From Opitutales bacterium (GTDB taxonomy: Bacteria > Verrucomicrobiota > Verrucomicrobiia > Opitutales > PNEW01), in contig OY829953.1 of NCBI GenBank assembly GCA_963692525.1, forward strand, positions 520,380 to 584,379: a stretch of 64,000 bases of DNA. Direction: 5' to 3'. Below are positions 1 through 64,000 of this stretch, piece by piece. The position numbers and the translations under genes are program-made. The first letter of the stretch is position 1. The number at the start of each line of letters is the position of its first letter. The notes beneath the pieces were generated by a model. It saw only the letters and a list, made by a program, of their open reading frames with translations, searched no databases and had not been told where the DNA came from.

Positions 1-80
1 TTCAATAAAGATAAAGAACACTCTATTCCCGTTACCGCAGAAAACGCGAGCTCGAGATAGTTTTCGAAATCCCAGGATAT

Positions 81-920
81 TCATTTCCAGGCAAGAAAAT
101 AGCGATTACGGAGACTAAAATCTACCCGTGAATCCCAACGTTTAAATTCTGTTTTTATAGCTATCTCTTTTAATGCTGGATGATGGTCAATGCCTGTCTC
201 CATCGCGACCAGACCACCCGTGTTTAAATAGGTTGAGGAATGAGAGAGAATATGCTTCAGCGCATTCAACCCATGGTCCTCTGCCACTAGCGCTTCTCGC
301 GGTTCATATTTATTAATTTCCGGTTGGGATTCATCCCATTCAAGCTCAGAGAGGTAAGGAGGGTTGGCCACAATCAAATCAAATTTTCCTTCAATATTAT
401 TAAACCAATCGGATTTTTGGATCTCAACGCGACTGTTTAACCCGGATCGTTTTATATTATCCCGCGCAAGAGACAAGGCATCATCACTGGTGTCAACTGC
501 CAGCACGCGTGATTCAGGATATTGCATAGCCAAGGCTAAAGCTATAGCACCGCTACCAGTGCCAAGATCCACAACTTTATCAGGGGCACGATCCTTTTCC
601 TTAACGATAAGATCAATGAGCTCCTCCGTCTCTGGCCTCGGAATGAGTGCGCGACGGTCGGCCTTCAACTTGAGGTTAAAGAAATCCACTTCACCAATTA
701 TATACTGCCACGGTTCATGTTTCCCTCTCCGCTTTGCGAGATCGCGGATCTGATCCAAGTTCTCTGAATCCAGGGGCCGGTCGAATTGCAGATAGAGTTC
801 CAGCCGATTTAGATTCAGTGCTTTCGCGATAATAATTTCCGCATTCAAGCGGGCATTCTCTATTCTTTTAGCTGAAAAGAATACCGTCGTCTTTTGAATT
901 GCATCGATAAGGGTAATCAT
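81..920 (-). CDS. prmC: Release factor glutamine methyltransferase PrmC/HemK
   Basis: LIPRPETEEL, SAM motif VDLGTGSG, NPPY motif; directly downstream of prfA. Confidence 0.95.
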   Translation of the reverse strand: MITLIDAIQKTTVFFSAKRIENARLNAEIIIAKALNLNRLELYLQFDRPLDSENLDQIRDLAKRRGKHEPWQYIIGEVDFFNLKLKADRRALIPRPETEELIDLIVKEKDRAPDKVVDLGTGSGAIALALAMQYPESRVLAVDTSDDALSLARDNIKRSGLNSRVEIQKSDWFNNIEGKFDLIVANPPYLSELEWDESQPEINKYEPREALVAEDHGLNALKHILSHSSTYLNTGGLVAMETGIDHHPALKEIAIKTEFKRWDSRVDFSLRNRYFLAWK

Positions 921-1003
921 ACCCGTAAGGGAACTAACGCGGACTAGCGATAGGTGACAAAGATAAATGAAGCGATAATTGGCTGTGACCTAAAATACAA
1001 TCT

Positions 1004-2095
1004 TTAATTGTTATCAGGAGACAGCAATTCATCTATTTTCAGTTTATGATCAGTTTCTTGAAGAGAATGAATCACTTCATCCAGATTGCCCTCCATAATA
1101 TCGGAAAGGTTATATAAAGTAAGACCAATGCGGTGATCGGTAAGACGGCTTTGAGGGAAATTATAAGTCCTAATACGCTCACTACGATCTCCGCTTCCGA
1201 TTTGACTGCGCCGATTCTGGGCATAGCGCGCCCTTTCCTCTTCTTCTTTTTTATGCAATAGCCGGGCCCGTAATACTTTCAACCCTTTTTGTTTATTCTT
1301 CAATTGCGAACGTTCATCTGCACAACTAACGATTAACCCGGTGGGTTTGTGAAGGATCTGTACTGCAGAATCGGTTGTATTAACACCTTGACCCCCGGGT
1401 CCACTCGCCCGACATACTGAAAATTCAAGCTCCGCCGGGTCTAGGTGAACATCGACCTCTTCAGCTTCTGGAAGCACTGCCACGGTGGAAGTAGAGGTAT
1501 GGATACGCCCATTGGTCTCGGTTACCGGTATACGTTGAACGCGGTGGACACCACTTTCAAACTTGAGGTATTTATATACTTCATCACCGCGTAAGTTGAA
1601 AACTACCTCTTTAAATCCGCCCGCTTCCGAGGTGCTAGTACCTAGCTGCTCCACTTTCCAACCATGTTTTTCGGCATAGCGAATATACATTCGATAAAGA
1701 TCGGCCGCAAAAAGTGAGGCTTCGTTTCCACCGGCACCAGCCCGGATTTCAACAATCGTGTTTCGAGAATCGCTTTTATCAGGTGGAAGCATAGAAACGA
1801 GGACGCCATTATGTAAAGCTTCCGCTTGTTGTCGTAACACAGAAATTTCATCCTCTGCCATTTGTTTAATCTCCAGATCACTTTCGGGATCATCGACTAT
1901 TGATTGATTTTCCTTAATCTGTTGATTCTTTTTTTCTAACTCACTGCGAAGCGCAAGTAATTTACTCAGGTGCTGATGTTCGCGTGTCACATCCACTGCC
2001 CGCCGTGCGTTCTGATAAAAGTCAGGTGTCGCCATCTGCGCATCGATATCTTCGAAACGCTTGCGAAATGGTTTAATATCAGGTAAGGATGTCAT
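1004..2095 (-). CDS. prfA: Peptide chain release factor 1
   Basis: GGQ motif (SGPGGQGVN), RF1-type PxT motif (RIPVTE), ESGVHRVQR. Confidence 0.97.
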   Translation of the reverse strand: MTSLPDIKPFRKRFEDIDAQMATPDFYQNARRAVDVTREHQHLSKLLALRSELEKKNQQIKENQSIVDDPESDLEIKQMAEDEISVLRQQAEALHNGVLVSMLPPDKSDSRNTIVEIRAGAGGNEASLFAADLYRMYIRYAEKHGWKVEQLGTSTSEAGGFKEVVFNLRGDEVYKYLKFESGVHRVQRIPVTETNGRIHTSTSTVAVLPEAEEVDVHLDPAELEFSVCRASGPGGQGVNTTDSAVQILHKPTGLIVSCADERSQLKNKQKGLKVLRARLLHKKEEEERARYAQNRRSQIGSGDRSERIRTYNFPQSRLTDHRIGLTLYNLSDIMEGNLDEVIHSLQETDHKLKIDELLSPDNN

Positions 2096-2184
2096 GGAAT
2101 TGATGAAAGCAGTAATAGATACTATAACGAAAAGTAGCTTATTTTACACACCTTCGCTTAGATTAAAGAGGCGTTCCCATCGCG

Positions 2185-3219
2185 ATGGCTGAAAACAACC
2201 TTCATAGCCGAAACATTGTCGCCTGCATCTGGGATTTCGACAAGACTTTAATTCCAGGTTATATGCAAACGCCACTATTTGAGCGATATAAAGTTGATGA
2301 AAAAACCTTTTGGGAAGAGGTCAGCCGTCTGCCGCAAATTTACAAAGAAATAGGAATTAATGTAAGCAAAGATACCGTTTATCTGAATCACTTGCTAAGT
2401 TATGTACGTATGGGGACGATGAAAGGTCTGAATAACGCCATTTTAAGAGCATTAGGTAGTGAGCTTCAATATTACCCCGGTTTACCTGAGATTTTCCATG
2501 AATTGAAAGAACTTGTTCGTAATAATAATGAAACTGGGACTCACGATATCACTCTCGAACACTACATTATCAGCACCGGGTTAGCTGAAATTATTCGAGG
2601 AAGTTCTATCGCCACTCATGTCGACGGTATCTACGGCTGTGAGTTCGTGGAAAGCCCTCTACCCCCCGGTTTTCTAAACCAAGAGGAGTTCCCGTTCGAA
2701 ACAAGTCGAGAGATAAGTCAAATTGGAACGATGGTGGATAATACTATCAAGACACGATTTATTTTCGAAATAAATAAAGGTTCAAACAAAGATTCAGAAA
2801 TCGATGTTAACGCTGTCATTAGCAATGAGGATCGGCGAATCCCGATTAATAACATGATTTATATTGCCGACGGCCCCAGCGACGTACCGGTATTTTCTGT
2901 TGTAAAAAAGAATGGTGGAAAAACCTACGCTGTTTACAATCCCGATCACCCAGAAGAGTTTGCACAAAACGATCACCTTCTTCAAGTGAATCGCATTCAT
3001 GCCTACGGTCCTGCCGATTACAGCATTTCAAGCAGTACTTCAAAATGGATCAAAATGCATGTGATCCAGATTTGTAAGCGGATTGCAAAAGAGCGGACCC
3101 AGATCATCGCTGATCGTGTGAGCGATCCACCACGTCACCTGCACGATGAAAAGCTAAATCTAAGTGAATCAGACACTCCTCAGCAAAAAGCTCTTTTTGA
3201 TGAGGACGGGAGTTCTTGA
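2185..3219 (+). CDS. HAD-superfamily hydrolase
   Basis: Motif I WDFDKTL, motif II IISTG, motif IV ADGPSD. Confidence 0.8.
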
Positions 3220-3299
3220 ACTGAAAATATCAAATACTGATTTTAAGCTCTAAGACGTTGTCTTGACTTAAAGGTTCTACCTAACTGCGTTAATAACCG

Positions 3300-3824
3300 A
3301 TGATTAAGATAGGTGTAATTAATATTTCTGATCGTGCTAGCGCCGGTGAATATGAGGATTTACCAGGTAAAGAAGTGCTTAGCTTATTAAATGGGTACTT
3401 AAAATCAGAATGGGAAAAAGAATACGCAATTATCCCAGACGAACAGCATTTGATTGAAAAGAAGATGATCGAGTTCGCCGATGATCAAGGTTGCTGTCTG
3501 ATAATCACCACCGGTGGGACAGGCCCCGCGCTTCGCGATGTCACACCTGAGGCTACTGAATCGGTCTCCGAAAAAATGATGCCGGGTTTCGGCGAATTGA
3601 TGCGAACTACCTCTCTTCAATATGTCCCTACAGCTATTCTCTCACGACAAACTGCTGGAATTCGCGGGAAGTGCTTAATTGTAAATCTTCCCGGTAAACC
3701 CAAGGCCATAGGCGAATGTCTTGAGGTGATATTTCCAGCCATTCCTTATTGTATTGACTTAATTGGCGGCCCCTACATGGAATGCAATGAAAGCGTGATC
3801 AAAGTATTTCGGCCTAAGAGCTGA
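3300..3824 (+). CDS. mog: Molybdopterin adenylyltransferase MogA
   Basis: SDRAS, TTGGTG, RDVTPEAT, LSRQTAG, NLPGKP motifs. Confidence 0.95.
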   Translation: MIKIGVINISDRASAGEYEDLPGKEVLSLLNGYLKSEWEKEYAIIPDEQHLIEKKMIEFADDQGCCLIITTGGTGPALRDVTPEATESVSEKMMPGFGELMRTTSLQYVPTAILSRQTAGIRGKCLIVNLPGKPKAIGECLEVIFPAIPYCIDLIGGPYMECNESVIKVFRPKS

Positions 3825-3973
3825 ATCATTATTGGGCCACAGGACACCTCGTTTATTGTTATAAATTAATTATTTACTAATTTTCTCCCCTCACAATGAT
3901 CATCGTATAATATTGTAAATCCCACACCTTATAAATAACGCAATCTTTTTATAATTCTAAACTTATTCGATCG

Positions 3974-4555
3974 ATGAACATACTTATTGCTGAAGACGAC
4001 TTAATATCGCGCAAGCTACTCCAGACAAACCTTGAGCAAATGGGTTACCTGGTAACAGCTTCTACCGATGGTCAAGAGGCTTGGGATATTTTCGACCGCG
4101 TTCCCTACCGAATTATCGTGAGTGACTGGCTTATGCCTTCGGTCAATGGATTAGAATTATGTAAAAAAATAAGGCAGCGCCCCGATACTGACTATACTTA
4201 CTTTATTTTACTCACGGCAAATGTGGGTGAGGAAAAAAATTACTTTGATGCAATGGAGAGTGGCGTGGATGATTTTTTAAGCAAACCACTTGATCGCCAG
4301 CAATTGGCTATTCGCCTGCGTGTAGCAAAACGTATCCTCAAAGACACCTCACGTATAAAGTCATTGGAAAATATAGTCACAATGTGTGCCTACACGAAGA
4401 AGATAAAAATGGAAGAGGAAAGCTGGCAAAATATAGAAGAATTTATCGAGAAGTATCTGGGAATTAAATTATCACACGGCATTCACCCCGATTATTACGA
4501 GCAGGTCATTGTACCCGAAATTGAAAAGCTGAAAAAAGATTCAGCTGTAGATTAA
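3974..4555 (+). CDS. Response regulator (receiver domain plus short C-terminal tail)
   Basis: LIAEDD, SDWLMP, LLTA, FLSKP receiver motifs. Confidence 0.85.
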   Translation: MNILIAEDDLISRKLLQTNLEQMGYLVTASTDGQEAWDIFDRVPYRIIVSDWLMPSVNGLELCKKIRQRPDTDYTYFILLTANVGEEKNYFDAMESGVDDFLSKPLDRQQLAIRLRVAKRILKDTSRIKSLENIVTMCAYTKKIKMEEESWQNIEEFIEKYLGIKLSHGIHPDYYEQVIVPEIEKLKKDSAVD

Positions 4556-4576
4556 AACCCTCCTCTTAACAAGCAA

Positions 4577-4605
4577 TGCCTAACCCCATTGCTTGAGGTT
4601 AGGCA
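4577..4605. terminator. Hairpin between convergent genes (possible bidirectional terminator)
   Basis: TGCCTAACC-N11-GGTTAGGCA 9-bp inverted repeat; no long U tract. Confidence 0.45.
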
Positions 4606-4659
4606 CAACTCTGTTAAATTGAACTGGTGGAGATTTAAAACCCCCACTTAAGCAGATAT

Positions 4660-6975
4660 TTATCCGCCCCCTTGTTGATCACCCTTTTTACCGAATAAGA
4701 AAAACTTTTTCTCCTTTTTATCTTCGGGTGGAGTAAGGGTTCCCGTTTCATCCTCTTCACGCTCGCGTTTTTTAGAGGATTTCACACTCGGCGTTAATTT
4801 ATTAAGATGCTTTTGTAGGTCGGCTTCTCTTTTAATCCGATTCGCGACTTCCGTGGCTTCACGGATCTGCGCATGCAATTGAAGCTCTGAATCGGGAATT
4901 TCATAACCCGGGACATCACTTGGTGTTATGTTCAAATCACGGAGTGCGCGAGGACTAAAGATATCCTCATAGGTACTACCATCAGGATTCAGCGTTTTCG
5001 CAGTGATGAATATGATCAAGTTACTCCTATCCGTAATATCTGTTCTACTGCGGAAAAGTCTCCCAATAATGGGAATATCGCCAAATACAGGTACTTTATT
5101 TGATTCATTGCGAACTTCTTTCTCGATTAACCCACCAATTGCCAGGGTAAACCCGTCCTTAATCGTGATTACACTCTCTGTCCGGCGAGATGCAATTCTT
5201 GGGATTTCCGCACCACCTGCTCCGCCAAAACTAACCGTGCCTAAGAGGCTACTTACTTCCGGTTGGATATCGAGAGTAATGAATCCAGCACTATTAACCT
5301 GAGGGGTTACAGTCAAATTAATCCCAATGTCTTCATAGTCAAAACCACTCACTTCAAAGGTTCCTCGTTCATCATTATAGTTGTACTCAGGAACCGGGAA
5401 CCGCTCGCCTACAGCGATAAGCGCCGGGGTATTATTAACCGTCACGACGGTGGGATTGGATACCACTTCAGTCTCAGACAAGTCATTCAAAAAACTCAAC
5501 ACGATATTAAAGGCAGCCGCGTTGAATACTGCTGTATCTATCCGGCCTTGCGCCGCGCTATTCAACACATTAAGCGTTTGATCGATAATATTTGCTGTGG
5601 TGACATTGGTGCTTAAATCATCGGTTACGGTACTGAGACCATCGGTAACCGATCGCGTGAGGTTACTCGTATCAGAAGCAGAAGAATTGAGCGAATCCGA
5701 TCGTGAATCTCCTCCTGTCTGATTATTGCTCTCATTCCACGACCTTTGAAATGGTCCGGCGCCGAGATTATAGCCACTGAGCGATTGCCAATCAACTCCC
5801 TGATTCACGGTATTGACATCAGTTATCTCGATGAATTTAGATTCTATCATCACCTGGGCATTTGGACGATCGAGACGGTCAATGATCGTCTGAATATTGT
5901 TGAACCGCGAGGGGCGTTCGGTAATGACCAAAGAGTTGCTGCGTGTGTCCACTTGGATCCGTCCACCGGAAGCAGAGTCAACAAGGGGAGAAATGGACGC
6001 TTGCATTTCTCCCGCTGTCGCAAAATTAATTACAAAGACACGTGTTTCCACGGGCTCCTGTAAAAGTTCTTCCTGGCTTTTGATCTTGATTATATTTCGG
6101 TCCCGAATCCAGGTAAAGCCCAGGGGTTCAAGAACGACATCGAACACTTGCTGCCAGGATACGTTACGCAGTTTTAAAGTAGTACTGCCAACCAGCGTAT
6201 CGGGTATAACTACATTCAATTCGAAAAGATCCGCCACATTGCTGATAATGGTGCGAACTTCTTCATCTGGAAATTCGACTGTAATCGTATCTTCCTCAAG
6301 GGAGAGCGCCGCCTCAGAAACGTCCTGCCCTGGGAATTCCAAGGTGACATCTACATCCTCTGCCATCTCTATATCAGAGGGTAATTCAGACAGCGCGTCC
6401 TCATCGTCCATGGGCTCCTCGAGCATGATTTCCATATCATCATCAAAGAATGTCTCTGGATCAGCAGACATTTCAAATGGCATCTCGTCGATCTCTTCCG
6501 CTATGGGTTCTTCCATAGGCATTTCGTCGATTTCTTCTGCCATCGGCTCTTCCATGGGCATTTCGTAAATTTCATCATCGAAAAATGTCTCCATTTCGCT
6601 TTCCATGTCTGCCGGTTCATCCGGCATTTCAAATGGCATTTCGTCGATCTCTTCTACTACCGGTTCTTCACTCGACGCCTCTTCAATGATCTCATCATCG
6701 AAAAATGTCTCCATCTCGCTTTCCATATCCGCTGGTTCATCCAGCATTTCCATTTCCATATCCGGAAATTCGGAATCGACGGATGAGGCATCGCTATCAG
6801 CTGTCTCAAGATCTGATATTTCAGCATCATCAGCATCAGGTTCGTCATCGATCATCTCCCAGCCGTTCTCGGCTAGAATTTCGGAGACGTCTTCGGTCTC
6901 TGTATCTTCCTGACTCCATGCAGGGAAGCCAAAGCAGAAGAAAAGCAAAGTTATAAGGAATATTCGGGAATTCAT
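4660..6975 (-). CDS. pilQ: Type IV pilus/T2SS secretin (PilQ-like) with long acidic repetitive N-terminus
   Basis: Signal peptide, N-domain (VDTRSNSLVITE), secretin C-domain (QVMIESKFIE, GINLTVTPQV, KVPVFGDIPIIGRLFR); last gene of pilMNOP-like operon. Confidence 0.88.
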   Translation of the reverse strand: MNSRIFLITLLFFCFGFPAWSQEDTETEDVSEILAENGWEMIDDEPDADDAEISDLETADSDASSVDSEFPDMEMEMLDEPADMESEMETFFDDEIIEEASSEEPVVEEIDEMPFEMPDEPADMESEMETFFDDEIYEMPMEEPMAEEIDEMPMEEPIAEEIDEMPFEMSADPETFFDDDMEIMLEEPMDDEDALSELPSDIEMAEDVDVTLEFPGQDVSEAALSLEEDTITVEFPDEEVRTIISNVADLFELNVVIPDTLVGSTTLKLRNVSWQQVFDVVLEPLGFTWIRDRNIIKIKSQEELLQEPVETRVFVINFATAGEMQASISPLVDSASGGRIQVDTRSNSLVITERPSRFNNIQTIIDRLDRPNAQVMIESKFIEITDVNTVNQGVDWQSLSGYNLGAGPFQRSWNESNNQTGGDSRSDSLNSSASDTSNLTRSVTDGLSTVTDDLSTNVTTANIIDQTLNVLNSAAQGRIDTAVFNAAAFNIVLSFLNDLSETEVVSNPTVVTVNNTPALIAVGERFPVPEYNYNDERGTFEVSGFDYEDIGINLTVTPQVNSAGFITLDIQPEVSSLLGTVSFGGAGGAEIPRIASRRTESVITIKDGFTLAIGGLIEKEVRNESNKVPVFGDIPIIGRLFRSRTDITDRSNLIIFITAKTLNPDGSTYEDIFSPRALRDLNITPSDVPGYEIPDSELQLHAQIREATEVANRIKREADLQKHLNKLTPSVKSSKKREREEDETGTLTPPEDKKEKKFFLFGKKGDQQGGG

Positions 6976-7031
6976 AATAATTACCTGGTTCTAGTTATCT
7001 CGTAGCTGTGGGAGAGGTAAGGTATACGCAT

Positions 7032-7583
7032 TTAATTTCTGGCTTTATTTAGGGTTACCTTCCCCTTTGAGCTAGCTCTACTAAAGCCGCTCGTTAGTTT
7101 GGTTTGATTCAGGCTAAGGCTAAAATTGCGATTGGTTATTTCAGTGATTTGGATTTTATGTGTAATTCCACCTACCCTCGCGGGAATAATATCACCTTCA
7201 CGTAGCTTTTTCCGATCTTCTAAAATTAATATTTTATTCTCCCCCAGGATAAGACTACCCTTGGGTTTTAAAATACTAACAACTTGCATTAGGATTAACT
7301 TTTCATTTATTTGCTTCGGTTGTGTCTTTGTAACCGGCTCTGGATCAGGTTCTATAGTTGGCTCAACGTACGGTTCGAATGGATTCCTTACTTCTTCGAA
7401 TCGTTTTAACTGTTCCGGGTCTCCCGGATTGAGTAATTTATCTGATGTAGACAGGAGTCCCTCCCGTTTATCTTTCATCGACACACGTTTATCCTGCGCT
7501 TCAAGATTAACTTGAAATCCGAGACTGATGGATACGTTTAACATGATGATTATTAAGATGGTGAATAAATTATGCTTTTTCAT
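7032..7583 (-). CDS. PilP-like pilus assembly protein
   Basis: Signal peptide, RNPF motif, position between PilO-like gene and secretin. Confidence 0.55.
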   Translation of the reverse strand: MKKHNLFTILIIIMLNVSISLGFQVNLEAQDKRVSMKDKREGLLSTSDKLLNPGDPEQLKRFEEVRNPFEPYVEPTIEPDPEPVTKTQPKQINEKLILMQVVSILKPKGSLILGENKILILEDRKKLREGDIIPARVGGITHKIQITEITNRNFSLSLNQTKLTSGFSRASSKGKVTLNKARN

Positions 7584-8131
7584 TTTACCCCCAAAACTGC
7601 AATTTTTAAATCAATTTGCACAAGATTGGGCTCTAATTCTCCTACAGCATTAAAGTTGAATCTATCTATACGCGTGAAGAATTTCCCATTTTGAAGCTCA
7701 TAGACTAAATTTAGAATTTGTTTATAAGTTCCAGATGCTGATATATCAAAATTAACGGTCTTAAAGTTATCGCCCACATCATTGTCCGTCGAATCTTTCT
7801 GTTGTAAATTATCCAAACGGACCCCAAATTTTGGTTCTAACTGGAAGATGTACTGATAATTAATTGCTTTTTCTTCTGGATCCAATAAGCGCGCTTCAAT
7901 TTCTTCAGTCGCTGCGCTAATGGTATCGAGATGGACCTGCATATCAATTGCTCGGAGATCGTTGTTCTGTATAACATCCCAAGTCGTTTCCATTTGTTCC
8001 AACTCAGCTTCCAGAGACGGGAGACGGCCACTGCGCATATAAATGACTAGAATTAAAACCAGCGCAATCCCCACGCTGGCAACGGCCAGTGGGTATTGTT
8101 TAATTTTTGCTAGAAGTAACTCCTTGTTCAT
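7580..8131 (-). CDS. PilO/GspM-like pilus assembly protein
   Basis: Single N-terminal TM, coiled coil, ferredoxin-like C-terminus (ISASGTYKQILNLVYELQ); overlapping operon spacing. Confidence 0.7.
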   Translation of the reverse strand: MNKELLLAKIKQYPLAVASVGIALVLILVIYMRSGRLPSLEAELEQMETTWDVIQNNDLRAIDMQVHLDTISAATEEIEARLLDPEEKAINYQYIFQLEPKFGVRLDNLQQKDSTDNDVGDNFKTVNFDISASGTYKQILNLVYELQNGKFFTRIDRFNFNAVGELEPNLVQIDLKIAVLGVK

Positions 8132-8763
8132 TCTTCAAGTTTAAGTTGAATGATAGTGGAGAAATTAAAAAGACCGAGTGCATCATCTCGCACCATCGAG
8201 TCCAGTTCAGTGTTATATAGGATAGCCTCAAACATTTCCAGGTTCTCCAACTTATTAATAAAGTCATATACCGTTTGCGTTGCTGTCTCCGCGCTCCCGT
8301 GAGCTGCACCCCGGATATTAATAATGAAAAGAACAAACGTTTTTTTACCCTCGGTAAATTCCCGATCGTAATAAGATATGGACGTGAGGAGCATTTCATG
8401 GGGTATCGCTTCTCCCAAAAAGGTGAGAAACTCCGTGGTATCAATCGGTGATTCTACAAATTGTTCAAGTTCGACAATTTTCTTTGAAAAGTTATCAAAC
8501 TTTGAACTGAAACTCAGGTTTTTATTATTTTCAGTATTTTTAGAAGTTATTTTGTTATCTAATTCGGATATCTGCGATCCGATCGCTATTCCGTTATATT
8601 CATGATATCCAAGATAAAAAATCGAAGCTAACGCGATCGTAACGGTTAAAATATTCACAAAGAAGTCAGTCCGGATAACCTTAATATCCGGAAGGGCATC
8701 GACATTACGAAAGTCAGGATGCCAGTTAGTTTGGACAACCTTTTTAGATTTAGTTAGCGCCAT
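8128..8763 (-). CDS. PilN-like pilus assembly protein
   Basis: TM segment, coiled coil, EAIPHEMLLTSI and INIRGAA pattern typical of PilN; operon position. Confidence 0.65.
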   Translation of the reverse strand: MALTKSKKVVQTNWHPDFRNVDALPDIKVIRTDFFVNILTVTIALASIFYLGYHEYNGIAIGSQISELDNKITSKNTENNKNLSFSSKFDNFSKKIVELEQFVESPIDTTEFLTFLGEAIPHEMLLTSISYYDREFTEGKKTFVLFIINIRGAAHGSAETATQTVYDFINKLENLEMFEAILYNTELDSMVRDDALGLFNFSTIIQLKLEE

Positions 8764-9796
8764 CTTCTGAGTTACTGTAATTACCCATTAAACTGAAAAG
8801 GCTGAGCCAACGGCTATCGAGTCCCTCTAGCTGAACATCTTCACTAACACTAATGTTCTGCGACTGCAACCAGCTTGGGTAATCTAGGTGCAGAACTTCC
8901 ACTCCTAATGAGCGTGATAAAGTCTGGTGAATCCAATTAAGATTTTTTGGTAATAGGGTAAGAAAAATCTGTCCTATAGTCTGACCTGTTTGCACTTCAT
9001 AAAACCCCGTGGATGATTGAAGTTCTTTCAACATTTTATTTAGCAGAGCCGAGCCCATCTCGGTAAAGTCAAAAGTATCTGAATAAAAAAGCTTTTTAGT
9101 CGACTCCTCATCTTTAAGATCAAGTTCTTTTTGAATTACAGGAAACATCCCGTCCAACCCAAATGGTATCGGCCGCGTCACATCGATCTTTTCATTGTTA
9201 ATGATAAAAACATTCGAATTTGAAGATGTTATCTCAAGAACCAGAGTGGGCATCGTAATGGATTTAAAATTGGCGTAATTTATTAAACCACCCAAACTAC
9301 TTAAAGTGCCTAACTCCATTCGTTCAGGATATACACCGTAATCGACAATCATTTCTTGTTGTTCGCTCACCTCGGTACTTTGAGCACCACATAGCACAAG
9401 TTCTTTTTGATTCTGTACACCTTTCTCCAAATCGAAGTCACTACCATCATAAGCATTAACGATGGTTGTAAGGTACTTGCTTGGATCAATACGAAATTGA
9501 TCATTTAATAGATCGGTAAAATAAGTCGGTTCCTTGGCTTTGTTCGGTGAGTCAAGAGTCGTGCGTCGAACAAATCGACTCTTGGGATAAATTCCGCAAT
9601 GCGCATGGATATAACCACGCGATTTATCATCGCTTAAGCCGGCAACAAAATCCCGGACTTTATCCGCATTATCATCATGGGGACTTTCCTGTAAACTTTC
9701 TACAGTGAATGGTGCATCTAAACCCGAAGTAATTGCCGCGAGCACAGAAAATTCACTGACTTCAAAAAAGAGGCCTTTGGATTTTTTCGTAAGCAT
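8750..9796 (-). CDS. PilM-like (actin/FtsA-fold) pilus assembly protein
   Basis: First gene of operon; LVLEITSSNSNVFI, TRPIPFG, ELQSSTGFYE resemble PilM patterns. Confidence 0.65.
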   Translation of the reverse strand: MLTKKSKGLFFEVSEFSVLAAITSGLDAPFTVESLQESPHDDNADKVRDFVAGLSDDKSRGYIHAHCGIYPKSRFVRRTTLDSPNKAKEPTYFTDLLNDQFRIDPSKYLTTIVNAYDGSDFDLEKGVQNQKELVLCGAQSTEVSEQQEMIVDYGVYPERMELGTLSSLGGLINYANFKSITMPTLVLEITSSNSNVFIINNEKIDVTRPIPFGLDGMFPVIQKELDLKDEESTKKLFYSDTFDFTEMGSALLNKMLKELQSSTGFYEVQTGQTIGQIFLTLLPKNLNWIHQTLSRSLGVEVLHLDYPSWLQSQNISVSEDVQLEGLDSRWLSLFSLMGNYSNSEDGAN

Positions 9797-9814
9797 AGGA
9801 TTTCCTTAGAGACG

Positions 9815-9852
9815 AAAAAAAATTAGCAAACACTGACTGTGTGTTCTGCTAA
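9815..9852 (-). terminator. Terminator-like hairpin plus U-tract in the leader of the pilM-like gene
   Basis: Minus strand TTAGCA-G-AACAC acagtca GTGTT-TGCTAA followed by a T run, about 20 nt upstream of ATG 9796. Confidence 0.45.
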
Positions 9853-10474
9853 ATTATTCAGAAATCAAATTTTATATATTCCTATAATAGATTATTATAG
9901 GGAACTTTTGGGGGTATTTTCAAGTAAAATAAGTTTAAAATATAATAAGTATATCTAAATGATATTTCTTATTAATTCACTAGAGTATGAGAAAAATAAG
10001 CCGAAGGAGACAAATATAAATTATTTTTCATACTAAACACAAGTTTATTCCATTCATGAATCTACAAATAAACACATGGAAATGATGAAATTTATCCGCT
10101 TTTCATTTATCTTTATAATCGTAGCAATCATCGGAGTCTAATTTTTAAAAAAGAATTTATTTATATTATTTGATGAAAGTATCACTCCCGAATATATATT
10201 TTATGTTCACACCTTGTTTACGAATAAGAATTATATTATTTATATACAACTAAGCGCTAATTAATCCTTTCACGTAATATTATAAATGTTTTTACCATAA
10301 GCGGTAAATTAAACTGTAATTTGCATAAATCCATGGGAGTATAAACCGCTTTCATTAAATATTTGATCACGCGAAAACTTGCGTTCATCATCTGATTTAA
10401 ATCATTAACCAGATAGTCTTATCTAAATACAAAATGCGAATCACCCGCATTTCATTTCAATCCGTTATTGGATT

Positions 10475-11137
10475 TTATCTTCGAGATAGCGCGATAAGAT
10501 AGAGGAGGTTGCCCAGGGACGCGATAAATGCAGCGACATAGGTAAATCCTGCAGCATCCAAAGTTTTACTTACTCCGGGAATTTCAGATTGATCAATAAT
10601 ACCGAGACCAGGTAATTGGGCTTTAGCGCGTTTGCTCGCGTCAAACTCTACGGGCAGCGTAACTAATTGAAAGACGGTCAATACGAGATACACCATGATG
10701 CCCAGTTTAATGAGACCAAGAATGCCGAAGAATAATCCTCCAATAATAACGAACGGCAGTAATTGTGAAGAAATGTTAGTTATTGGAATCAGAGCCATCC
10801 GCAATTTAAGCGCTTTGTATCCTACATTGTGTTGTATAGCATGACCGGCCTCATGTGCCGCAACGCCCAACGCTGCCAGACTGGTACCTCTGTAATTCTC
10901 TTCACTCAGTGCCAGTCGTTTGTGAGTGGGATCGTAATGATCAGTTAAATGCCCGCGAATAGCCACGATACTAACATCATTAACTCCAGCACTTCGCATC
11001 ACGTAGTCGGCGGCCTCGCGACCGGTTACACGACCTCGCGATTGCACTTGAGAATACTTTTTATAGGTTCTCGCTACTTTCGATTGTGCCCACATTCCAA
11101 TTATTATTGGAATAATAATGAATATGAGAAAATTCAT
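10475..11137 (-). CDS. Putative membrane zinc metallopeptidase (YugP/Zn_peptidase_2 family)
   Basis: LTDHYDP, AAHEAGHAIQ (HExxH), TLPVEFDASKRA. Confidence 0.9.
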   Translation of the reverse strand: MNFLIFIIIPIIIGMWAQSKVARTYKKYSQVQSRGRVTGREAADYVMRSAGVNDVSIVAIRGHLTDHYDPTHKRLALSEENYRGTSLAALGVAAHEAGHAIQHNVGYKALKLRMALIPITNISSQLLPFVIIGGLFFGILGLIKLGIMVYLVLTVFQLVTLPVEFDASKRAKAQLPGLGIIDQSEIPGVSKTLDAAGFTYVAAFIASLGNLLYLIALSRR

Positions 11138-11247
11138 CTTTTATTAATTTTATAAATTAACATTGGATTTTAATACAATCTGATCACCATTTCCTGCAAG
11201 TCAAGTCGAAGATTCTATGGGTAAAAAGAATTGAAGGGTAACTTCCC

Positions 11248-13371
11248 TCACGCTAAATCATCTCTTATAAGGAGGGCACTAAGTTCGGGATCACGTCCCA
11301 TAAAATCTTTAAACAGTTTGGATGGATTTTCCGCATTTCCTTTACTGAGGATTTTTTCTTTAAACTCATGACCCACCTTCGGATTGAGGACACCTTCTTT
11401 TTTAAAGCGCGTAAAGGCATCCGCATCGAGCACTTCGGCCCATTTATAAGAATAATATCCAGAGGCATACCCTAGACTGCTCGCAAATAAATGCGTGAAT
11501 CTCCTGATGATAGAAGGCGGTGTCGTTTTACTTGGTGGATTATAATCGACAAGCATCTCGTTGAGAATGGCATCGAGGTCGCCACCGAAAAATTTTGAAT
11601 AGTTCATGTGCAGTTCTAAATCCATTTTGCCAAATGACAATTGGCGCATCATTTGACGCGCTGCTTGAAAGTTTCGCGCCCGTTTCATTTTTTCAAAAAG
11701 CTCATCAGGTATTTTCTCTTCAGTTACATAATGTTGCGCAAAGAAATCGAGACTTTCGCGTTCCCAACACCAGTTTTCCATTATTTGTGATGGTAATTCG
11801 ACAAAATCCCATGCGACATTAGTCCCATTCATTGATTTGATTTCCACCTCACCCAGGGTATGATGTAAGAGGTGACCAAATTCATGAAAGATAGTACTTA
11901 CTTCGTCATGAGTTAGAAGCGCAGGTTTATCGCCGACCGAAGGAGTAAGGTTTCCGCAGATGAGTCCGAGATGCGGATCGCGTCTATTATCGCTCTTATT
12001 AATTTGACCTGTGATAAATGAATTCATCCAGGCACCGCTTCGCTTTGGTTCACGCGGGTGCCAGTCTGCATAAAAAGATCCTAGATGTCGTTTATCCTGG
12101 TCGAAGACGTCATAATATTTTACTTCAGGATGCCAAACTTCTATTGGTTTTCCCCATGGAGGAAAAGTATCAGGATTAATATTTTTATTATTATCGCTCC
12201 CTTCAACATATATAACCTCTCGTTCACTAATTTTTATCCCAAAAATTTTTTCAGCGATTGAAAACATTCCGTTAATAACAGGGTCGATAGAAAAATAAGG
12301 CCGGAGATCTTCCTCATCAAAATCATATCTTTCTCTTCTTAGTTTTTCCGACCAATAGGCAACCTCCCAGGGCTCGAGATGCTCCTGTGATCTTCCAGTT
12401 TTTTGCGCTTTAAATATTTCCAGCTCTTCACACTCTTTGTCAAAAGCAACTTTTATTCGACGATGTAAATCATCTACAAAGCCAAGCGCGGTAGCACCAT
12501 TTTTAGTCATTCGCCGCTCGAGGACTAAATCAGCAAAGTAATTTTTCCCCAGGAGCTTCGCTTTTTCCTCTCGCAGTTCCAGACATTTCCAAATGAGATC
12601 ATCGTTTTTATAGGGTGAGGAATTGCCAATTCCTGTTGACGCTTCCCAGAGTTTTTTTCGGATACTATCATTTTCCAAATACTTCAATGCGGGGAGAAAC
12701 GAAGGATAGTGTAATGTGAACCTCCATCGAGGTTCTTCTTCAGAGCCGAAACCTTTTTTCAACGCATCGAGGCGCGCTGCTTCTTTTGCTGTGGGAGGCA
12801 ATCCTTCAAGCAATAACTCATCATCTAATACGAGCTCATAGGCGTTTGTAGAGTCTAGGACATTTTCCGAATACTTTTGCGTAATTTGCGCCAGCTCTTT
12901 TTCCAAATCTTCGAAACGATTCTTTAAATCAATATAAAGATCCGCTCCCTGTTCGCGAAATTCTGCCAGCGTCTCTTCAAGAAAACGTTTTTCTACGTCT
13001 GTTAATTTATTAACTTCATTGCTTTGAGATAAATTTTTAAGAATCGACCACAATTCGGCATTGAGAGGAATTCTCGCATAGAATTCAGATACTTGAGGTA
13101 ATAGTTCATTATATACCTCTCTGAGTTCTGGTGAATTACACACCGCATCCAGATGGTTCACAACCCCCCAAGCCAGGTCAACCCCTTCAGTGGCTTTTTC
13201 GAGCGCAAGAAAACTGCTTCCAAAAGTTACCTGCTCATTATCCTGGCTGCTAATGTCATCTATATTCTTTTGCGCCTCCATTAAGGCCTCTTCAATTCCA
13301 GACTTCACAAAATCTGTTTTTAATAGTGACCAATGAATATCAAACGTTATGTCGAGAAATGGGTTTTTCAT
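11248..13371 (-). CDS. prlC: Oligopeptidase A (M3 family)
   Basis: FHEFGHLLH, WDFVELPSQIMENW, GYYSYKWAEVLDADAF. Confidence 0.92.
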   Translation of the reverse strand: MKNPFLDITFDIHWSLLKTDFVKSGIEEALMEAQKNIDDISSQDNEQVTFGSSFLALEKATEGVDLAWGVVNHLDAVCNSPELREVYNELLPQVSEFYARIPLNAELWSILKNLSQSNEVNKLTDVEKRFLEETLAEFREQGADLYIDLKNRFEDLEKELAQITQKYSENVLDSTNAYELVLDDELLLEGLPPTAKEAARLDALKKGFGSEEEPRWRFTLHYPSFLPALKYLENDSIRKKLWEASTGIGNSSPYKNDDLIWKCLELREEKAKLLGKNYFADLVLERRMTKNGATALGFVDDLHRRIKVAFDKECEELEIFKAQKTGRSQEHLEPWEVAYWSEKLRRERYDFDEEDLRPYFSIDPVINGMFSIAEKIFGIKISEREVIYVEGSDNNKNINPDTFPPWGKPIEVWHPEVKYYDVFDQDKRHLGSFYADWHPREPKRSGAWMNSFITGQINKSDNRRDPHLGLICGNLTPSVGDKPALLTHDEVSTIFHEFGHLLHHTLGEVEIKSMNGTNVAWDFVELPSQIMENWCWERESLDFFAQHYVTEEKIPDELFEKMKRARNFQAARQMMRQLSFGKMDLELHMNYSKFFGGDLDAILNEMLVDYNPPSKTTPPSIIRRFTHLFASSLGYASGYYSYKWAEVLDADAFTRFKKEGVLNPKVGHEFKEKILSKGNAENPSKLFKDFMGRDPELSALLIRDDLA

Positions 13372-13459
13372 ATTTTAATTAAAAAATTTTTATCCGATTT
13401 GAGAACCGTCTACCTTTAAGATTCATTTTAATCTTATTTGCCATTTAAATACACCCCAC

Positions 13460-14341
13460 TCAGTCTACCATGCACTCGTCAGATTCAATAAAGTTTCTGG
13501 ATTTCCTTAATGAATCAGGGGTGTTGCCCGCTTCACGTAGTTTTCTTAAACTGAGAGCATCATGACGTTTTGCCAACCTTTCACCACGATCATCACAGAG
13601 CAAAGGGCAATGATAATAAGCGGGTGGCGACCAATTCAAGGCACGGTAGAGCAAAAGCTGACGTGCAGTGGAGAGCAATAAATCTTCACCTCTTACGACT
13701 TCTGTAATACCCATATTTTGATCATCAGCCACAACGGCCATTTCATAGGATGGGAATCCATCTTTTCGCCAGACAATAAAATCCCCGAAATCTTTTCCGG
13801 CGGTAAATCTCACATTTCCGACGCGATAATCAATAAAATTGACCGAATTACCATCGGGGACCCGGAAACGCCAATTGGTCTTTCCCGGACCTGAGATAGA
13901 TTTTACTGATATTTCGGGCGGCCGCAGCTGGGGTGGATAAACCGGTTCAGTTTCACCTGCGTGAGGCGCACTAAGGGCGTTAAGAACGTCTTTGCGAGAG
14001 TGGGAACACGGATAAATTACCCCAAGTTTATAGAGTTTTTCCCAAACGTTTAAATAATGAGGAATTCGCTGACTTTGAATATAGGGTATATGTTTACCGC
14101 CAATATCAGGTCCTTCATCCCATTTAAACCCAAACCATCGCAAATCTTCGATCATCGCATTGACATATTCTGGTTTGCAACGCGCGTAGTCTATATCTTC
14201 ATTTCGAAAAATGAGAGCCCCCTGTGACTTACGAGCGCGCATCTGGGCCATCCAAAAAGTTCGCGCATGTCCCAAATGAAGATAACCAGATGGAGTAGGT
14301 GCGATTCTCCCTCGGTATGTATCTCTTTGCGGTATGGTCAC
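13460..14341 (-). CDS. gluQ: Glutamyl-Q tRNA(Asp) synthetase
   Basis: RIAPTPSGYLHLGH, VVRGEDLL, RLAKR; catalytic domain only (293 aa). Confidence 0.88.
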   Translation of the reverse strand: MTIPQRDTYRGRIAPTPSGYLHLGHARTFWMAQMRARKSQGALIFRNEDIDYARCKPEYVNAMIEDLRWFGFKWDEGPDIGGKHIPYIQSQRIPHYLNVWEKLYKLGVIYPCSHSRKDVLNALSAPHAGETEPVYPPQLRPPEISVKSISGPGKTNWRFRVPDGNSVNFIDYRVGNVRFTAGKDFGDFIVWRKDGFPSYEMAVVADDQNMGITEVVRGEDLLLSTARQLLLYRALNWSPPAYYHCPLLCDDRGERLAKRHDALSLRKLREAGNTPDSLRKSRNFIESDECMVD

Positions 14342-14567
14342 AATCGTTTAATTTTTTAATCAAGTTATCTGAATAGAAAAACGCAATTCCCCCATTTTGT
14401 TAAAAACTTGCCCTTGATAAATAAAATATTATAACAAAGTCTAATATTGGTATTTCGCAGCCTTTAATGCAAAGGCTGAATCACGATAACAAAAAGCAGT
14501 AGAACACCCTTATACTGTAATTGTTAATAATACCATTCATCGAATAGACTACCCGATTATTTAATTT

Positions 14568-15821
14568 ATGGATTCAAATACGAGTGTAACAGGACCCTCT
14601 AAAAGTGTCACTCAATTTTCCGAACTGGGATTATGTGAAACTGCTCTGAAGGGAGTTGACTCCCAGGGCTACACCGAACCTACCGCGGTACAGGCTCAAG
14701 CTATTCCCTTAATTCTCAAGGGAAAAGATTTAATTGCTGGTTCACATACCGGGACGGGCAAGACCGCTGCATTTGCACTGCCTATACTCTCCCTATTAAA
14801 AAAGCATGGCGCCTGTCGATGCCTGGTGCTCGAACCCACTCGTGAACTCGCTGCTCAAGTTAGAGATGCATTCGTCGCCTATGGGAAATTTTTTGATATC
14901 GAAGTCTCCCTCATCCATGGGGGTGTTGGTTATGGACGTCAACTGGATGAACTTAAAAGCGGTGTCGATATTATTGTCGCAACGCCGGGCAGGCTTCTCG
15001 ACCACCTTGAACAAAAAGCAGTTAATTTAAAAAAAATAGATTTTCTCGTCCTCGATGAGGTCGATCGAATGCTTGATATGGGATTTTTACCAGATGTCCG
15101 TCGAATAATCAGGCACTGTTCCCTCAAAAGACAAAGTCTTCTTTTTTCGGCAACCGTACCATCGGAGATAAAACGTCTTGCGAAATGGGTATTGCATGAA
15201 CCTGAGCATGTTAATATCGGGGGTGGTTTTTCCACTGCCGAAACAATTAACCACACCCTTTACCCGGTGGATGATCGACAAAAATTTGATCTTTTATTGG
15301 CGTTATTAGAGAAGACCGATTTTCATAGTGTCCTTATTTTCAGCCGGACTAAAGCGGGAGCGGAAATAATCGCGCGATGGTTAAACGCGGCAAATCATTC
15401 TGTGGTATCGCTTCACTCAGATCGCTCACAGAAAGAACGCGACAACGCTTTACAGGGTTTCAAGTCCGGAAAATACGAAGTATTAGTGGCAACCGACATT
15501 GTTGCCCGCGGTATTGATATCAGTACCGTCAGCCATGTGATAAACTATGATATCCCGCAAAATCCAGAAGATTATGTCCACCGCATTGGTCGTACTGGCC
15601 GAGCAAATAATGAAGGTGATGCGATGACAATTTACTGTCCTGGCGAGCAAGATTTCCTTCGCGCGATTGAACGTTTTATTGAACAAGAGATACCGAAAGT
15701 AAAGATTGAGGGATTTGATTATAATTATATCCCGTTTCTCGAAGAAAAGAAGAATTTACCCAAACGACGTAATCGCGGATATAATTCCACAAAAAAGATC
15801 CCGGGTAACCGGCGCCGCTAA
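14568..15821 (+). CDS. DEAD-box RNA helicase (RhlE-like)
   Basis: Q motif, TGTGKT, PTRELA, TPGRL, DEVD, SAT, ARGID, HRIGRTGR. Confidence 0.93.
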   Translation: MDSNTSVTGPSKSVTQFSELGLCETALKGVDSQGYTEPTAVQAQAIPLILKGKDLIAGSHTGTGKTAAFALPILSLLKKHGACRCLVLEPTRELAAQVRDAFVAYGKFFDIEVSLIHGGVGYGRQLDELKSGVDIIVATPGRLLDHLEQKAVNLKKIDFLVLDEVDRMLDMGFLPDVRRIIRHCSLKRQSLLFSATVPSEIKRLAKWVLHEPEHVNIGGGFSTAETINHTLYPVDDRQKFDLLLALLEKTDFHSVLIFSRTKAGAEIIARWLNAANHSVVSLHSDRSQKERDNALQGFKSGKYEVLVATDIVARGIDISTVSHVINYDIPQNPEDYVHRIGRTGRANNEGDAMTIYCPGEQDFLRAIERFIEQEIPKVKIEGFDYNYIPFLEEKKNLPKRRNRGYNSTKKIPGNRRR

Positions 15822-15849
15822 TCGATTATATTGGATGAGTTAATATAAC

Positions 15850-16149
15850 TCAGCCTTCTTCAAATTTACGGTTAAAAAGTTCTTCGATTTCTTGAAGCAA
15901 CTTAGTGGCATCAACACCATTAGCTGTAAAACGCAGTTTAGAGTTTTGACCGGCTGCTAACATCATTAAGCCCATGATGCTTTTACCGTTAACCTGTTCA
16001 TCTTCTTTTTCCACATTAACATTGGCATCATATTTATTCGCGATGCGCACGATCATCGCCGCTGGACGGGCATGAATACCTAATTCATTCTGAACGATGA
16101 GAATTCGCTCGTGAGTATCGGCGTCAGGTTGGGATTTTTCTTTATCCAT
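15850..16149 (-). CDS. ptsH: Phosphocarrier protein HPr
   Basis: GIHARPA and GKSIMGLMML motifs. Confidence 0.93.
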   Translation of the reverse strand: MDKEKSQPDADTHERILIVQNELGIHARPAAMIVRIANKYDANVNVEKEDEQVNGKSIMGLMMLAAGQNSKLRFTANGVDATKLLQEIEELFNRKFEEG

Positions 16150-16165
16150 TCAATTTCAGATAAGC

Positions 16166-17905
16166 TTATACAGTTTCAGGAATCAAATCCTGTTGTGCGC
16201 GCCATAACTGGGCATATTGGCCATCCTGTTCCAAAAGTTTAGTATGATTACCGCGTTCAATAATTCTTCCATGATCAAGGACAACGATATGATCTGCTCG
16301 TCTCACCGTTGAAAGACGATGGGCAATGATGAGAACGGTGCGATTTTCAATGAGCAGATCCAATGCTTCTTGAATCGCTTGCTCGGTAATGCTGTCTACA
16401 CTTGACGTGGCTTCATCGAGAATAATCAAGGGGGGATTTTTTAAAAGCACACGAGCAATTGTTAGCCGCTGTTTTTCACCCATGCTCAGTCGAATACCGC
16501 GTTCCCCAATTGCCGTATTGATGCCATGGGGTAAACGAGATACAAACTCCCAACAGCGGGCACCTTTTAAAGCAGCTATGATTTCATCTTCTGTCGCATC
16601 CTCCCGTGCAAGACTTAAATTGTCTTTAACTGTGCCGTCAAAAAGAAAGGGGTCTTGGGCAACAAATCCAATGTTACTGCGTAGCTCAGTAAGATTAATT
16701 GAGCGCACATCTACCCCGTTTATTTCTACCGACCCTTCATTTATATCATAGTAGCGCAAAAGTAAGTTCGCAACGGTACTTTTACCCGCTCCCGTATGCC
16801 CAACTAATGCCGTTACTTTACCCGCAGGTAAAATGAGATTGAGATCCTCGATAATTTCCTCGCGTTCTGGATAGGAAAAACAAGCGTCCTTGAAGCAAAC
16901 CTCAAGCAATCCCTCGGGAAATGGTTTAGGGTGTTTTGGATCCTGAATAATCAAAGGTTGGTCTAGAATATCGAATACACGGTCACCTGAAGCCTTTGCT
17001 GCACTGAGCATATGGTTGAGACCATTAAGGCGATTAACAGGTTCATAGAGCATGGAACAATACGCAAAAAAAGCGAGAAACTGGCCGAAACTAAAACCCG
17101 AATCTTGCATAAGCATGTAACCTCCCATCCCCACTACGGCAACAGTACCCAGACTGGAAAGGTAACTGGATAAAGGACTGTAGATTGACCAGCGAAACAT
17201 GGCGCGCAGACTATGCACACGTAAGTCTTCAGCTTGTGCGATAAATCGCTCATGTTCTCGCCCTCTCAGGGCAAAGGAATGAATGAGCCGATTCCCTTGT
17301 ATATCTTCAATGAGAATGCTATTTAACTCGCCGGCGGATTCCCTTACTTTTTTCCAGTTTCGCCTTGTTGCTTTAGCATGTTGCCAGGCAAGGAAAAGCA
17401 GCACCGGGACAGGTGCCATGACGAAAACTGCGAGTTTGGGTTCCATCAGAAAAAGCATCGCGGTAATGCCCACTATAGTGAGAATCGCTACACTCCCTTG
17501 TTCCGTCCCATCGAGCAGTCCTCTTTCAAGGATCTGTACATCTTCGATTACACGTGAAGCAACCTCACCACTTTTTCGACGGTCGTAAAAGGAGACGGGT
17601 AAATCCAATAATTTGGCGTGAAGATCGCGTCGTAGATCGAGCAGAACTTTTTGTTCTACGGTATTATTAACTCGAATGCGCAGGCAATTTAGTAACTCAC
17701 GGCCAAAGTAGCATACTACCACGAGCAACACCCCGTACCATAGATATTCAACCCGCCCAGATTTAATAATGTCGTCAAAGACCCATTGGATAATTCGCGG
17801 GACCGCAAGCAGGAAAAGCATACTTCCCAAAGCAAGACCGAGCGTTAGTCCAAAGAGGAACTTATAACGGAATAGATAGGCTGAAACACGCCAGATAATA
17901 TTCAT
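16166..17905 (-). CDS. ABC exporter, fused permease/ATPase (MsbA-like family)
   Basis: N-terminal TM domain; Walker A GHTGAGKST, signature LSMGE, Walker B IILDEATS, IIAHRLST. Confidence 0.9.
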   Translation of the reverse strand: MNIIWRVSAYLFRYKFLFGLTLGLALGSMLFLLAVPRIIQWVFDDIIKSGRVEYLWYGVLLVVVCYFGRELLNCLRIRVNNTVEQKVLLDLRRDLHAKLLDLPVSFYDRRKSGEVASRVIEDVQILERGLLDGTEQGSVAILTIVGITAMLFLMEPKLAVFVMAPVPVLLFLAWQHAKATRRNWKKVRESAGELNSILIEDIQGNRLIHSFALRGREHERFIAQAEDLRVHSLRAMFRWSIYSPLSSYLSSLGTVAVVGMGGYMLMQDSGFSFGQFLAFFAYCSMLYEPVNRLNGLNHMLSAAKASGDRVFDILDQPLIIQDPKHPKPFPEGLLEVCFKDACFSYPEREEIIEDLNLILPAGKVTALVGHTGAGKSTVANLLLRYYDINEGSVEINGVDVRSINLTELRSNIGFVAQDPFLFDGTVKDNLSLAREDATEDEIIAALKGARCWEFVSRLPHGINTAIGERGIRLSMGEKQRLTIARVLLKNPPLIILDEATSSVDSITEQAIQEALDLLIENRTVLIIAHRLSTVRRADHIVVLDHGRIIERGNHTKLLEQDGQYAQLWRAQQDLIPETV

Positions 17906-17981
17906 AGATTTAATGACAAATTAAACTTGATAGATTTTGGCTTGGCATACCTTAGATGTGCAACACATTATTTTATTAGCA

Positions 17982-18422
17982 ATGACAAAACCAGATACCG
18001 GTGAAGTCCTCTACGATCTACCCTCTCCTTATGTGCCCCATGCATGTGGACTCCTTCATTTACCTAGATTCATTGCCAAAATCCGCAAGCATCTAATAAA
18101 TGAGTTACCCCCTTCCTATCAAAGAAATTTTAAGCGTGGATTCGATGGCTTTCTTTGCCTTCATCTTGGAGTTGATCCCGAAGATATTGTCGAGGCTGTG
18201 CGGACAAGCAGGGATAACATCGAACTTGATGCCAAGTTAAAAGAGATACTCCCGGAAGATCTTCAGGTTTATAAGTGGAACCGGGAATTAATCCAAAAAG
18301 GCACGCGTGGCATGGGAAAAGAAAAACTCGAAGAAGTTAAAGCCGCTATGGGTATCCCGGACCGCGAGGATCTTCACTCATTCGCCGACATGATCGAGTT
18401 CGATGAAGACAGGATAGACTAA
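17982..18422 (+). CDS. DUF5069-like protein
   Basis: PSPY...GLLHLPRFIAKIR...GFDGFLCLHLGVD pattern; ATG 17982 preferred over TTG 17937. Confidence 0.65.
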   Translation: MTKPDTGEVLYDLPSPYVPHACGLLHLPRFIAKIRKHLINELPPSYQRNFKRGFDGFLCLHLGVDPEDIVEAVRTSRDNIELDAKLKEILPEDLQVYKWNRELIQKGTRGMGKEKLEEVKAAMGIPDREDLHSFADMIEFDEDRID

Positions 18423-18547
18423 TCGTGGTCATCTCACCTATGATTTAATTATTATTGGAAGAGGCATATACTCCGCTTGAACTTTTAGCGGGCTCTGAAA
18501 CCTGGTTCAGGATTGGTCTTTTCGCTCCAGGCGATTATGCGTTTCTC

Positions 18548-19495
18548 TCAGCGAGAATTGCTATTTTTGAATTTCCCACTTCGATACCGCGCTACTGATA
18601 ATGCCGCATAATTACCGATGTCGTCCCCTAATTCTGAAGATACCACGCTACAGTGCGAAATTGACTCAGGTAAACATTCTCTATTAACAGACGCCTCCAT
18701 TGAAGGGCGTATCAGCTCTTCACATCTCGCGAAGACACTACCAATAACGATTTTCTGAGGATTAAGGATATCAATAAGAATCGCTAACCCCCGGCCTAAG
18801 TATTCGCCGAATTGCTGAAAAAGCTTCAGCGCTTCAGGATCACCTTTTAAGGCTGCTTCGGCTACAATTTTAGTCGTAATTAAATTCTCATTACCGGAAT
18901 CAAATGAAGCTTCACCTTTCAATTCAACCGCCCTTTCTTTCGCCGCTTGTGCTAAACCACCCCCGCTGCACCAGCCTTCAAAGGAACCCGCCTTGCGATA
19001 ACCGATAGGGCCTTTATTACTAAGTCGCATGTGTCCCACTTCGCCGGCAAGACCCGAAGTGCCCTCATAGAGCCGATTATCGAGAATTAAACCCGCGCCC
19101 ATTCCTGTCCCACAGGTTAAAAATATCATATTGGAGGTACCGCGGCCCGCACCATAGATCCACTCCGCCAATGCACCGGCATTGGCATCATTCATGAGAT
19201 AAGCTGGCACGCGACACCGTTCGCTTAATTCTTTCACAATGGGAACATCGATCCATCCCGGAAGATTTGGCGGCTCTTGAATTAATCCCCGTTCTATATC
19301 CAGTGGTCCTCCGCACGCTATGCCAATAATTGTATCTTTTTCCTTAGCTAGCGTCCCTACCTTTTGATATATTTTACCCAACGTTTCATCCACACCTGTC
19401 GTTTTAAATTCATCCACATGATTCAAATGTCCATCCCCATCAGCAAAACAGACCGTTGATTTGGTGCCTCCTATATCAACTCCGATAATTGGCAT
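18548..19495 (-). CDS. ROK family sugar kinase
   Basis: GVDIGGTK, NDANAGALAE, GTGMGAG, GEVGH; no N-terminal HTH. Confidence 0.9.
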   Translation of the reverse strand: MPIIGVDIGGTKSTVCFADGDGHLNHVDEFKTTGVDETLGKIYQKVGTLAKEKDTIIGIACGGPLDIERGLIQEPPNLPGWIDVPIVKELSERCRVPAYLMNDANAGALAEWIYGAGRGTSNMIFLTCGTGMGAGLILDNRLYEGTSGLAGEVGHMRLSNKGPIGYRKAGSFEGWCSGGGLAQAAKERAVELKGEASFDSGNENLITTKIVAEAALKGDPEALKLFQQFGEYLGRGLAILIDILNPQKIVIGSVFARCEELIRPSMEASVNRECLPESISHCSVVSSELGDDIGNYAALSVARYRSGKFKNSNSR

Positions 19496-19819
19496 ATTAT
19501 TTGAGTATTATTTACATTTATTAAACACCCATGAATGCAGAGCAACCTTATATGAATTTAATTTTTCAAAAACTGTGAATATTCTTGGAATCTCAACTCA
19601 ATACTTCTAAGCCCTTAAATTATATTTTTCTTTCGAATTGAAAGCATTTAAATCCCAGTCTTAAAACCGAAATACATGATGCCCCTTATTGTAATATAAC
19701 TTGGAGATATAAATCATCCCTGCAATGCATCCACTAAATTTACCACCACCCTCGGTTAGAAATTTATACCCATTAACCAATTACCGTAAAAGAGGTAGCA
19801 CTAAAGGGACCGGTTAACG

Positions 19820-21058
19820 ATGGAGAGTGCAGAGAAAAGTGGTGGTCGTAAATCAATAAACCGCCCCATTATCGCCACCCTGATACTGGGATTTGCTGCA
19901 TTTTTTTTACTCGCTGGTTATGAATGTGCCCGCAGCGCATCAGTCTCGCTATACCTGGAAATTTATGGCGCTCATCTATTACCCGTTGTCCTGGTTCTTG
20001 GTCCCTTTGGAACATTAGTTATGCTTTACGGTTATGGCTGGCTGCTTTCTCGTTTTGGTGCCAAGCGCACCCTTTTATTTACCTCTCTCTTCTCTGGATT
20101 GGGTATTCTTGTTTGCTACCTCGCTATAATCTCTGGCAATAGACTGGCGGTAGGTGGGATTTATGTATTTCGCGAGGCCTATATTGTTCTTTTGATCGAA
20201 CAATATTGGTCGTTCATCAATAGCACCCTTAAATCTGATCAAGCGAAAAGATTTAACGGACTGATCTGTGGTATTGCTTCAATTGGCGCGATTCTCGGCG
20301 GATTGTTTGTCGGTCGGGCAGGCAACTGGCTAAGCACAGAGCATCTTCTTCTTTTCGCTGCTTTTTCCCTTCTCCCAGCTGCCCTCCTATCACTTCTCGC
20401 ATACAAGCTGGGTGGAGAACCCATGCCATCTTCGCTCGAACAGCAAAAGGGACAAGAGGTTCTTGCCCTCAATCTTTTTCGACGTAACCGGGATATCCTC
20501 TATATTGCTATGCTTGTCACTTTGACACAGGTAATAGCTACCGTTCTGGAATTACGATTTAATGGTATACTTGAAACGGAAATTCCGGTGATGGATACAA
20601 GAACTGCATACCTGGGGAATTTTTATGCCCTCCTCAACAGTGTAGCATTTACATTTCAATTTATATTCACCCCCATATTGCTTCGCTATTTTTCACTGCG
20701 TCATGTACATTTTGCGATTCCACTTCTACACTTAACGACATGCGTCATTCTGTTTTTCCATCCCTCCCTCCTTGCAGGTGCTGGCGCCTATCTACTTTTT
20801 AAAGCCATAGATTATTCAGTATTCCGAGCGGGTAAAGAAATACTCTATATTCCATTGCCTTTCGATGCCCGATTCCGGGCCAAGGAGTTAATAGACGCGT
20901 TTATCTATCGAGCTTCAAAGGGGGTAACTTCTGGTTTAATCGCCTCGGCCACCCTCCTGTTTGGAAGGTTACCGGGTGCTATCTACCCTTCCATTGCCAT
21001 AGTCTCAGCCACGGTCTGGCTTTATTTTATTCACCTTTTGACCCGAAATCGAAAATAG
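19820..21058 (+). CDS. TLC/NTT (ATP:ADP antiporter-like) family MFS transporter
   Basis: About 12 TM; YWSFINSTL...QAKRF and DYSVFRAGKEILYIPL...RFRAKELID pattern. Confidence 0.7.
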   Translation: MESAEKSGGRKSINRPIIATLILGFAAFFLLAGYECARSASVSLYLEIYGAHLLPVVLVLGPFGTLVMLYGYGWLLSRFGAKRTLLFTSLFSGLGILVCYLAIISGNRLAVGGIYVFREAYIVLLIEQYWSFINSTLKSDQAKRFNGLICGIASIGAILGGLFVGRAGNWLSTEHLLLFAAFSLLPAALLSLLAYKLGGEPMPSSLEQQKGQEVLALNLFRRNRDILYIAMLVTLTQVIATVLELRFNGILETEIPVMDTRTAYLGNFYALLNSVAFTFQFIFTPILLRYFSLRHVHFAIPLLHLTTCVILFFHPSLLAGAGAYLLFKAIDYSVFRAGKEILYIPLPFDARFRAKELIDAFIYRASKGVTSGLIASATLLFGRLPGAIYPSIAIVSATVWLYFIHLLTRNRK

Positions 21059-21139
21059 GTGAAATAATTTCGGATCCTCTGTTCAAAAAGATCACTCTAA
21101 TATCTGAGGGCAATCTGAATTTAGTATTCTGAATACAAT

Positions 21140-21514
21140 ATGACCTATCTTATTTTCGCTGAGAGTATTCTTTTAATTCATTTTGTTTTTATAATCTTCG
21201 CGGTCCTCGGCGGCATCTTAGTTTTAAAGTGGAAAAAGATCGCCTGGTTGCACCTGCCAACTGTCATCTGGGCGACCCTAATCGAATTCACTGGTTGGAT
21301 TTGTCCGCTGACACCACTGGAGAATTGGCTTCGCTTTCAGGGAGGGGAATCCGGCTATAGCTCTGGATTTATCGAATATTACATCCACCCTTTGCTCTAC
21401 CCCGAAATGCTTACGCGAAATTGGCAGCTCCTACTCGGAACATTGCTCTTAGGTTTAAATTTATTTATTTATCTACGGGCCTTCTACCGTCGCAGTGAAG
21501 ATCGGGTTCAGTAA
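21140..21514 (+). CDS. DUF2784 family membrane protein
   Basis: WLHLP, GWICPLTPLENWLR, GFIEYY...YP. Confidence 0.85.
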   Translation: MTYLIFAESILLIHFVFIIFAVLGGILVLKWKKIAWLHLPTVIWATLIEFTGWICPLTPLENWLRFQGGESGYSSGFIEYYIHPLLYPEMLTRNWQLLLGTLLLGLNLFIYLRAFYRRSEDRVQ

Positions 21515-21546
21515 GTCTAAACGATAAATATCGTTTATCCACTGTT

Positions 21547-22563
21547 TTAATTTTCCAGTGACATAACTTGAGCGCGCACATCAGCTGGGCTAACCTCTCC
21601 CGCTTTTAGCACATCGAGATCTATAAGTTGTCCAATTTGTTTCTCAACTCTCTCAATGCCGAGAATCCCGTAATTCTCTCCCCATAATTTATTACCTTTT
21701 GCCAAATTGTCGCGGATAATGATTTTTCGTGAAAAATCCAAAAATTCATCCTCCACTTCTCTTGATATCTTTCTATTGGCCTCCTTCATCGCTTCACGTG
21801 CAGGGATAGAATCTCCCTCCAGATATTCCGACCAGCCTTTAATAAATGCGCGCATAAACCGATCTACGGCTACTGAATGGGTCTCGATAAAATCTGTATT
21901 CGCGGCCAGGACAAGAGAATTCATATACCCGCTATCCCAGAGATTGAGTACTTTTGGTTTCACTCCCTCTTTTTCAATAAAATAAAATTCGGCAATATAG
22001 AACCCCTCCTGGATAAAATTTTTATCAGATATAAATTGTCCCAAACCAAAATTCTGTGGAATTACATTAAATGTGATTCCGTATTTCTTTTTCAAATACG
22101 GAATGTAAAGCGCTTCGGTGCGTGCCATTATCGTTTTTCCATCCAGCTCTTCGAATCGATTTATAGGATTACTTGCGTGGAGCATGAGCCCTGAGGGCGA
22201 GTTGTGAAATACAGCTCCAATGATTTTCACGGGAAGGCCTCTAGCGGCTGCGAGAATTATTTTTGTACTATCCGACTGCCCTATTTGTGCACGTCCCGAA
22301 GCCAGCATCTGGGTGACAAGGATGTTATTGCCACCGCTGATTAAAGTGACATCGAGCCCTTCATCCAAAAAATAATTTTTTGCTAACGCCTGATAAAGGC
22401 CCCCATGTTCGGGCTCTGGAAACCAGTCAAGCTGAACTGAAATCGGGAGTAATTTATCTTTTGAAGAAACGGTTGATGTATTCTTCTTAGAGCAACCGTT
22501 CGCGATTAAGATCGAGAAAAGGATTATGACAAAACAAAGACTGCGGTTCATATAATATTTCAT
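21547..22563 (-). CDS. ABC substrate-binding lipoprotein, NMT1/THI5-like
   Basis: Lipobox ANGC; QLDWFPEPEHGGLYQA...GLDV. Confidence 0.85.
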   Translation of the reverse strand: MKYYMNRSLCFVIILFSILIANGCSKKNTSTVSSKDKLLPISVQLDWFPEPEHGGLYQALAKNYFLDEGLDVTLISGGNNILVTQMLASGRAQIGQSDSTKIILAAARGLPVKIIGAVFHNSPSGLMLHASNPINRFEELDGKTIMARTEALYIPYLKKKYGITFNVIPQNFGLGQFISDKNFIQEGFYIAEFYFIEKEGVKPKVLNLWDSGYMNSLVLAANTDFIETHSVAVDRFMRAFIKGWSEYLEGDSIPAREAMKEANRKISREVEDEFLDFSRKIIIRDNLAKGNKLWGENYGILGIERVEKQIGQLIDLDVLKAGEVSPADVRAQVMSLEN

Positions 22564-22674
22564 CCTTTATCCAACCCAAGATATTTATACCCGGGCATGT
22601 AATATCTTCTTAAAGCATATATTGTTAAGCTCGCATCTTTTGCTATCCACACTATAAAAGAGAGTAAGCTAATA

Positions 22675-23064
22675 ATGAAATCACCTATACCAGATAAAAT
22701 TATTATTCGCGAATATTCTGTCCATACAAAAATCGGCTATACAGCTGAAGAACGGACCAACACTCAACGCATTATTGTTGATCTTGAAATCGGCATTGAT
22801 CCATGGCAAGCCGGCTCCAAGGAAGGAGATCTTAGTACAACTATTTGCTATGCTACGGTGAAAAACCGGATTGAAGAAAATATTAAAAATAAATCCTGGG
22901 TATTGTTGGAAGAACTAGCTTTAGACACTTGCTCACTTATTTTTAATGAATTCACGCGCGCGACAGAGATTAAAATCCAATTAAGAAAATTTGTTGTCCC
23001 CGATACAAAATGGGTAGGATTAGAATTTTATCGCAAACGTAATTGTCCCGAGGGTGAAAACTGA
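22675..23064 (+). CDS. folB: Dihydroneopterin aldolase
   Basis: IGYTAEER..Q, TICY, LLEELA, catalytic K region. Confidence 0.85.
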   Translation: MKSPIPDKIIIREYSVHTKIGYTAEERTNTQRIIVDLEIGIDPWQAGSKEGDLSTTICYATVKNRIEENIKNKSWVLLEELALDTCSLIFNEFTRATEIKIQLRKFVVPDTKWVGLEFYRKRNCPEGEN

Positions 23065-23166
23065 GATCTCGCAAGTCAATCATGAAAGGCACAGCCACAT
23101 GATATCACCACTTAAAACTCTTTGTAATCCCAGCTTATTCAGCTGGTATTTCATCCAATAATTTCT

Positions 23167-24453
23167 ATGTCTTCTGGAGAATTTAACTTTTCCTATTGGA
23201 AAGAAAATATCGCTAGAGATCCGGTTAATGCAGCACATCAATTTTTAGCCCGGATAAATTCCATTCCACCAGCTGAGAGAACAGCTACCCTCAGTTGCCT
23301 CGTCGATGAAAAGACATTAATCAGCAGTTTCATTAATGCGGGTGAATTATTAGACCAACCTCTCGGTGGCATCCCCTACCTCCTTAAAGACCTCTTTGAT
23401 GTCCAAGGTTACCCCACTCACTGTAGCTCTAACTTACTTCAAAAAGTAAGACCAGCCCCCGATAAATCATGCAGTCTTTTCGAAGTAATGACTCATAAAG
23501 GGGCTGTATTCTGCGGTAAAACCCAGATGAATGAATTTGCCTATGGTTTGGATGGGCTTAATAAGCACTTCGGCGATTGTCCACACCCTAAATTCCCGGA
23601 CCGGTTAAGCGGGGGCTCAAGTAGTGGATCGGCATGGGCGGTTGGTAAAGGATTAATCCCACTAGCCTTTGGTACAGATACCGGGGGTTCAATTCGGGTG
23701 CCCGCGTCCTTCTGTGGGATTTACGGTCTGAGACTATGCCCCCACCAGAGTTGGGTAGAGAATGGCTGTTTTCCTCTTGCACCCTCTTATGACACCGCGG
23801 GGTGGTTTACGTCGAATGCTGAAGATATGAAGACTTGTATACAAACTCTGCTTTCACCTGAATGTGAAATTAATCAATCCCGAGGTCTATATTTCGAAGA
23901 GAGTGGAATACCCATTGATGAAGAGCTGAAAAAACATTACCATCGAATGGCAAATTTTCTATGTCTTGAAAAAAGTGAAATGGCACAAATCGACTTGTCC
24001 ACAATCATCAATCATAGTGAAACCCACTACGCGGTACTGCAAAGTCAAGAGGCTTACGCAGTACATCGCCAATGGCTGGATGATTACCGTGACCAATATG
24101 ATCCAGCTGTCTGGCTGCGCATCGATCGGGGTCGGCGTTGGAATAAAGAGGAAATTCAACATTCAGAGAATCAGCAGGAAAAAATCAGGTGCCATCTAAA
24201 TAAAGTATTTACCGACTTTGATTACCTGGTGATGCCGGCAGTACCTTGCCCCGCGGTTCATAAAAACACTTTGACCCAGGAATTTCGTGAGGGCTTATTA
24301 AGGTTGAATACACTGGGGAGCATGTCCGGCTTTCCGGTCTTAACCATCCCTGTTTATTTACCCAATGGATTGAGCGGAGGTTTGCAAATAATTTACCCTA
24401 CCCAAAAAAGCCAAGTACCACTCAATGTCCTCAATCAGCTAATAGCCACGTAA
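23167..24453 (+). CDS. Amidase signature family protein (AtzE/GatA-like)
   Basis: KDLFD, GKTQMNEFA, GGSSSGSA, GTDTGGSIRVPA. Confidence 0.88.
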   Translation: MSSGEFNFSYWKENIARDPVNAAHQFLARINSIPPAERTATLSCLVDEKTLISSFINAGELLDQPLGGIPYLLKDLFDVQGYPTHCSSNLLQKVRPAPDKSCSLFEVMTHKGAVFCGKTQMNEFAYGLDGLNKHFGDCPHPKFPDRLSGGSSSGSAWAVGKGLIPLAFGTDTGGSIRVPASFCGIYGLRLCPHQSWVENGCFPLAPSYDTAGWFTSNAEDMKTCIQTLLSPECEINQSRGLYFEESGIPIDEELKKHYHRMANFLCLEKSEMAQIDLSTIINHSETHYAVLQSQEAYAVHRQWLDDYRDQYDPAVWLRIDRGRRWNKEEIQHSENQQEKIRCHLNKVFTDFDYLVMPAVPCPAVHKNTLTQEFREGLLRLNTLGSMSGFPVLTIPVYLPNGLSGGLQIIYPTQKSQVPLNVLNQLIAT

Positions 24454-24471
24454 AGAATGGATATTTTCCAA

Positions 24472-24510
24472 AATAAAAAGCCGCCCGGTGATCTCGGGCG
24501 GCTTTTTATT
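24472..24510 (+). terminator. Rho-independent terminator (bidirectional type)
   Basis: AATAAAAAGCCGCCCG-gtgatct-CGGGCGGCTTTTTATT perfect inverted repeat. Confidence 0.9.
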
Positions 24511-24882
24511 ACCAAACTACAAAAAAACAATGAAAATATTATCTTACTCTGCCGAATATAATATTCGATTAATTACTTTGACGTGTTTTCGGTAAAAACG
24601 TTCAAAATAACATTATAAATATTATTCAAGGCCCAGTTGAGGGTCTTTATCTTGCATATTATGCAACTAATAGCGCCCGAAAGAGGTAACCGGTACGGAT
24701 CTCAACAAAACGTTCGAGTTATCCCTCTTAATTCATCCTTTGTATCTTTTGATTCTGGGCCTTCTCATAGGAAGGGGAAACAACCTTGCATGCACAAAGC
24801 TTATTCTATTGGGTAAATATTAGAAAAGTTATTCGAAGCAGGAGAAACTGCACCCCCAGGATATTATCTATTTAGCGGCCGG

Positions 24883-26007
24883 GTGCCGTCGACGAAGATG
24901 ATCCCTTTTATAGATTTAAAAGCCCAGTATCATAGTATTAAAGACGAGATTGATGAAGCCATCGGAAGGGTCTTGGAAAGTTGCCAATTTGCCTTGGGGG
25001 AAGAAGTTCTCACATTTGAAGCTGAATTTGCTTCTCAATGTGGAACCACTCATGCGATCGCTGTTAATTCGGGCACCAGCGCTTTACACCTTGCACTTCT
25101 TGCGGCAGGTATTGGGCCGGGTGACGAAGTAATCACTGTTCCCTATACCTTCGTCGGCACCGTCGCGGCAATTTGCTACACCGGGGCGACTCCGGTGCTC
25201 GTGGATATTGAACCGCGAAGCTACACCATTGACGTCAACCAGATTGAGGAAGCAATTACGGACAAAACCAAAGCGATCCTCCCGGTACATCTTTATGGAC
25301 AGGCGGCCGATATGGATCCAATCATGGAAATAGCCAAGCGCCACCACCTCATCGTGATTGAGGACGCCTGTCAGGCCTATGGGGCTGAGTATAAGGGGAA
25401 GCGCGTTGGCGGAATAGGTGACCTAGCGTGTTTCAGTTTCTATCCCGGCAAAAATCTGGGCGCTTACGGAGAAGGGGGCATTACACTCACCAATAATGCC
25501 GCTTATGCACGCACTATTCGTATGCTGCGGCAATGGGGTCAGGAGGAGAGAAATATCCATCTACTGAGAGGGTATAACTATCGAATGGATGGCATTCAGG
25601 GCGCAGTGCTGAGAGTAAAACTGCAGCACATCGAAGCCTGGACTGAAGCCCGCCGCCGACACGCACAAAAATACAATGCTCTCCTGAGCGAAACAAATTT
25701 TGTCATCCCCTATGAAGCTCCGCACAACCGGCACGTTTATTACTTATACACACTCCGCACTCCCAACAGGGACGCCTTAACCAAAGCACTTAAGGCAGAA
25801 AATATTGAAACCCTCATCCATTATCCGATCCCTGTCCATCTTCAACCCGCTTATCTTGATCTGGGTTATGCTGCCGGTGCTTTTCCCTGCTCGGAAAAAG
25901 TGGCAAAAGAGGTAATATGTCTGCCCCTATATTCTGAAATGAAGGATTCAGCGCTAAAGACCGTATCCGATGTGATAATTAATTCAGTGTCTCAATCGAT
26001 TCATTAA
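24883..26007 (+). CDS. DegT/DnrJ/EryC1/StrS PLP-dependent sugar aminotransferase (start may be ATG 24898)
   Basis: NSGTSAL, PVHLYGQ, IEDACQA, SFYPGKNLGAYGEGG. Confidence 0.93.
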   Translation: MPSTKMIPFIDLKAQYHSIKDEIDEAIGRVLESCQFALGEEVLTFEAEFASQCGTTHAIAVNSGTSALHLALLAAGIGPGDEVITVPYTFVGTVAAICYTGATPVLVDIEPRSYTIDVNQIEEAITDKTKAILPVHLYGQAADMDPIMEIAKRHHLIVIEDACQAYGAEYKGKRVGGIGDLACFSFYPGKNLGAYGEGGITLTNNAAYARTIRMLRQWGQEERNIHLLRGYNYRMDGIQGAVLRVKLQHIEAWTEARRRHAQKYNALLSETNFVIPYEAPHNRHVYYLYTLRTPNRDALTKALKAENIETLIHYPIPVHLQPAYLDLGYAAGAFPCSEKVAKEVICLPLYSEMKDSALKTVSDVIINSVSQSIH

Positions 26008-26060
26008 ATGACCGTTGGCGTCTATTGTTACTGCCGGTCAAAGGGAACGTGAGAATTCAA

Positions 26061-27923
26061 TTAAGGATTCATTTTGATCGCATGAAGCAGGAATTCTAAC
26101 TCCTCTTCAAATCCTGTCGGTTTCTCCCATGTTTCCCCGGCCTTCTCAAGCAGTTCAATTTCTTTTTCGACTTCGGCCTCATCGACCCCAACGACACGAC
26201 TTATGCGAGAGAAGATGTGAGGTCGCACCCTGAATTCCTTAATCGTTTCCAGTTTTATTCCTTTATGAAGGATACCACGTATATGACCTTCTCTACCCAA
26301 TGGAATTTCTTCCAAGGTTTCGTGTTTTATTTTAAACCTCTGCAAAACAATTACCTCCTGATAAATTCGATGTTCTAAAATAAATTGCAGGTGCCGTAAC
26401 CGTTTATTTAATAAATACATGGGTGTACTTGCCCGCATATGACAAATAATGGGCACCGACGATTCAGCAATGACTAGTGTATCTTCTGTAGTCTCTGAAC
26501 GAATATACTCTGAAGCCCAGTCTATTTCTCGGCTCGATACATAGCCATCAGTAATTTCATGTTCCGCATTAGCGGGGACTACAAAACCAATAATGTAAAC
26601 TATGATTAGCAGAACGAAAATGTTGGGTAAGCGCCGATTTTTAAAAAACTCTTTTAATACTCTAATTATGCTGAGGATAAAAAACAGGTGTAAGGGTAAC
26701 GATAATCGCCAAACCATCGGGTCATCAAGTTGTCCCCAATGATAGGTCATCAGGAGCGTGAGATTGATGGTCATGACTAACAGGGTGGAGTAAAAAACAA
26801 GATGGAATCCGGGCTTCGAAAACATTTCACGGAAATGACCCCCCGCGTAAACGAACATAAAAACCAATCCAATAATTCCAAGAGTTGAGATGAGAAAGGA
26901 GTTTGTCCATACCTCCTCATAATTGAACAGATATAATAATGCTTTGTGTATGTTGGGGACAAAATACTCAAAACCGAATGCGGTACTCTCGGGATCACTT
27001 AATTGCCAAAATCCACGATTAGAAAGAATTACCTGATTGGTTAACAAAGGGGGGAATAAAAGAAAGGGGGAACAGGCAGAGAACCAATTCATACTGACTT
27101 CGCGACGCGATATCCATTTGACAAGAACGATAAAAGCTAAAGCGAGGAGATAAAGAATTGATTCGTATCGCGTCTGTGCCAATAAAACGGCCGTTGAAAT
27201 AAAAAAATTCAAACCCTTATCATCATTTTGTTTCAAGTAATAGGATGCCGCGGTCATGAAAAGAAGAAGCATAGAAGCATTCATAATTTCAAATCCCCCG
27301 CCCGTTGCATTTTGTGCAACGAGTGGAATCGCGATAAGCAGTAATACCCCCAGGCAACCATAACGAACACCTCCAATCTGCCAACACAACGCATACATAA
27401 GCGTGGTTAAAATTACCGTAAAAATCCCATTCAAGATAAAGGCATTAGCCGGTCGATATCCACTAAGATCATGGACCATTGAAAGCACGAAAGAGAAAAA
27501 ATAGGGTCTCTTATCAACAAACCCCTGTTGTAATTGTAGATGAGAATTAATATAGTGAGCCCTACCGGTTACAAAGACTTCACGGTGGGTGTGCATTCTC
27601 AACGAATTTGATAAAAGGACATATTCATCAAAGAGTATCTTAAATCGATACGGTTCATGCAGGTGTAAAAATACTGAACAGATTATTATTGTTATCAATC
27701 CCCGCCGATGACTGCTAAAGGAAAAGCCGTCTCGCCATTCTTTTCTCACTATTTGAATAAAGAACCAGCCAAAAGCTGCAGTGGTAGCAAAAACCATCCA
27801 ATATCCCCCATTCTTAGTCCACCATGTCACCTGTTCGTGGCTTATGAGGACAAAAGAGACGTACAGGGTAATGATGGAAGTAAGACTGAGGATCGCTAAT
27901 TTTAGAAATGCTGGCCTGACCAT
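26061..27923 (-). CDS. Multi-TM GT-C-fold glycosyltransferase-like membrane protein
   Basis: More than 10 TM segments, DE dipeptide in an early loop (LFDEY), KRPY, QTRYES; immediately downstream of pilin. Confidence 0.6.
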   Translation of the reverse strand: MVRPAFLKLAILSLTSIITLYVSFVLISHEQVTWWTKNGGYWMVFATTAAFGWFFIQIVRKEWRDGFSFSSHRRGLITIIICSVFLHLHEPYRFKILFDEYVLLSNSLRMHTHREVFVTGRAHYINSHLQLQQGFVDKRPYFFSFVLSMVHDLSGYRPANAFILNGIFTVILTTLMYALCWQIGGVRYGCLGVLLLIAIPLVAQNATGGGFEIMNASMLLLFMTAASYYLKQNDDKGLNFFISTAVLLAQTRYESILYLLALAFIVLVKWISRREVSMNWFSACSPFLLFPPLLTNQVILSNRGFWQLSDPESTAFGFEYFVPNIHKALLYLFNYEEVWTNSFLISTLGIIGLVFMFVYAGGHFREMFSKPGFHLVFYSTLLVMTINLTLLMTYHWGQLDDPMVWRLSLPLHLFFILSIIRVLKEFFKNRRLPNIFVLLIIVYIIGFVVPANAEHEITDGYVSSREIDWASEYIRSETTEDTLVIAESSVPIICHMRASTPMYLLNKRLRHLQFILEHRIYQEVIVLQRFKIKHETLEEIPLGREGHIRGILHKGIKLETIKEFRVRPHIFSRISRVVGVDEAEVEKEIELLEKAGETWEKPTGFEEELEFLLHAIKMNP

Positions 27924-27925
27924 CT

Positions 27926-27963
27926 AAAAAAAAGCCACCTCATAAAAATACGAGGTGGCTTTT
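27926..27963 (-). terminator. Rho-independent terminator of pilin copy 1
   Basis: GCCACCTCATA-aaaa-TACGAGGTGGC flanked by A8/T4. Confidence 0.85.
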
Positions 27964-27964
27964 G

Positions 27965-28358
27965 TTAAGATTTAATTCAATTTATTGAGAGAAGGTAACT
28001 ACAGTAGCGTCAGCCTTGCTAACCGATAGTTCGGTAAACCCAGCTGCGATCGGGAATAAGGTTGAATAGGCTTCGCCGGCCACTGCCTTGGGCATCCCCT
28101 TTATATACAGGTTTGTTCCAATGATATCTGACGTCACCGCTTGGGTCATCCCTTCTTCAATGAAGTACTGGTCTGCCGCTGAGGCTACCTGTCTTAAGTT
28201 ATTCGTAATCGTTTTGTCCTGCGAGGTCTGCCGGACTTTATTGAAGGCCGGTATCGCCATCGCTGCTAACAGCCCGATGATCACGACCACAATCATAATT
28301 TCTACAAGGGTAAATCCCTTATTAGTTGTTTTATTAATCATTATATTCTCCATGTGTT
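27965..28358 (+). repeat. 394-bp direct repeat, copy 1 (identical to 49919-50312)
   Basis: By-eye alignment shows no differences; offset 21,954 bp. Confidence 0.93.
27982..28353 (-). CDS. Type IV pilin, copy 1 (probable start ATG 28341 after GGAG)
   Basis: Class III signal peptide KG|FTLVEIMIVVVIIGLLAAMAIP; own promoter and terminator. Confidence 0.92.
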   Translation of the reverse strand: MENIMINKTTNKGFTLVEIMIVVVIIGLLAAMAIPAFNKVRQTSQDKTITNNLRQVASAADQYFIEEGMTQAVTSDIIGTNLYIKGMPKAVAGEAYSTLFPIAAGFTELSVSKADATVVTFSQ

Positions 28359-28401
28359 TTTTAGTTAACTCCCTATTACATTCTTAAAACTAGGGACGAA
28401 T

Positions 28402-28458
28402 AGAATAGAGGACAATAGGGTACTTGCCAAGTCATTTTTTCGACTATCAAAAAATGAC
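28402..28458 (-). promoter_or_regulatory. Putative sigma70-type promoter of pilin copy 1 with adjacent inverted repeat
   Basis: Minus strand TTGGCA-N17-TATTCT; GTCATTTTTT-N8-AAAAAATGAC (28431-28458) abuts the -35. Confidence 0.45.
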
Positions 28459-28554
28459 CCAGATTACAAATGGCCCTACACCTCGGCATAATTACCTTAT
28501 ATCACTGTCACATCCACATTATAACCCATTTAAGGTTAAAGGATAATAGATAAA

Positions 28555-29568
28555 TTATACCGTTTCAACTGGGCCCAAAGCCTTGGCAAAAATCATCTTA
28601 CCACCTGCCGAGGGCAGGATACTTTGAACTTCAATACGAACCGCCTGCCCGATGAGATCATTCCCGTCATTAACAACGACCATAGAGCCGTCATTTAAGA
28701 ATCCGACGGCTTGCCCGGGCTCTTTTCCCTCTTTGACGAGCTCTACATCGAAGATTTCCCCAATATTAAAATCGGGATTGAGAGATTTTGCTAAGGCGTT
28801 AATATTTAGCCAATCTATGGTGTGAAACTCCGCCATTTGAGCGAGATTGAAATCGGTAGTCATGATTTTAGCTTTCATCGACTGGGCGAGAAAAACGAGC
28901 TTTGCATCGACATTCTGTCGTTTACTCACATCGCTCTCATGAATCCGCAGGTCAAGATGCTTCAATTTTCTCAGTTGATTTAGCACTTCCAGCCCTTTAC
29001 GACCTTTTGTTTGGCGCTGAATGTCCGATGAGTCGGCAATACGTTGCAACTCATCGAGGACAAAGCGTGGAATAACAAGCGCATAACCCATAAATTTGCT
29101 CTCGCAGATACCGATAATACGCCCATCGATAAGGATACTGGTATCTAATACAACAAGCGGCACATCCACTCCATGTGGCTCGAATCTAACATAGGGAATG
29201 ACCAGATTAAATTCATCGCGACCACGCAGGGCAATCACCGACCCTAGATACATCAATATAACAAAAAGCGCGAGACGAACTAAGAAAAGTATCTGCGGAT
29301 CTCCATTTTCGAAGAGAGGTGAGTTTGAGATGAATATCGCGAATAACCAGCCGACAAATAGCCCGAAAGTCAGGGCAGTCAAACCGCGAAGAGAAAATCC
29401 TTTTAAGAAAACATCAATGAGAATGACCAAAACACCAATGCTTGCTCCGATGAAAACTGCGAGCGTCCTATACTGATCCCAGTCCGGTATGGAGTAACAA
29501 ACAAGGTAACTTCCAGTAACGCATATGAGGAAAAAGAAAATGCGTATGATGACGATCGTTTTATACAT
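28555..29568 (-). CDS. PIN/TRAM domain membrane protein (YacL-like)
   Basis: 4 TM, LDTSILIDGRI, GKEPGQAVGFLNDGSMVVV. Confidence 0.9.
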   Translation of the reverse strand: MYKTIVIIRIFFFLICVTGSYLVCYSIPDWDQYRTLAVFIGASIGVLVILIDVFLKGFSLRGLTALTFGLFVGWLFAIFISNSPLFENGDPQILFLVRLALFVILMYLGSVIALRGRDEFNLVIPYVRFEPHGVDVPLVVLDTSILIDGRIIGICESKFMGYALVIPRFVLDELQRIADSSDIQRQTKGRKGLEVLNQLRKLKHLDLRIHESDVSKRQNVDAKLVFLAQSMKAKIMTTDFNLAQMAEFHTIDWLNINALAKSLNPDFNIGEIFDVELVKEGKEPGQAVGFLNDGSMVVVNDGNDLIGQAVRIEVQSILPSAGGKMIFAKALGPVETV

Positions 29569-30037
29569 CGATATAATTGTAAACCTGAAGCATTAATAAA
29601 ATGAAATGCGCCATTTTTTGTCAATTGTTGGTTTACGACTAATGTTAGGCGGCGGGAACAGAATTCAATAAAAATTAATATTTTATCATATAAAGAATTA
29701 GTGGTAAAAGCATTCCCAGTAAAATCAGGAAATAAAGGATGCGGAGATGCCAGCGAGTTCGCTCTTGTTCCTTTTCCTTAGGCGACCGTGACATTAATTA
29801 TTGAAGAAAACAATAGGAGAAACTCGGTTCATCTTTAAACAGTTTAACTCTTCAGCTTTTATTTACCTCAATAAATAATAAATGCTGAAATAATGTGTTC
29901 GCTCAATCGTTTACCCGATTAAATAAATAATTAAAATAATATTCAATAATACCTTAAAGTAGGATATTGATTTAAATTACGATAATTAAAGTTAATATCA
30001 AGACAACAAACGATTCAATAAATATTCAACTAAGATT

Positions 30038-30913
30038 GTGTTCGAACAAATAACCATATTAGCTCCCGGACTCATCGGCGCATCGGTCGCCATGGCTTCG
30101 AAGGAAAAATTACTGGCACGTCGTATTACCGTGTGGTCGCGCCGCGCTGAGACCCGCGTGGCGTGTTCTCATCAGCCATGGTGTGACAAGGTATTTGAAC
30201 ACCCTGGGCAAGCAGTTGCGGGTTCTGATTTCATCCTCGTTTGCAGTCCAGTAGAATCGATCTACCCTCTCGTAAGCAAGATCACCGGTGATCTAAAAAA
30301 AGGCGCGATTGTAACTGATGTCGGGAGCACGAAAAGTCTCATTTGCCGTTTCTGCAGTGCGGTCATTTCCTCGAGTAATACATTTATCGGCTCTCATCCC
30401 ATGGCCGGTTCTGAAAAGACAGGGATGGCTCATGCCAGGGCTGACCTATTTGTGCATAAACCCTGCTTTGTCACGCCTCTCGTGGATTCCGACGTTCAAG
30501 CGTTGGATAAAGTCGTAAATTTCTGGAAAGAACTCGAGATGGAAGTCGCGACCGTGTCACCGGAAAAACATGACGAAATCGTAGCTAATATCAGTCATCT
30601 CCCGCATATTCTTGCTTCTATATTGTGCAGTTACCTGGCATCTAAGGATCATACTTGGCGTAGTTTAGCAGGCACTGGATTGCGAGATACGACCCGCATC
30701 GCCTCTGGCGATCCAAATCTCTGGAAATCGATCATCGAGCAAAACCGCGATGAGATAATACGTGCAATAAATGATTTTGAGGAGGAATTGCATGTCATGA
30801 AAACTGCCATCGCTAATGATCAGCATTTCGAAGTCATTAATCTACTTGAGAGGGGTAAAAAATATCGCGACCGGCTTCGTCTCTCCAATGGCAATTCTGA
30901 TAATAAAGAATAA
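30038..30913 (+). CDS. tyrA: Prephenate/arogenate dehydrogenase
   Basis: GLIGAS, TDVGSTK, HPMAGSE, SHLPH, RDTTRIA. Confidence 0.92.
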   Translation: MFEQITILAPGLIGASVAMASKEKLLARRITVWSRRAETRVACSHQPWCDKVFEHPGQAVAGSDFILVCSPVESIYPLVSKITGDLKKGAIVTDVGSTKSLICRFCSAVISSSNTFIGSHPMAGSEKTGMAHARADLFVHKPCFVTPLVDSDVQALDKVVNFWKELEMEVATVSPEKHDEIVANISHLPHILASILCSYLASKDHTWRSLAGTGLRDTTRIASGDPNLWKSIIEQNRDEIIRAINDFEEELHVMKTAIANDQHFEVINLLERGKKYRDRLRLSNGNSDNKE

Positions 30914-31003
30914 AAATTGATCAGCTGAAATCCCACTGATATTTAATTAATAAAATCTTTGTAATAATGCGTCCCACGCTAATTACATATCAGTAACGCA
31001 ATT

Positions 31004-32377
31004 ATGATTGAGTTACCTATAGAACCGTTTACTCGACCTGCGGCGGGATCGGTTACGCTACCCGGTTCTAAGAGTATTACCAACCGCGCTCTTATTTTAG
31101 CTGCTCTCAGCGATGGCGCAGTGACGCTTCGCAATGCGTTATTCAGTGATGACACATTAATCATGCTCACGGCATTACGGAAACTGGGATTTAATATTAC
31201 AGCAGACGAGAATGCAAATGAGATTAATATTGTCGGACTTAACGGTGACATTCCCTGTGGAGAAACAAGACTCCATGTAGGTAATGCAGGTACGGCAGCA
31301 CGATTTCTCACCGCATTAATCTGTCTTAAGGAAAAGGGAAGTTATTATTTAGACAGCGACGATGAGATGAAAATACGGCCGATGGAGGATTTAATCAATG
31401 CCCTCGTATCCCAGGGCGTGGAAGTTGAATTTGAATGTAAAAATGGCTATTTCCCCTTTAAGCTTAAGACTCACCGTTTAAAAGGTGGGCGAATCGAAGT
31501 CGACGCCAGCGCAAGCAGTCAATTCCTCTCTGCACTTCTTATGGTTGCGCCCTTTGCTATTAATGATACGACGATTGAAACCAAAGCTACCAGTGTCAGG
31601 AGACCTTATGTTTATCTAACCGACAGGATGATGAATCACTGGGGACAGAGCATATCAAGCGATAACGATTACCAGGAAACGAGAATAAAGTCGCAGGCAA
31701 ATTACCATTATGGCAAAGGACATTATGATGTCGAACCGGATACGACGGCAGCGAGTTATTTCATTGTGTTGCCCCTGCTCACAGAGGGCGAAGTAAAAAT
31801 TAAAGGATTTAATTGTGATGATAATTCGAAGGGCTCATTGATTTCACAATTATTCCTGCAGGGAGATACACGATTTATTGATGCATTGGAGAACGCAAAT
31901 TTGATATCTCATACGTCGAGTGGTGACATAAGTTTTCAACCTGGCTCTTCAAAAAAGGGAATTGAGCAGGATTTTAATGAATTTTCTGATACCTTCCTTA
32001 CCCTTGCGGCTATTGCACCGCTTCTGGAAGGTAAAACCCGTATTACCGGCATTGGGCATACTCGGCATCAAGAGACAGATCGCATAGCCGCAATGGCAGC
32101 CGAACTGCGTAAGCTAGGCCAGAAAGTAATCGATGACAACGATACATTGGAAATACATCCCAATCGTAATTCCTTAATTGAAAAAGCACGAGAGGGAGTG
32201 ACGATCGAAACCTACAAAGACCATCGCATCGCCATGAGCTTCGCTATTCTCGGATGCGCAGATTTGCTCGGATCCGGTAAATCATGGCTACGCATAAAAG
32301 ATCCTTATTGTTGTGCAAAAACATTTCCTCACTTTTTCGATGTTCTTGAAAAATTACGCATAGACTCTTTGCAATAA
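31004..32377 (+). CDS. aroA: EPSP synthase
   Basis: LPGSKSITNR, GNAGTAARF, SSQFLSALL, ETDRI, DHRIAM. Confidence 0.96.
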   Translation: MIELPIEPFTRPAAGSVTLPGSKSITNRALILAALSDGAVTLRNALFSDDTLIMLTALRKLGFNITADENANEINIVGLNGDIPCGETRLHVGNAGTAARFLTALICLKEKGSYYLDSDDEMKIRPMEDLINALVSQGVEVEFECKNGYFPFKLKTHRLKGGRIEVDASASSQFLSALLMVAPFAINDTTIETKATSVRRPYVYLTDRMMNHWGQSISSDNDYQETRIKSQANYHYGKGHYDVEPDTTAASYFIVLPLLTEGEVKIKGFNCDDNSKGSLISQLFLQGDTRFIDALENANLISHTSSGDISFQPGSSKKGIEQDFNEFSDTFLTLAAIAPLLEGKTRITGIGHTRHQETDRIAAMAAELRKLGQKVIDDNDTLEIHPNRNSLIEKAREGVTIETYKDHRIAMSFAILGCADLLGSGKSWLRIKDPYCCAKTFPHFFDVLEKLRIDSLQ

Positions 32378-32414
32378 GACGCTACGTGGGGATAGATTTT
32401 ACTCCCTATTTATT

Positions 32415-33083
32415 ATGCCCAGAAAAAAATTCACTCTGATCGCGATCGACGGAGGCGCAGCATCCGGAAAATCTTCAACCGCCAGAGCGATAGCCAAACG
32501 TTTTAATTATTTATATGTCGATACAGGGTCGCATTACCGGGCAGTAACCTATCTCATGATCACAAAGGGAATAAATCCGGAAGACCCAGAAGCTGTCGTT
32601 AGATGCCTCAAAGAAATACCATTCGAGACCAAAATTATGGATCAAAGGGCGCTCGTTTACCTCAATTCAAATCATCCTAAAGAAAGTGATCTGCGTAGCC
32701 AGAAAGTGAACGATCAGGTATCCCGCTTCGCCGCCATGCCCGGTGTACGTAAATTTCTTTTAACTTATCAACGCAATCTCGCCTCGGTAGCGCGCAAGCA
32801 AAACTTTGATGGATTGATCATGGAAGGAAGAGATATTGGTTCAATTATTTTTCCCCATGCCGACTATAAGTTTTTCTTGATCGCAGATCCAAATACACGT
32901 ATCGAGCGCCGCGCCCTCGAAGGTCATGAAGATTCCATTGAACAGCGTGACCGATTAGACTCTACACGACATACAGCCCCACTTACGTGTCCACAAGGAG
33001 CGGTAAAGATTGATACATCACGACTGACACTCGATGCGGTCATTGAAAAAATAAGCGCGATTATTGAAGGTCGTAATATATAA
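32415..33083 (+). CDS. cmk: Cytidylate kinase
   Basis: IDGGAASGKSS, DTGSHYR, EGRDIG, RDRLDS. Confidence 0.94.
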   Translation: MPRKKFTLIAIDGGAASGKSSTARAIAKRFNYLYVDTGSHYRAVTYLMITKGINPEDPEAVVRCLKEIPFETKIMDQRALVYLNSNHPKESDLRSQKVNDQVSRFAAMPGVRKFLLTYQRNLASVARKQNFDGLIMEGRDIGSIIFPHADYKFFLIADPNTRIERRALEGHEDSIEQRDRLDSTRHTAPLTCPQGAVKIDTSRLTLDAVIEKISAIIEGRNI

Positions 33084-33087
33084 CTTC

Positions 33088-33717
33088 ATGGAAAAAGAAA
33101 CTTTTGTCTACAAACTGGCCCGGGTTTTATCCTGGATGCTATATCGGGGACTATACAGAGTAAAACTGACTGGACTGGAAAATATCCCTGAAAATGACGC
33201 GTTTATCCTAGCGACGAACCATGCAAGTTTTCTCGATCCCTCACTGGTTGGTTATGCCCTCACCAGACCAATCTACTATTTTGCACGTAAAACACTCTTT
33301 CGGTTTTGGATTGGCGCCTGGTTTCTAGCCCGTTTGAACACAATCCCGGTTGATCGTGATGGTCCATCTGATATTGCCGCTTTTAAGCAGGTCCTCTCTA
33401 TTCTAGGTCAAGGGCATGGCATGTTAATATTTCCTGAAGGAACACGTTCTCGCGATGGAAAATTGCAAGAGGCTAAATCAGGTATAGGTCTCCTGGCTTG
33501 TCGATCTCAAGCGATCGTTGTTCCGACTCGCATTTTCGGTAGTTATGAAGCATTAAGTCGCCATCATAAGTTACCTCGTATTAAGGGACGACTTCACGTC
33601 GTATATGATAAACCGATGTTGCCTTCTGAATACGATCCCCAAGGACCCTCCAAGGTGCGTTATGCCGAAGCTTCCAATCGGATTATGAATCGCATACGTG
33701 ATTTGAGGATTCCGTAA
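33088..33717 (+). CDS. plsC: 1-acyl-sn-glycerol-3-phosphate acyltransferase
   Basis: NHASFLD, FPEGTRS; ATG 33088 just after cmk stop. Confidence 0.88.
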   Translation: MEKETFVYKLARVLSWMLYRGLYRVKLTGLENIPENDAFILATNHASFLDPSLVGYALTRPIYYFARKTLFRFWIGAWFLARLNTIPVDRDGPSDIAAFKQVLSILGQGHGMLIFPEGTRSRDGKLQEAKSGIGLLACRSQAIVVPTRIFGSYEALSRHHKLPRIKGRLHVVYDKPMLPSEYDPQGPSKVRYAEASNRIMNRIRDLRIP

Positions 33718-33854
33718 ATTGAATTTCATTATCCTTTCATGATAGGTTAGGACTTAAAACGCGGTTAGCGGTAAGTAAAACCATCGAGAGCTTGAGCCAA
33801 TGCTCAGGCTTTTCACACTTGACTTTGGTCTTCACTGTCAAATCGTCTAAGCCC

Positions 33855-34454
33855 ATGAATATGGTCTGCCTAGACCTCGAAGGCGTTTTATTACCGGAAA
33901 TCTGGATCGCATTTGCCGAAGCTTCAGGTTTGACCGAACTTAAACGTACCACCCGCGATGAACCTGACTATGACAAGCTCATGCGTTTCAGGTTAAATGT
34001 TCTGGAGAAGAACAAAATCAAAATAGACAACATTAGAAAGATTATTAATACTCTCGATCCACTCCCGGGTGCAGTTGAATTTACGAGTAAACTAATGGCT
34101 CGAACGCGAACCATTATTCTCTCCGACACCTTCGAAGAATTTGCCGAACCATTAATGGGTAAGCTCGGTCACCCCACCTTATTTTGCCATAATTTAGAAG
34201 TCAGTAAAGACGGAGATATTACAGGATACCGATTGCGCCAGGAAGATCAAAAGCGCCATGCAGTGGAAGCTTTTAAAAAACTGAATTTTACCGTTATTGC
34301 GGCAGGTGACTCTTACAATGATCTCACGATGATCCGAGCCGCAGATCATGGTATACTATTCAGACCCACCGACAAAATGCGAAGTGAGAATTCTGATTTA
34401 CCTGTCGCTACCGATCATGATGCACTCTACGCATGTATTGAAGAAGTTCTCTAA
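33855..34454 (+). CDS. thrH: Phosphoserine phosphatase/homoserine phosphotransferase
   Basis: CLDLEGVLLPEIWI, TTRDEPDYD, GDSYND. Confidence 0.93.
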   Translation: MNMVCLDLEGVLLPEIWIAFAEASGLTELKRTTRDEPDYDKLMRFRLNVLEKNKIKIDNIRKIINTLDPLPGAVEFTSKLMARTRTIILSDTFEEFAEPLMGKLGHPTLFCHNLEVSKDGDITGYRLRQEDQKRHAVEAFKKLNFTVIAAGDSYNDLTMIRAADHGILFRPTDKMRSENSDLPVATDHDALYACIEEVL

Positions 34455-34511
34455 TGCGATGGACCGATGTCTTTTTTTCTTTTACCTACCAAGAATGCCA
34501 GAGTGTGAAAT

Positions 34512-35084
34512 ATGACAGATCCGAAACAAGACGAAATCCTAAGTATCTTTAAAGAGACGGGGGCATTAATGACCGGTCACTTCATCCTGCGATCGGGACT
34601 CCACAGTGGTCATTATTTTCAATGTGCTCGTGCTTGTGAATACCTGAACCGTGTCGAACGACTTGCCGAGTTATTGCTCGATAAATTACCTCCTTCAGAA
34701 TTTGAAACGATTGTATCGCCGGCCATGGGTGGACTGGTGATTGGACAAGAGGTGGCAAGGCTGGCGGGCAAAAGATTTATATTCGTGGAAAAGGTTGCTG
34801 ATATTCTCGCTCTAAGACGTGGTTTTGTGATGAGCCCGGGAGAGAAAATGCTTGTGGTGGAAGACGTATTTACCCGTGGAGGTCGGATTCATGAAACCCT
34901 GGAGATCATTAAATCCCAGGGAGCTGATCCAATCGGGGTTGCGGTGCTCGTCGATCGGAGCGAAGGCAAGACACAATTCGAAGTCCCGGTAACTTCGCTT
35001 TTAGAACTAAGTTTTCCCACCTATGAGGCGGATGCGCTACCCGATGATTTAAAGAAAATCACGCCTCATAAACCGGGTAGCTAA
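34512..35084 (+). CDS. pyrE: Orotate phosphoribosyltransferase
   Basis: GHFILRSGLHS, PRPP motif VVEDVFTRGG. Confidence 0.93.
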   Translation: MTDPKQDEILSIFKETGALMTGHFILRSGLHSGHYFQCARACEYLNRVERLAELLLDKLPPSEFETIVSPAMGGLVIGQEVARLAGKRFIFVEKVADILALRRGFVMSPGEKMLVVEDVFTRGGRIHETLEIIKSQGADPIGVAVLVDRSEGKTQFEVPVTSLLELSFPTYEADALPDDLKKITPHKPGS

Positions 35085-35095
35085 GATTCGGATCA

Positions 35096-36640
35096 CTACC
35101 GACGAATGGCAAGATAGCCAAAGCTGCCTCGATCATATACCCAAAGCTTGTTGATACCCCTGCGCAATATCTCCTTGGCGTCATCCACTTTACTGACCTG
35201 CCGATCATTGATTTCGACAATTACAATTCCCTCTCGAATGGTGTTTAAATAGGGTGATTTAATGTCGACTTCAGATACAGCCAACCCCTCTACTTCATCC
35301 GGTACCTCATATCTTTCCCTAATCTCATCATTGAGCTGTCTAACAATGACACCTTTTAAGAGTTCACTTCCTGAAACGTCGGCATTTTCTACCAAGCCAG
35401 TCTCCAAATTACCCAGGATAACATTGAATTTTCGTTTTTTCCCCTCACGCATTACGGTAACACTTACACCACTGCCGGGCTCCATTGATCCTATCTTCAA
35501 TCGAAGGTCGGTACTGTTTTTAATTTCGTGATCATCGACATTCACGATTACATCCCCACGTTGAATTCCAGCATTCGCCGCGGGCAGACCCTCTTGCACT
35601 TGAACGACAAGAGCGCCCTTGGAACTAGTGAGGTTAAAGGCTTCGGCAATATCTGTCGTTATATCATCGATTCCCACACCAAGATAGCCACGCTGAACCG
35701 TGCCGGTTTCGAGAAGCTTGACCAGGACCGAGCGCGCCAGGTTGGTGGGGATGGCAAATCCGATCCCGATATTACCTCCAGTTCGGGAATAGATAGCAGT
35801 ATTAATACCTACAAGGCGTCCTTCGGCATCAACGAGTGCACCGCCTGAATTGCCCGGGTTGATGGAAGCATCTGTCTGGATAAAATTTTCGTAACCTTGA
35901 TTACCTAACCCGAGTATTTCTAAATCTGTCCGTCCAGTCGCAGAAACGATACCCTGGGTCACCGTTGTCCCAACTCTCAGTGGGTTACCAATCGCGAATA
36001 GGATGTCGCCAACACGTAAATTATCACTGTTTGCCATATTTATAAAGGGCAGGTCTTCCTCATCAACTTTGAGGACAGCGATGTCAGTCCTTTTATCTGA
36101 TCCGACAATTTTGGCCAGAAATTCCTTGCCTTCACTTATTAGACTCACACGGATTTCATCGACATCGTCACCACGCTCATCGGTAACGACATGACGGTTT
36201 GTAAGAATATATCCGTCCGATGAAATGATCACTCCAGACCCCATACCATAGGGCAATTTCCGCTCCTGCCCGTTACTTTCTTTATCCCCATTATCTTGTC
36301 GATCTCGCGGCACTGGGACGCCATAGAACCGCCTTAACATTTCTTCCAAAGGATCGACTTGACGCTCTCGCATGACGCGAATAATTCGCGAAGCATAAAC
36401 ACTGACCACCGCCGGTGTAACGTCATCGAGAACATCAGCATAACTTACTACACGCCCGTGTTTCCCCTCTTCGAGAGGATTATTATCTATAGGAAAATGT
36501 TCATCCGCATTGGTAAGACGTAGAACCTCGGATTCACTAGCGTCCGATTTTGCCAGTAATTCATGTATCGCGTAACTTGCCGTAGCGGCAAAAATGACAA
36601 GTAATAAAAATTTATTCCGCATATTAAGTGGTAATGACAT
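35096..36640 (-). CDS. HtrA/DegP/DegQ family serine protease with two PDZ domains
   Basis: GSGVII, LTNRHVV, DIAVL, DASINPGNSGGAL, RGYLGV. Confidence 0.93.
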   Translation of the reverse strand: MSLPLNMRNKFLLLVIFAATASYAIHELLAKSDASESEVLRLTNADEHFPIDNNPLEEGKHGRVVSYADVLDDVTPAVVSVYASRIIRVMRERQVDPLEEMLRRFYGVPVPRDRQDNGDKESNGQERKLPYGMGSGVIISSDGYILTNRHVVTDERGDDVDEIRVSLISEGKEFLAKIVGSDKRTDIAVLKVDEEDLPFINMANSDNLRVGDILFAIGNPLRVGTTVTQGIVSATGRTDLEILGLGNQGYENFIQTDASINPGNSGGALVDAEGRLVGINTAIYSRTGGNIGIGFAIPTNLARSVLVKLLETGTVQRGYLGVGIDDITTDIAEAFNLTSSKGALVVQVQEGLPAANAGIQRGDVIVNVDDHEIKNSTDLRLKIGSMEPGSGVSVTVMREGKKRKFNVILGNLETGLVENADVSGSELLKGVIVRQLNDEIRERYEVPDEVEGLAVSEVDIKSPYLNTIREGIVIVEINDRQVSKVDDAKEILRRGINKLWVYDRGSFGYLAIRR

Positions 36641-36755
36641 GGCAATTTAATTTCGTGTTCCGTAAATGATCAATACAAGCGACAATCAAACCCTAACCCT
36701 TTACATCTGCGTATAGATGAATAGCGAGTGACCTTAAAAATAAGTTATCTTTGCC

Positions 36756-37703
36756 TCAAAATCCTTTGATTTTAAATAAACTGGTCACACTCTCATGGTT
36801 GTTTATTCTGAGGATTGCCTGGGCTAAAAGGGGCGCGACACTTAATACTTTTATCGGCAACCCACGCGTATCAATAGGGACCGTATTCGTGGTAATAAGC
36901 TCATCGATCGGCCCATCTGTGAGACGCTCATAACCAATTTCGTTGAGCATCGTGTGGCTGACAGCGGCGCGAATTTGGGTTGCACCTTTATCTTTAAGAA
37001 GATTTGCTGCGGCACAGAGCGTACCTGTAGTTTCAGTCATATCATCAATAATGAGAACCTCACGCCCTTGAACCTCACCCACTAGATTAAAGGCCTCAAC
37101 CGTAGTGGCACTGGTACGGCGTTTGGCAACAAACCCGAGGGCACAACCAAACATATCGGCATAGGCGGCAGCCATTTTCACGCCTCCCACATCAGGTGCA
37201 AAAATGACCATTTTCGCGCTATCTATCTGCTTTAAATAATCAAAGAAAATCGGTGAAGCATAGAGATGATCAACCGGGATATCGAAAAATCCCTGGATCT
37301 GCTGGGCATGGAGATCGATCGTCAATATACGGTTAGCCCCCGCGGTAACGAGTAGATTCGCAATGAGTTTAGCGGTGATGGGAACGCGCGGTTGATCCTT
37401 ACGATCTTGCCGGGCATAGCCGAAAAAAGGTATGACTGCGGTGATGCGCTGTGCCGAGGCACGGCGCGCAGCATCAATCATAATTAATAACTCCATGATA
37501 TTATTATTCGCAGGGGTGCATGAAGATTGAACGATAAAAACATCCTTCCCACGGATGTTTTCGGTTATTTTTACACTGGTCTCACCGTCGGGGAAATTGC
37601 CGACATCACAACCACCTACAGTCGTACCAATCAGGTTACATATCTCCTCGACAAGAGCGGGATTCGATTGCCCGGATAGAACTTTTAATTCCCCTACCTG
37701 CAT
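36756..37703 (-). CDS. prs: Ribose-phosphate pyrophosphokinase
   Basis: FPDGE, GYARQDRK, DLHAQQIQGFF, PDVGG. Confidence 0.96.
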   Translation of the reverse strand: MQVGELKVLSGQSNPALVEEICNLIGTTVGGCDVGNFPDGETSVKITENIRGKDVFIVQSSCTPANNNIMELLIMIDAARRASAQRITAVIPFFGYARQDRKDQPRVPITAKLIANLLVTAGANRILTIDLHAQQIQGFFDIPVDHLYASPIFFDYLKQIDSAKMVIFAPDVGGVKMAAAYADMFGCALGFVAKRRTSATTVEAFNLVGEVQGREVLIIDDMTETTGTLCAAANLLKDKGATQIRAAVSHTMLNEIGYERLTDGPIDELITTNTVPIDTRGLPIKVLSVAPLLAQAILRINNHESVTSLFKIKGF

Positions 37704-37711
37704 ATAATCAT

Positions 37712-38764
37712 TCAGTTTTTATTAACTGACTTCTTCTCTAATATTTTTTCGAGATTAGCAACTTTTTTGAATAATTCTGGTAGCTTGCGTAAAAGAACGT
37801 CTATCTTCCTCGCTTGAAGAAGAGGCATCACGGGCGTACCGGTGCTCGTGCTTCCGGGTTCTATATCACGATTAACACCTCCCTGAGCGCCGATCACCGC
37901 ACCTCGCCCAATCGTTATATGTCCTGCGACTCCAACTTGGCCAGCCAGGGTAACGTCGTCTTCGAGTGTCGTGCTTCCTGAGATTCCTGACTGTGCAGCA
38001 ATAATGCAATTTTTCCCGATATTAACGTTATGCGCTACTTGAACCAGGTTATCAATCTTAGTTCCCTTTTGAATCCGTGTTACATCAAATCGCGCGCGAT
38101 CGATAGTGGTATTCGCTCCAATTTCTACATCATCCTCGATAATAACATAGCCAATCTGTGGATTTCTATAATGTGCTCCCTCGCTTAAATCATAACCAAA
38201 ACCATCGGATCCTACAACAACACCTGCCTGCAACCGGACACGATCACCTATTTTGCAATAGGAAGCTAAAACAACCTGTGGCTTAAATTGACAATCTTTG
38301 CCTACCTGAGAATTCCTTCCAATAAATACTCTGGCTTCTAGTATCGTTCCTTTACCAATCACTGCTCCCGCTTCAATCACACATTGAGGTCCAACATAAG
38401 CCTCGGGGTCAATCGTCGCGGTTGGATCAATCACCGCAGATGAATCAACACCGGGAACTGCACTTGGGTTCAGTCGATTCTCGATATGTTCACAGACCCT
38501 ACTAAGTGACAGAGAAGGGTTAGGCACGCGCAAGTACAACTGGTTCTCACCGGGTTTACCTTTATAATCCTCGGGGAGAAGTATAATAGAAGCGCTGGAG
38601 CGCGGCACTTGCTTACGATACTTATTGTTTCCCAAAAATGAGAGCTCACCTGACCCGGCCATATCGAGGGCGGCTATTCCCTTTATTGTGACATTAGTGC
38701 TCCCTTCTTTTATCCCTTCCCCGATGATATCGAGAATTTCACCAGTCGATAAAGAAATGTCCAT
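37712..38764 (-). CDS. lpxD: UDP-3-O-acylglucosamine N-acyltransferase
   Basis: Hexapeptide repeats, GSDGFGY, EIGANTTIDR, KIDNLVQVAHNV. Confidence 0.95.
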   Translation of the reverse strand: MDISLSTGEILDIIGEGIKEGSTNVTIKGIAALDMAGSGELSFLGNNKYRKQVPRSSASIILLPEDYKGKPGENQLYLRVPNPSLSLSRVCEHIENRLNPSAVPGVDSSAVIDPTATIDPEAYVGPQCVIEAGAVIGKGTILEARVFIGRNSQVGKDCQFKPQVVLASYCKIGDRVRLQAGVVVGSDGFGYDLSEGAHYRNPQIGYVIIEDDVEIGANTTIDRARFDVTRIQKGTKIDNLVQVAHNVNIGKNCIIAAQSGISGSTTLEDDVTLAGQVGVAGHITIGRGAVIGAQGGVNRDIEPGSTSTGTPVMPLLQARKIDVLLRKLPELFKKVANLEKILEKKSVNKN

Positions 38765-38963
38765 GATTAGAGCTTACTAAGATGCCCGCCAATACACAAT
38801 AACAGGAAATAATAATTTCACCAAGTTCAATTACTCTCGGTCAGGAATCTTCCGGATAAGAAGCAATGGTGGTGGTGACTAATTATAAAAACGCTCGAAA
38901 ATACCGGGGAACTTAAATCCCGCCTCAATTTCTCTTATCGAGAAAATTGAAGCTGAAAAAATA

Positions 38964-39560
38964 TTATTCACTCGGGGCACTCTCGTTTATTTTAGCCAAA
39001 ACATCATCTGTAATATCCCAACGCGGGTTAGAGTAGAGCACATTTGGAATGCCAAGAGCAGATGTCCCAGCAGTATCAAATACAAGGGTTGCACCCCGTT
39101 TCTCGGCCATTATTAAAACTACTCTTTTTATTTCGTCTAACATCAGGTCGCGGTGAGTCCGCTGACGCTGCTGGAGAGACCGCTCGGTATTTGCCTGATA
39201 CTGTTGTATCTCACGTTCCTTATCTTGAATTTCCTTCAACTTTTCCTGGGCTTCCAGTTTTGCTTTATTGCGAAATTCGTCAGTGAGCGCGGGATTGTTA
39301 ATTCTCTCCCGAAGAATGTTAAACTCTTCTGCAAGTGATCGCCCTTCCCCGAGAAGCTCCTCCGCTTGAGTTTGAGCTTGGTCAATGCTCCCCTTGAGTT
39401 TTTCATTTGCTTCCTTGGTTTTATAATAACCGCTGTAGAGCGTGCCCATATCAACAGTTATTATCTTTATCTCTTGAGCAAAAGAGGCGACGGCGAACGT
39501 GCTCGATAAGATTAGAGTGACGATTAGTTTATTCATTATTAATGGTTTTAAGTTGTTCAT
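38964..39560 (-). CDS. skp: Periplasmic chaperone Skp/OmpH (start may be 39536)
   Basis: Signal peptide, long coiled coil, C-terminal DITDDVL; between bamA and lpxD. Confidence 0.88.
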   Translation of the reverse strand: MNNLKPLIMNKLIVTLILSSTFAVASFAQEIKIITVDMGTLYSGYYKTKEANEKLKGSIDQAQTQAEELLGEGRSLAEEFNILRERINNPALTDEFRNKAKLEAQEKLKEIQDKEREIQQYQANTERSLQQRQRTHRDLMLDEIKRVVLIMAEKRGATLVFDTAGTSALGIPNVLYSNPRWDITDDVLAKINESAPSE

Positions 39561-39582
39561 TCATATTAAAGTTTATTCTTAA

Positions 39583-41925
39583 TTAAAATCTCGGCCCAAA
39601 GGTGAAATGGAATTGACTGCCGTCATCATTATATCGGTCGGTGGTGATTGGTATGCCAAAATCCATGCGCATCGGCGCGCCAAGAACTTGAACCCTGATG
39701 CCAAAACCATAGTTGGAATTGTATCTCTTAAAACTAAAATCTCCTTCATCGGGATTGACAAAGCCTAAATCATAAAAAACCGCAAATCTCATACCCTCTG
39801 ATAATTTAAAAGTATATTCGACACTAAAAAACCCGAATGAGTTCCCGCCGATACTATCAATCGAGGTGATGACCCCACTAGGACTCCTTTGAACGTCCTT
39901 GGGACCAACCTGACGAAATTCAAATCCTCGAACATCATCTGGACCACCCAGGAAAAAGCGATCAAAAAAGGGTACCCCCTTGCTACCTACATTAAAAAAG
40001 GATCCCGCACGAGCGTAGAGGCTTAGCGTCTGATCCAAATAATCGTGCGTGGGAAAGAACTGGGATGCTCGCCCTTCTATTTTAAAATAATCAGTATCGC
40101 CACCCAATCCGGCAAATGAAGTTTTTAACTGCACACGATTACCGCGTCTACTGTAGATGATTCTATCTCGAAAATCCCTGATTATATCGATTTCAATCTT
40201 AGAGACGCTTCGTTCACCCTCCTCCGCTTTGATTATAGGCGAGGCGAAAGGGGAAACATCAAAAATATCGACTATTTCATAACTGTATGTAAGCCGTCCA
40301 TCGATATTGTTAAAAAGGCGCTTACGAAGCGATGTTCGGACACCGGATCGCAGTTCATTAAAGCTGACGCTAACGAAATCAGTTTCGAGGCGGAACAAAT
40401 CTACTTCGAATGCTAAGCGTTGATCAAAGAGCCAGGGTTCAACAAAAGTTATCCCATACTCTTCGGAATTTGATCCGATTTCTGCATAAATACGCATCTT
40501 CTGTCCGTCACCTTGAAAAAATGAACGGAAGTTGAATAAGTCAAAATTACCCTGGCTTACCTCTGCGGAGAAAAGCCCTTTTTTCAGTGAACTGAAACCC
40601 GCGCCGAAGGTGAGGTTACCTGTTCGTCCCTCTTTCAGCGATATTTTCATATTCCTGCGACCGGGAATATTTGTTTTTTCAGGAGAAATAAATACGTTAT
40701 CGAAATACTGCGTATTAATAAGTCGAGACTCACTGGATTTCATGCGCACTCGATCAAACACATCACCTGGGGATAAGGAAATTTCCCGAAGGATAACTAC
40801 ACTTTTAGTTTTGGTGTTTCCTTCGATATTGATCGATTCGACAAGGATTTCTTCACTCTCTCTAATATTATAATGTATATCTATATCACCGGTTACCAGA
40901 TTTGGCCTTCGCTCTGCGCGAACGCTGGTATCAAGGTAACCAATTTGTCCAAATGCATCGCGCACTTTATTGCGATCTTCGTCAAGAAGTGAAGGTGAGA
41001 AAACATCACCCGGTTGAAGCTTTAATGGACGCATCAATTCTACGTCGCTATAGAGTGTATTTCCTTCGAAGGTAACATTTCCTACTCTGTATTGGCGCCC
41101 TTCATTAATATCTATCGTAACGCCAATCTTATTGGATGACGGGTAATCTAAAGTTACACTGGCATCTGATATATCAACATCAAGGTATCCTTTTTGTTTA
41201 TATAGAGCTAACAGCTTATCTATATCTTCTTGAAGGATTTCATCCTTAAACCGACCTTTGCCAAAAAATGAGTTTACGATTGAAAAATTTTTGGTGTCTA
41301 AAGTTTTTTTCAATTTTCGGTCACTAATCGCCTTGTTATTGGTAAATTTAACATAGGCTATCTTCAACTTTTGTCCTTCATCGATGCGGAAAACCACATC
41401 GCCATAACCGCTATTTGAGTCTTTGGTAATTTCGTAATCAACGGAAACCTGGGAGAAACCTTTGTCCTGATAGTATTCAAGTATTTTATCACTGTCGTCA
41501 TTAATCCGTCGCTCATCGAGGACACCATTCTCGCGGGAAATAATTTCTTCTTGTAGGCGCGTATTTTTTATTTTGCGATTTCCATCAAAATATATATCAT
41601 GAATTCTATACTTTGCCTGAACAAGAAATATAAGTTTTGATTTCCCATCTGGCATCACTTCGGTTTTGACTTCGATAAAGTCAAGAAATCCGGTGTTGTA
41701 AAGTGATCGTATGGATCGATCGATAAGACTCTGATTATATTCCATCCCCACGCGTATCTGAATGCGCGCACGAATTGCCTCTTCACTGATATTTTTTATA
41801 TCTTTAAACTTAATCTCGATCTGCCCCACAACAGGTTGCACCAAAGCTTCATCTTGCGCAGTTAACAGAGAGGAGTTAACAACACAAAAAAAGAACAGAA
41901 TCCATCTAAATGTGTGTGTGCGCAT
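39583..41925 (-). CDS. bamA: Outer membrane protein assembly factor BamA
   Basis: POTRA repeats (GNTKTKSVVILRE), VRGF motif, terminal Phe. Confidence 0.95.
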   Translation of the reverse strand: MRTHTFRWILFFFCVVNSSLLTAQDEALVQPVVGQIEIKFKDIKNISEEAIRARIQIRVGMEYNQSLIDRSIRSLYNTGFLDFIEVKTEVMPDGKSKLIFLVQAKYRIHDIYFDGNRKIKNTRLQEEIISRENGVLDERRINDDSDKILEYYQDKGFSQVSVDYEITKDSNSGYGDVVFRIDEGQKLKIAYVKFTNNKAISDRKLKKTLDTKNFSIVNSFFGKGRFKDEILQEDIDKLLALYKQKGYLDVDISDASVTLDYPSSNKIGVTIDINEGRQYRVGNVTFEGNTLYSDVELMRPLKLQPGDVFSPSLLDEDRNKVRDAFGQIGYLDTSVRAERRPNLVTGDIDIHYNIRESEEILVESINIEGNTKTKSVVILREISLSPGDVFDRVRMKSSESRLINTQYFDNVFISPEKTNIPGRRNMKISLKEGRTGNLTFGAGFSSLKKGLFSAEVSQGNFDLFNFRSFFQGDGQKMRIYAEIGSNSEEYGITFVEPWLFDQRLAFEVDLFRLETDFVSVSFNELRSGVRTSLRKRLFNNIDGRLTYSYEIVDIFDVSPFASPIIKAEEGERSVSKIEIDIIRDFRDRIIYSRRGNRVQLKTSFAGLGGDTDYFKIEGRASQFFPTHDYLDQTLSLYARAGSFFNVGSKGVPFFDRFFLGGPDDVRGFEFRQVGPKDVQRSPSGVITSIDSIGGNSFGFFSVEYTFKLSEGMRFAVFYDLGFVNPDEGDFSFKRYNSNYGFGIRVQVLGAPMRMDFGIPITTDRYNDDGSQFHFTFGPRF

Positions 41926-41930
41926 ACAGA

Positions 41931-43391
41931 TTAAATGGATTTATCAGAGTAATTCTCGTAACGAGTAAATTCCGGTCTAAACGTTAATGGAACCTTACCG
42001 ACAGGACCGTTGCGTTGTTTAGCTATGATTAAATCAATCACCTCTCCTGATGAAGGCACAGTATTGCCATTTCCTCCCTCCTCTCGTTTATCCCCCCTTT
42101 TCGCAAGGAGAAAGACGACATCAGCATCCTGTTCAATGGATCCCGACTCGCGTAAGTCCGAGAGCCGAGGCTGTCTTTTTTCTCTTTCAGATTCACGGTT
42201 CAGTTGACTTAAGACAAGCACTGGCACTTCCAGTTCCTTTGCCATTGCTTTGATCCCACGAGAAATTTCAGAGATCTGCTGCTCTCTTGCCACCCGGCTA
42301 TCAGTGCCTGAGATGAGCTGCAAATAATCGACAACAATCAGGCCCAGCTTGTGTTTTGCGTGCATGCGCCGTGCTTTGGCGCGCATTTCAAGGATCGTTA
42401 ACTGCCCGGATTCGTCAATCCAGAGTGGAGCTTCTTTCAATGCCTTTGCATCGCGACTCAGACGATTTTGATCCTCCCGGGCTACCATCCCGTCTTTAAC
42501 TCTCTGCATGTTCACCTTTGAATGGCTGCAAAGGAGACGAAACGCGAGCTGGCTCGCGCTCATCTCCAAATTAAAGAACAGCGTCGGCACGGGCTTGCGC
42601 TGCTTATCACTGGGAAAAGTCGCGGCATCGGCAATATTCAGGGCGAGAGATGTTTTTCCCACCGACGGGCGAGCGGCAAGAACAATCATCTCTGACTTAT
42701 GAAAACCAAAAGTCATACGGTCGAGATCGATAAATCCGCTCGAAACTCCACTTAATTCACCCTTACTTTGAAGAAGCGTATTGATCAATTTTACCGCTGA
42801 GTCGATGGAATCCTTTATTGGGATAGCAGATTCCGTGACACGATCTTGACTGATTTCAAAAATCTTCTGTTCTGCTGCCTCGAGAAAATTATCTAACCCA
42901 TCCTGCGAATGATAACAGTCGTCTACGATTTGAGTTGCCGATTTTATAAGCCGTCGTAAAAGACATTTTTCTCGCACGATTTCCATCCAGTACTGTGCGT
43001 GAGCGGTTGTCTCGATGCGGTTGGTGAGGTGAGTAATCGCACTAAACCCACCAATTTCTTCAAGCCTATCTTGAGTTCCGAGGTGCTCTACAAGAATAAT
43101 TTCATCGACGACCGATCCTTTTTCATAGAGATCAAGAAGGGCTTGGAAGATCACCTGATGCGCAGGTTTATAGAAATAATCAGGCGATAATCTAGCTTCA
43201 AGACAGAGCGTAATTGTCTCCTGCCCGCCATCCATGATACATGATGCGATGAGGCCCTCCTCCGCATCGATATTATGTGGGGCAATACGATCAAGCGGAT
43301 CCGCCGCTCCCGCTCTTTCGCGGGCGCTTATTGAGGCGCGATCTTCACCGCTGCGCCCAACTCCATATGTTAGTCCTTTCTTCGAAGGCAT
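41931..43391 (-). CDS. dnaB: Replicative DNA helicase
   Basis: AARPSVGKT, VDYLQL, LSQLNR, DLRESGSIEQDAD, KQRNGP; no intein. Confidence 0.97.
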   Translation of the reverse strand: MPSKKGLTYGVGRSGEDRASISARERAGAADPLDRIAPHNIDAEEGLIASCIMDGGQETITLCLEARLSPDYFYKPAHQVIFQALLDLYEKGSVVDEIILVEHLGTQDRLEEIGGFSAITHLTNRIETTAHAQYWMEIVREKCLLRRLIKSATQIVDDCYHSQDGLDNFLEAAEQKIFEISQDRVTESAIPIKDSIDSAVKLINTLLQSKGELSGVSSGFIDLDRMTFGFHKSEMIVLAARPSVGKTSLALNIADAATFPSDKQRKPVPTLFFNLEMSASQLAFRLLCSHSKVNMQRVKDGMVAREDQNRLSRDAKALKEAPLWIDESGQLTILEMRAKARRMHAKHKLGLIVVDYLQLISGTDSRVAREQQISEISRGIKAMAKELEVPVLVLSQLNRESEREKRQPRLSDLRESGSIEQDADVVFLLAKRGDKREEGGNGNTVPSSGEVIDLIIAKQRNGPVGKVPLTFRPEFTRYENYSDKSI

Positions 43392-43418
43392 GACCCATGG
43401 TCCGGTATCTACCGGAGG

Positions 43419-43892
43419 TTAAGATTCTTTGTCGATTGGATTTTCGGAAACCACTTCGAATTCTAAATCTACTGAGAGTTCGGCGTGCACCTTAATCTTG
43501 GCAATATGTTTACCTAAAGATTTTACTGGGCTGTTAAGTGCAATTTGCTTGCGATCAATTTTCACATCGTGGGCCGTTAGTTGCTCATGCAAATGCTGTG
43601 CCGTTACGGAACCAAATAATTTGCCGCCCGGACCTGTTTTCATGGCGATAGCAATATGTAAATTCTCGATCTTCTTAGCAATTTCCTGAGCTGTTGAAAG
43701 TTCGTTCGTCAATCTATCCTCACGCCTTTTGACCAGTGCTTCAATCTGCTTTCGATTGGCATGATTAACTGGAACGGCCATCATTTTCGGGAAAAGATAA
43801 TTACGTGCGAATCCCGCTTTCACTTGAACATGATCGCCTTCATTACCTAATTTTTCAATAGGTTTGAGAAGTAATATATCAGTTGTAGCCAT
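43419..43892 (-). CDS. rplI: 50S ribosomal protein L9
   Basis: VKAGFARNYLFP, GKLFGSVT. Confidence 0.96.
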   Translation of the reverse strand: MATTDILLLKPIEKLGNEGDHVQVKAGFARNYLFPKMMAVPVNHANRKQIEALVKRREDRLTNELSTAQEIAKKIENLHIAIAMKTGPGGKLFGSVTAQHLHEQLTAHDVKIDRKQIALNSPVKSLGKHIAKIKVHAELSVDLEFEVVSENPIDKES

Positions 43893-43941
43893 TGTTTTAT
43901 TTTATTAAAAATGTTTAAACGATAAAGTTTAAATTAGAAGA

Positions 43942-44397
43942 TTAAAAAGGAACATCATCATCGATATCCGGTTCATCTACACTTCCGGATGATGCGCCGG
44001 CGTTACCCATATCAGATTTTCGTGATGGCGGGGATACATTTTCATAACTTGAATCTCCTCCATCGCTTTTACTACCTACAAATTGAAATCCTTCCAGGAT
44101 AACTTTTAACTTATTGCGCTTTTCTCCCGTTTTGCTTTCCCATGAGTCTAATTGAAGACGCCCCTCCACGAGTATTGGTCGTCCTTTATTCATGTACTTT
44201 GCCAGGACTTCAGCCTGTTTACCAAACGCATCAACATCAACGAAGGTAACATCTTCACGGTTATTCCCATCACTATCACGATAAGTACGATTAACCGCCA
44301 ATCCAATCTGACAAACAGAAGTTCCTTTTGGCGTGACCCGAAGTTCGGGGTCACGCGTCAAATTGCCCATCAGGATTACTTTATTGTAGGATGCCAT
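43942..44397 (-). CDS. ssb: Single-stranded DNA-binding protein
   Basis: NKVILMGNLTRDPE, C-terminal DDDVPF. Confidence 0.97.
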   Translation of the reverse strand: MASYNKVILMGNLTRDPELRVTPKGTSVCQIGLAVNRTYRDSDGNNREDVTFVDVDAFGKQAEVLAKYMNKGRPILVEGRLQLDSWESKTGEKRNKLKVILEGFQFVGSKSDGGDSSYENVSPPSRKSDMGNAGASSGSVDEPDIDDDVPF

Positions 44398-44415
44398 TTC
44401 GCTTTGAAGGTATTA

Positions 44416-44718
44416 TTATACGGATTGTATAATGATGCGTTTAATCGTCTTTTCAAGGCGCAAGTTTTCCTGCAATTGACGAGGGGCATCAGGTGGACCG
44501 TTAAAAGCGATGTTTAAATAAAAATCTGCGAGATGTTTTTTATCTGTGACACGTATAAAATCAAAACGCCCGAGATTATTCACATCACCCACTTCACCTC
44601 CCACCTCTTCAATTGCTTTTTTCAATTGTTCAATAAGGGCATCAATTGTCTCTTCAACGCCACGCGTATCGAGAATGATGGAGGCATTATAATTACGACT
44701 AGTTAAAGTTTGATTCAT
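44416..44718 (-). CDS. rpsF: 30S ribosomal protein S6
   Basis: Size, S6-like pattern and position directly upstream of ssb. Confidence 0.85.
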   Translation of the reverse strand: MNQTLTSRNYNASIILDTRGVEETIDALIEQLKKAIEEVGGEVGDVNNLGRFDFIRVTDKKHLADFYLNIAFNGPPDAPRQLQENLRLEKTIKRIIIQSV

Positions 44719-45301
44719 CAGTAGTTTTATTTCGTTTGTTAATTTGATTCATGGCAAGGTTTGGTCCTCTGTCAATAAGGAGCTGAAGATTGGTCAAATA
44801 ATCGCTCATTTTGTTATTCACAACCTCCTGCTCTTGGGCATTAAATTTACTAAGAACGAAAACTTTCAGTTCGATTTCAGGTGGCACTTTTGGACCAATG
44901 CCAATACGAAAACGGGAAAACCCATCACCCAGGTGTTGGATGACACTATCAATGCCATTATGGCCGCCGGCGCTTCCGTTTGTTGTGATTTTCATTTCCC
45001 CCAAATTAATTTGTACTTCATCAGCTACAATGATCAAATTCTCAACTGCTATTTTATAATAGTCGCAAAGTGGATTTAGAGAACGACCGCTTTCATTCAT
45101 GTAGGTGAGTGGTTTAACCAACAATAAGGATTTTTTATCCAGGGTCAGACGAGCGACTTCTGCCTCAAATCTGTTCTCAGATTTCCATTTTCCGCCATTC
45201 TGTTTATTCAAACTATCAACAATTTCAAATCCTATATTATGTCGCGTGTGACGATATTCATCTCCAGGGTTTCCCAATCCCGCAATAACCAATATGGACA
45301 T
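44699..45301 (-). CDS. pth: Peptidyl-tRNA hydrolase
   Basis: GLGNPG..Y..TRHNIGF, KPLTYMN.SG, GGHNG. Confidence 0.96.
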   Translation of the reverse strand: MSILVIAGLGNPGDEYRHTRHNIGFEIVDSLNKQNGGKWKSENRFEAEVARLTLDKKSLLLVKPLTYMNESGRSLNPLCDYYKIAVENLIIVADEVQINLGEMKITTNGSAGGHNGIDSVIQHLGDGFSRFRIGIGPKVPPEIELKVFVLSKFNAQEQEVVNNKMSDYLTNLQLLIDRGPNLAMNQINKRNKTTDESNFN

Positions 45302-45366
45302 GACTAAAATTAAAAATTTTAATAAGGGGTAAAGTCTAAAACGACTTTATCTCTAAGCTGAGCTTT

Positions 45367-46065
45367 TTAAGAATCGGAATCAGATTTACCCGTCTCACCC
45401 TTATCCTCACTTTTTGATGTGGGTGCTTCGCCTTCTGACGGTTCTTTACCCTCTTCCAATTCCTCCTCACCAACTTCCTCTTCATCTACTACAACCGGTT
45501 CTTCTTGAACCGCTGGTGCTACGCAAGCAACGACAAGCAATTCCGGGTCGGCAATAAATTCGACCCCCGCGATTTCTGTAAGATCTTTAATGTGGATTGA
45601 ATCGCCAGTGTGAAGCTCAGAAACTTCAATATCAACTGTTGAAGGTAAGTCACCTGGTAAACAGCGTATCTCCAGATCATGTGCGAAAATTTCCATGAGG
45701 GCACCTTCGTTCTTCACCCCGATAGCTTCACCGATAATATGAACAGCTACATTCGTATGCATCCTTTCAGTGCTTGATACTTCATGAAAGTCAATATGGA
45801 GGAATTGATCCGTACGCGCATCGCGTTGTACTTCCTTTATAATCGTTAACGCCGGTTTATCCCCCTCAACGTCAACTTGAATTAATGTAGTAACACCAGA
45901 TATTGCTTTCCAGAGAACGCGGAAGTCGGTTTGCTCAATGATTAGTGGCTGACTTCCTTTTTTACCATAAATGACCGCGGGTATTTTTCCTGACGCGCGT
46001 AAGCGGCGATTTGACCCTCGGCCGGTCTCTTCTCTGGGAATAACTTTTAATTCTAGTTGTTTCAT
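45367..46065 (-). CDS. rplY: 50S ribosomal protein L25/Ctc
   Basis: RRLRASGKIPAVIYG, HIDF, acidic tail. Confidence 0.95.
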   Translation of the reverse strand: MKQLELKVIPREETGRGSNRRLRASGKIPAVIYGKKGSQPLIIEQTDFRVLWKAISGVTTLIQVDVEGDKPALTIIKEVQRDARTDQFLHIDFHEVSSTERMHTNVAVHIIGEAIGVKNEGALMEIFAHDLEIRCLPGDLPSTVDIEVSELHTGDSIHIKDLTEIAGVEFIADPELLVVACVAPAVQEEPVVVDEEEVGEEELEEGKEPSEGEAPTSKSEDKGETGKSDSDS

Positions 46066-46292
46066 AATATTATCATCAACGGGATTAGCTTACTCCCATC
46101 AGAAAAAGCTTAAAATTCATAAACTTATGATTCTAAAAAGCAATCAAAAGTTTAAATTTCTTTCTTCCCCGCATTATTACTTAGGAACTGTAATAATTAG
46201 GCCGGTTTTGCGTCAAAGTGACTATAAAATCTTAGACAAGTAATACCTTGCGATTGTTTTCTTTTGCCAGAACTCCGGTTATGCTCCCCTCC

Positions 46293-47891
46293 TCAATTTT
46301 CTTCCAGGTTAGTAGACTTATTACCGGGGACGAGATAAGTATTCTCTCTATCGCTTTGAAGGACTTGATCTAACTTCTCCCGCAACTGATGAAACATGAA
46401 TGGCTTGAATAGCCGCACGGCCGGAAACTTCAATTTTCTGCTATAGGATTCCGTTTTACCGAGCGAATTTATAATAATTAATGGCAAATGATAGTCGTTG
46501 ACCAAATCAATAATTTTATCCGCTATTCCATCAACTTGTGACATCGACCACTGGGCATCGATAAAAACAACCCCAAAGTCATTAATATCATACTCTAACA
46601 GGCTCAGGGCTTTATCCACGGTATGCGCAAATACTGTCGGAACTTCTAATCGTTTTAATTTCGCGGCAAGACCACTAAAAGTCATGGGGTTTTCGATAAC
46701 GAGTGCATGTTTTTCTTTATTCCAATCTATTAATGGAACGGGTGCCAATGAGAAAGAATTTACCTTTACGGTAAAAGTGAAGGTAGAACCTTTTCCTAAT
46801 TCACTTTTAACTGTAAGATCGCCCCCCATCATTTTCGCCAGGTGTTTTGTAATCGTAAGACCAAGACCCGTACCTCCAAAATTGCGCGCGGTTGAATGAC
46901 TACCTTGATTAAAAGCGTCAAATATGTAATCCAGTTTATCTTCAGATATCCCTAACCCTGTATCGAGAATAGAAAATTTGAGTTCCGCTGAACCGTCAGA
47001 AAACTGTTCTGCTAATGAAACTGAAACGACAATTTCACCACTCATCGTGAATTTAACGGCGTTGCTTAGAAGATTGATCAAAATTTGCCGCAATCGATTG
47101 GGATCGGATTCAATGATCAGAGGAAGATTTTCATCCTCGTCACAAATGAACTCCAACTGTTTGGCATATATTTTGGAAGAGAACAGAGCCAAAGTCTCTT
47201 GCAGCCATTGATGAAGATTAAACGATACGGAATCGATTTCGAGTTTGTTCGCTTCGATCTTCGAAAGATCCAGAATATCATTGAGCAAATTTAGAAGATT
47301 TCTCCCTGAATTCTTAATCGTAATCAAATATTCCAACTGCTCTTCATCAAGGGAAGTTTCATGAAGTAATTCGCACATCCCCATAAGCGCATTCATCGGT
47401 GTGCGAATTTCATGACTCATATTCGCGAGAAACAATGATTTCACTCGATTAGCAGACTCTGCTCTTTTACAGGCCGCATCCAGCCTTTCTTCCAATCGCT
47501 TATTTGATGCTACACTTTGAGTTATATTTTCGACTACGCCCAATACTTGAATGATCTCATTATCAGATTTGAACTGATAAGCGGTAAACGTAATTTTTAA
47601 AATCAGATGACGCCCGGCGCGGTCTTGCATGCGAGCGGCACAACTGAAACGTTCGTTGGGTTTCAATTTATCAAGCTCTAACAAGCACGAAGGTGAATTA
47701 TTATCGTTTTTTTGCTGATTTAAGGCGTGAAAAAAATCAATTCCTTTTGTCTGAATCTCCTGAGAGGAGTAGCCCGATAAATTTTCCAGCTCACCATTGG
47801 TATAAACAATTCTCTTCTCAATTAGATCGTAAATAAAGATCGGGAATGGGAATAATTCTGCAGAAATATTTGGAGAATTTGTGTTACTCAC
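46293..47891 (-). CDS. PAS-domain hybrid sensor histidine kinase with atypical receiver domain
   Basis: FLANMSHEIRTPMN, NLLSNAVKFT, DTGLGI, GGTGLGL; C-terminal IDAQ...FKP. Confidence 0.9.
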   Translation of the reverse strand: MSNTNSPNISAELFPFPIFIYDLIEKRIVYTNGELENLSGYSSQEIQTKGIDFFHALNQQKNDNNSPSCLLELDKLKPNERFSCAARMQDRAGRHLILKITFTAYQFKSDNEIIQVLGVVENITQSVASNKRLEERLDAACKRAESANRVKSLFLANMSHEIRTPMNALMGMCELLHETSLDEEQLEYLITIKNSGRNLLNLLNDILDLSKIEANKLEIDSVSFNLHQWLQETLALFSSKIYAKQLEFICDEDENLPLIIESDPNRLRQILINLLSNAVKFTMSGEIVVSVSLAEQFSDGSAELKFSILDTGLGISEDKLDYIFDAFNQGSHSTARNFGGTGLGLTITKHLAKMMGGDLTVKSELGKGSTFTFTVKVNSFSLAPVPLIDWNKEKHALVIENPMTFSGLAAKLKRLEVPTVFAHTVDKALSLLEYDINDFGVVFIDAQWSMSQVDGIADKIIDLVNDYHLPLIIINSLGKTESYSRKLKFPAVRLFKPFMFHQLREKLDQVLQSDRENTYLVPGNKSTNLEEN

Positions 47892-48105
47892 AGAACAGAT
47901 TCAGGCAATTTATAATTAAAGTATTAAAAAACCTAATTAAATATTAAATTATAGGGTATGAAAAAAAGAATCTTTACCCTCCGACTCCTTGTCAAATAAA
48001 TCTATCTTTGAACACTAAATTTTTCTAATTAATTTGATATGCCATGTGATTTTTTTATTATTAGATATCGATAATTTCAGCATCTTGAGACGTTGCTAAT
48101 CAGAC

Positions 48106-48180
48106 GTCCCCATAGTTCAATGGATAGAACCGCGGTTTCCTAAACCGTTAATCCGAGTTCGACTCTCGGTGGGGGCACCA
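48106..48180 (+). tRNA. tRNA-Arg (anticodon CCT)
   Basis: Acceptor GTCCCCA/TGGGGGC, D arm, anticodon arm GCGGT-TTCCTAA-ACCGT, T arm CCGAG-TTCGACT-CTCGG, encoded CCA. Confidence 0.96.
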
Positions 48181-48797
48181 GCCTTCGCCCGTTGGGCTAC
48201 GGCTGGCAGGCCAGCTATCAGCTGTTGAGTACGTAAAAAAACATTAAAAGGTCTATTGCTTGGCGAAGGCTGCGCGCTATAGCTCGAAGAGCGACGGCGG
48301 GCATTTCGTGCAAATGCTAGGGAAATGGTTTTCTCTCTATATTTGTAAATATAAAACTTCGCCCGTTGGGCTACGGCTGGCAGGCCAGCTATCAAATTTC
48401 GTACCCCCTCCCTCTAACCTATGATCGCTCAATTTCCTGGCGAAGGCTGCGCGCTATAGCTCGAAGAGCGACGGCGGGCATTTCGTGCAAATACGAGGGA
48501 AATGGTTTTCTCTCTTTATTCATAAATATAAAACTTCGCCCGTTGGGCTACGGCTGGCAGGCCAGCTATCAAATTTCGTACCCCCTCCCTCTAACCTATG
48601 ATCGCTCAATTTCCTGGCGAAGGCTGCGCGCTATAGCTCGAAGAGCGACGGCGGGCATTTCGTGCAAATACGAGGGAAATGGTTTTCTCTCTTTATTTGT
48701 AAATATAAAACTTCGCTCCCGCAGTAGCGGGACTGGCAGGACCAGCTATCAATTTTCGTACCCCCTCCCTCTAACCTGTGATCGCTCAATTTCCCGG
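48178..48797. repeat. About 3.5-unit tandem array (174/177/177 bp) of inverted REP-like pairs (BIME-like)
   Basis: CTTCGC motif at 48183, 48357, 48534, 48711; opposite-orientation palindromes at 48269, 48446, 48623. Confidence 0.92.
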
Positions 48798-48809
48798 TGT
48801 TAAATATCC

Positions 48810-49780
48810 TTACTCTCCCAGCCAATTGGGGACTTTGGCCACCCACCCATTCAGCTCTACAAATTGTTTTTCCAGTACTCCAAGCTTTTGGTAAACATGA
48901 GAGGGAAATCTTCGCTCCAAGAAGTATGTAAAATCCGTGAGTAATGTCGGTTCATTTCCCATCAATTGACTGAGGTAGGAAAGCTCAGACACGATTAAAG
49001 TAGCAAGATAATGGTTATCGTTGAGTTGTAATATATCTATTCTATCTGAATCTATATTTATTTCTTCCAGTTTAAGTATCTTAACCCCGGAACGCTCAGC
49101 GATATCCTGTAAAATACCATAACAGCGAACCAGTCTGTAATAAATATCTACTGGTACTTTACCACGCTCGAAGTGGGGTGTGGCAGGTAGTGATTCTGCG
49201 TCGGGAAAAAACAATAATAATCTGGATGCGTGTTCAATCGCTGTTGTCACTTCCAGGTAGACATCAGTCGGTGTTACTTGCCTATCAAGAAGAATATTTA
49301 ATTGACGTTGAGCATTGATTATCGAGCGATAAACATCGGATGGGGTCATTCTGGGATCTCTAGGTAACTCCTGAATCTGCTCAATTATATTATATTTAAG
49401 TTTCACAATGCCTATTTGATTCAAGGCAGCATTCACTAAATCAAAAACATGAGTGGGCATTATTTTCCCTTCATGCCTGTCTGGTGGTTTTGCCAGTTCT
49501 TGCGTATGTTCGTAGCAAAACCGATTAGCCAGTTCAAAAAGTGCAATCGCCTGGGCGTATACTTCGCGGGGCACCGCACCGGCTACTTTGATTCCAGATC
49601 GTAACTTTTTGGTTTCCCCATCTCATAGCTCAATAACTCGAGTTCTCCGGGTAACAGGGCTATCCGGGTAAAAACATCCGCGGGTTCAATCTCCCTGGCT
49701 TCAACTTGGTAGGGTATTAAAGTAAAAATAAATGAGATCAATATCATCCCCACATTAGCCATGGCAGATTTGATGATCAT
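48810..49780 (-). pseudogene. Secreted helical-repeat hypothetical protein split by a 1-nt frameshift near 49590
   Basis: 65-aa ORF with signal peptide and EPADVF motif continues in the -1 frame as IKVAGAVPREVY into a 254-aa ORF carrying repeated P-x-D/E-V-Y/F motifs. Confidence 0.65.
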
Positions 49781-49881
49781 ATTAATACATTTACTACTAA
49801 TATCATCAGCTTATCAAGCACGATGAATTCAACGCTATTCGCTAATAATATTATGTAAGTTGGGACTTTATCTTTAGACAT

Positions 49882-49917
49882 AAAAAAGCCGCCTCATATT
49901 ACTATGAGGCGGCTTTT
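49882..49917 (-). terminator. Rho-independent terminator of pilin copy 2
   Basis: GCCGCCTCATA-ttac-TATGAGGCGGC flanked by A6/T4. Confidence 0.88.
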
Positions 49918-49918
49918 A

Positions 49919-50312
49919 TTAAGATTTAATTCAATTTATTGAGAGAAGGTAACTACAGTAGCGTCAGCCTTGCTAACCGATAGTTCGGTAAACCCAGCTG
50001 CGATCGGGAATAAGGTTGAATAGGCTTCGCCGGCCACTGCCTTGGGCATCCCCTTTATATACAGGTTTGTTCCAATGATATCTGACGTCACCGCTTGGGT
50101 CATCCCTTCTTCAATGAAGTACTGGTCTGCCGCTGAGGCTACCTGTCTTAAGTTATTCGTAATCGTTTTGTCCTGCGAGGTCTGCCGGACTTTATTGAAG
50201 GCCGGTATCGCCATCGCTGCTAACAGCCCGATGATCACGACCACAATCATAATTTCTACAAGGGTAAATCCCTTATTAGTTGTTTTATTAATCATTATAT
50301 TCTCCATGTGTT
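49919..50312 (+). repeat. 394-bp direct repeat, copy 2
   Basis: Identical to 27965-28358 by eye. Confidence 0.93.
49936..50307 (-). CDS. Type IV pilin, copy 2 (identical to 27982-28353)
   Basis: Same translation and nucleotide sequence as copy 1. Confidence 0.92.
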   Translation of the reverse strand: MENIMINKTTNKGFTLVEIMIVVVIIGLLAAMAIPAFNKVRQTSQDKTITNNLRQVASAADQYFIEEGMTQAVTSDIIGTNLYIKGMPKAVAGEAYSTLFPIAAGFTELSVSKADATVVTFSQ

Positions 50313-50495
50313 GATAGTATTAACAATAAGTATCCTTCAATTATTTAAAGGATAGAGATAATTTACTGTATGATTAATATTATGGCGATAAAAAAGCATT
50401 GATTTTACCTATTTATACAATTTTTAATTAATTTTTTACAACTGATGAGACCGTTTACGAATAATCCCATCCCTGGCAAATGACGGGCGATTAAA

Positions 50496-52148
50496 TCAAT
50501 CCGGCTCGGGTAACTTCATTACTTCTTTAAATGTCAGGGGTGGTTTATCCACTGCTTTTTTTGGGATTATCAAACTCGCGAAATAACCGACAATTAAAGT
50601 TGCTGATATTCCGAGCGGTGAGGGCCAAACCCAGCTGAATTCGCTGAAAAATGCTACATATATACTGGTAGTTAGTCCGGCAAGAGCTCCTATCACTACG
50701 CCGATGCTATGTGATTTACTACTGAACATCCCCAAAACAAAGATCCCGAAGAGTGGACCAAAAAAGGATCCGATAATTCTATTTGCAGCGGCGTATAGCT
50801 CTCCCATGCGCCCTACGTTACTCGCCACTAAGATCATGACACACCCTATACACAGGGTTGCAATTCGGGCAACAAGGATTTGCTTACGTTCTTCCTCAGC
50901 AGTGAGATTTTCAGCGGGACGAACTTTTCCTAAGTACAGTCGATTGTAGTAATCTACAACGATAACCGAGGTTGTAGAATTTATCGCGGCATCAATGCTG
51001 GACAATGAAGCGGCAAAAATAGCAGCGATGACCAATCCCGTTAGACCAGCGGGAAAATGATTCGCCATAAAATATGGCAGGATGTGATCATTCTGAATGC
51101 CTTGGGGGTATTCAGCATGTTGATAATAAGCGAATAATGCCAACCCGACAAAGCCGAGTAATACCATCCAAACCGTATCCGAAACGGCATTAATAAGATA
51201 AGACTTTCTCGCTTCTTTTATGGAACGCATCGCCTGGAAACGAAGAATGGCAATCTGGTCAGCGGTAAAAGCTGCACATCGACCAATAGTCACCACGAGA
51301 ACGACACCAACTAATGTCAGTTCTTCGGTCAGATAAAACCTGATTTTCTCCATCATTGATGCGCCCTGCATTTCAGGAATGTCGGCGATTAAATCAATTC
51401 TCCCCGACTCTTGAGCCAGCCTGTAGACTTCACTCACGCCACCCGGTGTATTGGAAATAATAAAATAAAGGGTGGCAAATAAACCGGCAAACATAACGAA
51501 GAATTGCGTCACATCCGTCCAGATAACCGCCTTCATCCCCCCCAGCATCGTGTAGGTGGTGACCAAGGACCCCAACAGGATAATCATCCATAAGATATCT
51601 AATTGCCCCCCTGTCGCCGCTTTGACTGCGAGACATGGAACATATAAAGCGGCCCCCATCCAACCAATTCGCCATAGAATGAATATTCCCGAACCCACAA
51701 CACGCACCGCCAGATCAAAACGGAGTTCCAGATATTCGTAGGCAGAAAATACGTCTAACCGTCGATAAATGGGAATCGTAACTCTTGTCACCCAGGGATA
51801 TAGCGGTATCCAACTTATAAAAGACATGACTGTGATCATTCCAATCCCAAAAACGACCGCCGGCGTATTAATATAATCGAGGCCGCTGTTAAGCGCCGCC
51901 ATCAATGATATGCCCACACTTAACCATCCCAGCTGCTTGCCGCTTTTAAAATAGTCGTCGAGTGTTTTCTGTTTTCTGGAAAAATAGAACCCGATCCCCA
52001 TAAGCGTACCGAGATAGACAAAGATAATCAGCCCATCAATTAAACTGAATCCGCTGCTATTTAGACTGTTCAATATTAGATTACCTCTATCTATACCGAT
52101 TAATCGCGCTGAAAAACAGCTCATAATAGATTCCCAATACCTGCCCAA
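50496..52148 (-). CDS. Sodium:solute symporter family transporter (start uncertain)
   Basis: SAYEYLELRF, YTMLGGMKAVIWTDVTQ, GLVIAAIFAASLSS. Confidence 0.92.
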   Translation of the reverse strand: MGRYWESIMSCFSARLIGIDRGNLILNSLNSSGFSLIDGLIIFVYLGTLMGIGFYFSRKQKTLDDYFKSGKQLGWLSVGISLMAALNSGLDYINTPAVVFGIGMITVMSFISWIPLYPWVTRVTIPIYRRLDVFSAYEYLELRFDLAVRVVGSGIFILWRIGWMGAALYVPCLAVKAATGGQLDILWMIILLGSLVTTYTMLGGMKAVIWTDVTQFFVMFAGLFATLYFIISNTPGGVSEVYRLAQESGRIDLIADIPEMQGASMMEKIRFYLTEELTLVGVVLVVTIGRCAAFTADQIAILRFQAMRSIKEARKSYLINAVSDTVWMVLLGFVGLALFAYYQHAEYPQGIQNDHILPYFMANHFPAGLTGLVIAAIFAASLSSIDAAINSTTSVIVVDYYNRLYLGKVRPAENLTAEEERKQILVARIATLCIGCVMILVASNVGRMGELYAAANRIIGSFFGPLFGIFVLGMFSSKSHSIGVVIGALAGLTTSIYVAFFSEFSWVWPSPLGISATLIVGYFASLIIPKKAVDKPPLTFKEVMKLPEPD

Positions 52149-52349
52149 TGAGCAAGGATTATCTCACCTGGCAGGGATATTTCACGCGTAGACTTTCAAG
52201 CATCCGCAGATGGGATATTATGGATTAATTCATATTTATTGTAATCAGTAAGCTACCCTGCTTGACACGGGCAATTTTCTTAATTTATCTTTTTCGGTGC
52301 AGTAGATAAATTCGTATTAAATAAGTAAAAGATTAAGGGAATCTAAAGA

Positions 52350-53252
52350 ATGAAAAATTTTGAGTACACCGCGCCCAATAGCTTACGTAAGGCAATTTCC
52401 ATGCTTGCCGAAAAAAACGGAAATTCGCGCATCTTAGCTGGTGGCACCGATTTGATAGTGCAACTCAGGGGAAATCGATTTCAGGCCGAACGTGTCATCG
52501 ATGTAAAAAATATACCCGAGCTGAATGAACTTTCTTACGGGTCAAAGAAAGGTCTCACGATTGGCGCAGCCGTCCCCTGTCACCGGATATACCAGGATGC
52601 GGATTGCATTGAGAGTTATCCCGGTTTGATAGACTCCGCTGCCATAATCGGCGGTATCCAAATCCAGGGAAGAGCCAGTTTTGGGGGTAATGTCTGCAAT
52701 TCATCTCCGAGCGCAGATACGATACCTGTTCTCATTGCTTATGGGAGTAATTGTGAAATTGCTGGCCCCAATGGAAAACGACGGGTCCCAATTGAAGATT
52801 TCTGTACCGGGCCAGGGAAGAACATTTTGCAACCCGGTGAATTACTGGTCTCCATTCGGATTCCAACGATCAAAAATGCTTCCGGGGCACATTATTTACG
52901 TTTTATACCACGAAATGAAATGGATATCGCGGTTGTCGGCGCTGGTGCCTATGTAGAGCTTGGCAATCGCAAGAAGACATTTAAAAAGGTTCGTATCGGG
53001 TTGGCTGCGGTAGCTCCTACCCCTCTTTTTGCCCGTGAAGCCAGTGAGCTAATTGTCGGACGCGAGGTAAACGACGAGACGATAGAAGAAGCAGCAGAAG
53101 CGGCTAAAGCTAGCGCCAAGCCCATATCGGACATGCGCGGAACGGCGGAATATCGAACTCATTTGATCGGCGTTATGACCAAGCGCGCACTGCAAGGGGC
53201 GGTTAAAAGGGCTCGCGGTGAATTCGTTCCCAATGCGGTTCAGGAAAACTAA
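52350..53252 (+). CDS. Xanthine dehydrogenase family FAD-binding subunit (CoxM-like)
   Basis: LAGGTDL, ASFGGN, PISDMRGTAEYR. Confidence 0.92.
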   Translation: MKNFEYTAPNSLRKAISMLAEKNGNSRILAGGTDLIVQLRGNRFQAERVIDVKNIPELNELSYGSKKGLTIGAAVPCHRIYQDADCIESYPGLIDSAAIIGGIQIQGRASFGGNVCNSSPSADTIPVLIAYGSNCEIAGPNGKRRVPIEDFCTGPGKNILQPGELLVSIRIPTIKNASGAHYLRFIPRNEMDIAVVGAGAYVELGNRKKTFKKVRIGLAAVAPTPLFAREASELIVGREVNDETIEEAAEAAKASAKPISDMRGTAEYRTHLIGVMTKRALQGAVKRARGEFVPNAVQEN

Positions 53253-53338
53253 CCCTTATAAAGATTTATAACTAACTCAATTTGGGTATTAAACAATCCT
53301 TTGAAAATAAAACTTCACTCAATCGAAAGTCTAATCTG

Positions 53339-53818
53339 ATGAATAAAATTCACATTCAATCTAAGATAAATGGCGAGAATATTGAATTTCTCTGCGAACC
53401 GCGGCAAAGCTTACTCGAAGTACTGCGCGAGGACCTCGGTTTTACCGGGAGTAAGGAAGGCTGCAACGACGGAAACTGCGGAGCCTGTAGTGTAATCATG
53501 AATGGCATCCTCGTTGATTCCTGCCTTGTATTGGCCGTTGAAATTCAGGGGAAAGAAATAACTACGGTTGAGGGTCTGGCCACGGTAGATGGTTTGCATC
53601 CCCTGCAACAAAAGTTTCTCGAAAACGCGAGTCTACAATGCGGGATCTGCACTCCCGGATTTCTCGTTGCCGCTAAAGCATTGCTCGATCAAAACCCAAA
53701 TCCGACCGAACATGAAATCCGCCATTGGCTAGCCGGCAATCTATGTCGATGCACAGGATATGATAAGATAATCCGCGCGGTTCAAGATGCCAGTGCGGTC
53801 ATGAGTAAAAGTGCCTGA
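53339..53818 (+). CDS. Xanthine dehydrogenase family 2x[2Fe-2S] subunit (CoxS-like)
   Basis: GCNDGNCGAC, QCGICTPG, GNLCRCTGY. Confidence 0.94.
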   Translation: MNKIHIQSKINGENIEFLCEPRQSLLEVLREDLGFTGSKEGCNDGNCGACSVIMNGILVDSCLVLAVEIQGKEITTVEGLATVDGLHPLQQKFLENASLQCGICTPGFLVAAKALLDQNPNPTEHEIRHWLAGNLCRCTGYDKIIRAVQDASAVMSKSA

Positions 53819-53847
53819 AAAAAAACTTGAATAAGGAGAATAAGCTG

Positions 53848-56154
53848 ATGTCAAACAACTCAGGAAATGGTAAATATAAAATAATCGGTACGCGCCCCAT
53901 CCGCCACGATGGTACAGAAAAAGTCATCGGCAAGGCTATCTATGGGGCCGATGTCCGTCTTTCCGGCATGCTGCATGGGCAGGTCCTTCGAAGTCCTCAT
54001 GCCCACGCGCGAATAAAATCTATTGATACGAGCAAGGCTGAAGCCCTGGAGGGGGTACGAGCGGTCGTTACATCCGATGATCTGCCCAAAACCAATGAAG
54101 ACGACATGATCGATTTGGGTGAGGGGATGACACGTTTGAAGTATATACGTGATAATATCCTAGCCAGCGATAAGGTACTTTACCGAGGACATGCCGTTGT
54201 CGGTGTAGCCGCGAATAACCAGCAAATTGCTGACGAAGCACTCTCACTGATCGAAGTTGAATACGAGGTATTGCCACCCGTCGTCACGGTTCTCGATGCG
54301 ATGAAGGACGATGCTCCTTTACTTCACGACACCCTTACAACAGATGAGTTAGGCGAGCAGACAGATAAAAAAAGCAATATTGCCGCGCACCTCCAGCACA
54401 AGCTTGGTGACCCGGAGAAAGGTTTTAAAGATGCCGATATTGTAATCGAGCATGAATTCCACACAGCCACTGTTCACCAGGGTTACATCGAACCCCACAA
54501 CGGAACAGCGGTGTGGAATCCCGATGGACAACTCACAATTTGGACCAGCACTCAAGGTGCCTTTGTCGTGCAAAAGCAAGCAGCGGCTGTCCTTGACCAT
54601 CCCATTTCCAAAGTAAAAGTGGTCCCTACAGAAATCGGCGGTGGGTTTGGTGGTAAAATTCCAATTTATTTAGAACCGGTCGCAGCCCTACTCTCTCGTA
54701 AAACCGGCCATCCGGTAAAATTGCTGATGACCCGTGCAGGCGTTTTTGAGGGTACTGGCCCCACGCCGGGTTCCTATGTCCGCTTGAAATTAGGCGCGGA
54801 TAAATCCGGTAAATTAGTTGCCGGTGATTGCTACCTCGCTTTCGAGGCAGGTGCCTACCCGGGTTCACCCATGTTTTGTGGGTGTATGTGCGTATTTGCC
54901 TGCTATGAGATTCCTAACGCGATAGTAAATGGCTATGATGTCGTCGTTAATAAGCCAAAATCAGCCCCTTACCGGGCGCCTGGTTCGACTCAGGTAGCCT
55001 TTGCGATCGAAACGATGCTCGATGAAATTGCCGAAAAATTGGGCATGGATGCCTTTGAAATTCGTCTTTTGAATGCCGCAAAAGAGGGAACGCGCCGCGT
55101 CGATGATCTCGTTTACCCACGGATAGGCTGTGTTGAAACGATGGAAGCGGGAAAGGCCTCTGACCATTATAATACACCCTTGGAAGGACCTTACCGGGGC
55201 CGTGGAGTAGCCACCGGATACTGGTTTAATATCGGATTTAAATCCTGTGTAACAGCCAGTGTTAATGAAGATGGTACCGTCAACCTGATGGAAGGTTCGA
55301 CGGATATCGGGGGCAGCCGCACCTCGATCGCCATGCAATTCGCTGAAGTGCTCGCATTGCCCGTTGAAGATGTTAATCCCCGGGTCGGAGACACGGGTGA
55401 AATCGGCTATAATGATGTCACCGGTGGCAGCCGCACGACCTATGCTACGGGTTATGCAGCCTATAATGCCGCTCAAGATGTTAAAGAACAAATGATAGAA
55501 CGCGCCGCCAATCACTGGGAACTAAAAGCTGATGACGTGGAATTTGCAGATGAAGTTTTTAAGAATAAGAAGGACTCGTCAAAGCAACTGACTTTTAAGG
55601 AATTGGCAAAAATAGCCAGTGCCGATGACAGTCCCGTTATTGGTAAGGGCTCGGTCAATCTGGGTTTTAATATCGGTGGTTCATTCGCGACGAACATAGT
55701 CGATGTAGAGGTTGATCCCGAGACTGGCAAAGTGACAATACTTCGTTTCACCGCTATCCAGGACGCCGGTAAAGCCATACATCCCAGTTACGTGGAGGGC
55801 CAGATGCAAGGAGGCTCAGTTCAGGGTATAGGATGGGCATTGAATGAAGAGTACTTCTACAATGCAGACGGTAAAATGGAAAATTCGACTTTTCTGGATT
55901 ACCGTATTCCTACCGCTCTGGATATACCGATGATAGAAACTATCATTGTGGAGGTTCCCAATCCGAGTCATCCCTATGGGGTGCGCGGTGTGGGTGAAGC
56001 TAATATCGCACCCCCTCCTGCCGCTATTACCAATGCAATATACAATGCGCTCGGCGTTCGCTTCCGCGAATTACCGATGCGGCCCGACCGGATCATAGCC
56101 GCTCTTGCCGCAAAGCGGGAAGCCGAACCGCTGGAAGCAGTAGCGGGATCTTAG
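53848..56154 (+). CDS. Xanthine dehydrogenase family molybdopterin-binding subunit
   Basis: RSPHAHARI, IGGGFGGK, APYRAPG, EGQMQGGSVQG, RGVGE; SD TAAGGAG before ATG 53848. Confidence 0.93.
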   Translation: MSNNSGNGKYKIIGTRPIRHDGTEKVIGKAIYGADVRLSGMLHGQVLRSPHAHARIKSIDTSKAEALEGVRAVVTSDDLPKTNEDDMIDLGEGMTRLKYIRDNILASDKVLYRGHAVVGVAANNQQIADEALSLIEVEYEVLPPVVTVLDAMKDDAPLLHDTLTTDELGEQTDKKSNIAAHLQHKLGDPEKGFKDADIVIEHEFHTATVHQGYIEPHNGTAVWNPDGQLTIWTSTQGAFVVQKQAAAVLDHPISKVKVVPTEIGGGFGGKIPIYLEPVAALLSRKTGHPVKLLMTRAGVFEGTGPTPGSYVRLKLGADKSGKLVAGDCYLAFEAGAYPGSPMFCGCMCVFACYEIPNAIVNGYDVVVNKPKSAPYRAPGSTQVAFAIETMLDEIAEKLGMDAFEIRLLNAAKEGTRRVDDLVYPRIGCVETMEAGKASDHYNTPLEGPYRGRGVATGYWFNIGFKSCVTASVNEDGTVNLMEGSTDIGGSRTSIAMQFAEVLALPVEDVNPRVGDTGEIGYNDVTGGSRTTYATGYAAYNAAQDVKEQMIERAANHWELKADDVEFADEVFKNKKDSSKQLTFKELAKIASADDSPVIGKGSVNLGFNIGGSFATNIVDVEVDPETGKVTILRFTAIQDAGKAIHPSYVEGQMQGGSVQGIGWALNEEYFYNADGKMENSTFLDYRIPTALDIPMIETIIVEVPNPSHPYGVRGVGEANIAPPPAAITNAIYNALGVRFRELPMRPDRIIAALAAKREAEPLEAVAGS

Positions 56155-56157
56155 TTT

Positions 56158-56421
56158 GTGCCGAGGGTTTCGATACCTCCCCTCATGCAGAAGCTGACCA
56201 ACGGAACTTCCGTGGTCATGGTGGAGGGTAAGACTGTACGTGAAGTTATTGATAACCTGGATAAGAAGTATCCGGGAACCAAGAACCGACTTTGCGAAAA
56301 TGATCGCATCCGCCCCAATTTTGCCGTGGCGGTGAACAGTGAAATTATAGCCACTGGCCTGCGCCAACAGGTGGACCCCGATAGCGAAGTACATTTCCTC
56401 CCTGCCGTCAGCGGGGGGTGA
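56158..56421 (+). CDS. MoaD/ThiS family sulfur carrier
   Basis: 87-aa beta-grasp size, C-terminal PAVSGG. Confidence 0.88.
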   Translation: MPRVSIPPLMQKLTNGTSVVMVEGKTVREVIDNLDKKYPGTKNRLCENDRIRPNFAVAVNSEIIATGLRQQVDPDSEVHFLPAVSGG

Positions 56422-56440
56422 ACATTTTTCTTTGTAAAAT

Positions 56441-56541
56441 GGTGGAGCGGGCTGCTTGACGGCCATAGCCTTGGCGACGGCTGTTCCCCAGCGCGCTTCT
56501 TCTTACAATTATTAAACGCGCTGGGGACAGCACGTTCCACC
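56441..56541. repeat. REP doublet (REPIN-like, GTGG family) with a 30-bp element inserted in its left arm (56455-56484)
   Basis: GGTGGAGCGGGCTG[30 bp]TCCCCAGCGCGCTT ... AAACGCGCTGGGGACAGCACGTTCCACC. Confidence 0.85.
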
Positions 56542-56562
56542 TCTTTCATAATCAAAAGACGC

Positions 56563-57891
56563 TCACTTTTTCTCCAGCTCTTTAATCTTTCCTCTCAACT
56601 CATCGCGTTCGATTAAGCAATTTTGCAGGCGATAGGCCGCCTCGTGCAAAACCTGGAGTCGACTCCAACTCTCCCAGGATCCGATAACGGTATTCTGCTG
56701 CATTTTCTTCCTCAGCTTCTCGGATATCTCCACTTTTTCATCAAGGGGTGGAGAGACTTCAACCTGCAGGGGAGTGAAATTCGATTTATCTATAACCGCT
56801 TCCACCGCCGCAGTAACGGATTGAAGCGGGATATCCTTAACACAGGCGCGATAATCAAATTGGCAGAACCATTGGCAGCCCCGACAGGGAATGGCGCTGT
56901 GTACTACTTTGACTCTGCCCCGCTGCGGGAAGAAACGCGTCTCTTGTCCAGCACCATATATGGCAACCGTTGGCCGGTTTAATGCAGCCGACAAGTGCGC
57001 GTAAGCGGTATCATTACAAACGACGAGTGAAGCATTCTTAATCAAGTCGCTCAAGGTTGTTAAATTCTGAGCTGATAAAGTCTGGTGTTCAGCTTTAAAC
57101 TTTTCAGGGAAATCTTTAAATGTGGGCCCATCATCCGGCCCTTCAATCCACACCAGCCGAAAGCCCTTCCCTCTTAGCACCTCCCCCAACTGAAGAAAAT
57201 TTTCGAGCGGCCACGCACGTTTGATATTCTCCCCCACTCCGGGTGCGATAAGGGCCACTTTTTCATCGTCAGTATCTGCCGCTGTCTTTACATCGAGATT
57301 GATGTCCGGTAACAGGTCACCTTTTTCTTTCATGAGAAGAGCAAACAAGCGCTCCATCTGTGTATATTCCGATTCTTCAAGCGACGAGGAAATTTCATCC
57401 GTAAAGAAGGGTTCCTCAAGCTCGAGCATTTGCGCAACATGGCCGGTAAACAGCTGATAAGTTTCATTCTTTTTGAAGCCGATGCGCTTTGGGGCCCCGC
57501 TTAAAGCGACTGTCAAGTCGCTTAACCAGCTGCGGTTCACCATCGGTGAAATCGCGATATCCCATGAAAGGGCTTCGATCAGGGTCTTCCACCAGAGGAC
57601 GCGATCGGTAGTATCTTCAGTCCAGTCATTGAGTGGATGAAGAGGATAGGAGAGAAAATGGATATGTCCCGGTGGCAGGAGACTCAACCGCCGCGCTTCC
57701 ACGACGGGATCATCCTGAAGATTAAGCTTAAAGCAGCTCGCCTCAGGTAAAAGATCGGCCACGACTTCCATACCTGAGCGGACATGCCAGATGATGCGTG
57801 ATTCAGGAAATGCTTCCAGGAATTGTTGTACGTAACCAGCAGTGATCAACTGGTCGCCCAGTGAATCCGGTTTGGAAATTAAAATATTCAT
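56563..57891 (-). CDS. Glycosyltransferase family 9 (heptosyltransferase-like)
   Basis: KPDSLGD, KRAWP, VCNDTAYAHLSAAL, PTVAIYG. Confidence 0.88.
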   Translation of the reverse strand: MNILISKPDSLGDQLITAGYVQQFLEAFPESRIIWHVRSGMEVVADLLPEASCFKLNLQDDPVVEARRLSLLPPGHIHFLSYPLHPLNDWTEDTTDRVLWWKTLIEALSWDIAISPMVNRSWLSDLTVALSGAPKRIGFKKNETYQLFTGHVAQMLELEEPFFTDEISSSLEESEYTQMERLFALLMKEKGDLLPDINLDVKTAADTDDEKVALIAPGVGENIKRAWPLENFLQLGEVLRGKGFRLVWIEGPDDGPTFKDFPEKFKAEHQTLSAQNLTTLSDLIKNASLVVCNDTAYAHLSAALNRPTVAIYGAGQETRFFPQRGRVKVVHSAIPCRGCQWFCQFDYRACVKDIPLQSVTAAVEAVIDKSNFTPLQVEVSPPLDEKVEISEKLRKKMQQNTVIGSWESWSRLQVLHEAAYRLQNCLIERDELRGKIKELEKK

Positions 57892-58057
57892 GATTGCCGG
57901 ATATGCTCTAGCTAGCCCACTCTCTATTTGATAGCAAGATTAACTGGGAATGGACACCTAGTTTATGATGGATAAAATAACGTCATTTTAGACTGGAATA
58001 GGTTGTTTTCTTCCCAGCTAATTTTAATCAATAAAGAATCATAAATCTTGCACTCAT

Positions 58058-58134
58058 AGGTGGAGCGGGCTGTCCCTAGCGCGCTTCTTCAATTACGACT
58101 CAATAAAACCCGCTGGGGACAGCGCGTTCCACCT
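58058..58134. repeat. Uninterrupted REP doublet (REPIN-like)
   Basis: AGGTGGAGCGGGCTGTCCCTAGCGCGCTT ... AAACCCGCTGGGGACAGCGCGTTCCACCT inverted arms. Confidence 0.85.
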
Positions 58135-58260
58135 TGAAATTATAGTAAATAACTGGAGGGACCATGATGAAGGTTTTCTAAAACACATAATTTACTAGAT
58201 CTATGCAACACGTGTGGTGCAACAGCTGTAGCTCTTCAAGATAGTTGTAAGAATATTTTG

Positions 58261-58276
58261 TGTTCCACGTGAAACA
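58261..58276. promoter_or_regulatory. parS centromere-like site
   Basis: TGTTCCACGTGAAACA matches the canonical parS consensus TGTTNCACGTGAAACA; intergenic. Confidence 0.8.
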
Positions 58277-58422
58277 ATAGCGGGACAGAATTCGATCGTA
58301 GAATGACCACTTCCCATAAATGAGAAGATTTGCTATAGAAGTACCTATTAATCTATAAATACGCGTGCTAAAAATTCGTATTCCTTCGCAGTCAATCAAT
58401 CCCAAAACGCGCCATTCACAAT

Positions 58423-58564
58423 CAATATCAGTGCCCACCCGCGGTCAATATCAGTGCCCATCCGCGACATCCGCGGTCAATATCAGTTCCCATCCGCGTC
58501 ATCCGCGGTCAAAATTGATCCTCATCCGCGGTCAATATCAGTCCCCATCCGTGTCATCCGCGGT
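58423..58564. repeat. Five tandem 23/32-bp units (CAATATCAGTNCCCATCCGCGTCATCCGCGGT)
   Basis: Units start at 58423, 58446, 58478, 58510, 58533; inverted solo copy at 61862-61887. Confidence 0.88.
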
Positions 58565-58578
58565 CGTGATTCTCTAAA

Positions 58579-59601
58579 ATGAATTGGTCGGTCATCATAC
58601 CCATGGGGAGGCCCGATCGGGCGGGAATTACACTGCGTTCTCTGGTAGAACAGAATTACTTTCCCCCGTCCTGGGAAATCCTCCTCGTCGGAGTGAAAGC
58701 AGAGGAAGTTGCCGACAAGTACGCGGAACTGCCGATAATTGCCATTCCGCTTGAGAAAAATGAGCTGCCGCCGAAGACACGGCTTATCGGTTCGGACCGG
58801 GCTGCAGGTGATTGGTTTATCTTCGTTGATGACGACATGGAACTCGCCCCCGATTATTTTAAGCGCTTGCACGTCATCATTAACCCCGTAGACGCCAACC
58901 GAGAAAAAGTTCCTGACGCGATAGGTGCGCGGCTTCCGGGTGTGATAAACAATTTCTGCGATCGTCTTACTAACCTGTCAAATTTCTGGGCGCAACAGGG
59001 TAGCCGACCGGGGCCCAGGCCCTGGCTCTACAGCGCGGCGATTGCCATCCGCGCCGAGGCTTACAATAAAGTAGGCGGCTTTAACCCCCACCTGCCCAAT
59101 GGCGAAGACATCGACCTGACGCAAAAACTGGTGCAAGCCAACTACCACTTGCATTATGAACCGACCCTCGTTGCCTTACACAATCATGGCCGCACCACGC
59201 TCGCTAATATGCTGGCTTATTTCTGGAAAAATGGTAACACCGCGATCTTTTTCAACCAGGACTCGCCAGCGACGCGCTGCTTTAGCCTAAAAACTGTTAT
59301 CTACCACGCCTGGAATGACTTACGTAAAAATAGAAGGCTGAATTCCCCTCAAATCAAAGGATTTTATCGCTTTCTACCCTTTATCTTTATCAATTATCTA
59401 CTCTTTCAATCCTCGATTGAGTGGCATTATCAAAAATATCTCTGGGAAAACAGCCAGTTCCGTAATCTCCCTCTTCCCCAGTCCGGGGATCACCGCTCCT
59501 TTCAGGCATTCGTCCGCTTTAAAAAGAATCATCCTATTCATGGCACACTCCTCTACAGCTGGGCCATGCTTGAAGATTTCCACCACCCGGTGCGACGGTA
59601 G
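58579..59601 (+). CDS. Glycosyltransferase family 2
   Basis: WSVIIP, FVDDD, VGGF, GEDIDL. Confidence 0.88.
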   Translation: MNWSVIIPMGRPDRAGITLRSLVEQNYFPPSWEILLVGVKAEEVADKYAELPIIAIPLEKNELPPKTRLIGSDRAAGDWFIFVDDDMELAPDYFKRLHVIINPVDANREKVPDAIGARLPGVINNFCDRLTNLSNFWAQQGSRPGPRPWLYSAAIAIRAEAYNKVGGFNPHLPNGEDIDLTQKLVQANYHLHYEPTLVALHNHGRTTLANMLAYFWKNGNTAIFFNQDSPATRCFSLKTVIYHAWNDLRKNRRLNSPQIKGFYRFLPFIFINYLLFQSSIEWHYQKYLWENSQFRNLPLPQSGDHRSFQAFVRFKKNHPIHGTLLYSWAMLEDFHHPVRR

Positions 59602-59627
59602 GGTAAGGTGAATGCTAGAAGAATAGC

Positions 59628-59831
59628 GGTGGAGCGGGCTGTCCCTAGCACGCTTCTTAAAATATTTATTTATAAATAAACGTGCTGCCCGCCCGCCATA
59701 GCCTTGGCGACGGTTGGTCCCCAGCGCGCTTCTTAATATATTTATTTATAAATAAACGCGCTCGGGACAGCGCTTTTAACGATAAACATTTATTAGAAGG
59801 AAGAAGCGTGCTGGGGACAGCCCGCTCCACC
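59628..59831. repeat. Compound REP doublet cluster with a 30-bp insertion at 59688-59717
   Basis: 31-bp outer inverted arms (1 mismatch) at 59628-59658 and 59801-59831, enclosing a second doublet and a duplicated AT-rich spacer. Confidence 0.85.
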
Positions 59832-59851
59832 TCGTGTTAACCATTTATGGA

Positions 59852-61849
59852 TTAACTACTTGTCCACTTTATCCACATTTCCCGGTAGGCGCTCTCGAGA
59901 CCTTTTGTAAAACCTACCTCGTCCATCAAAGGGCTTTTCTCCATGCGCGATCGAAGGGTTTTTCGCAGATCCGCCAGCGCCCCCAAGTCTGATGCCAGGG
60001 AACAGGCAATCGTGACATAATCCTCTTCATTTTTCGCAATTAAATGTTGCAGCTCTACCTGACTTAAAAGACTCACTCCCACGCGAGATCGATGAGCTTC
60101 CCCCTCCAGGGTAATGACCGGCACACCCATATAAAGTGCTTCGCAGGTTGTCGTTGTCCCGTGATAGGGAAAGGGATCGAGTGCAATGTCTATCTCTTGA
60201 TAATGCTCCAAATGGCGATTGTAGGAGGGTTCATAGGACATCAATGTAATCCGCTCCTGGCTTATTCCAATCGACTTAAAGCATTCGCATACGCGCTTGC
60301 GCACACCGGCGTCTCCCAGGCTTTTAGTTTTAAGCACGAGCTGCGAATCGGCTACCTGTATTAAGATTTTTCCCCAAAGAAGGTAGACCTTTTCATTAAG
60401 CTTAGGGAAGGTATTAAAGGAACCGAAAGTGATGAACCCTTTATTTCGAGCAGGTAGATCCGATAGCGGAGGAGGGGAACCAAAAGGACGATAATTCCAG
60501 GCGGTGGGCTCGAGACGGATAAGTTGCTCCGTATACCATTTTTCTGTTTTACCTGGTGGATCAGCATAGTTATCTGTCAGTCGGTAATCCATAGCGGATA
60601 ATCCTGTGGTATCAGGGTAGCCAAGATAGCTTACTTGCACTGGAGCCGGTTTTTGGGCAAAGACCAAAAGGTAGTTCTTACCGGTATGGCCAACGAGATC
60701 AATCAGTATATCAATCTCATCATTTCTGATTTGAGAAATAATTTGATTGATGGATAGCCCTAACACCGATTTCCAGTGATGCGACATGGCCTTTAATCGG
60801 TTCGTCGTCTCATCGGGTCTCATAACTGCGGAATAGCAAAATATCTCAAAACGCTCTCTATCGTGATGAGCGAAAATGGGCTCGAGAAAATAAGCTATGG
60901 AGTGGCTTCTGAAATCCGGAGAGAGGTATCCGATTCTCAGACGTTTTTCGGGCTCTTTGTTATTCGTAAAATCAGGATTATTTTCGGAATCCAACCTAAA
61001 TTTCTTAGCCCAGGCGAGGTGTTCTTCAAATATGGATTTACTGTCGTATTCCGTACTGTAATGAAGTGTCAGCAGGAGATTAGAGTAAGCATTGGCATAG
61101 TCTGGCTTGAGGGCCAGGGTACGCCGGTAACTAGCGATTGCCTCCTCAAGCTTTCCCTGTTGTTTAAGCGCATTGCCTAAATTGCAGTAAGACTCAGCAT
61201 AGTCAGGCTTAACCTTGAGTGCGCGCTTTAAGCTGGTCACCGCCTCCTCAAGCTCACCCCGCTCACAAAGCGCACAGGCTATGTTATTACTGGCCTGCGC
61301 AAAATTGGGCACAAGGGAAATTGCACGTTTATAACATTGAATGGCATCCTCAAGCTTTCCTTGAGCATGATAGGCTATACCCAGCTTGTTATGCGCCTCT
61401 GCATTATCAGGCTTAAGGGCAAGCATCTGCTGGTAACTGGCGACAGCTTCAACAAAGTTCCCCTGGGCGTAGGGGGCATTTCCGAGATTATTGTGTGCCT
61501 CGAGGTAATCCTGTTTGAGGGTGAGGGCTTGACGAAAACATAATATAGCATCTTCTGTTTTTCCTTTAGCCCTCAGTGCGCCGCCCAGGCTGTTAACGGC
61601 TTGAGCGCTTTCCGGTTTCAGGACCAGTGAGCGTTTTATTAAGTCAATCGCACTATCGTAATTACCCGTCTGGTAAGCAATGACACCCCAATGCTGCAAT
61701 GCGTCGGCATGATCGGGTTTTATTGCTAAAATCTTTTTATAACAGGTTTCAGCCTGGGATAAACGGCCGGACCGGTGATGCTTAAGCGCAAGCGCAAACA
61801 CCTGCTCGATGGTCAATGATTTTTCGTCAGAATTTTGGTTCTTATTCAC
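59852..61849 (-). CDS. TPR-containing protein O-glycosyltransferase, SPINDLY/OGT (GT41) family
   Basis: About 7 TPRs; RLRIGYLSPDFRSHS, APVQVSYLGYPDTTG, FGSFN..K, LDPFPYHGTTTTCEAL. Confidence 0.92.
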   Translation of the reverse strand: MNKNQNSDEKSLTIEQVFALALKHHRSGRLSQAETCYKKILAIKPDHADALQHWGVIAYQTGNYDSAIDLIKRSLVLKPESAQAVNSLGGALRAKGKTEDAILCFRQALTLKQDYLEAHNNLGNAPYAQGNFVEAVASYQQMLALKPDNAEAHNKLGIAYHAQGKLEDAIQCYKRAISLVPNFAQASNNIACALCERGELEEAVTSLKRALKVKPDYAESYCNLGNALKQQGKLEEAIASYRRTLALKPDYANAYSNLLLTLHYSTEYDSKSIFEEHLAWAKKFRLDSENNPDFTNNKEPEKRLRIGYLSPDFRSHSIAYFLEPIFAHHDRERFEIFCYSAVMRPDETTNRLKAMSHHWKSVLGLSINQIISQIRNDEIDILIDLVGHTGKNYLLVFAQKPAPVQVSYLGYPDTTGLSAMDYRLTDNYADPPGKTEKWYTEQLIRLEPTAWNYRPFGSPPPLSDLPARNKGFITFGSFNTFPKLNEKVYLLWGKILIQVADSQLVLKTKSLGDAGVRKRVCECFKSIGISQERITLMSYEPSYNRHLEHYQEIDIALDPFPYHGTTTTCEALYMGVPVITLEGEAHRSRVGVSLLSQVELQHLIAKNEEDYVTIACSLASDLGALADLRKTLRSRMEKSPLMDEVGFTKGLESAYREMWIKWTSS

Positions 61850-61991
61850 GCTTTTTTATATACCGCGGATTACGCGGATGGCACTGACTTATTTTATGTA
61901 TTGTATTATCACGGATAACACTAATTTATTCTATAGAGTGGTTAAGAAGGTCAAGCAGATGCACAATCCATGATACAGGTTAGATAAAGCA

Positions 61992-62246
61992 GCGTGGACT
62001 TCGATGAGCGGTTCGGCTGCATTCAGCCCTGAAACTTCGGCGTGGTAAACGGCGGGACGATGACTGATCGTGGCCGCGAAGTAACATGAGTAATTTTCTG
62101 TATAATGTAGATCGGCAATCGTTCTACTGAGTGAAGTTTAGCATCCAGGGACTGTGATTACGCAAGAGTCATCCCCCTTGAATGGAAGATGTGGTCCCGC
62201 AGCCACGAGACACGGTAACCTCGGTCGGCTGATAGGCCTCCCTCCA
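61992..62246 (+). ncRNA. Candidate structured non-coding RNA (6S-like rod, or group-I-like)
   Basis: Several by-eye long-range helices in a GC-richer intergenic stretch; family not established. Confidence 0.4.
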
Positions 62247-62276
62247 GCCTTCGCTCGTTGAGCTATGGCCGACAGG
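62244..62276 (+). repeat. 33-bp REP-like element, same family as the tRNA-linked copies
   Basis: CCAGCCTTCGCTCGTTGAGCTATGGCCGACAGG vs CCAGCCTTCGCCCGTTGGGCTACGGCTGGCAGG at 48178. Confidence 0.8.
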
Positions 62277-62380
62277 TGCAATGAAAATAGAAGTATTAGC
62301 AATAAAGAAATATTTAGAACTCGCTGCCTGTTCATTCCTTTGTCATTTCGAATCCCGCGGCTGCGGGACGAGATCAGCAA

Positions 62381-64000
62381 TCAAACGATATAAACCAGCA
62401 CTTCACCGGGTTCCAGTTCTGTATCTGCAGCACCGTTTTCACCGACCAACACTCCCTCTTTTGAGGCATCGAGACCATTTCCCACGACGCCGTTAACCGT
62501 ACCAATATCGGTCGCAGCTACGATTGCAGCATGGGCGTTACCAGCCATATCAATGGTTAAAGGAGCACTGTTTACGGCGGCTATTGCGGCAGTGTCCAGT
62601 TGGATCGCGTTATTGCCAATTATAACATCCCCAATCGTCCCCGCAAGATCAGGGTCATTTCGGACTAACAATTCGTCCGCATCAGCCAGATCAGAATTCC
62701 CACCATCATCATCGACGGCATTAGCTAAAGTAGCAATATTTCCGTTGACACCCACTAATATATTCAATCCAACATAACCATCAGCATCGGTACCAGAACC
62801 TCTAGCTAAATCTATAGTATTGAGCTCGCCTGTTATGTTAGCTCCCTGGATAAAAACATCACCGACGCTTACGGTGCCGCCCGTTATGTCGGAATAGTTT
62901 TCTATCGTTGAGACGATTCCGTCAAAATCAATAGTCGGCGCGTTCGAGGGATCACCCGAAGTATCACCCACATAGAACAAGAGTTGATCATCACTAGCAA
63001 ATAAAAGACGTGTCTGTAACGATTGGCTACCCCCACCCATAAGCGTGATGTCACCGATTGCGCCCAGGGCAATAAAGCTGTTATCACTGCCAAATAAAGC
63101 CGTGTTTAAGATACCGAAACCTTGGGACGTGGAAATGTTAATATTGCCAATTGAATAATCACCCAGATTGCTGCCATTCTTTTCGACGGTTTCTTCAGCA
63201 GCGCCCACTCCGAGGTTAGGTGCGACAAAAACATTCAAATCATCAATCAAAGCATCCCCACTAACTGAAAGTGGCCCCGAGATGGTAAAATCGCCTATTG
63301 CACTGGCCTGGATGTCCACTTGTCCATTGGGATTGCCGAGAACCGAACCATTGATAACGATTCCTCCGATGATATCCAGCTCGCTTGTTCCATCGTCAGC
63401 GAGAATAGCCGGACCCGCACCCGCATTTATAAGAAGAGGGTCAAAATCGACACTGTCGCCAAAGGTGAGGGTACCCGAATCGGCCACTTTGATATTAGGA
63501 TTTCCACTGGTTGTATTGAAGACCGTGGCACCGGTAATTTCTAATGAATCCAGATTCACCGTGGATCGAAATCCCACTCCATTTCCAAATGTGGTCGCCC
63601 CATCTATCCTGATGGAACTGAATGTTGCAGCATTGAAATTACCGTTAATTGCCGTCGTCCCAGTGATATTAATAGGTCCGGCATTGTTGGCATTAAAAAC
63701 AGTACCTCCACCATTATTCAGGTCAACCGTGGCACCGGTAATTTGTATCGAGCCCGTATCTCCGTCACCGCTGTCAGCGTCGATAAACGCTGCGTCGACA
63801 TCCACCACGCTGTCGCTCACACCTGCATTCAGTTCAACAGTCCCAACGTCACTACGTCACTACCTGAATCGATAAAGCTATTCAGGTCGATAAGCGTGTT
63901 ATCTGTCGAGGTAGGCGTGTTTGTGGTATAGGAGACATTACCGACAGAAGATCCAATAATAATGGAGTTCTGTTCGATCGTCTGAAATGCGCTGACCGTA
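62381..64000 (-). pseudogene. 3' part of a large Gly/Asp/Asn/Thr-rich surface (S-layer or beta-helix-like) protein gene, frameshifted by an 8-bp duplication
   Basis: Open frame from 63999 stops at 63829-63831; removing one ACGTCACT copy (63846-63861) fuses it to the 479-aa ORF. Confidence 0.7.

Follow-up and report, generated by a model that had tools for sequence, protein, structure and literature searches.

Introduction

EF-Tu, the product of the tuf genes, is a very abundant protein. In Salmonella enterica and E. coli, the two full-length, dispersed copies tufA and tufB remain near-identical through non-reciprocal recombination, a conversion that is processive, blocked by non-homology, kept to the homologous block and inefficient near its ends: at 59 nt from the end of the gene, its frequency is 100 to 1000 times lower than in the middle (PMC5485169). 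Type IV pilin genes are known for conversion of another kind: in Neisseria, RecA-type conversion acts between pilin sequences of one chromosome, with silent partial pilS copies diversifying the one expression locus, pilE. In Campylobacter, flaA and flaB use different sigma factors, and they were reported, reputedly by Meinersmann and Hiett in 2000, to evolve in concert. These tandem flagellin genes are two copies of the gene for a major surface-filament subunit, with 95% identity (PMC5126078).

Here we describe a pair of pilin genes, locus A and locus B, in the genome of an Opitutales bacterium (designated G000 in comparisons between populations). The window, by which we mean the whole stretch of DNA analysed, is 64,000 nucleotides long.

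Results

The two loci share a block, at 27965-28358 in locus A and 49919-50312 in locus B (both read on the minus strand), that matches over 394 bp without a mismatch, in direct orientation and with a spacing of 21,954 bp; the longest perfect run between the copies is accordingly 394. Each block comprises the ribosome-binding site (RBS), the whole pilin coding sequence (CDS), 5 nt on the 5′ side of the first ATG and 17 nt of 3′ UTR past the stop codon. In the Logan contigs of two DNA runs from two studies (X1, possibly the sample of the genome's origin, and X4, with another study and organism code), the block forms a 394-bp contig of its own, for which no variant letters are listed. Its depth in these contigs, which throughout stand in place of raw reads as the read-level evidence, is 34.1 against 17.8 and 15.1 for the flanks in X1, and 14.6 against 8.57 and 7.83 in X4, and an extra contig joins the block at 28358 and extends into the sequence upstream of locus B. 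Since the flanks reach only about half the depth of this single 394-bp unitig, and since one branch leads into locus B, the block is a real, exact two-copy repeat.

Read from the first ATG, the minus-strand open reading frames span 27982-28353 and 49936-50307 and encode 123 aa. The true start is likely the second ATG (28341 at locus A, 50295 at locus B), giving a protein of 119 aa that begins MINKTTNKG/FTLVE, because a GGAG precedes this ATG (28348-28351 at locus A, where the frame is open to the upstream ATG at 28353) and because neither the paralogs nor the related genome G003 conserve the first ATG. The likely CDS thus occupies 27985-28341 at locus A (stop codon 27982-27984) and, in identical form, 49939-50295 at locus B (stop codon 49936-49938).

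The N-terminus, MINKTTNKG/FTLVEIMIVVVIIGLLAAMAIPAF, has a short, basic prepilin-type leader ending in Gly, the F-x-x-x-E pattern and a hydrophobic helix some 20 residues long, and the protein matches PF07963 N_methyl at 33.5 bits (cut-off 21.2) and TIGR02532 at 32.1 bits (cut-off 16.3). An AlphaFold2 model built from 31 sequences (mean pLDDT 81.3) places a helix at residues 12-63 and strands at 104-108 and 114-118. The best seven rows of a Foldseek search with this model are type IV pilins, though at E 0.23 or worse and TM at most 0.47, and sequence matches in the PDB are limited to the N-terminal helix. Judged by its sequence, the protein is a small type IV pilin-like protein. Assignment to the classical type IVa major pilins (PilA/PilE) was rejected, the protein having no cysteine and scoring 50.4 bits against NF041775 PilA (cut-off 400), as was assignment to the type II secretion major pseudopilin GspG, for which TIGR01710 yields 44.8 bits (cut-off 88.85) over the N-terminal 57 positions only. 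The genome carries four pilin paralogs, all full-length and with an RBS, ten T2SSE-family matches over the cut-off, and one Peptidase_A24 gene (also matching A24_N_bact), which lies two genes downstream of the pilin paralog P3.

RNA contigs from two metatranscriptomes, X15 (27994-28373) and X16 (27966-28375), span the pilin gene and contain the 5′ leader specific to locus A (28359-28375, minus strand), with no loose end. Transcription at locus A may possibly start near 28373-28375, for which these data give a weak hint only, since they are contigs and not reads.

Each coding block is followed by a predicted intrinsic terminator on the minus strand, consisting of a 15-bp hairpin and then a U run, for which 0 of 200 shuffled sequences were as good in either case. 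The terminator of locus A (27930-27963; stem GCCACCUC...GAGGUGGC; -23.4 kcal/mol, z -8.9) is homologous to that of locus B (49884-49917; stem GCCGCCUC...GAGGCGGC; -25.2 kcal/mol, z -8.9), with 7 of 31 positions differing between the segments 27934-27964 and 49888-49918. Among the differences is a compensatory one in the stem, where an A-U pair (CDS-relative positions 398 and 417) is replaced by G-C. On the other side, local alignment of 40-120 nt of the 5′ flanks of A and B revealed no similarity above that of shuffled controls (p 0.6-0.9). Here identity gives way directly to unrelated sequence, without an eroded zone of the kind found at the 3′ side, an abruptness that a simple edge-effect account does not explain.

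The neighbouring genes, all on the minus strand, are likewise distinct. Upstream of locus A lies a gene for a PIN-domain protein (28555-29568), whose orthologs adjoin the locus-A pilin in the sister species G001 and in G003; downstream is a 620-aa open reading frame (26061-27923) for which family searches gave no match. Locus B is preceded by a sodium:solute symporter gene (50496-52148), with orthologs in G001, G002 and G003, and no terminator-like site was found in the interval between it and the pilin gene. It is followed by 65-aa and 254-aa open reading frames (48810-49780), also unmatched in family searches.

Between the copies lie genes for DnaB, BamA (Omp85/POTRA), Skp, LpxD, PRPP synthetase, L9, SSB, S6, Pth, L25, Cmk and EPSP synthase, with a core of BamA, DnaB, L9, SSB, S6, Pth and L25 identified with Pfam at 39583-46065 on the minus strand. 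The essentiality of these core genes is established in model bacteria. If the repeats recombined by reciprocal crossover, dnaB, bamA, ssb, pth and the ribosomal protein genes would be lost, presumably with lethal effect, and only conversion products should survive. The original prediction, made from the window alone, had anticipated this whole layout: the 394-bp direct identity, homologous terminators with the compensatory pair, unrelated upstream sequences, different downstream partners and essential genes between direct repeats are all borne out. Its description of two apparently expressible loci is upheld for locus A, whose leader is present in RNA contigs, and for that locus only.

We compared both loci with those of relatives. 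In the sister species G001, both are present with orthologous flanks of about 12 kb at each locus, which are 97.3% identical over 12.4 kb at A and 93.3% and 95.9% identical at B. Orthologous flanks at both loci also occur in G002 and in three metagenome populations that were added, m315339, M and m310344; in m310344 they are 83% (A) and 80% (B) identical. For m315339 and m310344, the contigs of A and B were assigned to one genome by assumption, and only in M are the loci physically linked, on a single contig of 21.6 kb. In the one neighbouring genus that was examined, the gene occurs at locus A only and no locus-B copy was found.

A four-way alignment of the CDS copies of G000 and G001 has 372 columns, of which 352 are invariant, 16 separate the species, none separates the loci and 4 are singletons, all in copy A of G001. 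In the terminator (+18 to +50) the signal is reversed, with 7 columns grouping by locus and none by species, each terminator being unchanged between the two species. The switch from species to locus signal falls between +17 and +18 after the stop codon. All quartets, including those with the further populations, behave alike (counts as species : locus : other): the CDS gives 16:0:0, 24:0:0, 19:0:0, 40:0:0, 37:0:1 and 41:3:0, with 12-23:0:0 for the half-gene contigs of M, and the terminator gives 0:7:0, 0:2:0 and 0:3:0 in three quartets each and 1:3:0 in one. The A-type stem is kept at locus A and the B-type at locus B in G001, G002, m315339, M and m310344, and the stem pair is A-U at A and G-C at B in five of five populations with both loci.

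Within populations, copies A and B differ at 0 of 372 positions in G000, 4 of 372 in G001, 11 of 372 in m315339, and 2 of 263 and 3 of 153 in M, as compared with 16-33 of 372 between orthologs of different populations. At CDS positions 234 and 252, copy A of G001 carries the alleles of m315339, which could be imports from other strains instead of new mutations. A maximum likelihood tree joins A with B for each population, with support of 100/99 for m315339, 99/95 for G000 with m66376 and 99/96 for the G002-type lineage; the pairing in G001 is weak (62/74). In AU tests, a clade of B copies is rejected (delta lnL 90.6, p 6.5e-37), as is one of three B copies (p 7.5e-7).

The fixed differences between G000 and G001 include five to six synonymous ones that are common to both copies (sd 5.5, dS 0.068). 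Between A and B, dS is 0 in G000 and 0.073 in m315339, as against 0.22-0.30 between G000 and m315339. In G000 and G001 the opening 170 nt show no variation, and the N-terminal half has a dN of 0. Change is rapid between these close species in the exposed C-terminal half, which has accumulated 10.5 non-synonymous and 3.5 synonymous substitutions at an omega of about 0.96.

In the G002-type lineage the two copies have diverged, differing at 68 of 372 positions with a dS of 0.69 and no perfect run longer than 18 nt; homogenisation is thus not obligatory.

Within-genome paralogs are closer than orthologs, and their identity spans synonymous and non-coding sites up to a sharp boundary, as concerted evolution entails. 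The original prediction of an old duplication with a homogenised coding block is supported by the 16:0 grouping of the CDS by species and the 7:0 grouping of the terminator by locus, and the test it proposed, whether the paralogs of a genome resemble one another more than their orthologs, comes out in favour in G001 and the three metagenome populations. Homogenisation as such is seen in G000, G001, m315339 and M and fails in the G002-type lineage.

Discussion

These observations are very probably explained by gene conversion that homogenises a pair of old pilin paralogs, that is, by concerted evolution. The duplication is older than the divergence of at least five populations or species within the genus. 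Each locus is compactly built, with an RBS, the CDS and a terminator of its own, and the coding blocks would repeatedly overwrite each other through non-reciprocal homologous recombination between the direct repeats. The copies would stay identical because one keeps overwriting the other, and a new substitution would consequently either spread to both copies or be lost from both. Conversion tracts would be confined to the homologous block, with the end of homology as their 5′ limit; at the 3′ side, the last ~50 nt, containing the terminator, may form an edge zone that conversion seldom reaches, so that the terminators have diverged and now serve as locus markers. The end effect described for the tufA/tufB system (PMC5485169) would fit such an unconverted edge zone. 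In the G002-type lineage, conversion appears to have lapsed, allowing divergence to perfect runs of 18 nt or less, and a pair with no longer run should escape homologous recombination. This limit is an indirect hint that transfer would depend on homologous recombination (RecA, RecBCD or RecFOR) with mismatch repair restricting it. The mechanism would be RecA-type, the template would be intrachromosomal or on a sister chromatid, and the benefit may lie in gene dosage or in giving one filament subunit two regulatory inputs. At a strict minimum, the data call for one homogenising event per lineage after divergence and not for continuous conversion.

The alternative that survives best, to which we nevertheless assign only a slim chance, is parallel allelic replacement, in which the same outside pilin allele overwrote both loci through transformation or other recombination with foreign DNA. 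Uptake of DNA is conceivable given the many type IV pilus and type II secretion ATPase genes, and some within-population differences match other populations, as at positions 234 and 252 of copy A in G001. However, the same allele would have had to enter two loci independently in at least four lineages; imports would be expected to bring donor flank, and the flanks are cleanly orthologous; and the signal switch at +17/+18 sits at the edge of A-B homology, as an A-B template predicts. A recent duplication, with one locus newly made from the other and too young to diverge, would account for the lack of any difference across the 394 bp here, but is refuted by the conserved two-locus arrangement: both loci, with their own terminator types, are found in G001, G002 and three metagenome populations, amid orthologous flanks up to ~20% diverged, and the two terminators, though distinct at 7 of 31 positions, are each unchanged between G000 and G001. 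Very strong purifying selection holding the genes identical without recombination might be suggested by the invariant first 170 nt and the dN of 0 in the N-terminal half, but it is refuted by synonymous substitutions shared by both copies, since 16 sites, about five of them synonymous, distinguish the species and do so in the two copies simultaneously, identity within the genome extends to synonymous sites and the 3′ UTR, and the same gene pair in the G002-type lineage has reached a dS of 0.69. Multi-mapped reads can homogenise repeats during polishing and the genome was probably assembled from long reads of a metagenome, but identity produced by assembly collapse or consensus polishing is scarcely credible when short-read contigs from two studies yield a variant-free 394-bp unitig at about twice the depth that branches to both kinds of flank, the same assembly separates IS copies of 99.2-99.9% identity, and the independent assembly G001 has the same pattern with 4 differences.

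Homogenising conversion reveals no new mechanism here; it provides a clear natural case of concerted evolution, of a familiar kind, in an uncultured marine verrucomicrobium (Opitutales). The graded series of 0, 4, about 5 and 11 differences, with 68 in an escaped lineage and a single-copy outgroup, informs on the homogenisation of short (<400 bp) dispersed repeats, on where tracts end and on the divergence at which conversion fails. It also carries two warnings: pilin trees in this Opitutales group do not mirror locus history, and short-read assemblies break or mis-join at the pilin gene, some metagenome contigs joining A-upstream to B-downstream sequence. A more speculative reading, which we regard as doubtful, is that conversion is itself selected, copying favoured alleles of a fast-evolving filament subunit to the second locus and so preventing mixed filaments. 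On this view, conversion would be favoured as a means of changing the surface in a coordinated way, for instance in response to phages or grazers; the pair would have two regulatory inputs, with its own start at A and possibly read-through from the symporter gene at B; and in the G002-type lineage the lost synchrony would signal that two pilins with separate functions had arisen.

The comparison with Neisseria pilE/pilS offered in the original prediction proves a poor fit: there, conversion diversifies, and here it makes two complete, full-length copies alike. Antigenic variation of that type, for which silent donors lacking a promoter or their 5′ end, a G4-forming initiator and variants within a strain would be expected, was considered and rejected, all four paralogs being full-length with an RBS and the runs X1 and X4 listing no variant letters; the sequence flanking each block contains no G4 motif to a distance of about 550 nt in both directions. 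A further pair is pilE1 and pilE2 of N. gonorrhoeae MS11, which are near-identical duplicates. They constitute two major-pilin expression loci in one strain, for which a published strain table lists delta-pilE1/2 and delta-pilE2 derivatives (PMC3662692), but they are a strain-level feature of a pathogen with a pilS repertoire, whereas the pair described here is conserved across species. The pilin pair is of the tufA/tufB and flaA/flaB kind and not of the pilE/pilS kind. It shares with flaA/flaB the two copies of a filament subunit gene, and differs in encoding pilins and in having 22 kb of housekeeping genes between the copies in place of a tandem arrangement. With tufA/tufB, whose conversion has been measured experimentally while that of the pilin pair is deduced from sequence comparison, it shares full-length dispersed copies; the tuf genes are 1185 nt long, 762 kb apart and inverted (PMC5485169), as opposed to a pilin block of 394 nt repeated directly at 22 kb. 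Because the pilin repeats are direct, a crossover between them would delete essential genes rather than invert the intervening segment, as it would between the tuf genes.

The twin blocks and their edges

Alignment of the two type IV pilin-like genes recovers the arrangement described in the original prediction, namely identical 394-bp direct copies covering the ribosome-binding site (RBS), the coding sequence (CDS) and 17 nt downstream. Block A (27965-28358, minus strand) and block B (49919-50312, minus strand) are identical at every base and form a direct repeat with a spacing of 21,954 bp. Read from its first ATG, the pilin open reading frame (ORF) comprises 123 codons on the minus strand at each locus (27982-28353 at locus A and 49936-50307 at locus B), and the identity extends beyond it by 5 nt on the 5′ side of this ATG and by 17 nt on the 3′ side of the stop codon. 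The second ATG (28341 at locus A, 50295 at locus B) is likely to be the start codon, because it is preceded by GGAG and because the first ATG is unconserved in the paralogs and in the neighbouring genus. Translation from this position yields a precursor of 119 aa that begins MINKTTNKG/FTLVE.

Directly 3′ of each block is an intrinsic terminator in which a U run follows a stem of 15 bp, with folding energies of -23.4 (A) and -25.2 (B) kcal/mol (z approximately -8.9; none of 200 shuffles was as good). The two terminators had been proposed to be homologous, and their alignment agrees, with differences at 7 of 31 positions that include a compensatory change of a paired A-U to G-C. The upstream regions had been described as unrelated, and local alignments of the 5′ flanks (40-120 nt) indeed show no similarity above shuffled controls (p 0.6-0.9); on these grounds we dropped the notion of eroded 5′ homology that a short inverted repeat in both leaders had raised. 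This repeat, recognized by eye approximately 20-45 nt 5′ of the RBS, has an AT-rich loop and occupies 28376-28400 at locus A (minus strand, TCCCTA...TAGGGA) and 50330-50356 at locus B (minus strand, ATCCTT...AAGGAT). An inverted repeat that appears similar by eye is present in the leader of G003, a genome of the neighbouring genus.

The window contains other repeats. A 177-nt unit occurs three times in tandem (48252-48782; copies 100%, 95% and 68% identical to the reference) between a histidine kinase gene and a 254-aa ORF downstream of locus B, and the matching region of the sister species G001 aligns in several registers, such that the copy number may vary. Dispersed repeats of 44-84 nt, belonging to several families (D3, D4, D6, D9) whose cores are GC-rich (for example CGCTGGGGACAGC and GTCCCCAGCGCGCTTCTT), occur at 56448-59833. 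The stretch 6458-6762, probably a repetitive coding region, contains direct repeats 56-74 nt long (D5, D7).

The pilin and its paralogs

The twin pilin scores above the curated cut-offs of both models for the prepilin N-terminal cleavage/methylation domain (PF07963 and TIGR02532) and below those of GspG, myxococcal PilA, ComGC and the remaining models. It contains no cysteine. Sequence matches in the PDB are limited to the N-terminal helix, with Geobacter PilA-N first, followed by PilA and PilE proteins. An AlphaFold2 model built with 31 relatives (mean pLDDT 81.3) has a helix at residues 12-63 and a small beta-sheet; a Foldseek search of the PDB with this model gave no match at E ≤0.001, and the seven best matches, all weak (E 0.23 or worse), are type IV pilins. 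Relatives of 112-123 aa bearing an invariant GFTLVEIMIVVVIIGLLAAMAIPAFNK segment are found in many records from Opitutales and other Verrucomicrobiota.

The window's own genome, G000, encodes four such paralogs, which are the twins, P3 (75% aa identity) and P4 (68%). P3 lies two genes 5′ of the sole prepilin peptidase (A24) gene detected in G000, with a 350-aa ORF of no known family between them, and the three genes (G000:C1:2514874-2517526; L205 2874-5526) look like one operon. Ten matches to the T2SSE-family ATPase exceed the cut-off in this genome.

Reality of the repeat

The possibility that two differing copies had been collapsed to one consensus during assembly was evaluated using Logan contigs from DNA runs of two different studies. 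G000 is a single 4.49-Mb contig in which insertion sequence copies are kept separate at 99.2-99.9% identity, indicating that the assembler was not blurring repeats in general. An element of approximately 1.4 kb is present in at least ten copies (99.2-100% identity; for example C1:1099490-1100903, 1855466-1856882 and 4277012-4278393) and a second of approximately 1.3 kb in several; both are probably insertion sequences. In each DNA run the block forms its own 394-bp contig at about twice the depth of its flanks (34.1 versus 17.8 and 15.1 in X1, which may be the source sample; 14.6 versus 8.57 and 7.83 in X4, which bears other codes), and no variant letters are listed within it, all of this evidence being contigs rather than raw reads. 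A third contig joins at 28358 and runs on into the upstream sequence of locus B. A separate double-depth contig with such a branch is the pattern expected of an exact repeat present in two copies, which speaks against consensus collapse. In runs X7-X12, 78% of words are present.

Two metagenome contigs from different samples (L126, 1-1224; L127, 1-2869) each run from locus-A upstream sequence through the pilin into locus-B downstream sequence, and a 21.6-kb metagenome contig (ends L134 and L186) has both ends inside the pilin, overlapping at CDS 223-263. Such contigs could be paths around an assembly-graph cycle through the collapsed repeat; alternatively, they could mark junctions where the 22-kb segment has been tandemly duplicated or excised as a circle. 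No contig joining B-upstream to A-downstream sequence was seen among the metagenome contigs. Contig depths, which are a crude measure, give no sign that the 22-kb segment is amplified in X1 (15.1 between the repeats versus 17.8 and 18.9 outside) or X4 (7.83 versus 8.57 and 5.47).

Coding sequences group by population and terminators by locus

G001, which belongs to the same genus, carries two copies 21,786 bp apart, with flanks orthologous to those of G000 locus A (97.3% over 12.4 kb) and locus B (93.3% and 95.9%). In a four-way alignment of the A and B copies of G000 and G001, columns were sorted by whether they group the sequences by species or by locus. Among the 372 CDS columns, 352 are invariant, 16 sort by species and none by locus, and the remaining four are singletons, all in G001 copy A; of the 16 that sort by species, approximately five are synonymous. 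The first 17 nt of the 3′ UTR (+1 to +17) comprise 12 invariant columns, one sorting by species, none by locus, and four singletons. Across the terminator (+18 to +50, 33 columns), 25 are invariant, none sort by species, seven sort by locus and one is a gap. Had the copies evolved independently since the G000-G001 split, they should differ from each other at about the ortholog level (16-20 sites); the CDS differences between A and B number 0 in G000 and 4 in G001. Paralogs within a genome are therefore closer to each other than to their orthologs, the test put forward in the original prediction.

Metagenome contigs supplied three further populations with both loci. Copies A and B differ at 11 of 372 positions in m315339 (L128, L129) and at 68 of 372 in m310344 (L130, L132), which is of the same type as G002, a lineage with diverged copies. 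Population M is represented by one 21.6-kb contig with the 3′ part of B and the 5′ part of A at opposite ends (differences at 2/263 and 3/153 positions), indicating that the loci are physically linked. In all quartets, 12-41 CDS sites favor grouping by population versus 0-3 against, and 2-7 terminator sites favor grouping by locus versus 0-1 against. The maximum-likelihood tree pairs A with B inside each population (support 100/99 for m315339, 99/95 for G000 with m66376 and 99/96 for the G002 type, but 62/74 for G001). A tree in which the B copies form a clade is rejected by the AU test (delta lnL 90.6, p 6.5e-37). In all five populations locus A has A-U at the terminator stem pair where locus B has G-C, and thus the terminators record an old duplication that the CDS does not.

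In G003 the pilin is present at locus A only; a 303-aa ORF on the opposite strand occupies the place of locus B, where tblastn finds no pilin. This leaves two histories for locus B, a gain within the genus or a loss in G003.

The two copies of the G002 type differ at 18% of sites (dS 0.69), and they join each other before the other clade (99/96), with 68 differences between them versus 76-89 to others. This pattern suggests that conversion acted early in this lineage and stopped later. The longest perfect run shared by A and B measures 18 nt in the G002 type, compared with 107 nt in m315339, 224 nt in G001 and 394 nt in G000. Recombination in E. coli requires perfect segments of approximately 20-30 nt, and by that standard the escape of the G002 type from conversion would be irreversible.

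Transcription

Contigs in two metatranscriptome runs from different studies cover the gene (27994-28373 in X15 and 27966-28375 in X16) and extend 15-17 nt into the leader specific to locus A. The gene is thus naturally transcribed, from locus A at least, and this bears out, for locus A, the proposal that the genes are expressible. X16 has no other coverage within the 2.4 kb examined, and a transcription start near 28375 is possible. Both RNA contigs begin in the 3′ arm of the locus-A leader inverted repeat. Contigs with B-specific ends are absent in both RNA runs, which has no bearing on locus B, since minor forms are lost from contigs. In G001, the ortholog of the symporter gene 5′ of locus B (G001:C2:127374-129023, L115) has one in-frame TAA, and is a pseudogene unless the TAA is a sequencing error; this codon bears on locus B if B is read through from the symporter gene.

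Mechanism

All of these observations follow if block A and block B undergo non-reciprocal homologous recombination with each other, and the proposed old duplication with a homogenised coding block is upheld. Conversion would rarely reach the zone at the block edge, such that a terminator region of approximately 50 nt could diverge while the interior stays identical. An edge zone of divergence is absent on the 5′ side, which this account leaves unexplained. As predicted, genes of essential type lie between the direct repeats, encoding DnaB, BamA, Skp, LpxD, PRPP synthetase, L9, SSB, S6, Pth, L25, Cmk and EPSP synthase. Deletion by crossover should therefore be lethal, judging from model organisms.

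Two other influences were considered. Two of the four singletons in G001 copy A match P3 in an alignment inspected by eye, which is not above chance, and a donor role for P3 and P4 was set aside. Omega reaches 0.96 in the C-terminal half between G000 and G001 but is 0.1-0.4 in all other pairs, and as the counts are small we make no claim of positive selection.

Comparison with known systems

The pilin copies had been likened to Neisseria pilE/pilS. Gene conversion is common to both, but a variation system of the pilE/pilS type is ruled out by the absence of truncated silent copies, of a G4 motif and of within-strain variants; no Neisseria-like G4 initiator occurs in the flanks of the two blocks over approximately 550 nt each way. 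A loose parallel is offered by N. gonorrhoeae MS11, in which the pilE gene has two loci for expression according to a strain table (PMC3662692). In the literature searched, which covers few subscription journals, no paper was found that describes homogenised twin pilins or deals with pilins from Opitutales.

Judged by sequence comparison, the twin pilin system appears to work like Salmonella tufA/tufB and Campylobacter flaA/flaB. The latter, like the twin pilins, are duplicates of a filament subunit, and Meinersmann and Hiett are said to have described their concerted evolution in 2000. One study places flaA/flaB identity at 95% (PMC5126078). For tufA/tufB, a study in Salmonella gives conversion rates between 10^-8 and 10^-5 per cell per generation when repair is proficient, describes processive tracts that non-homology blocks, and finds a rate at 59 nt from the end of the gene that is 100 to 1000 times below that in mid-gene (PMC5485169). 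The twin arrangement is real and its reading as concerted evolution stands, the phenomenon being of an already known kind.
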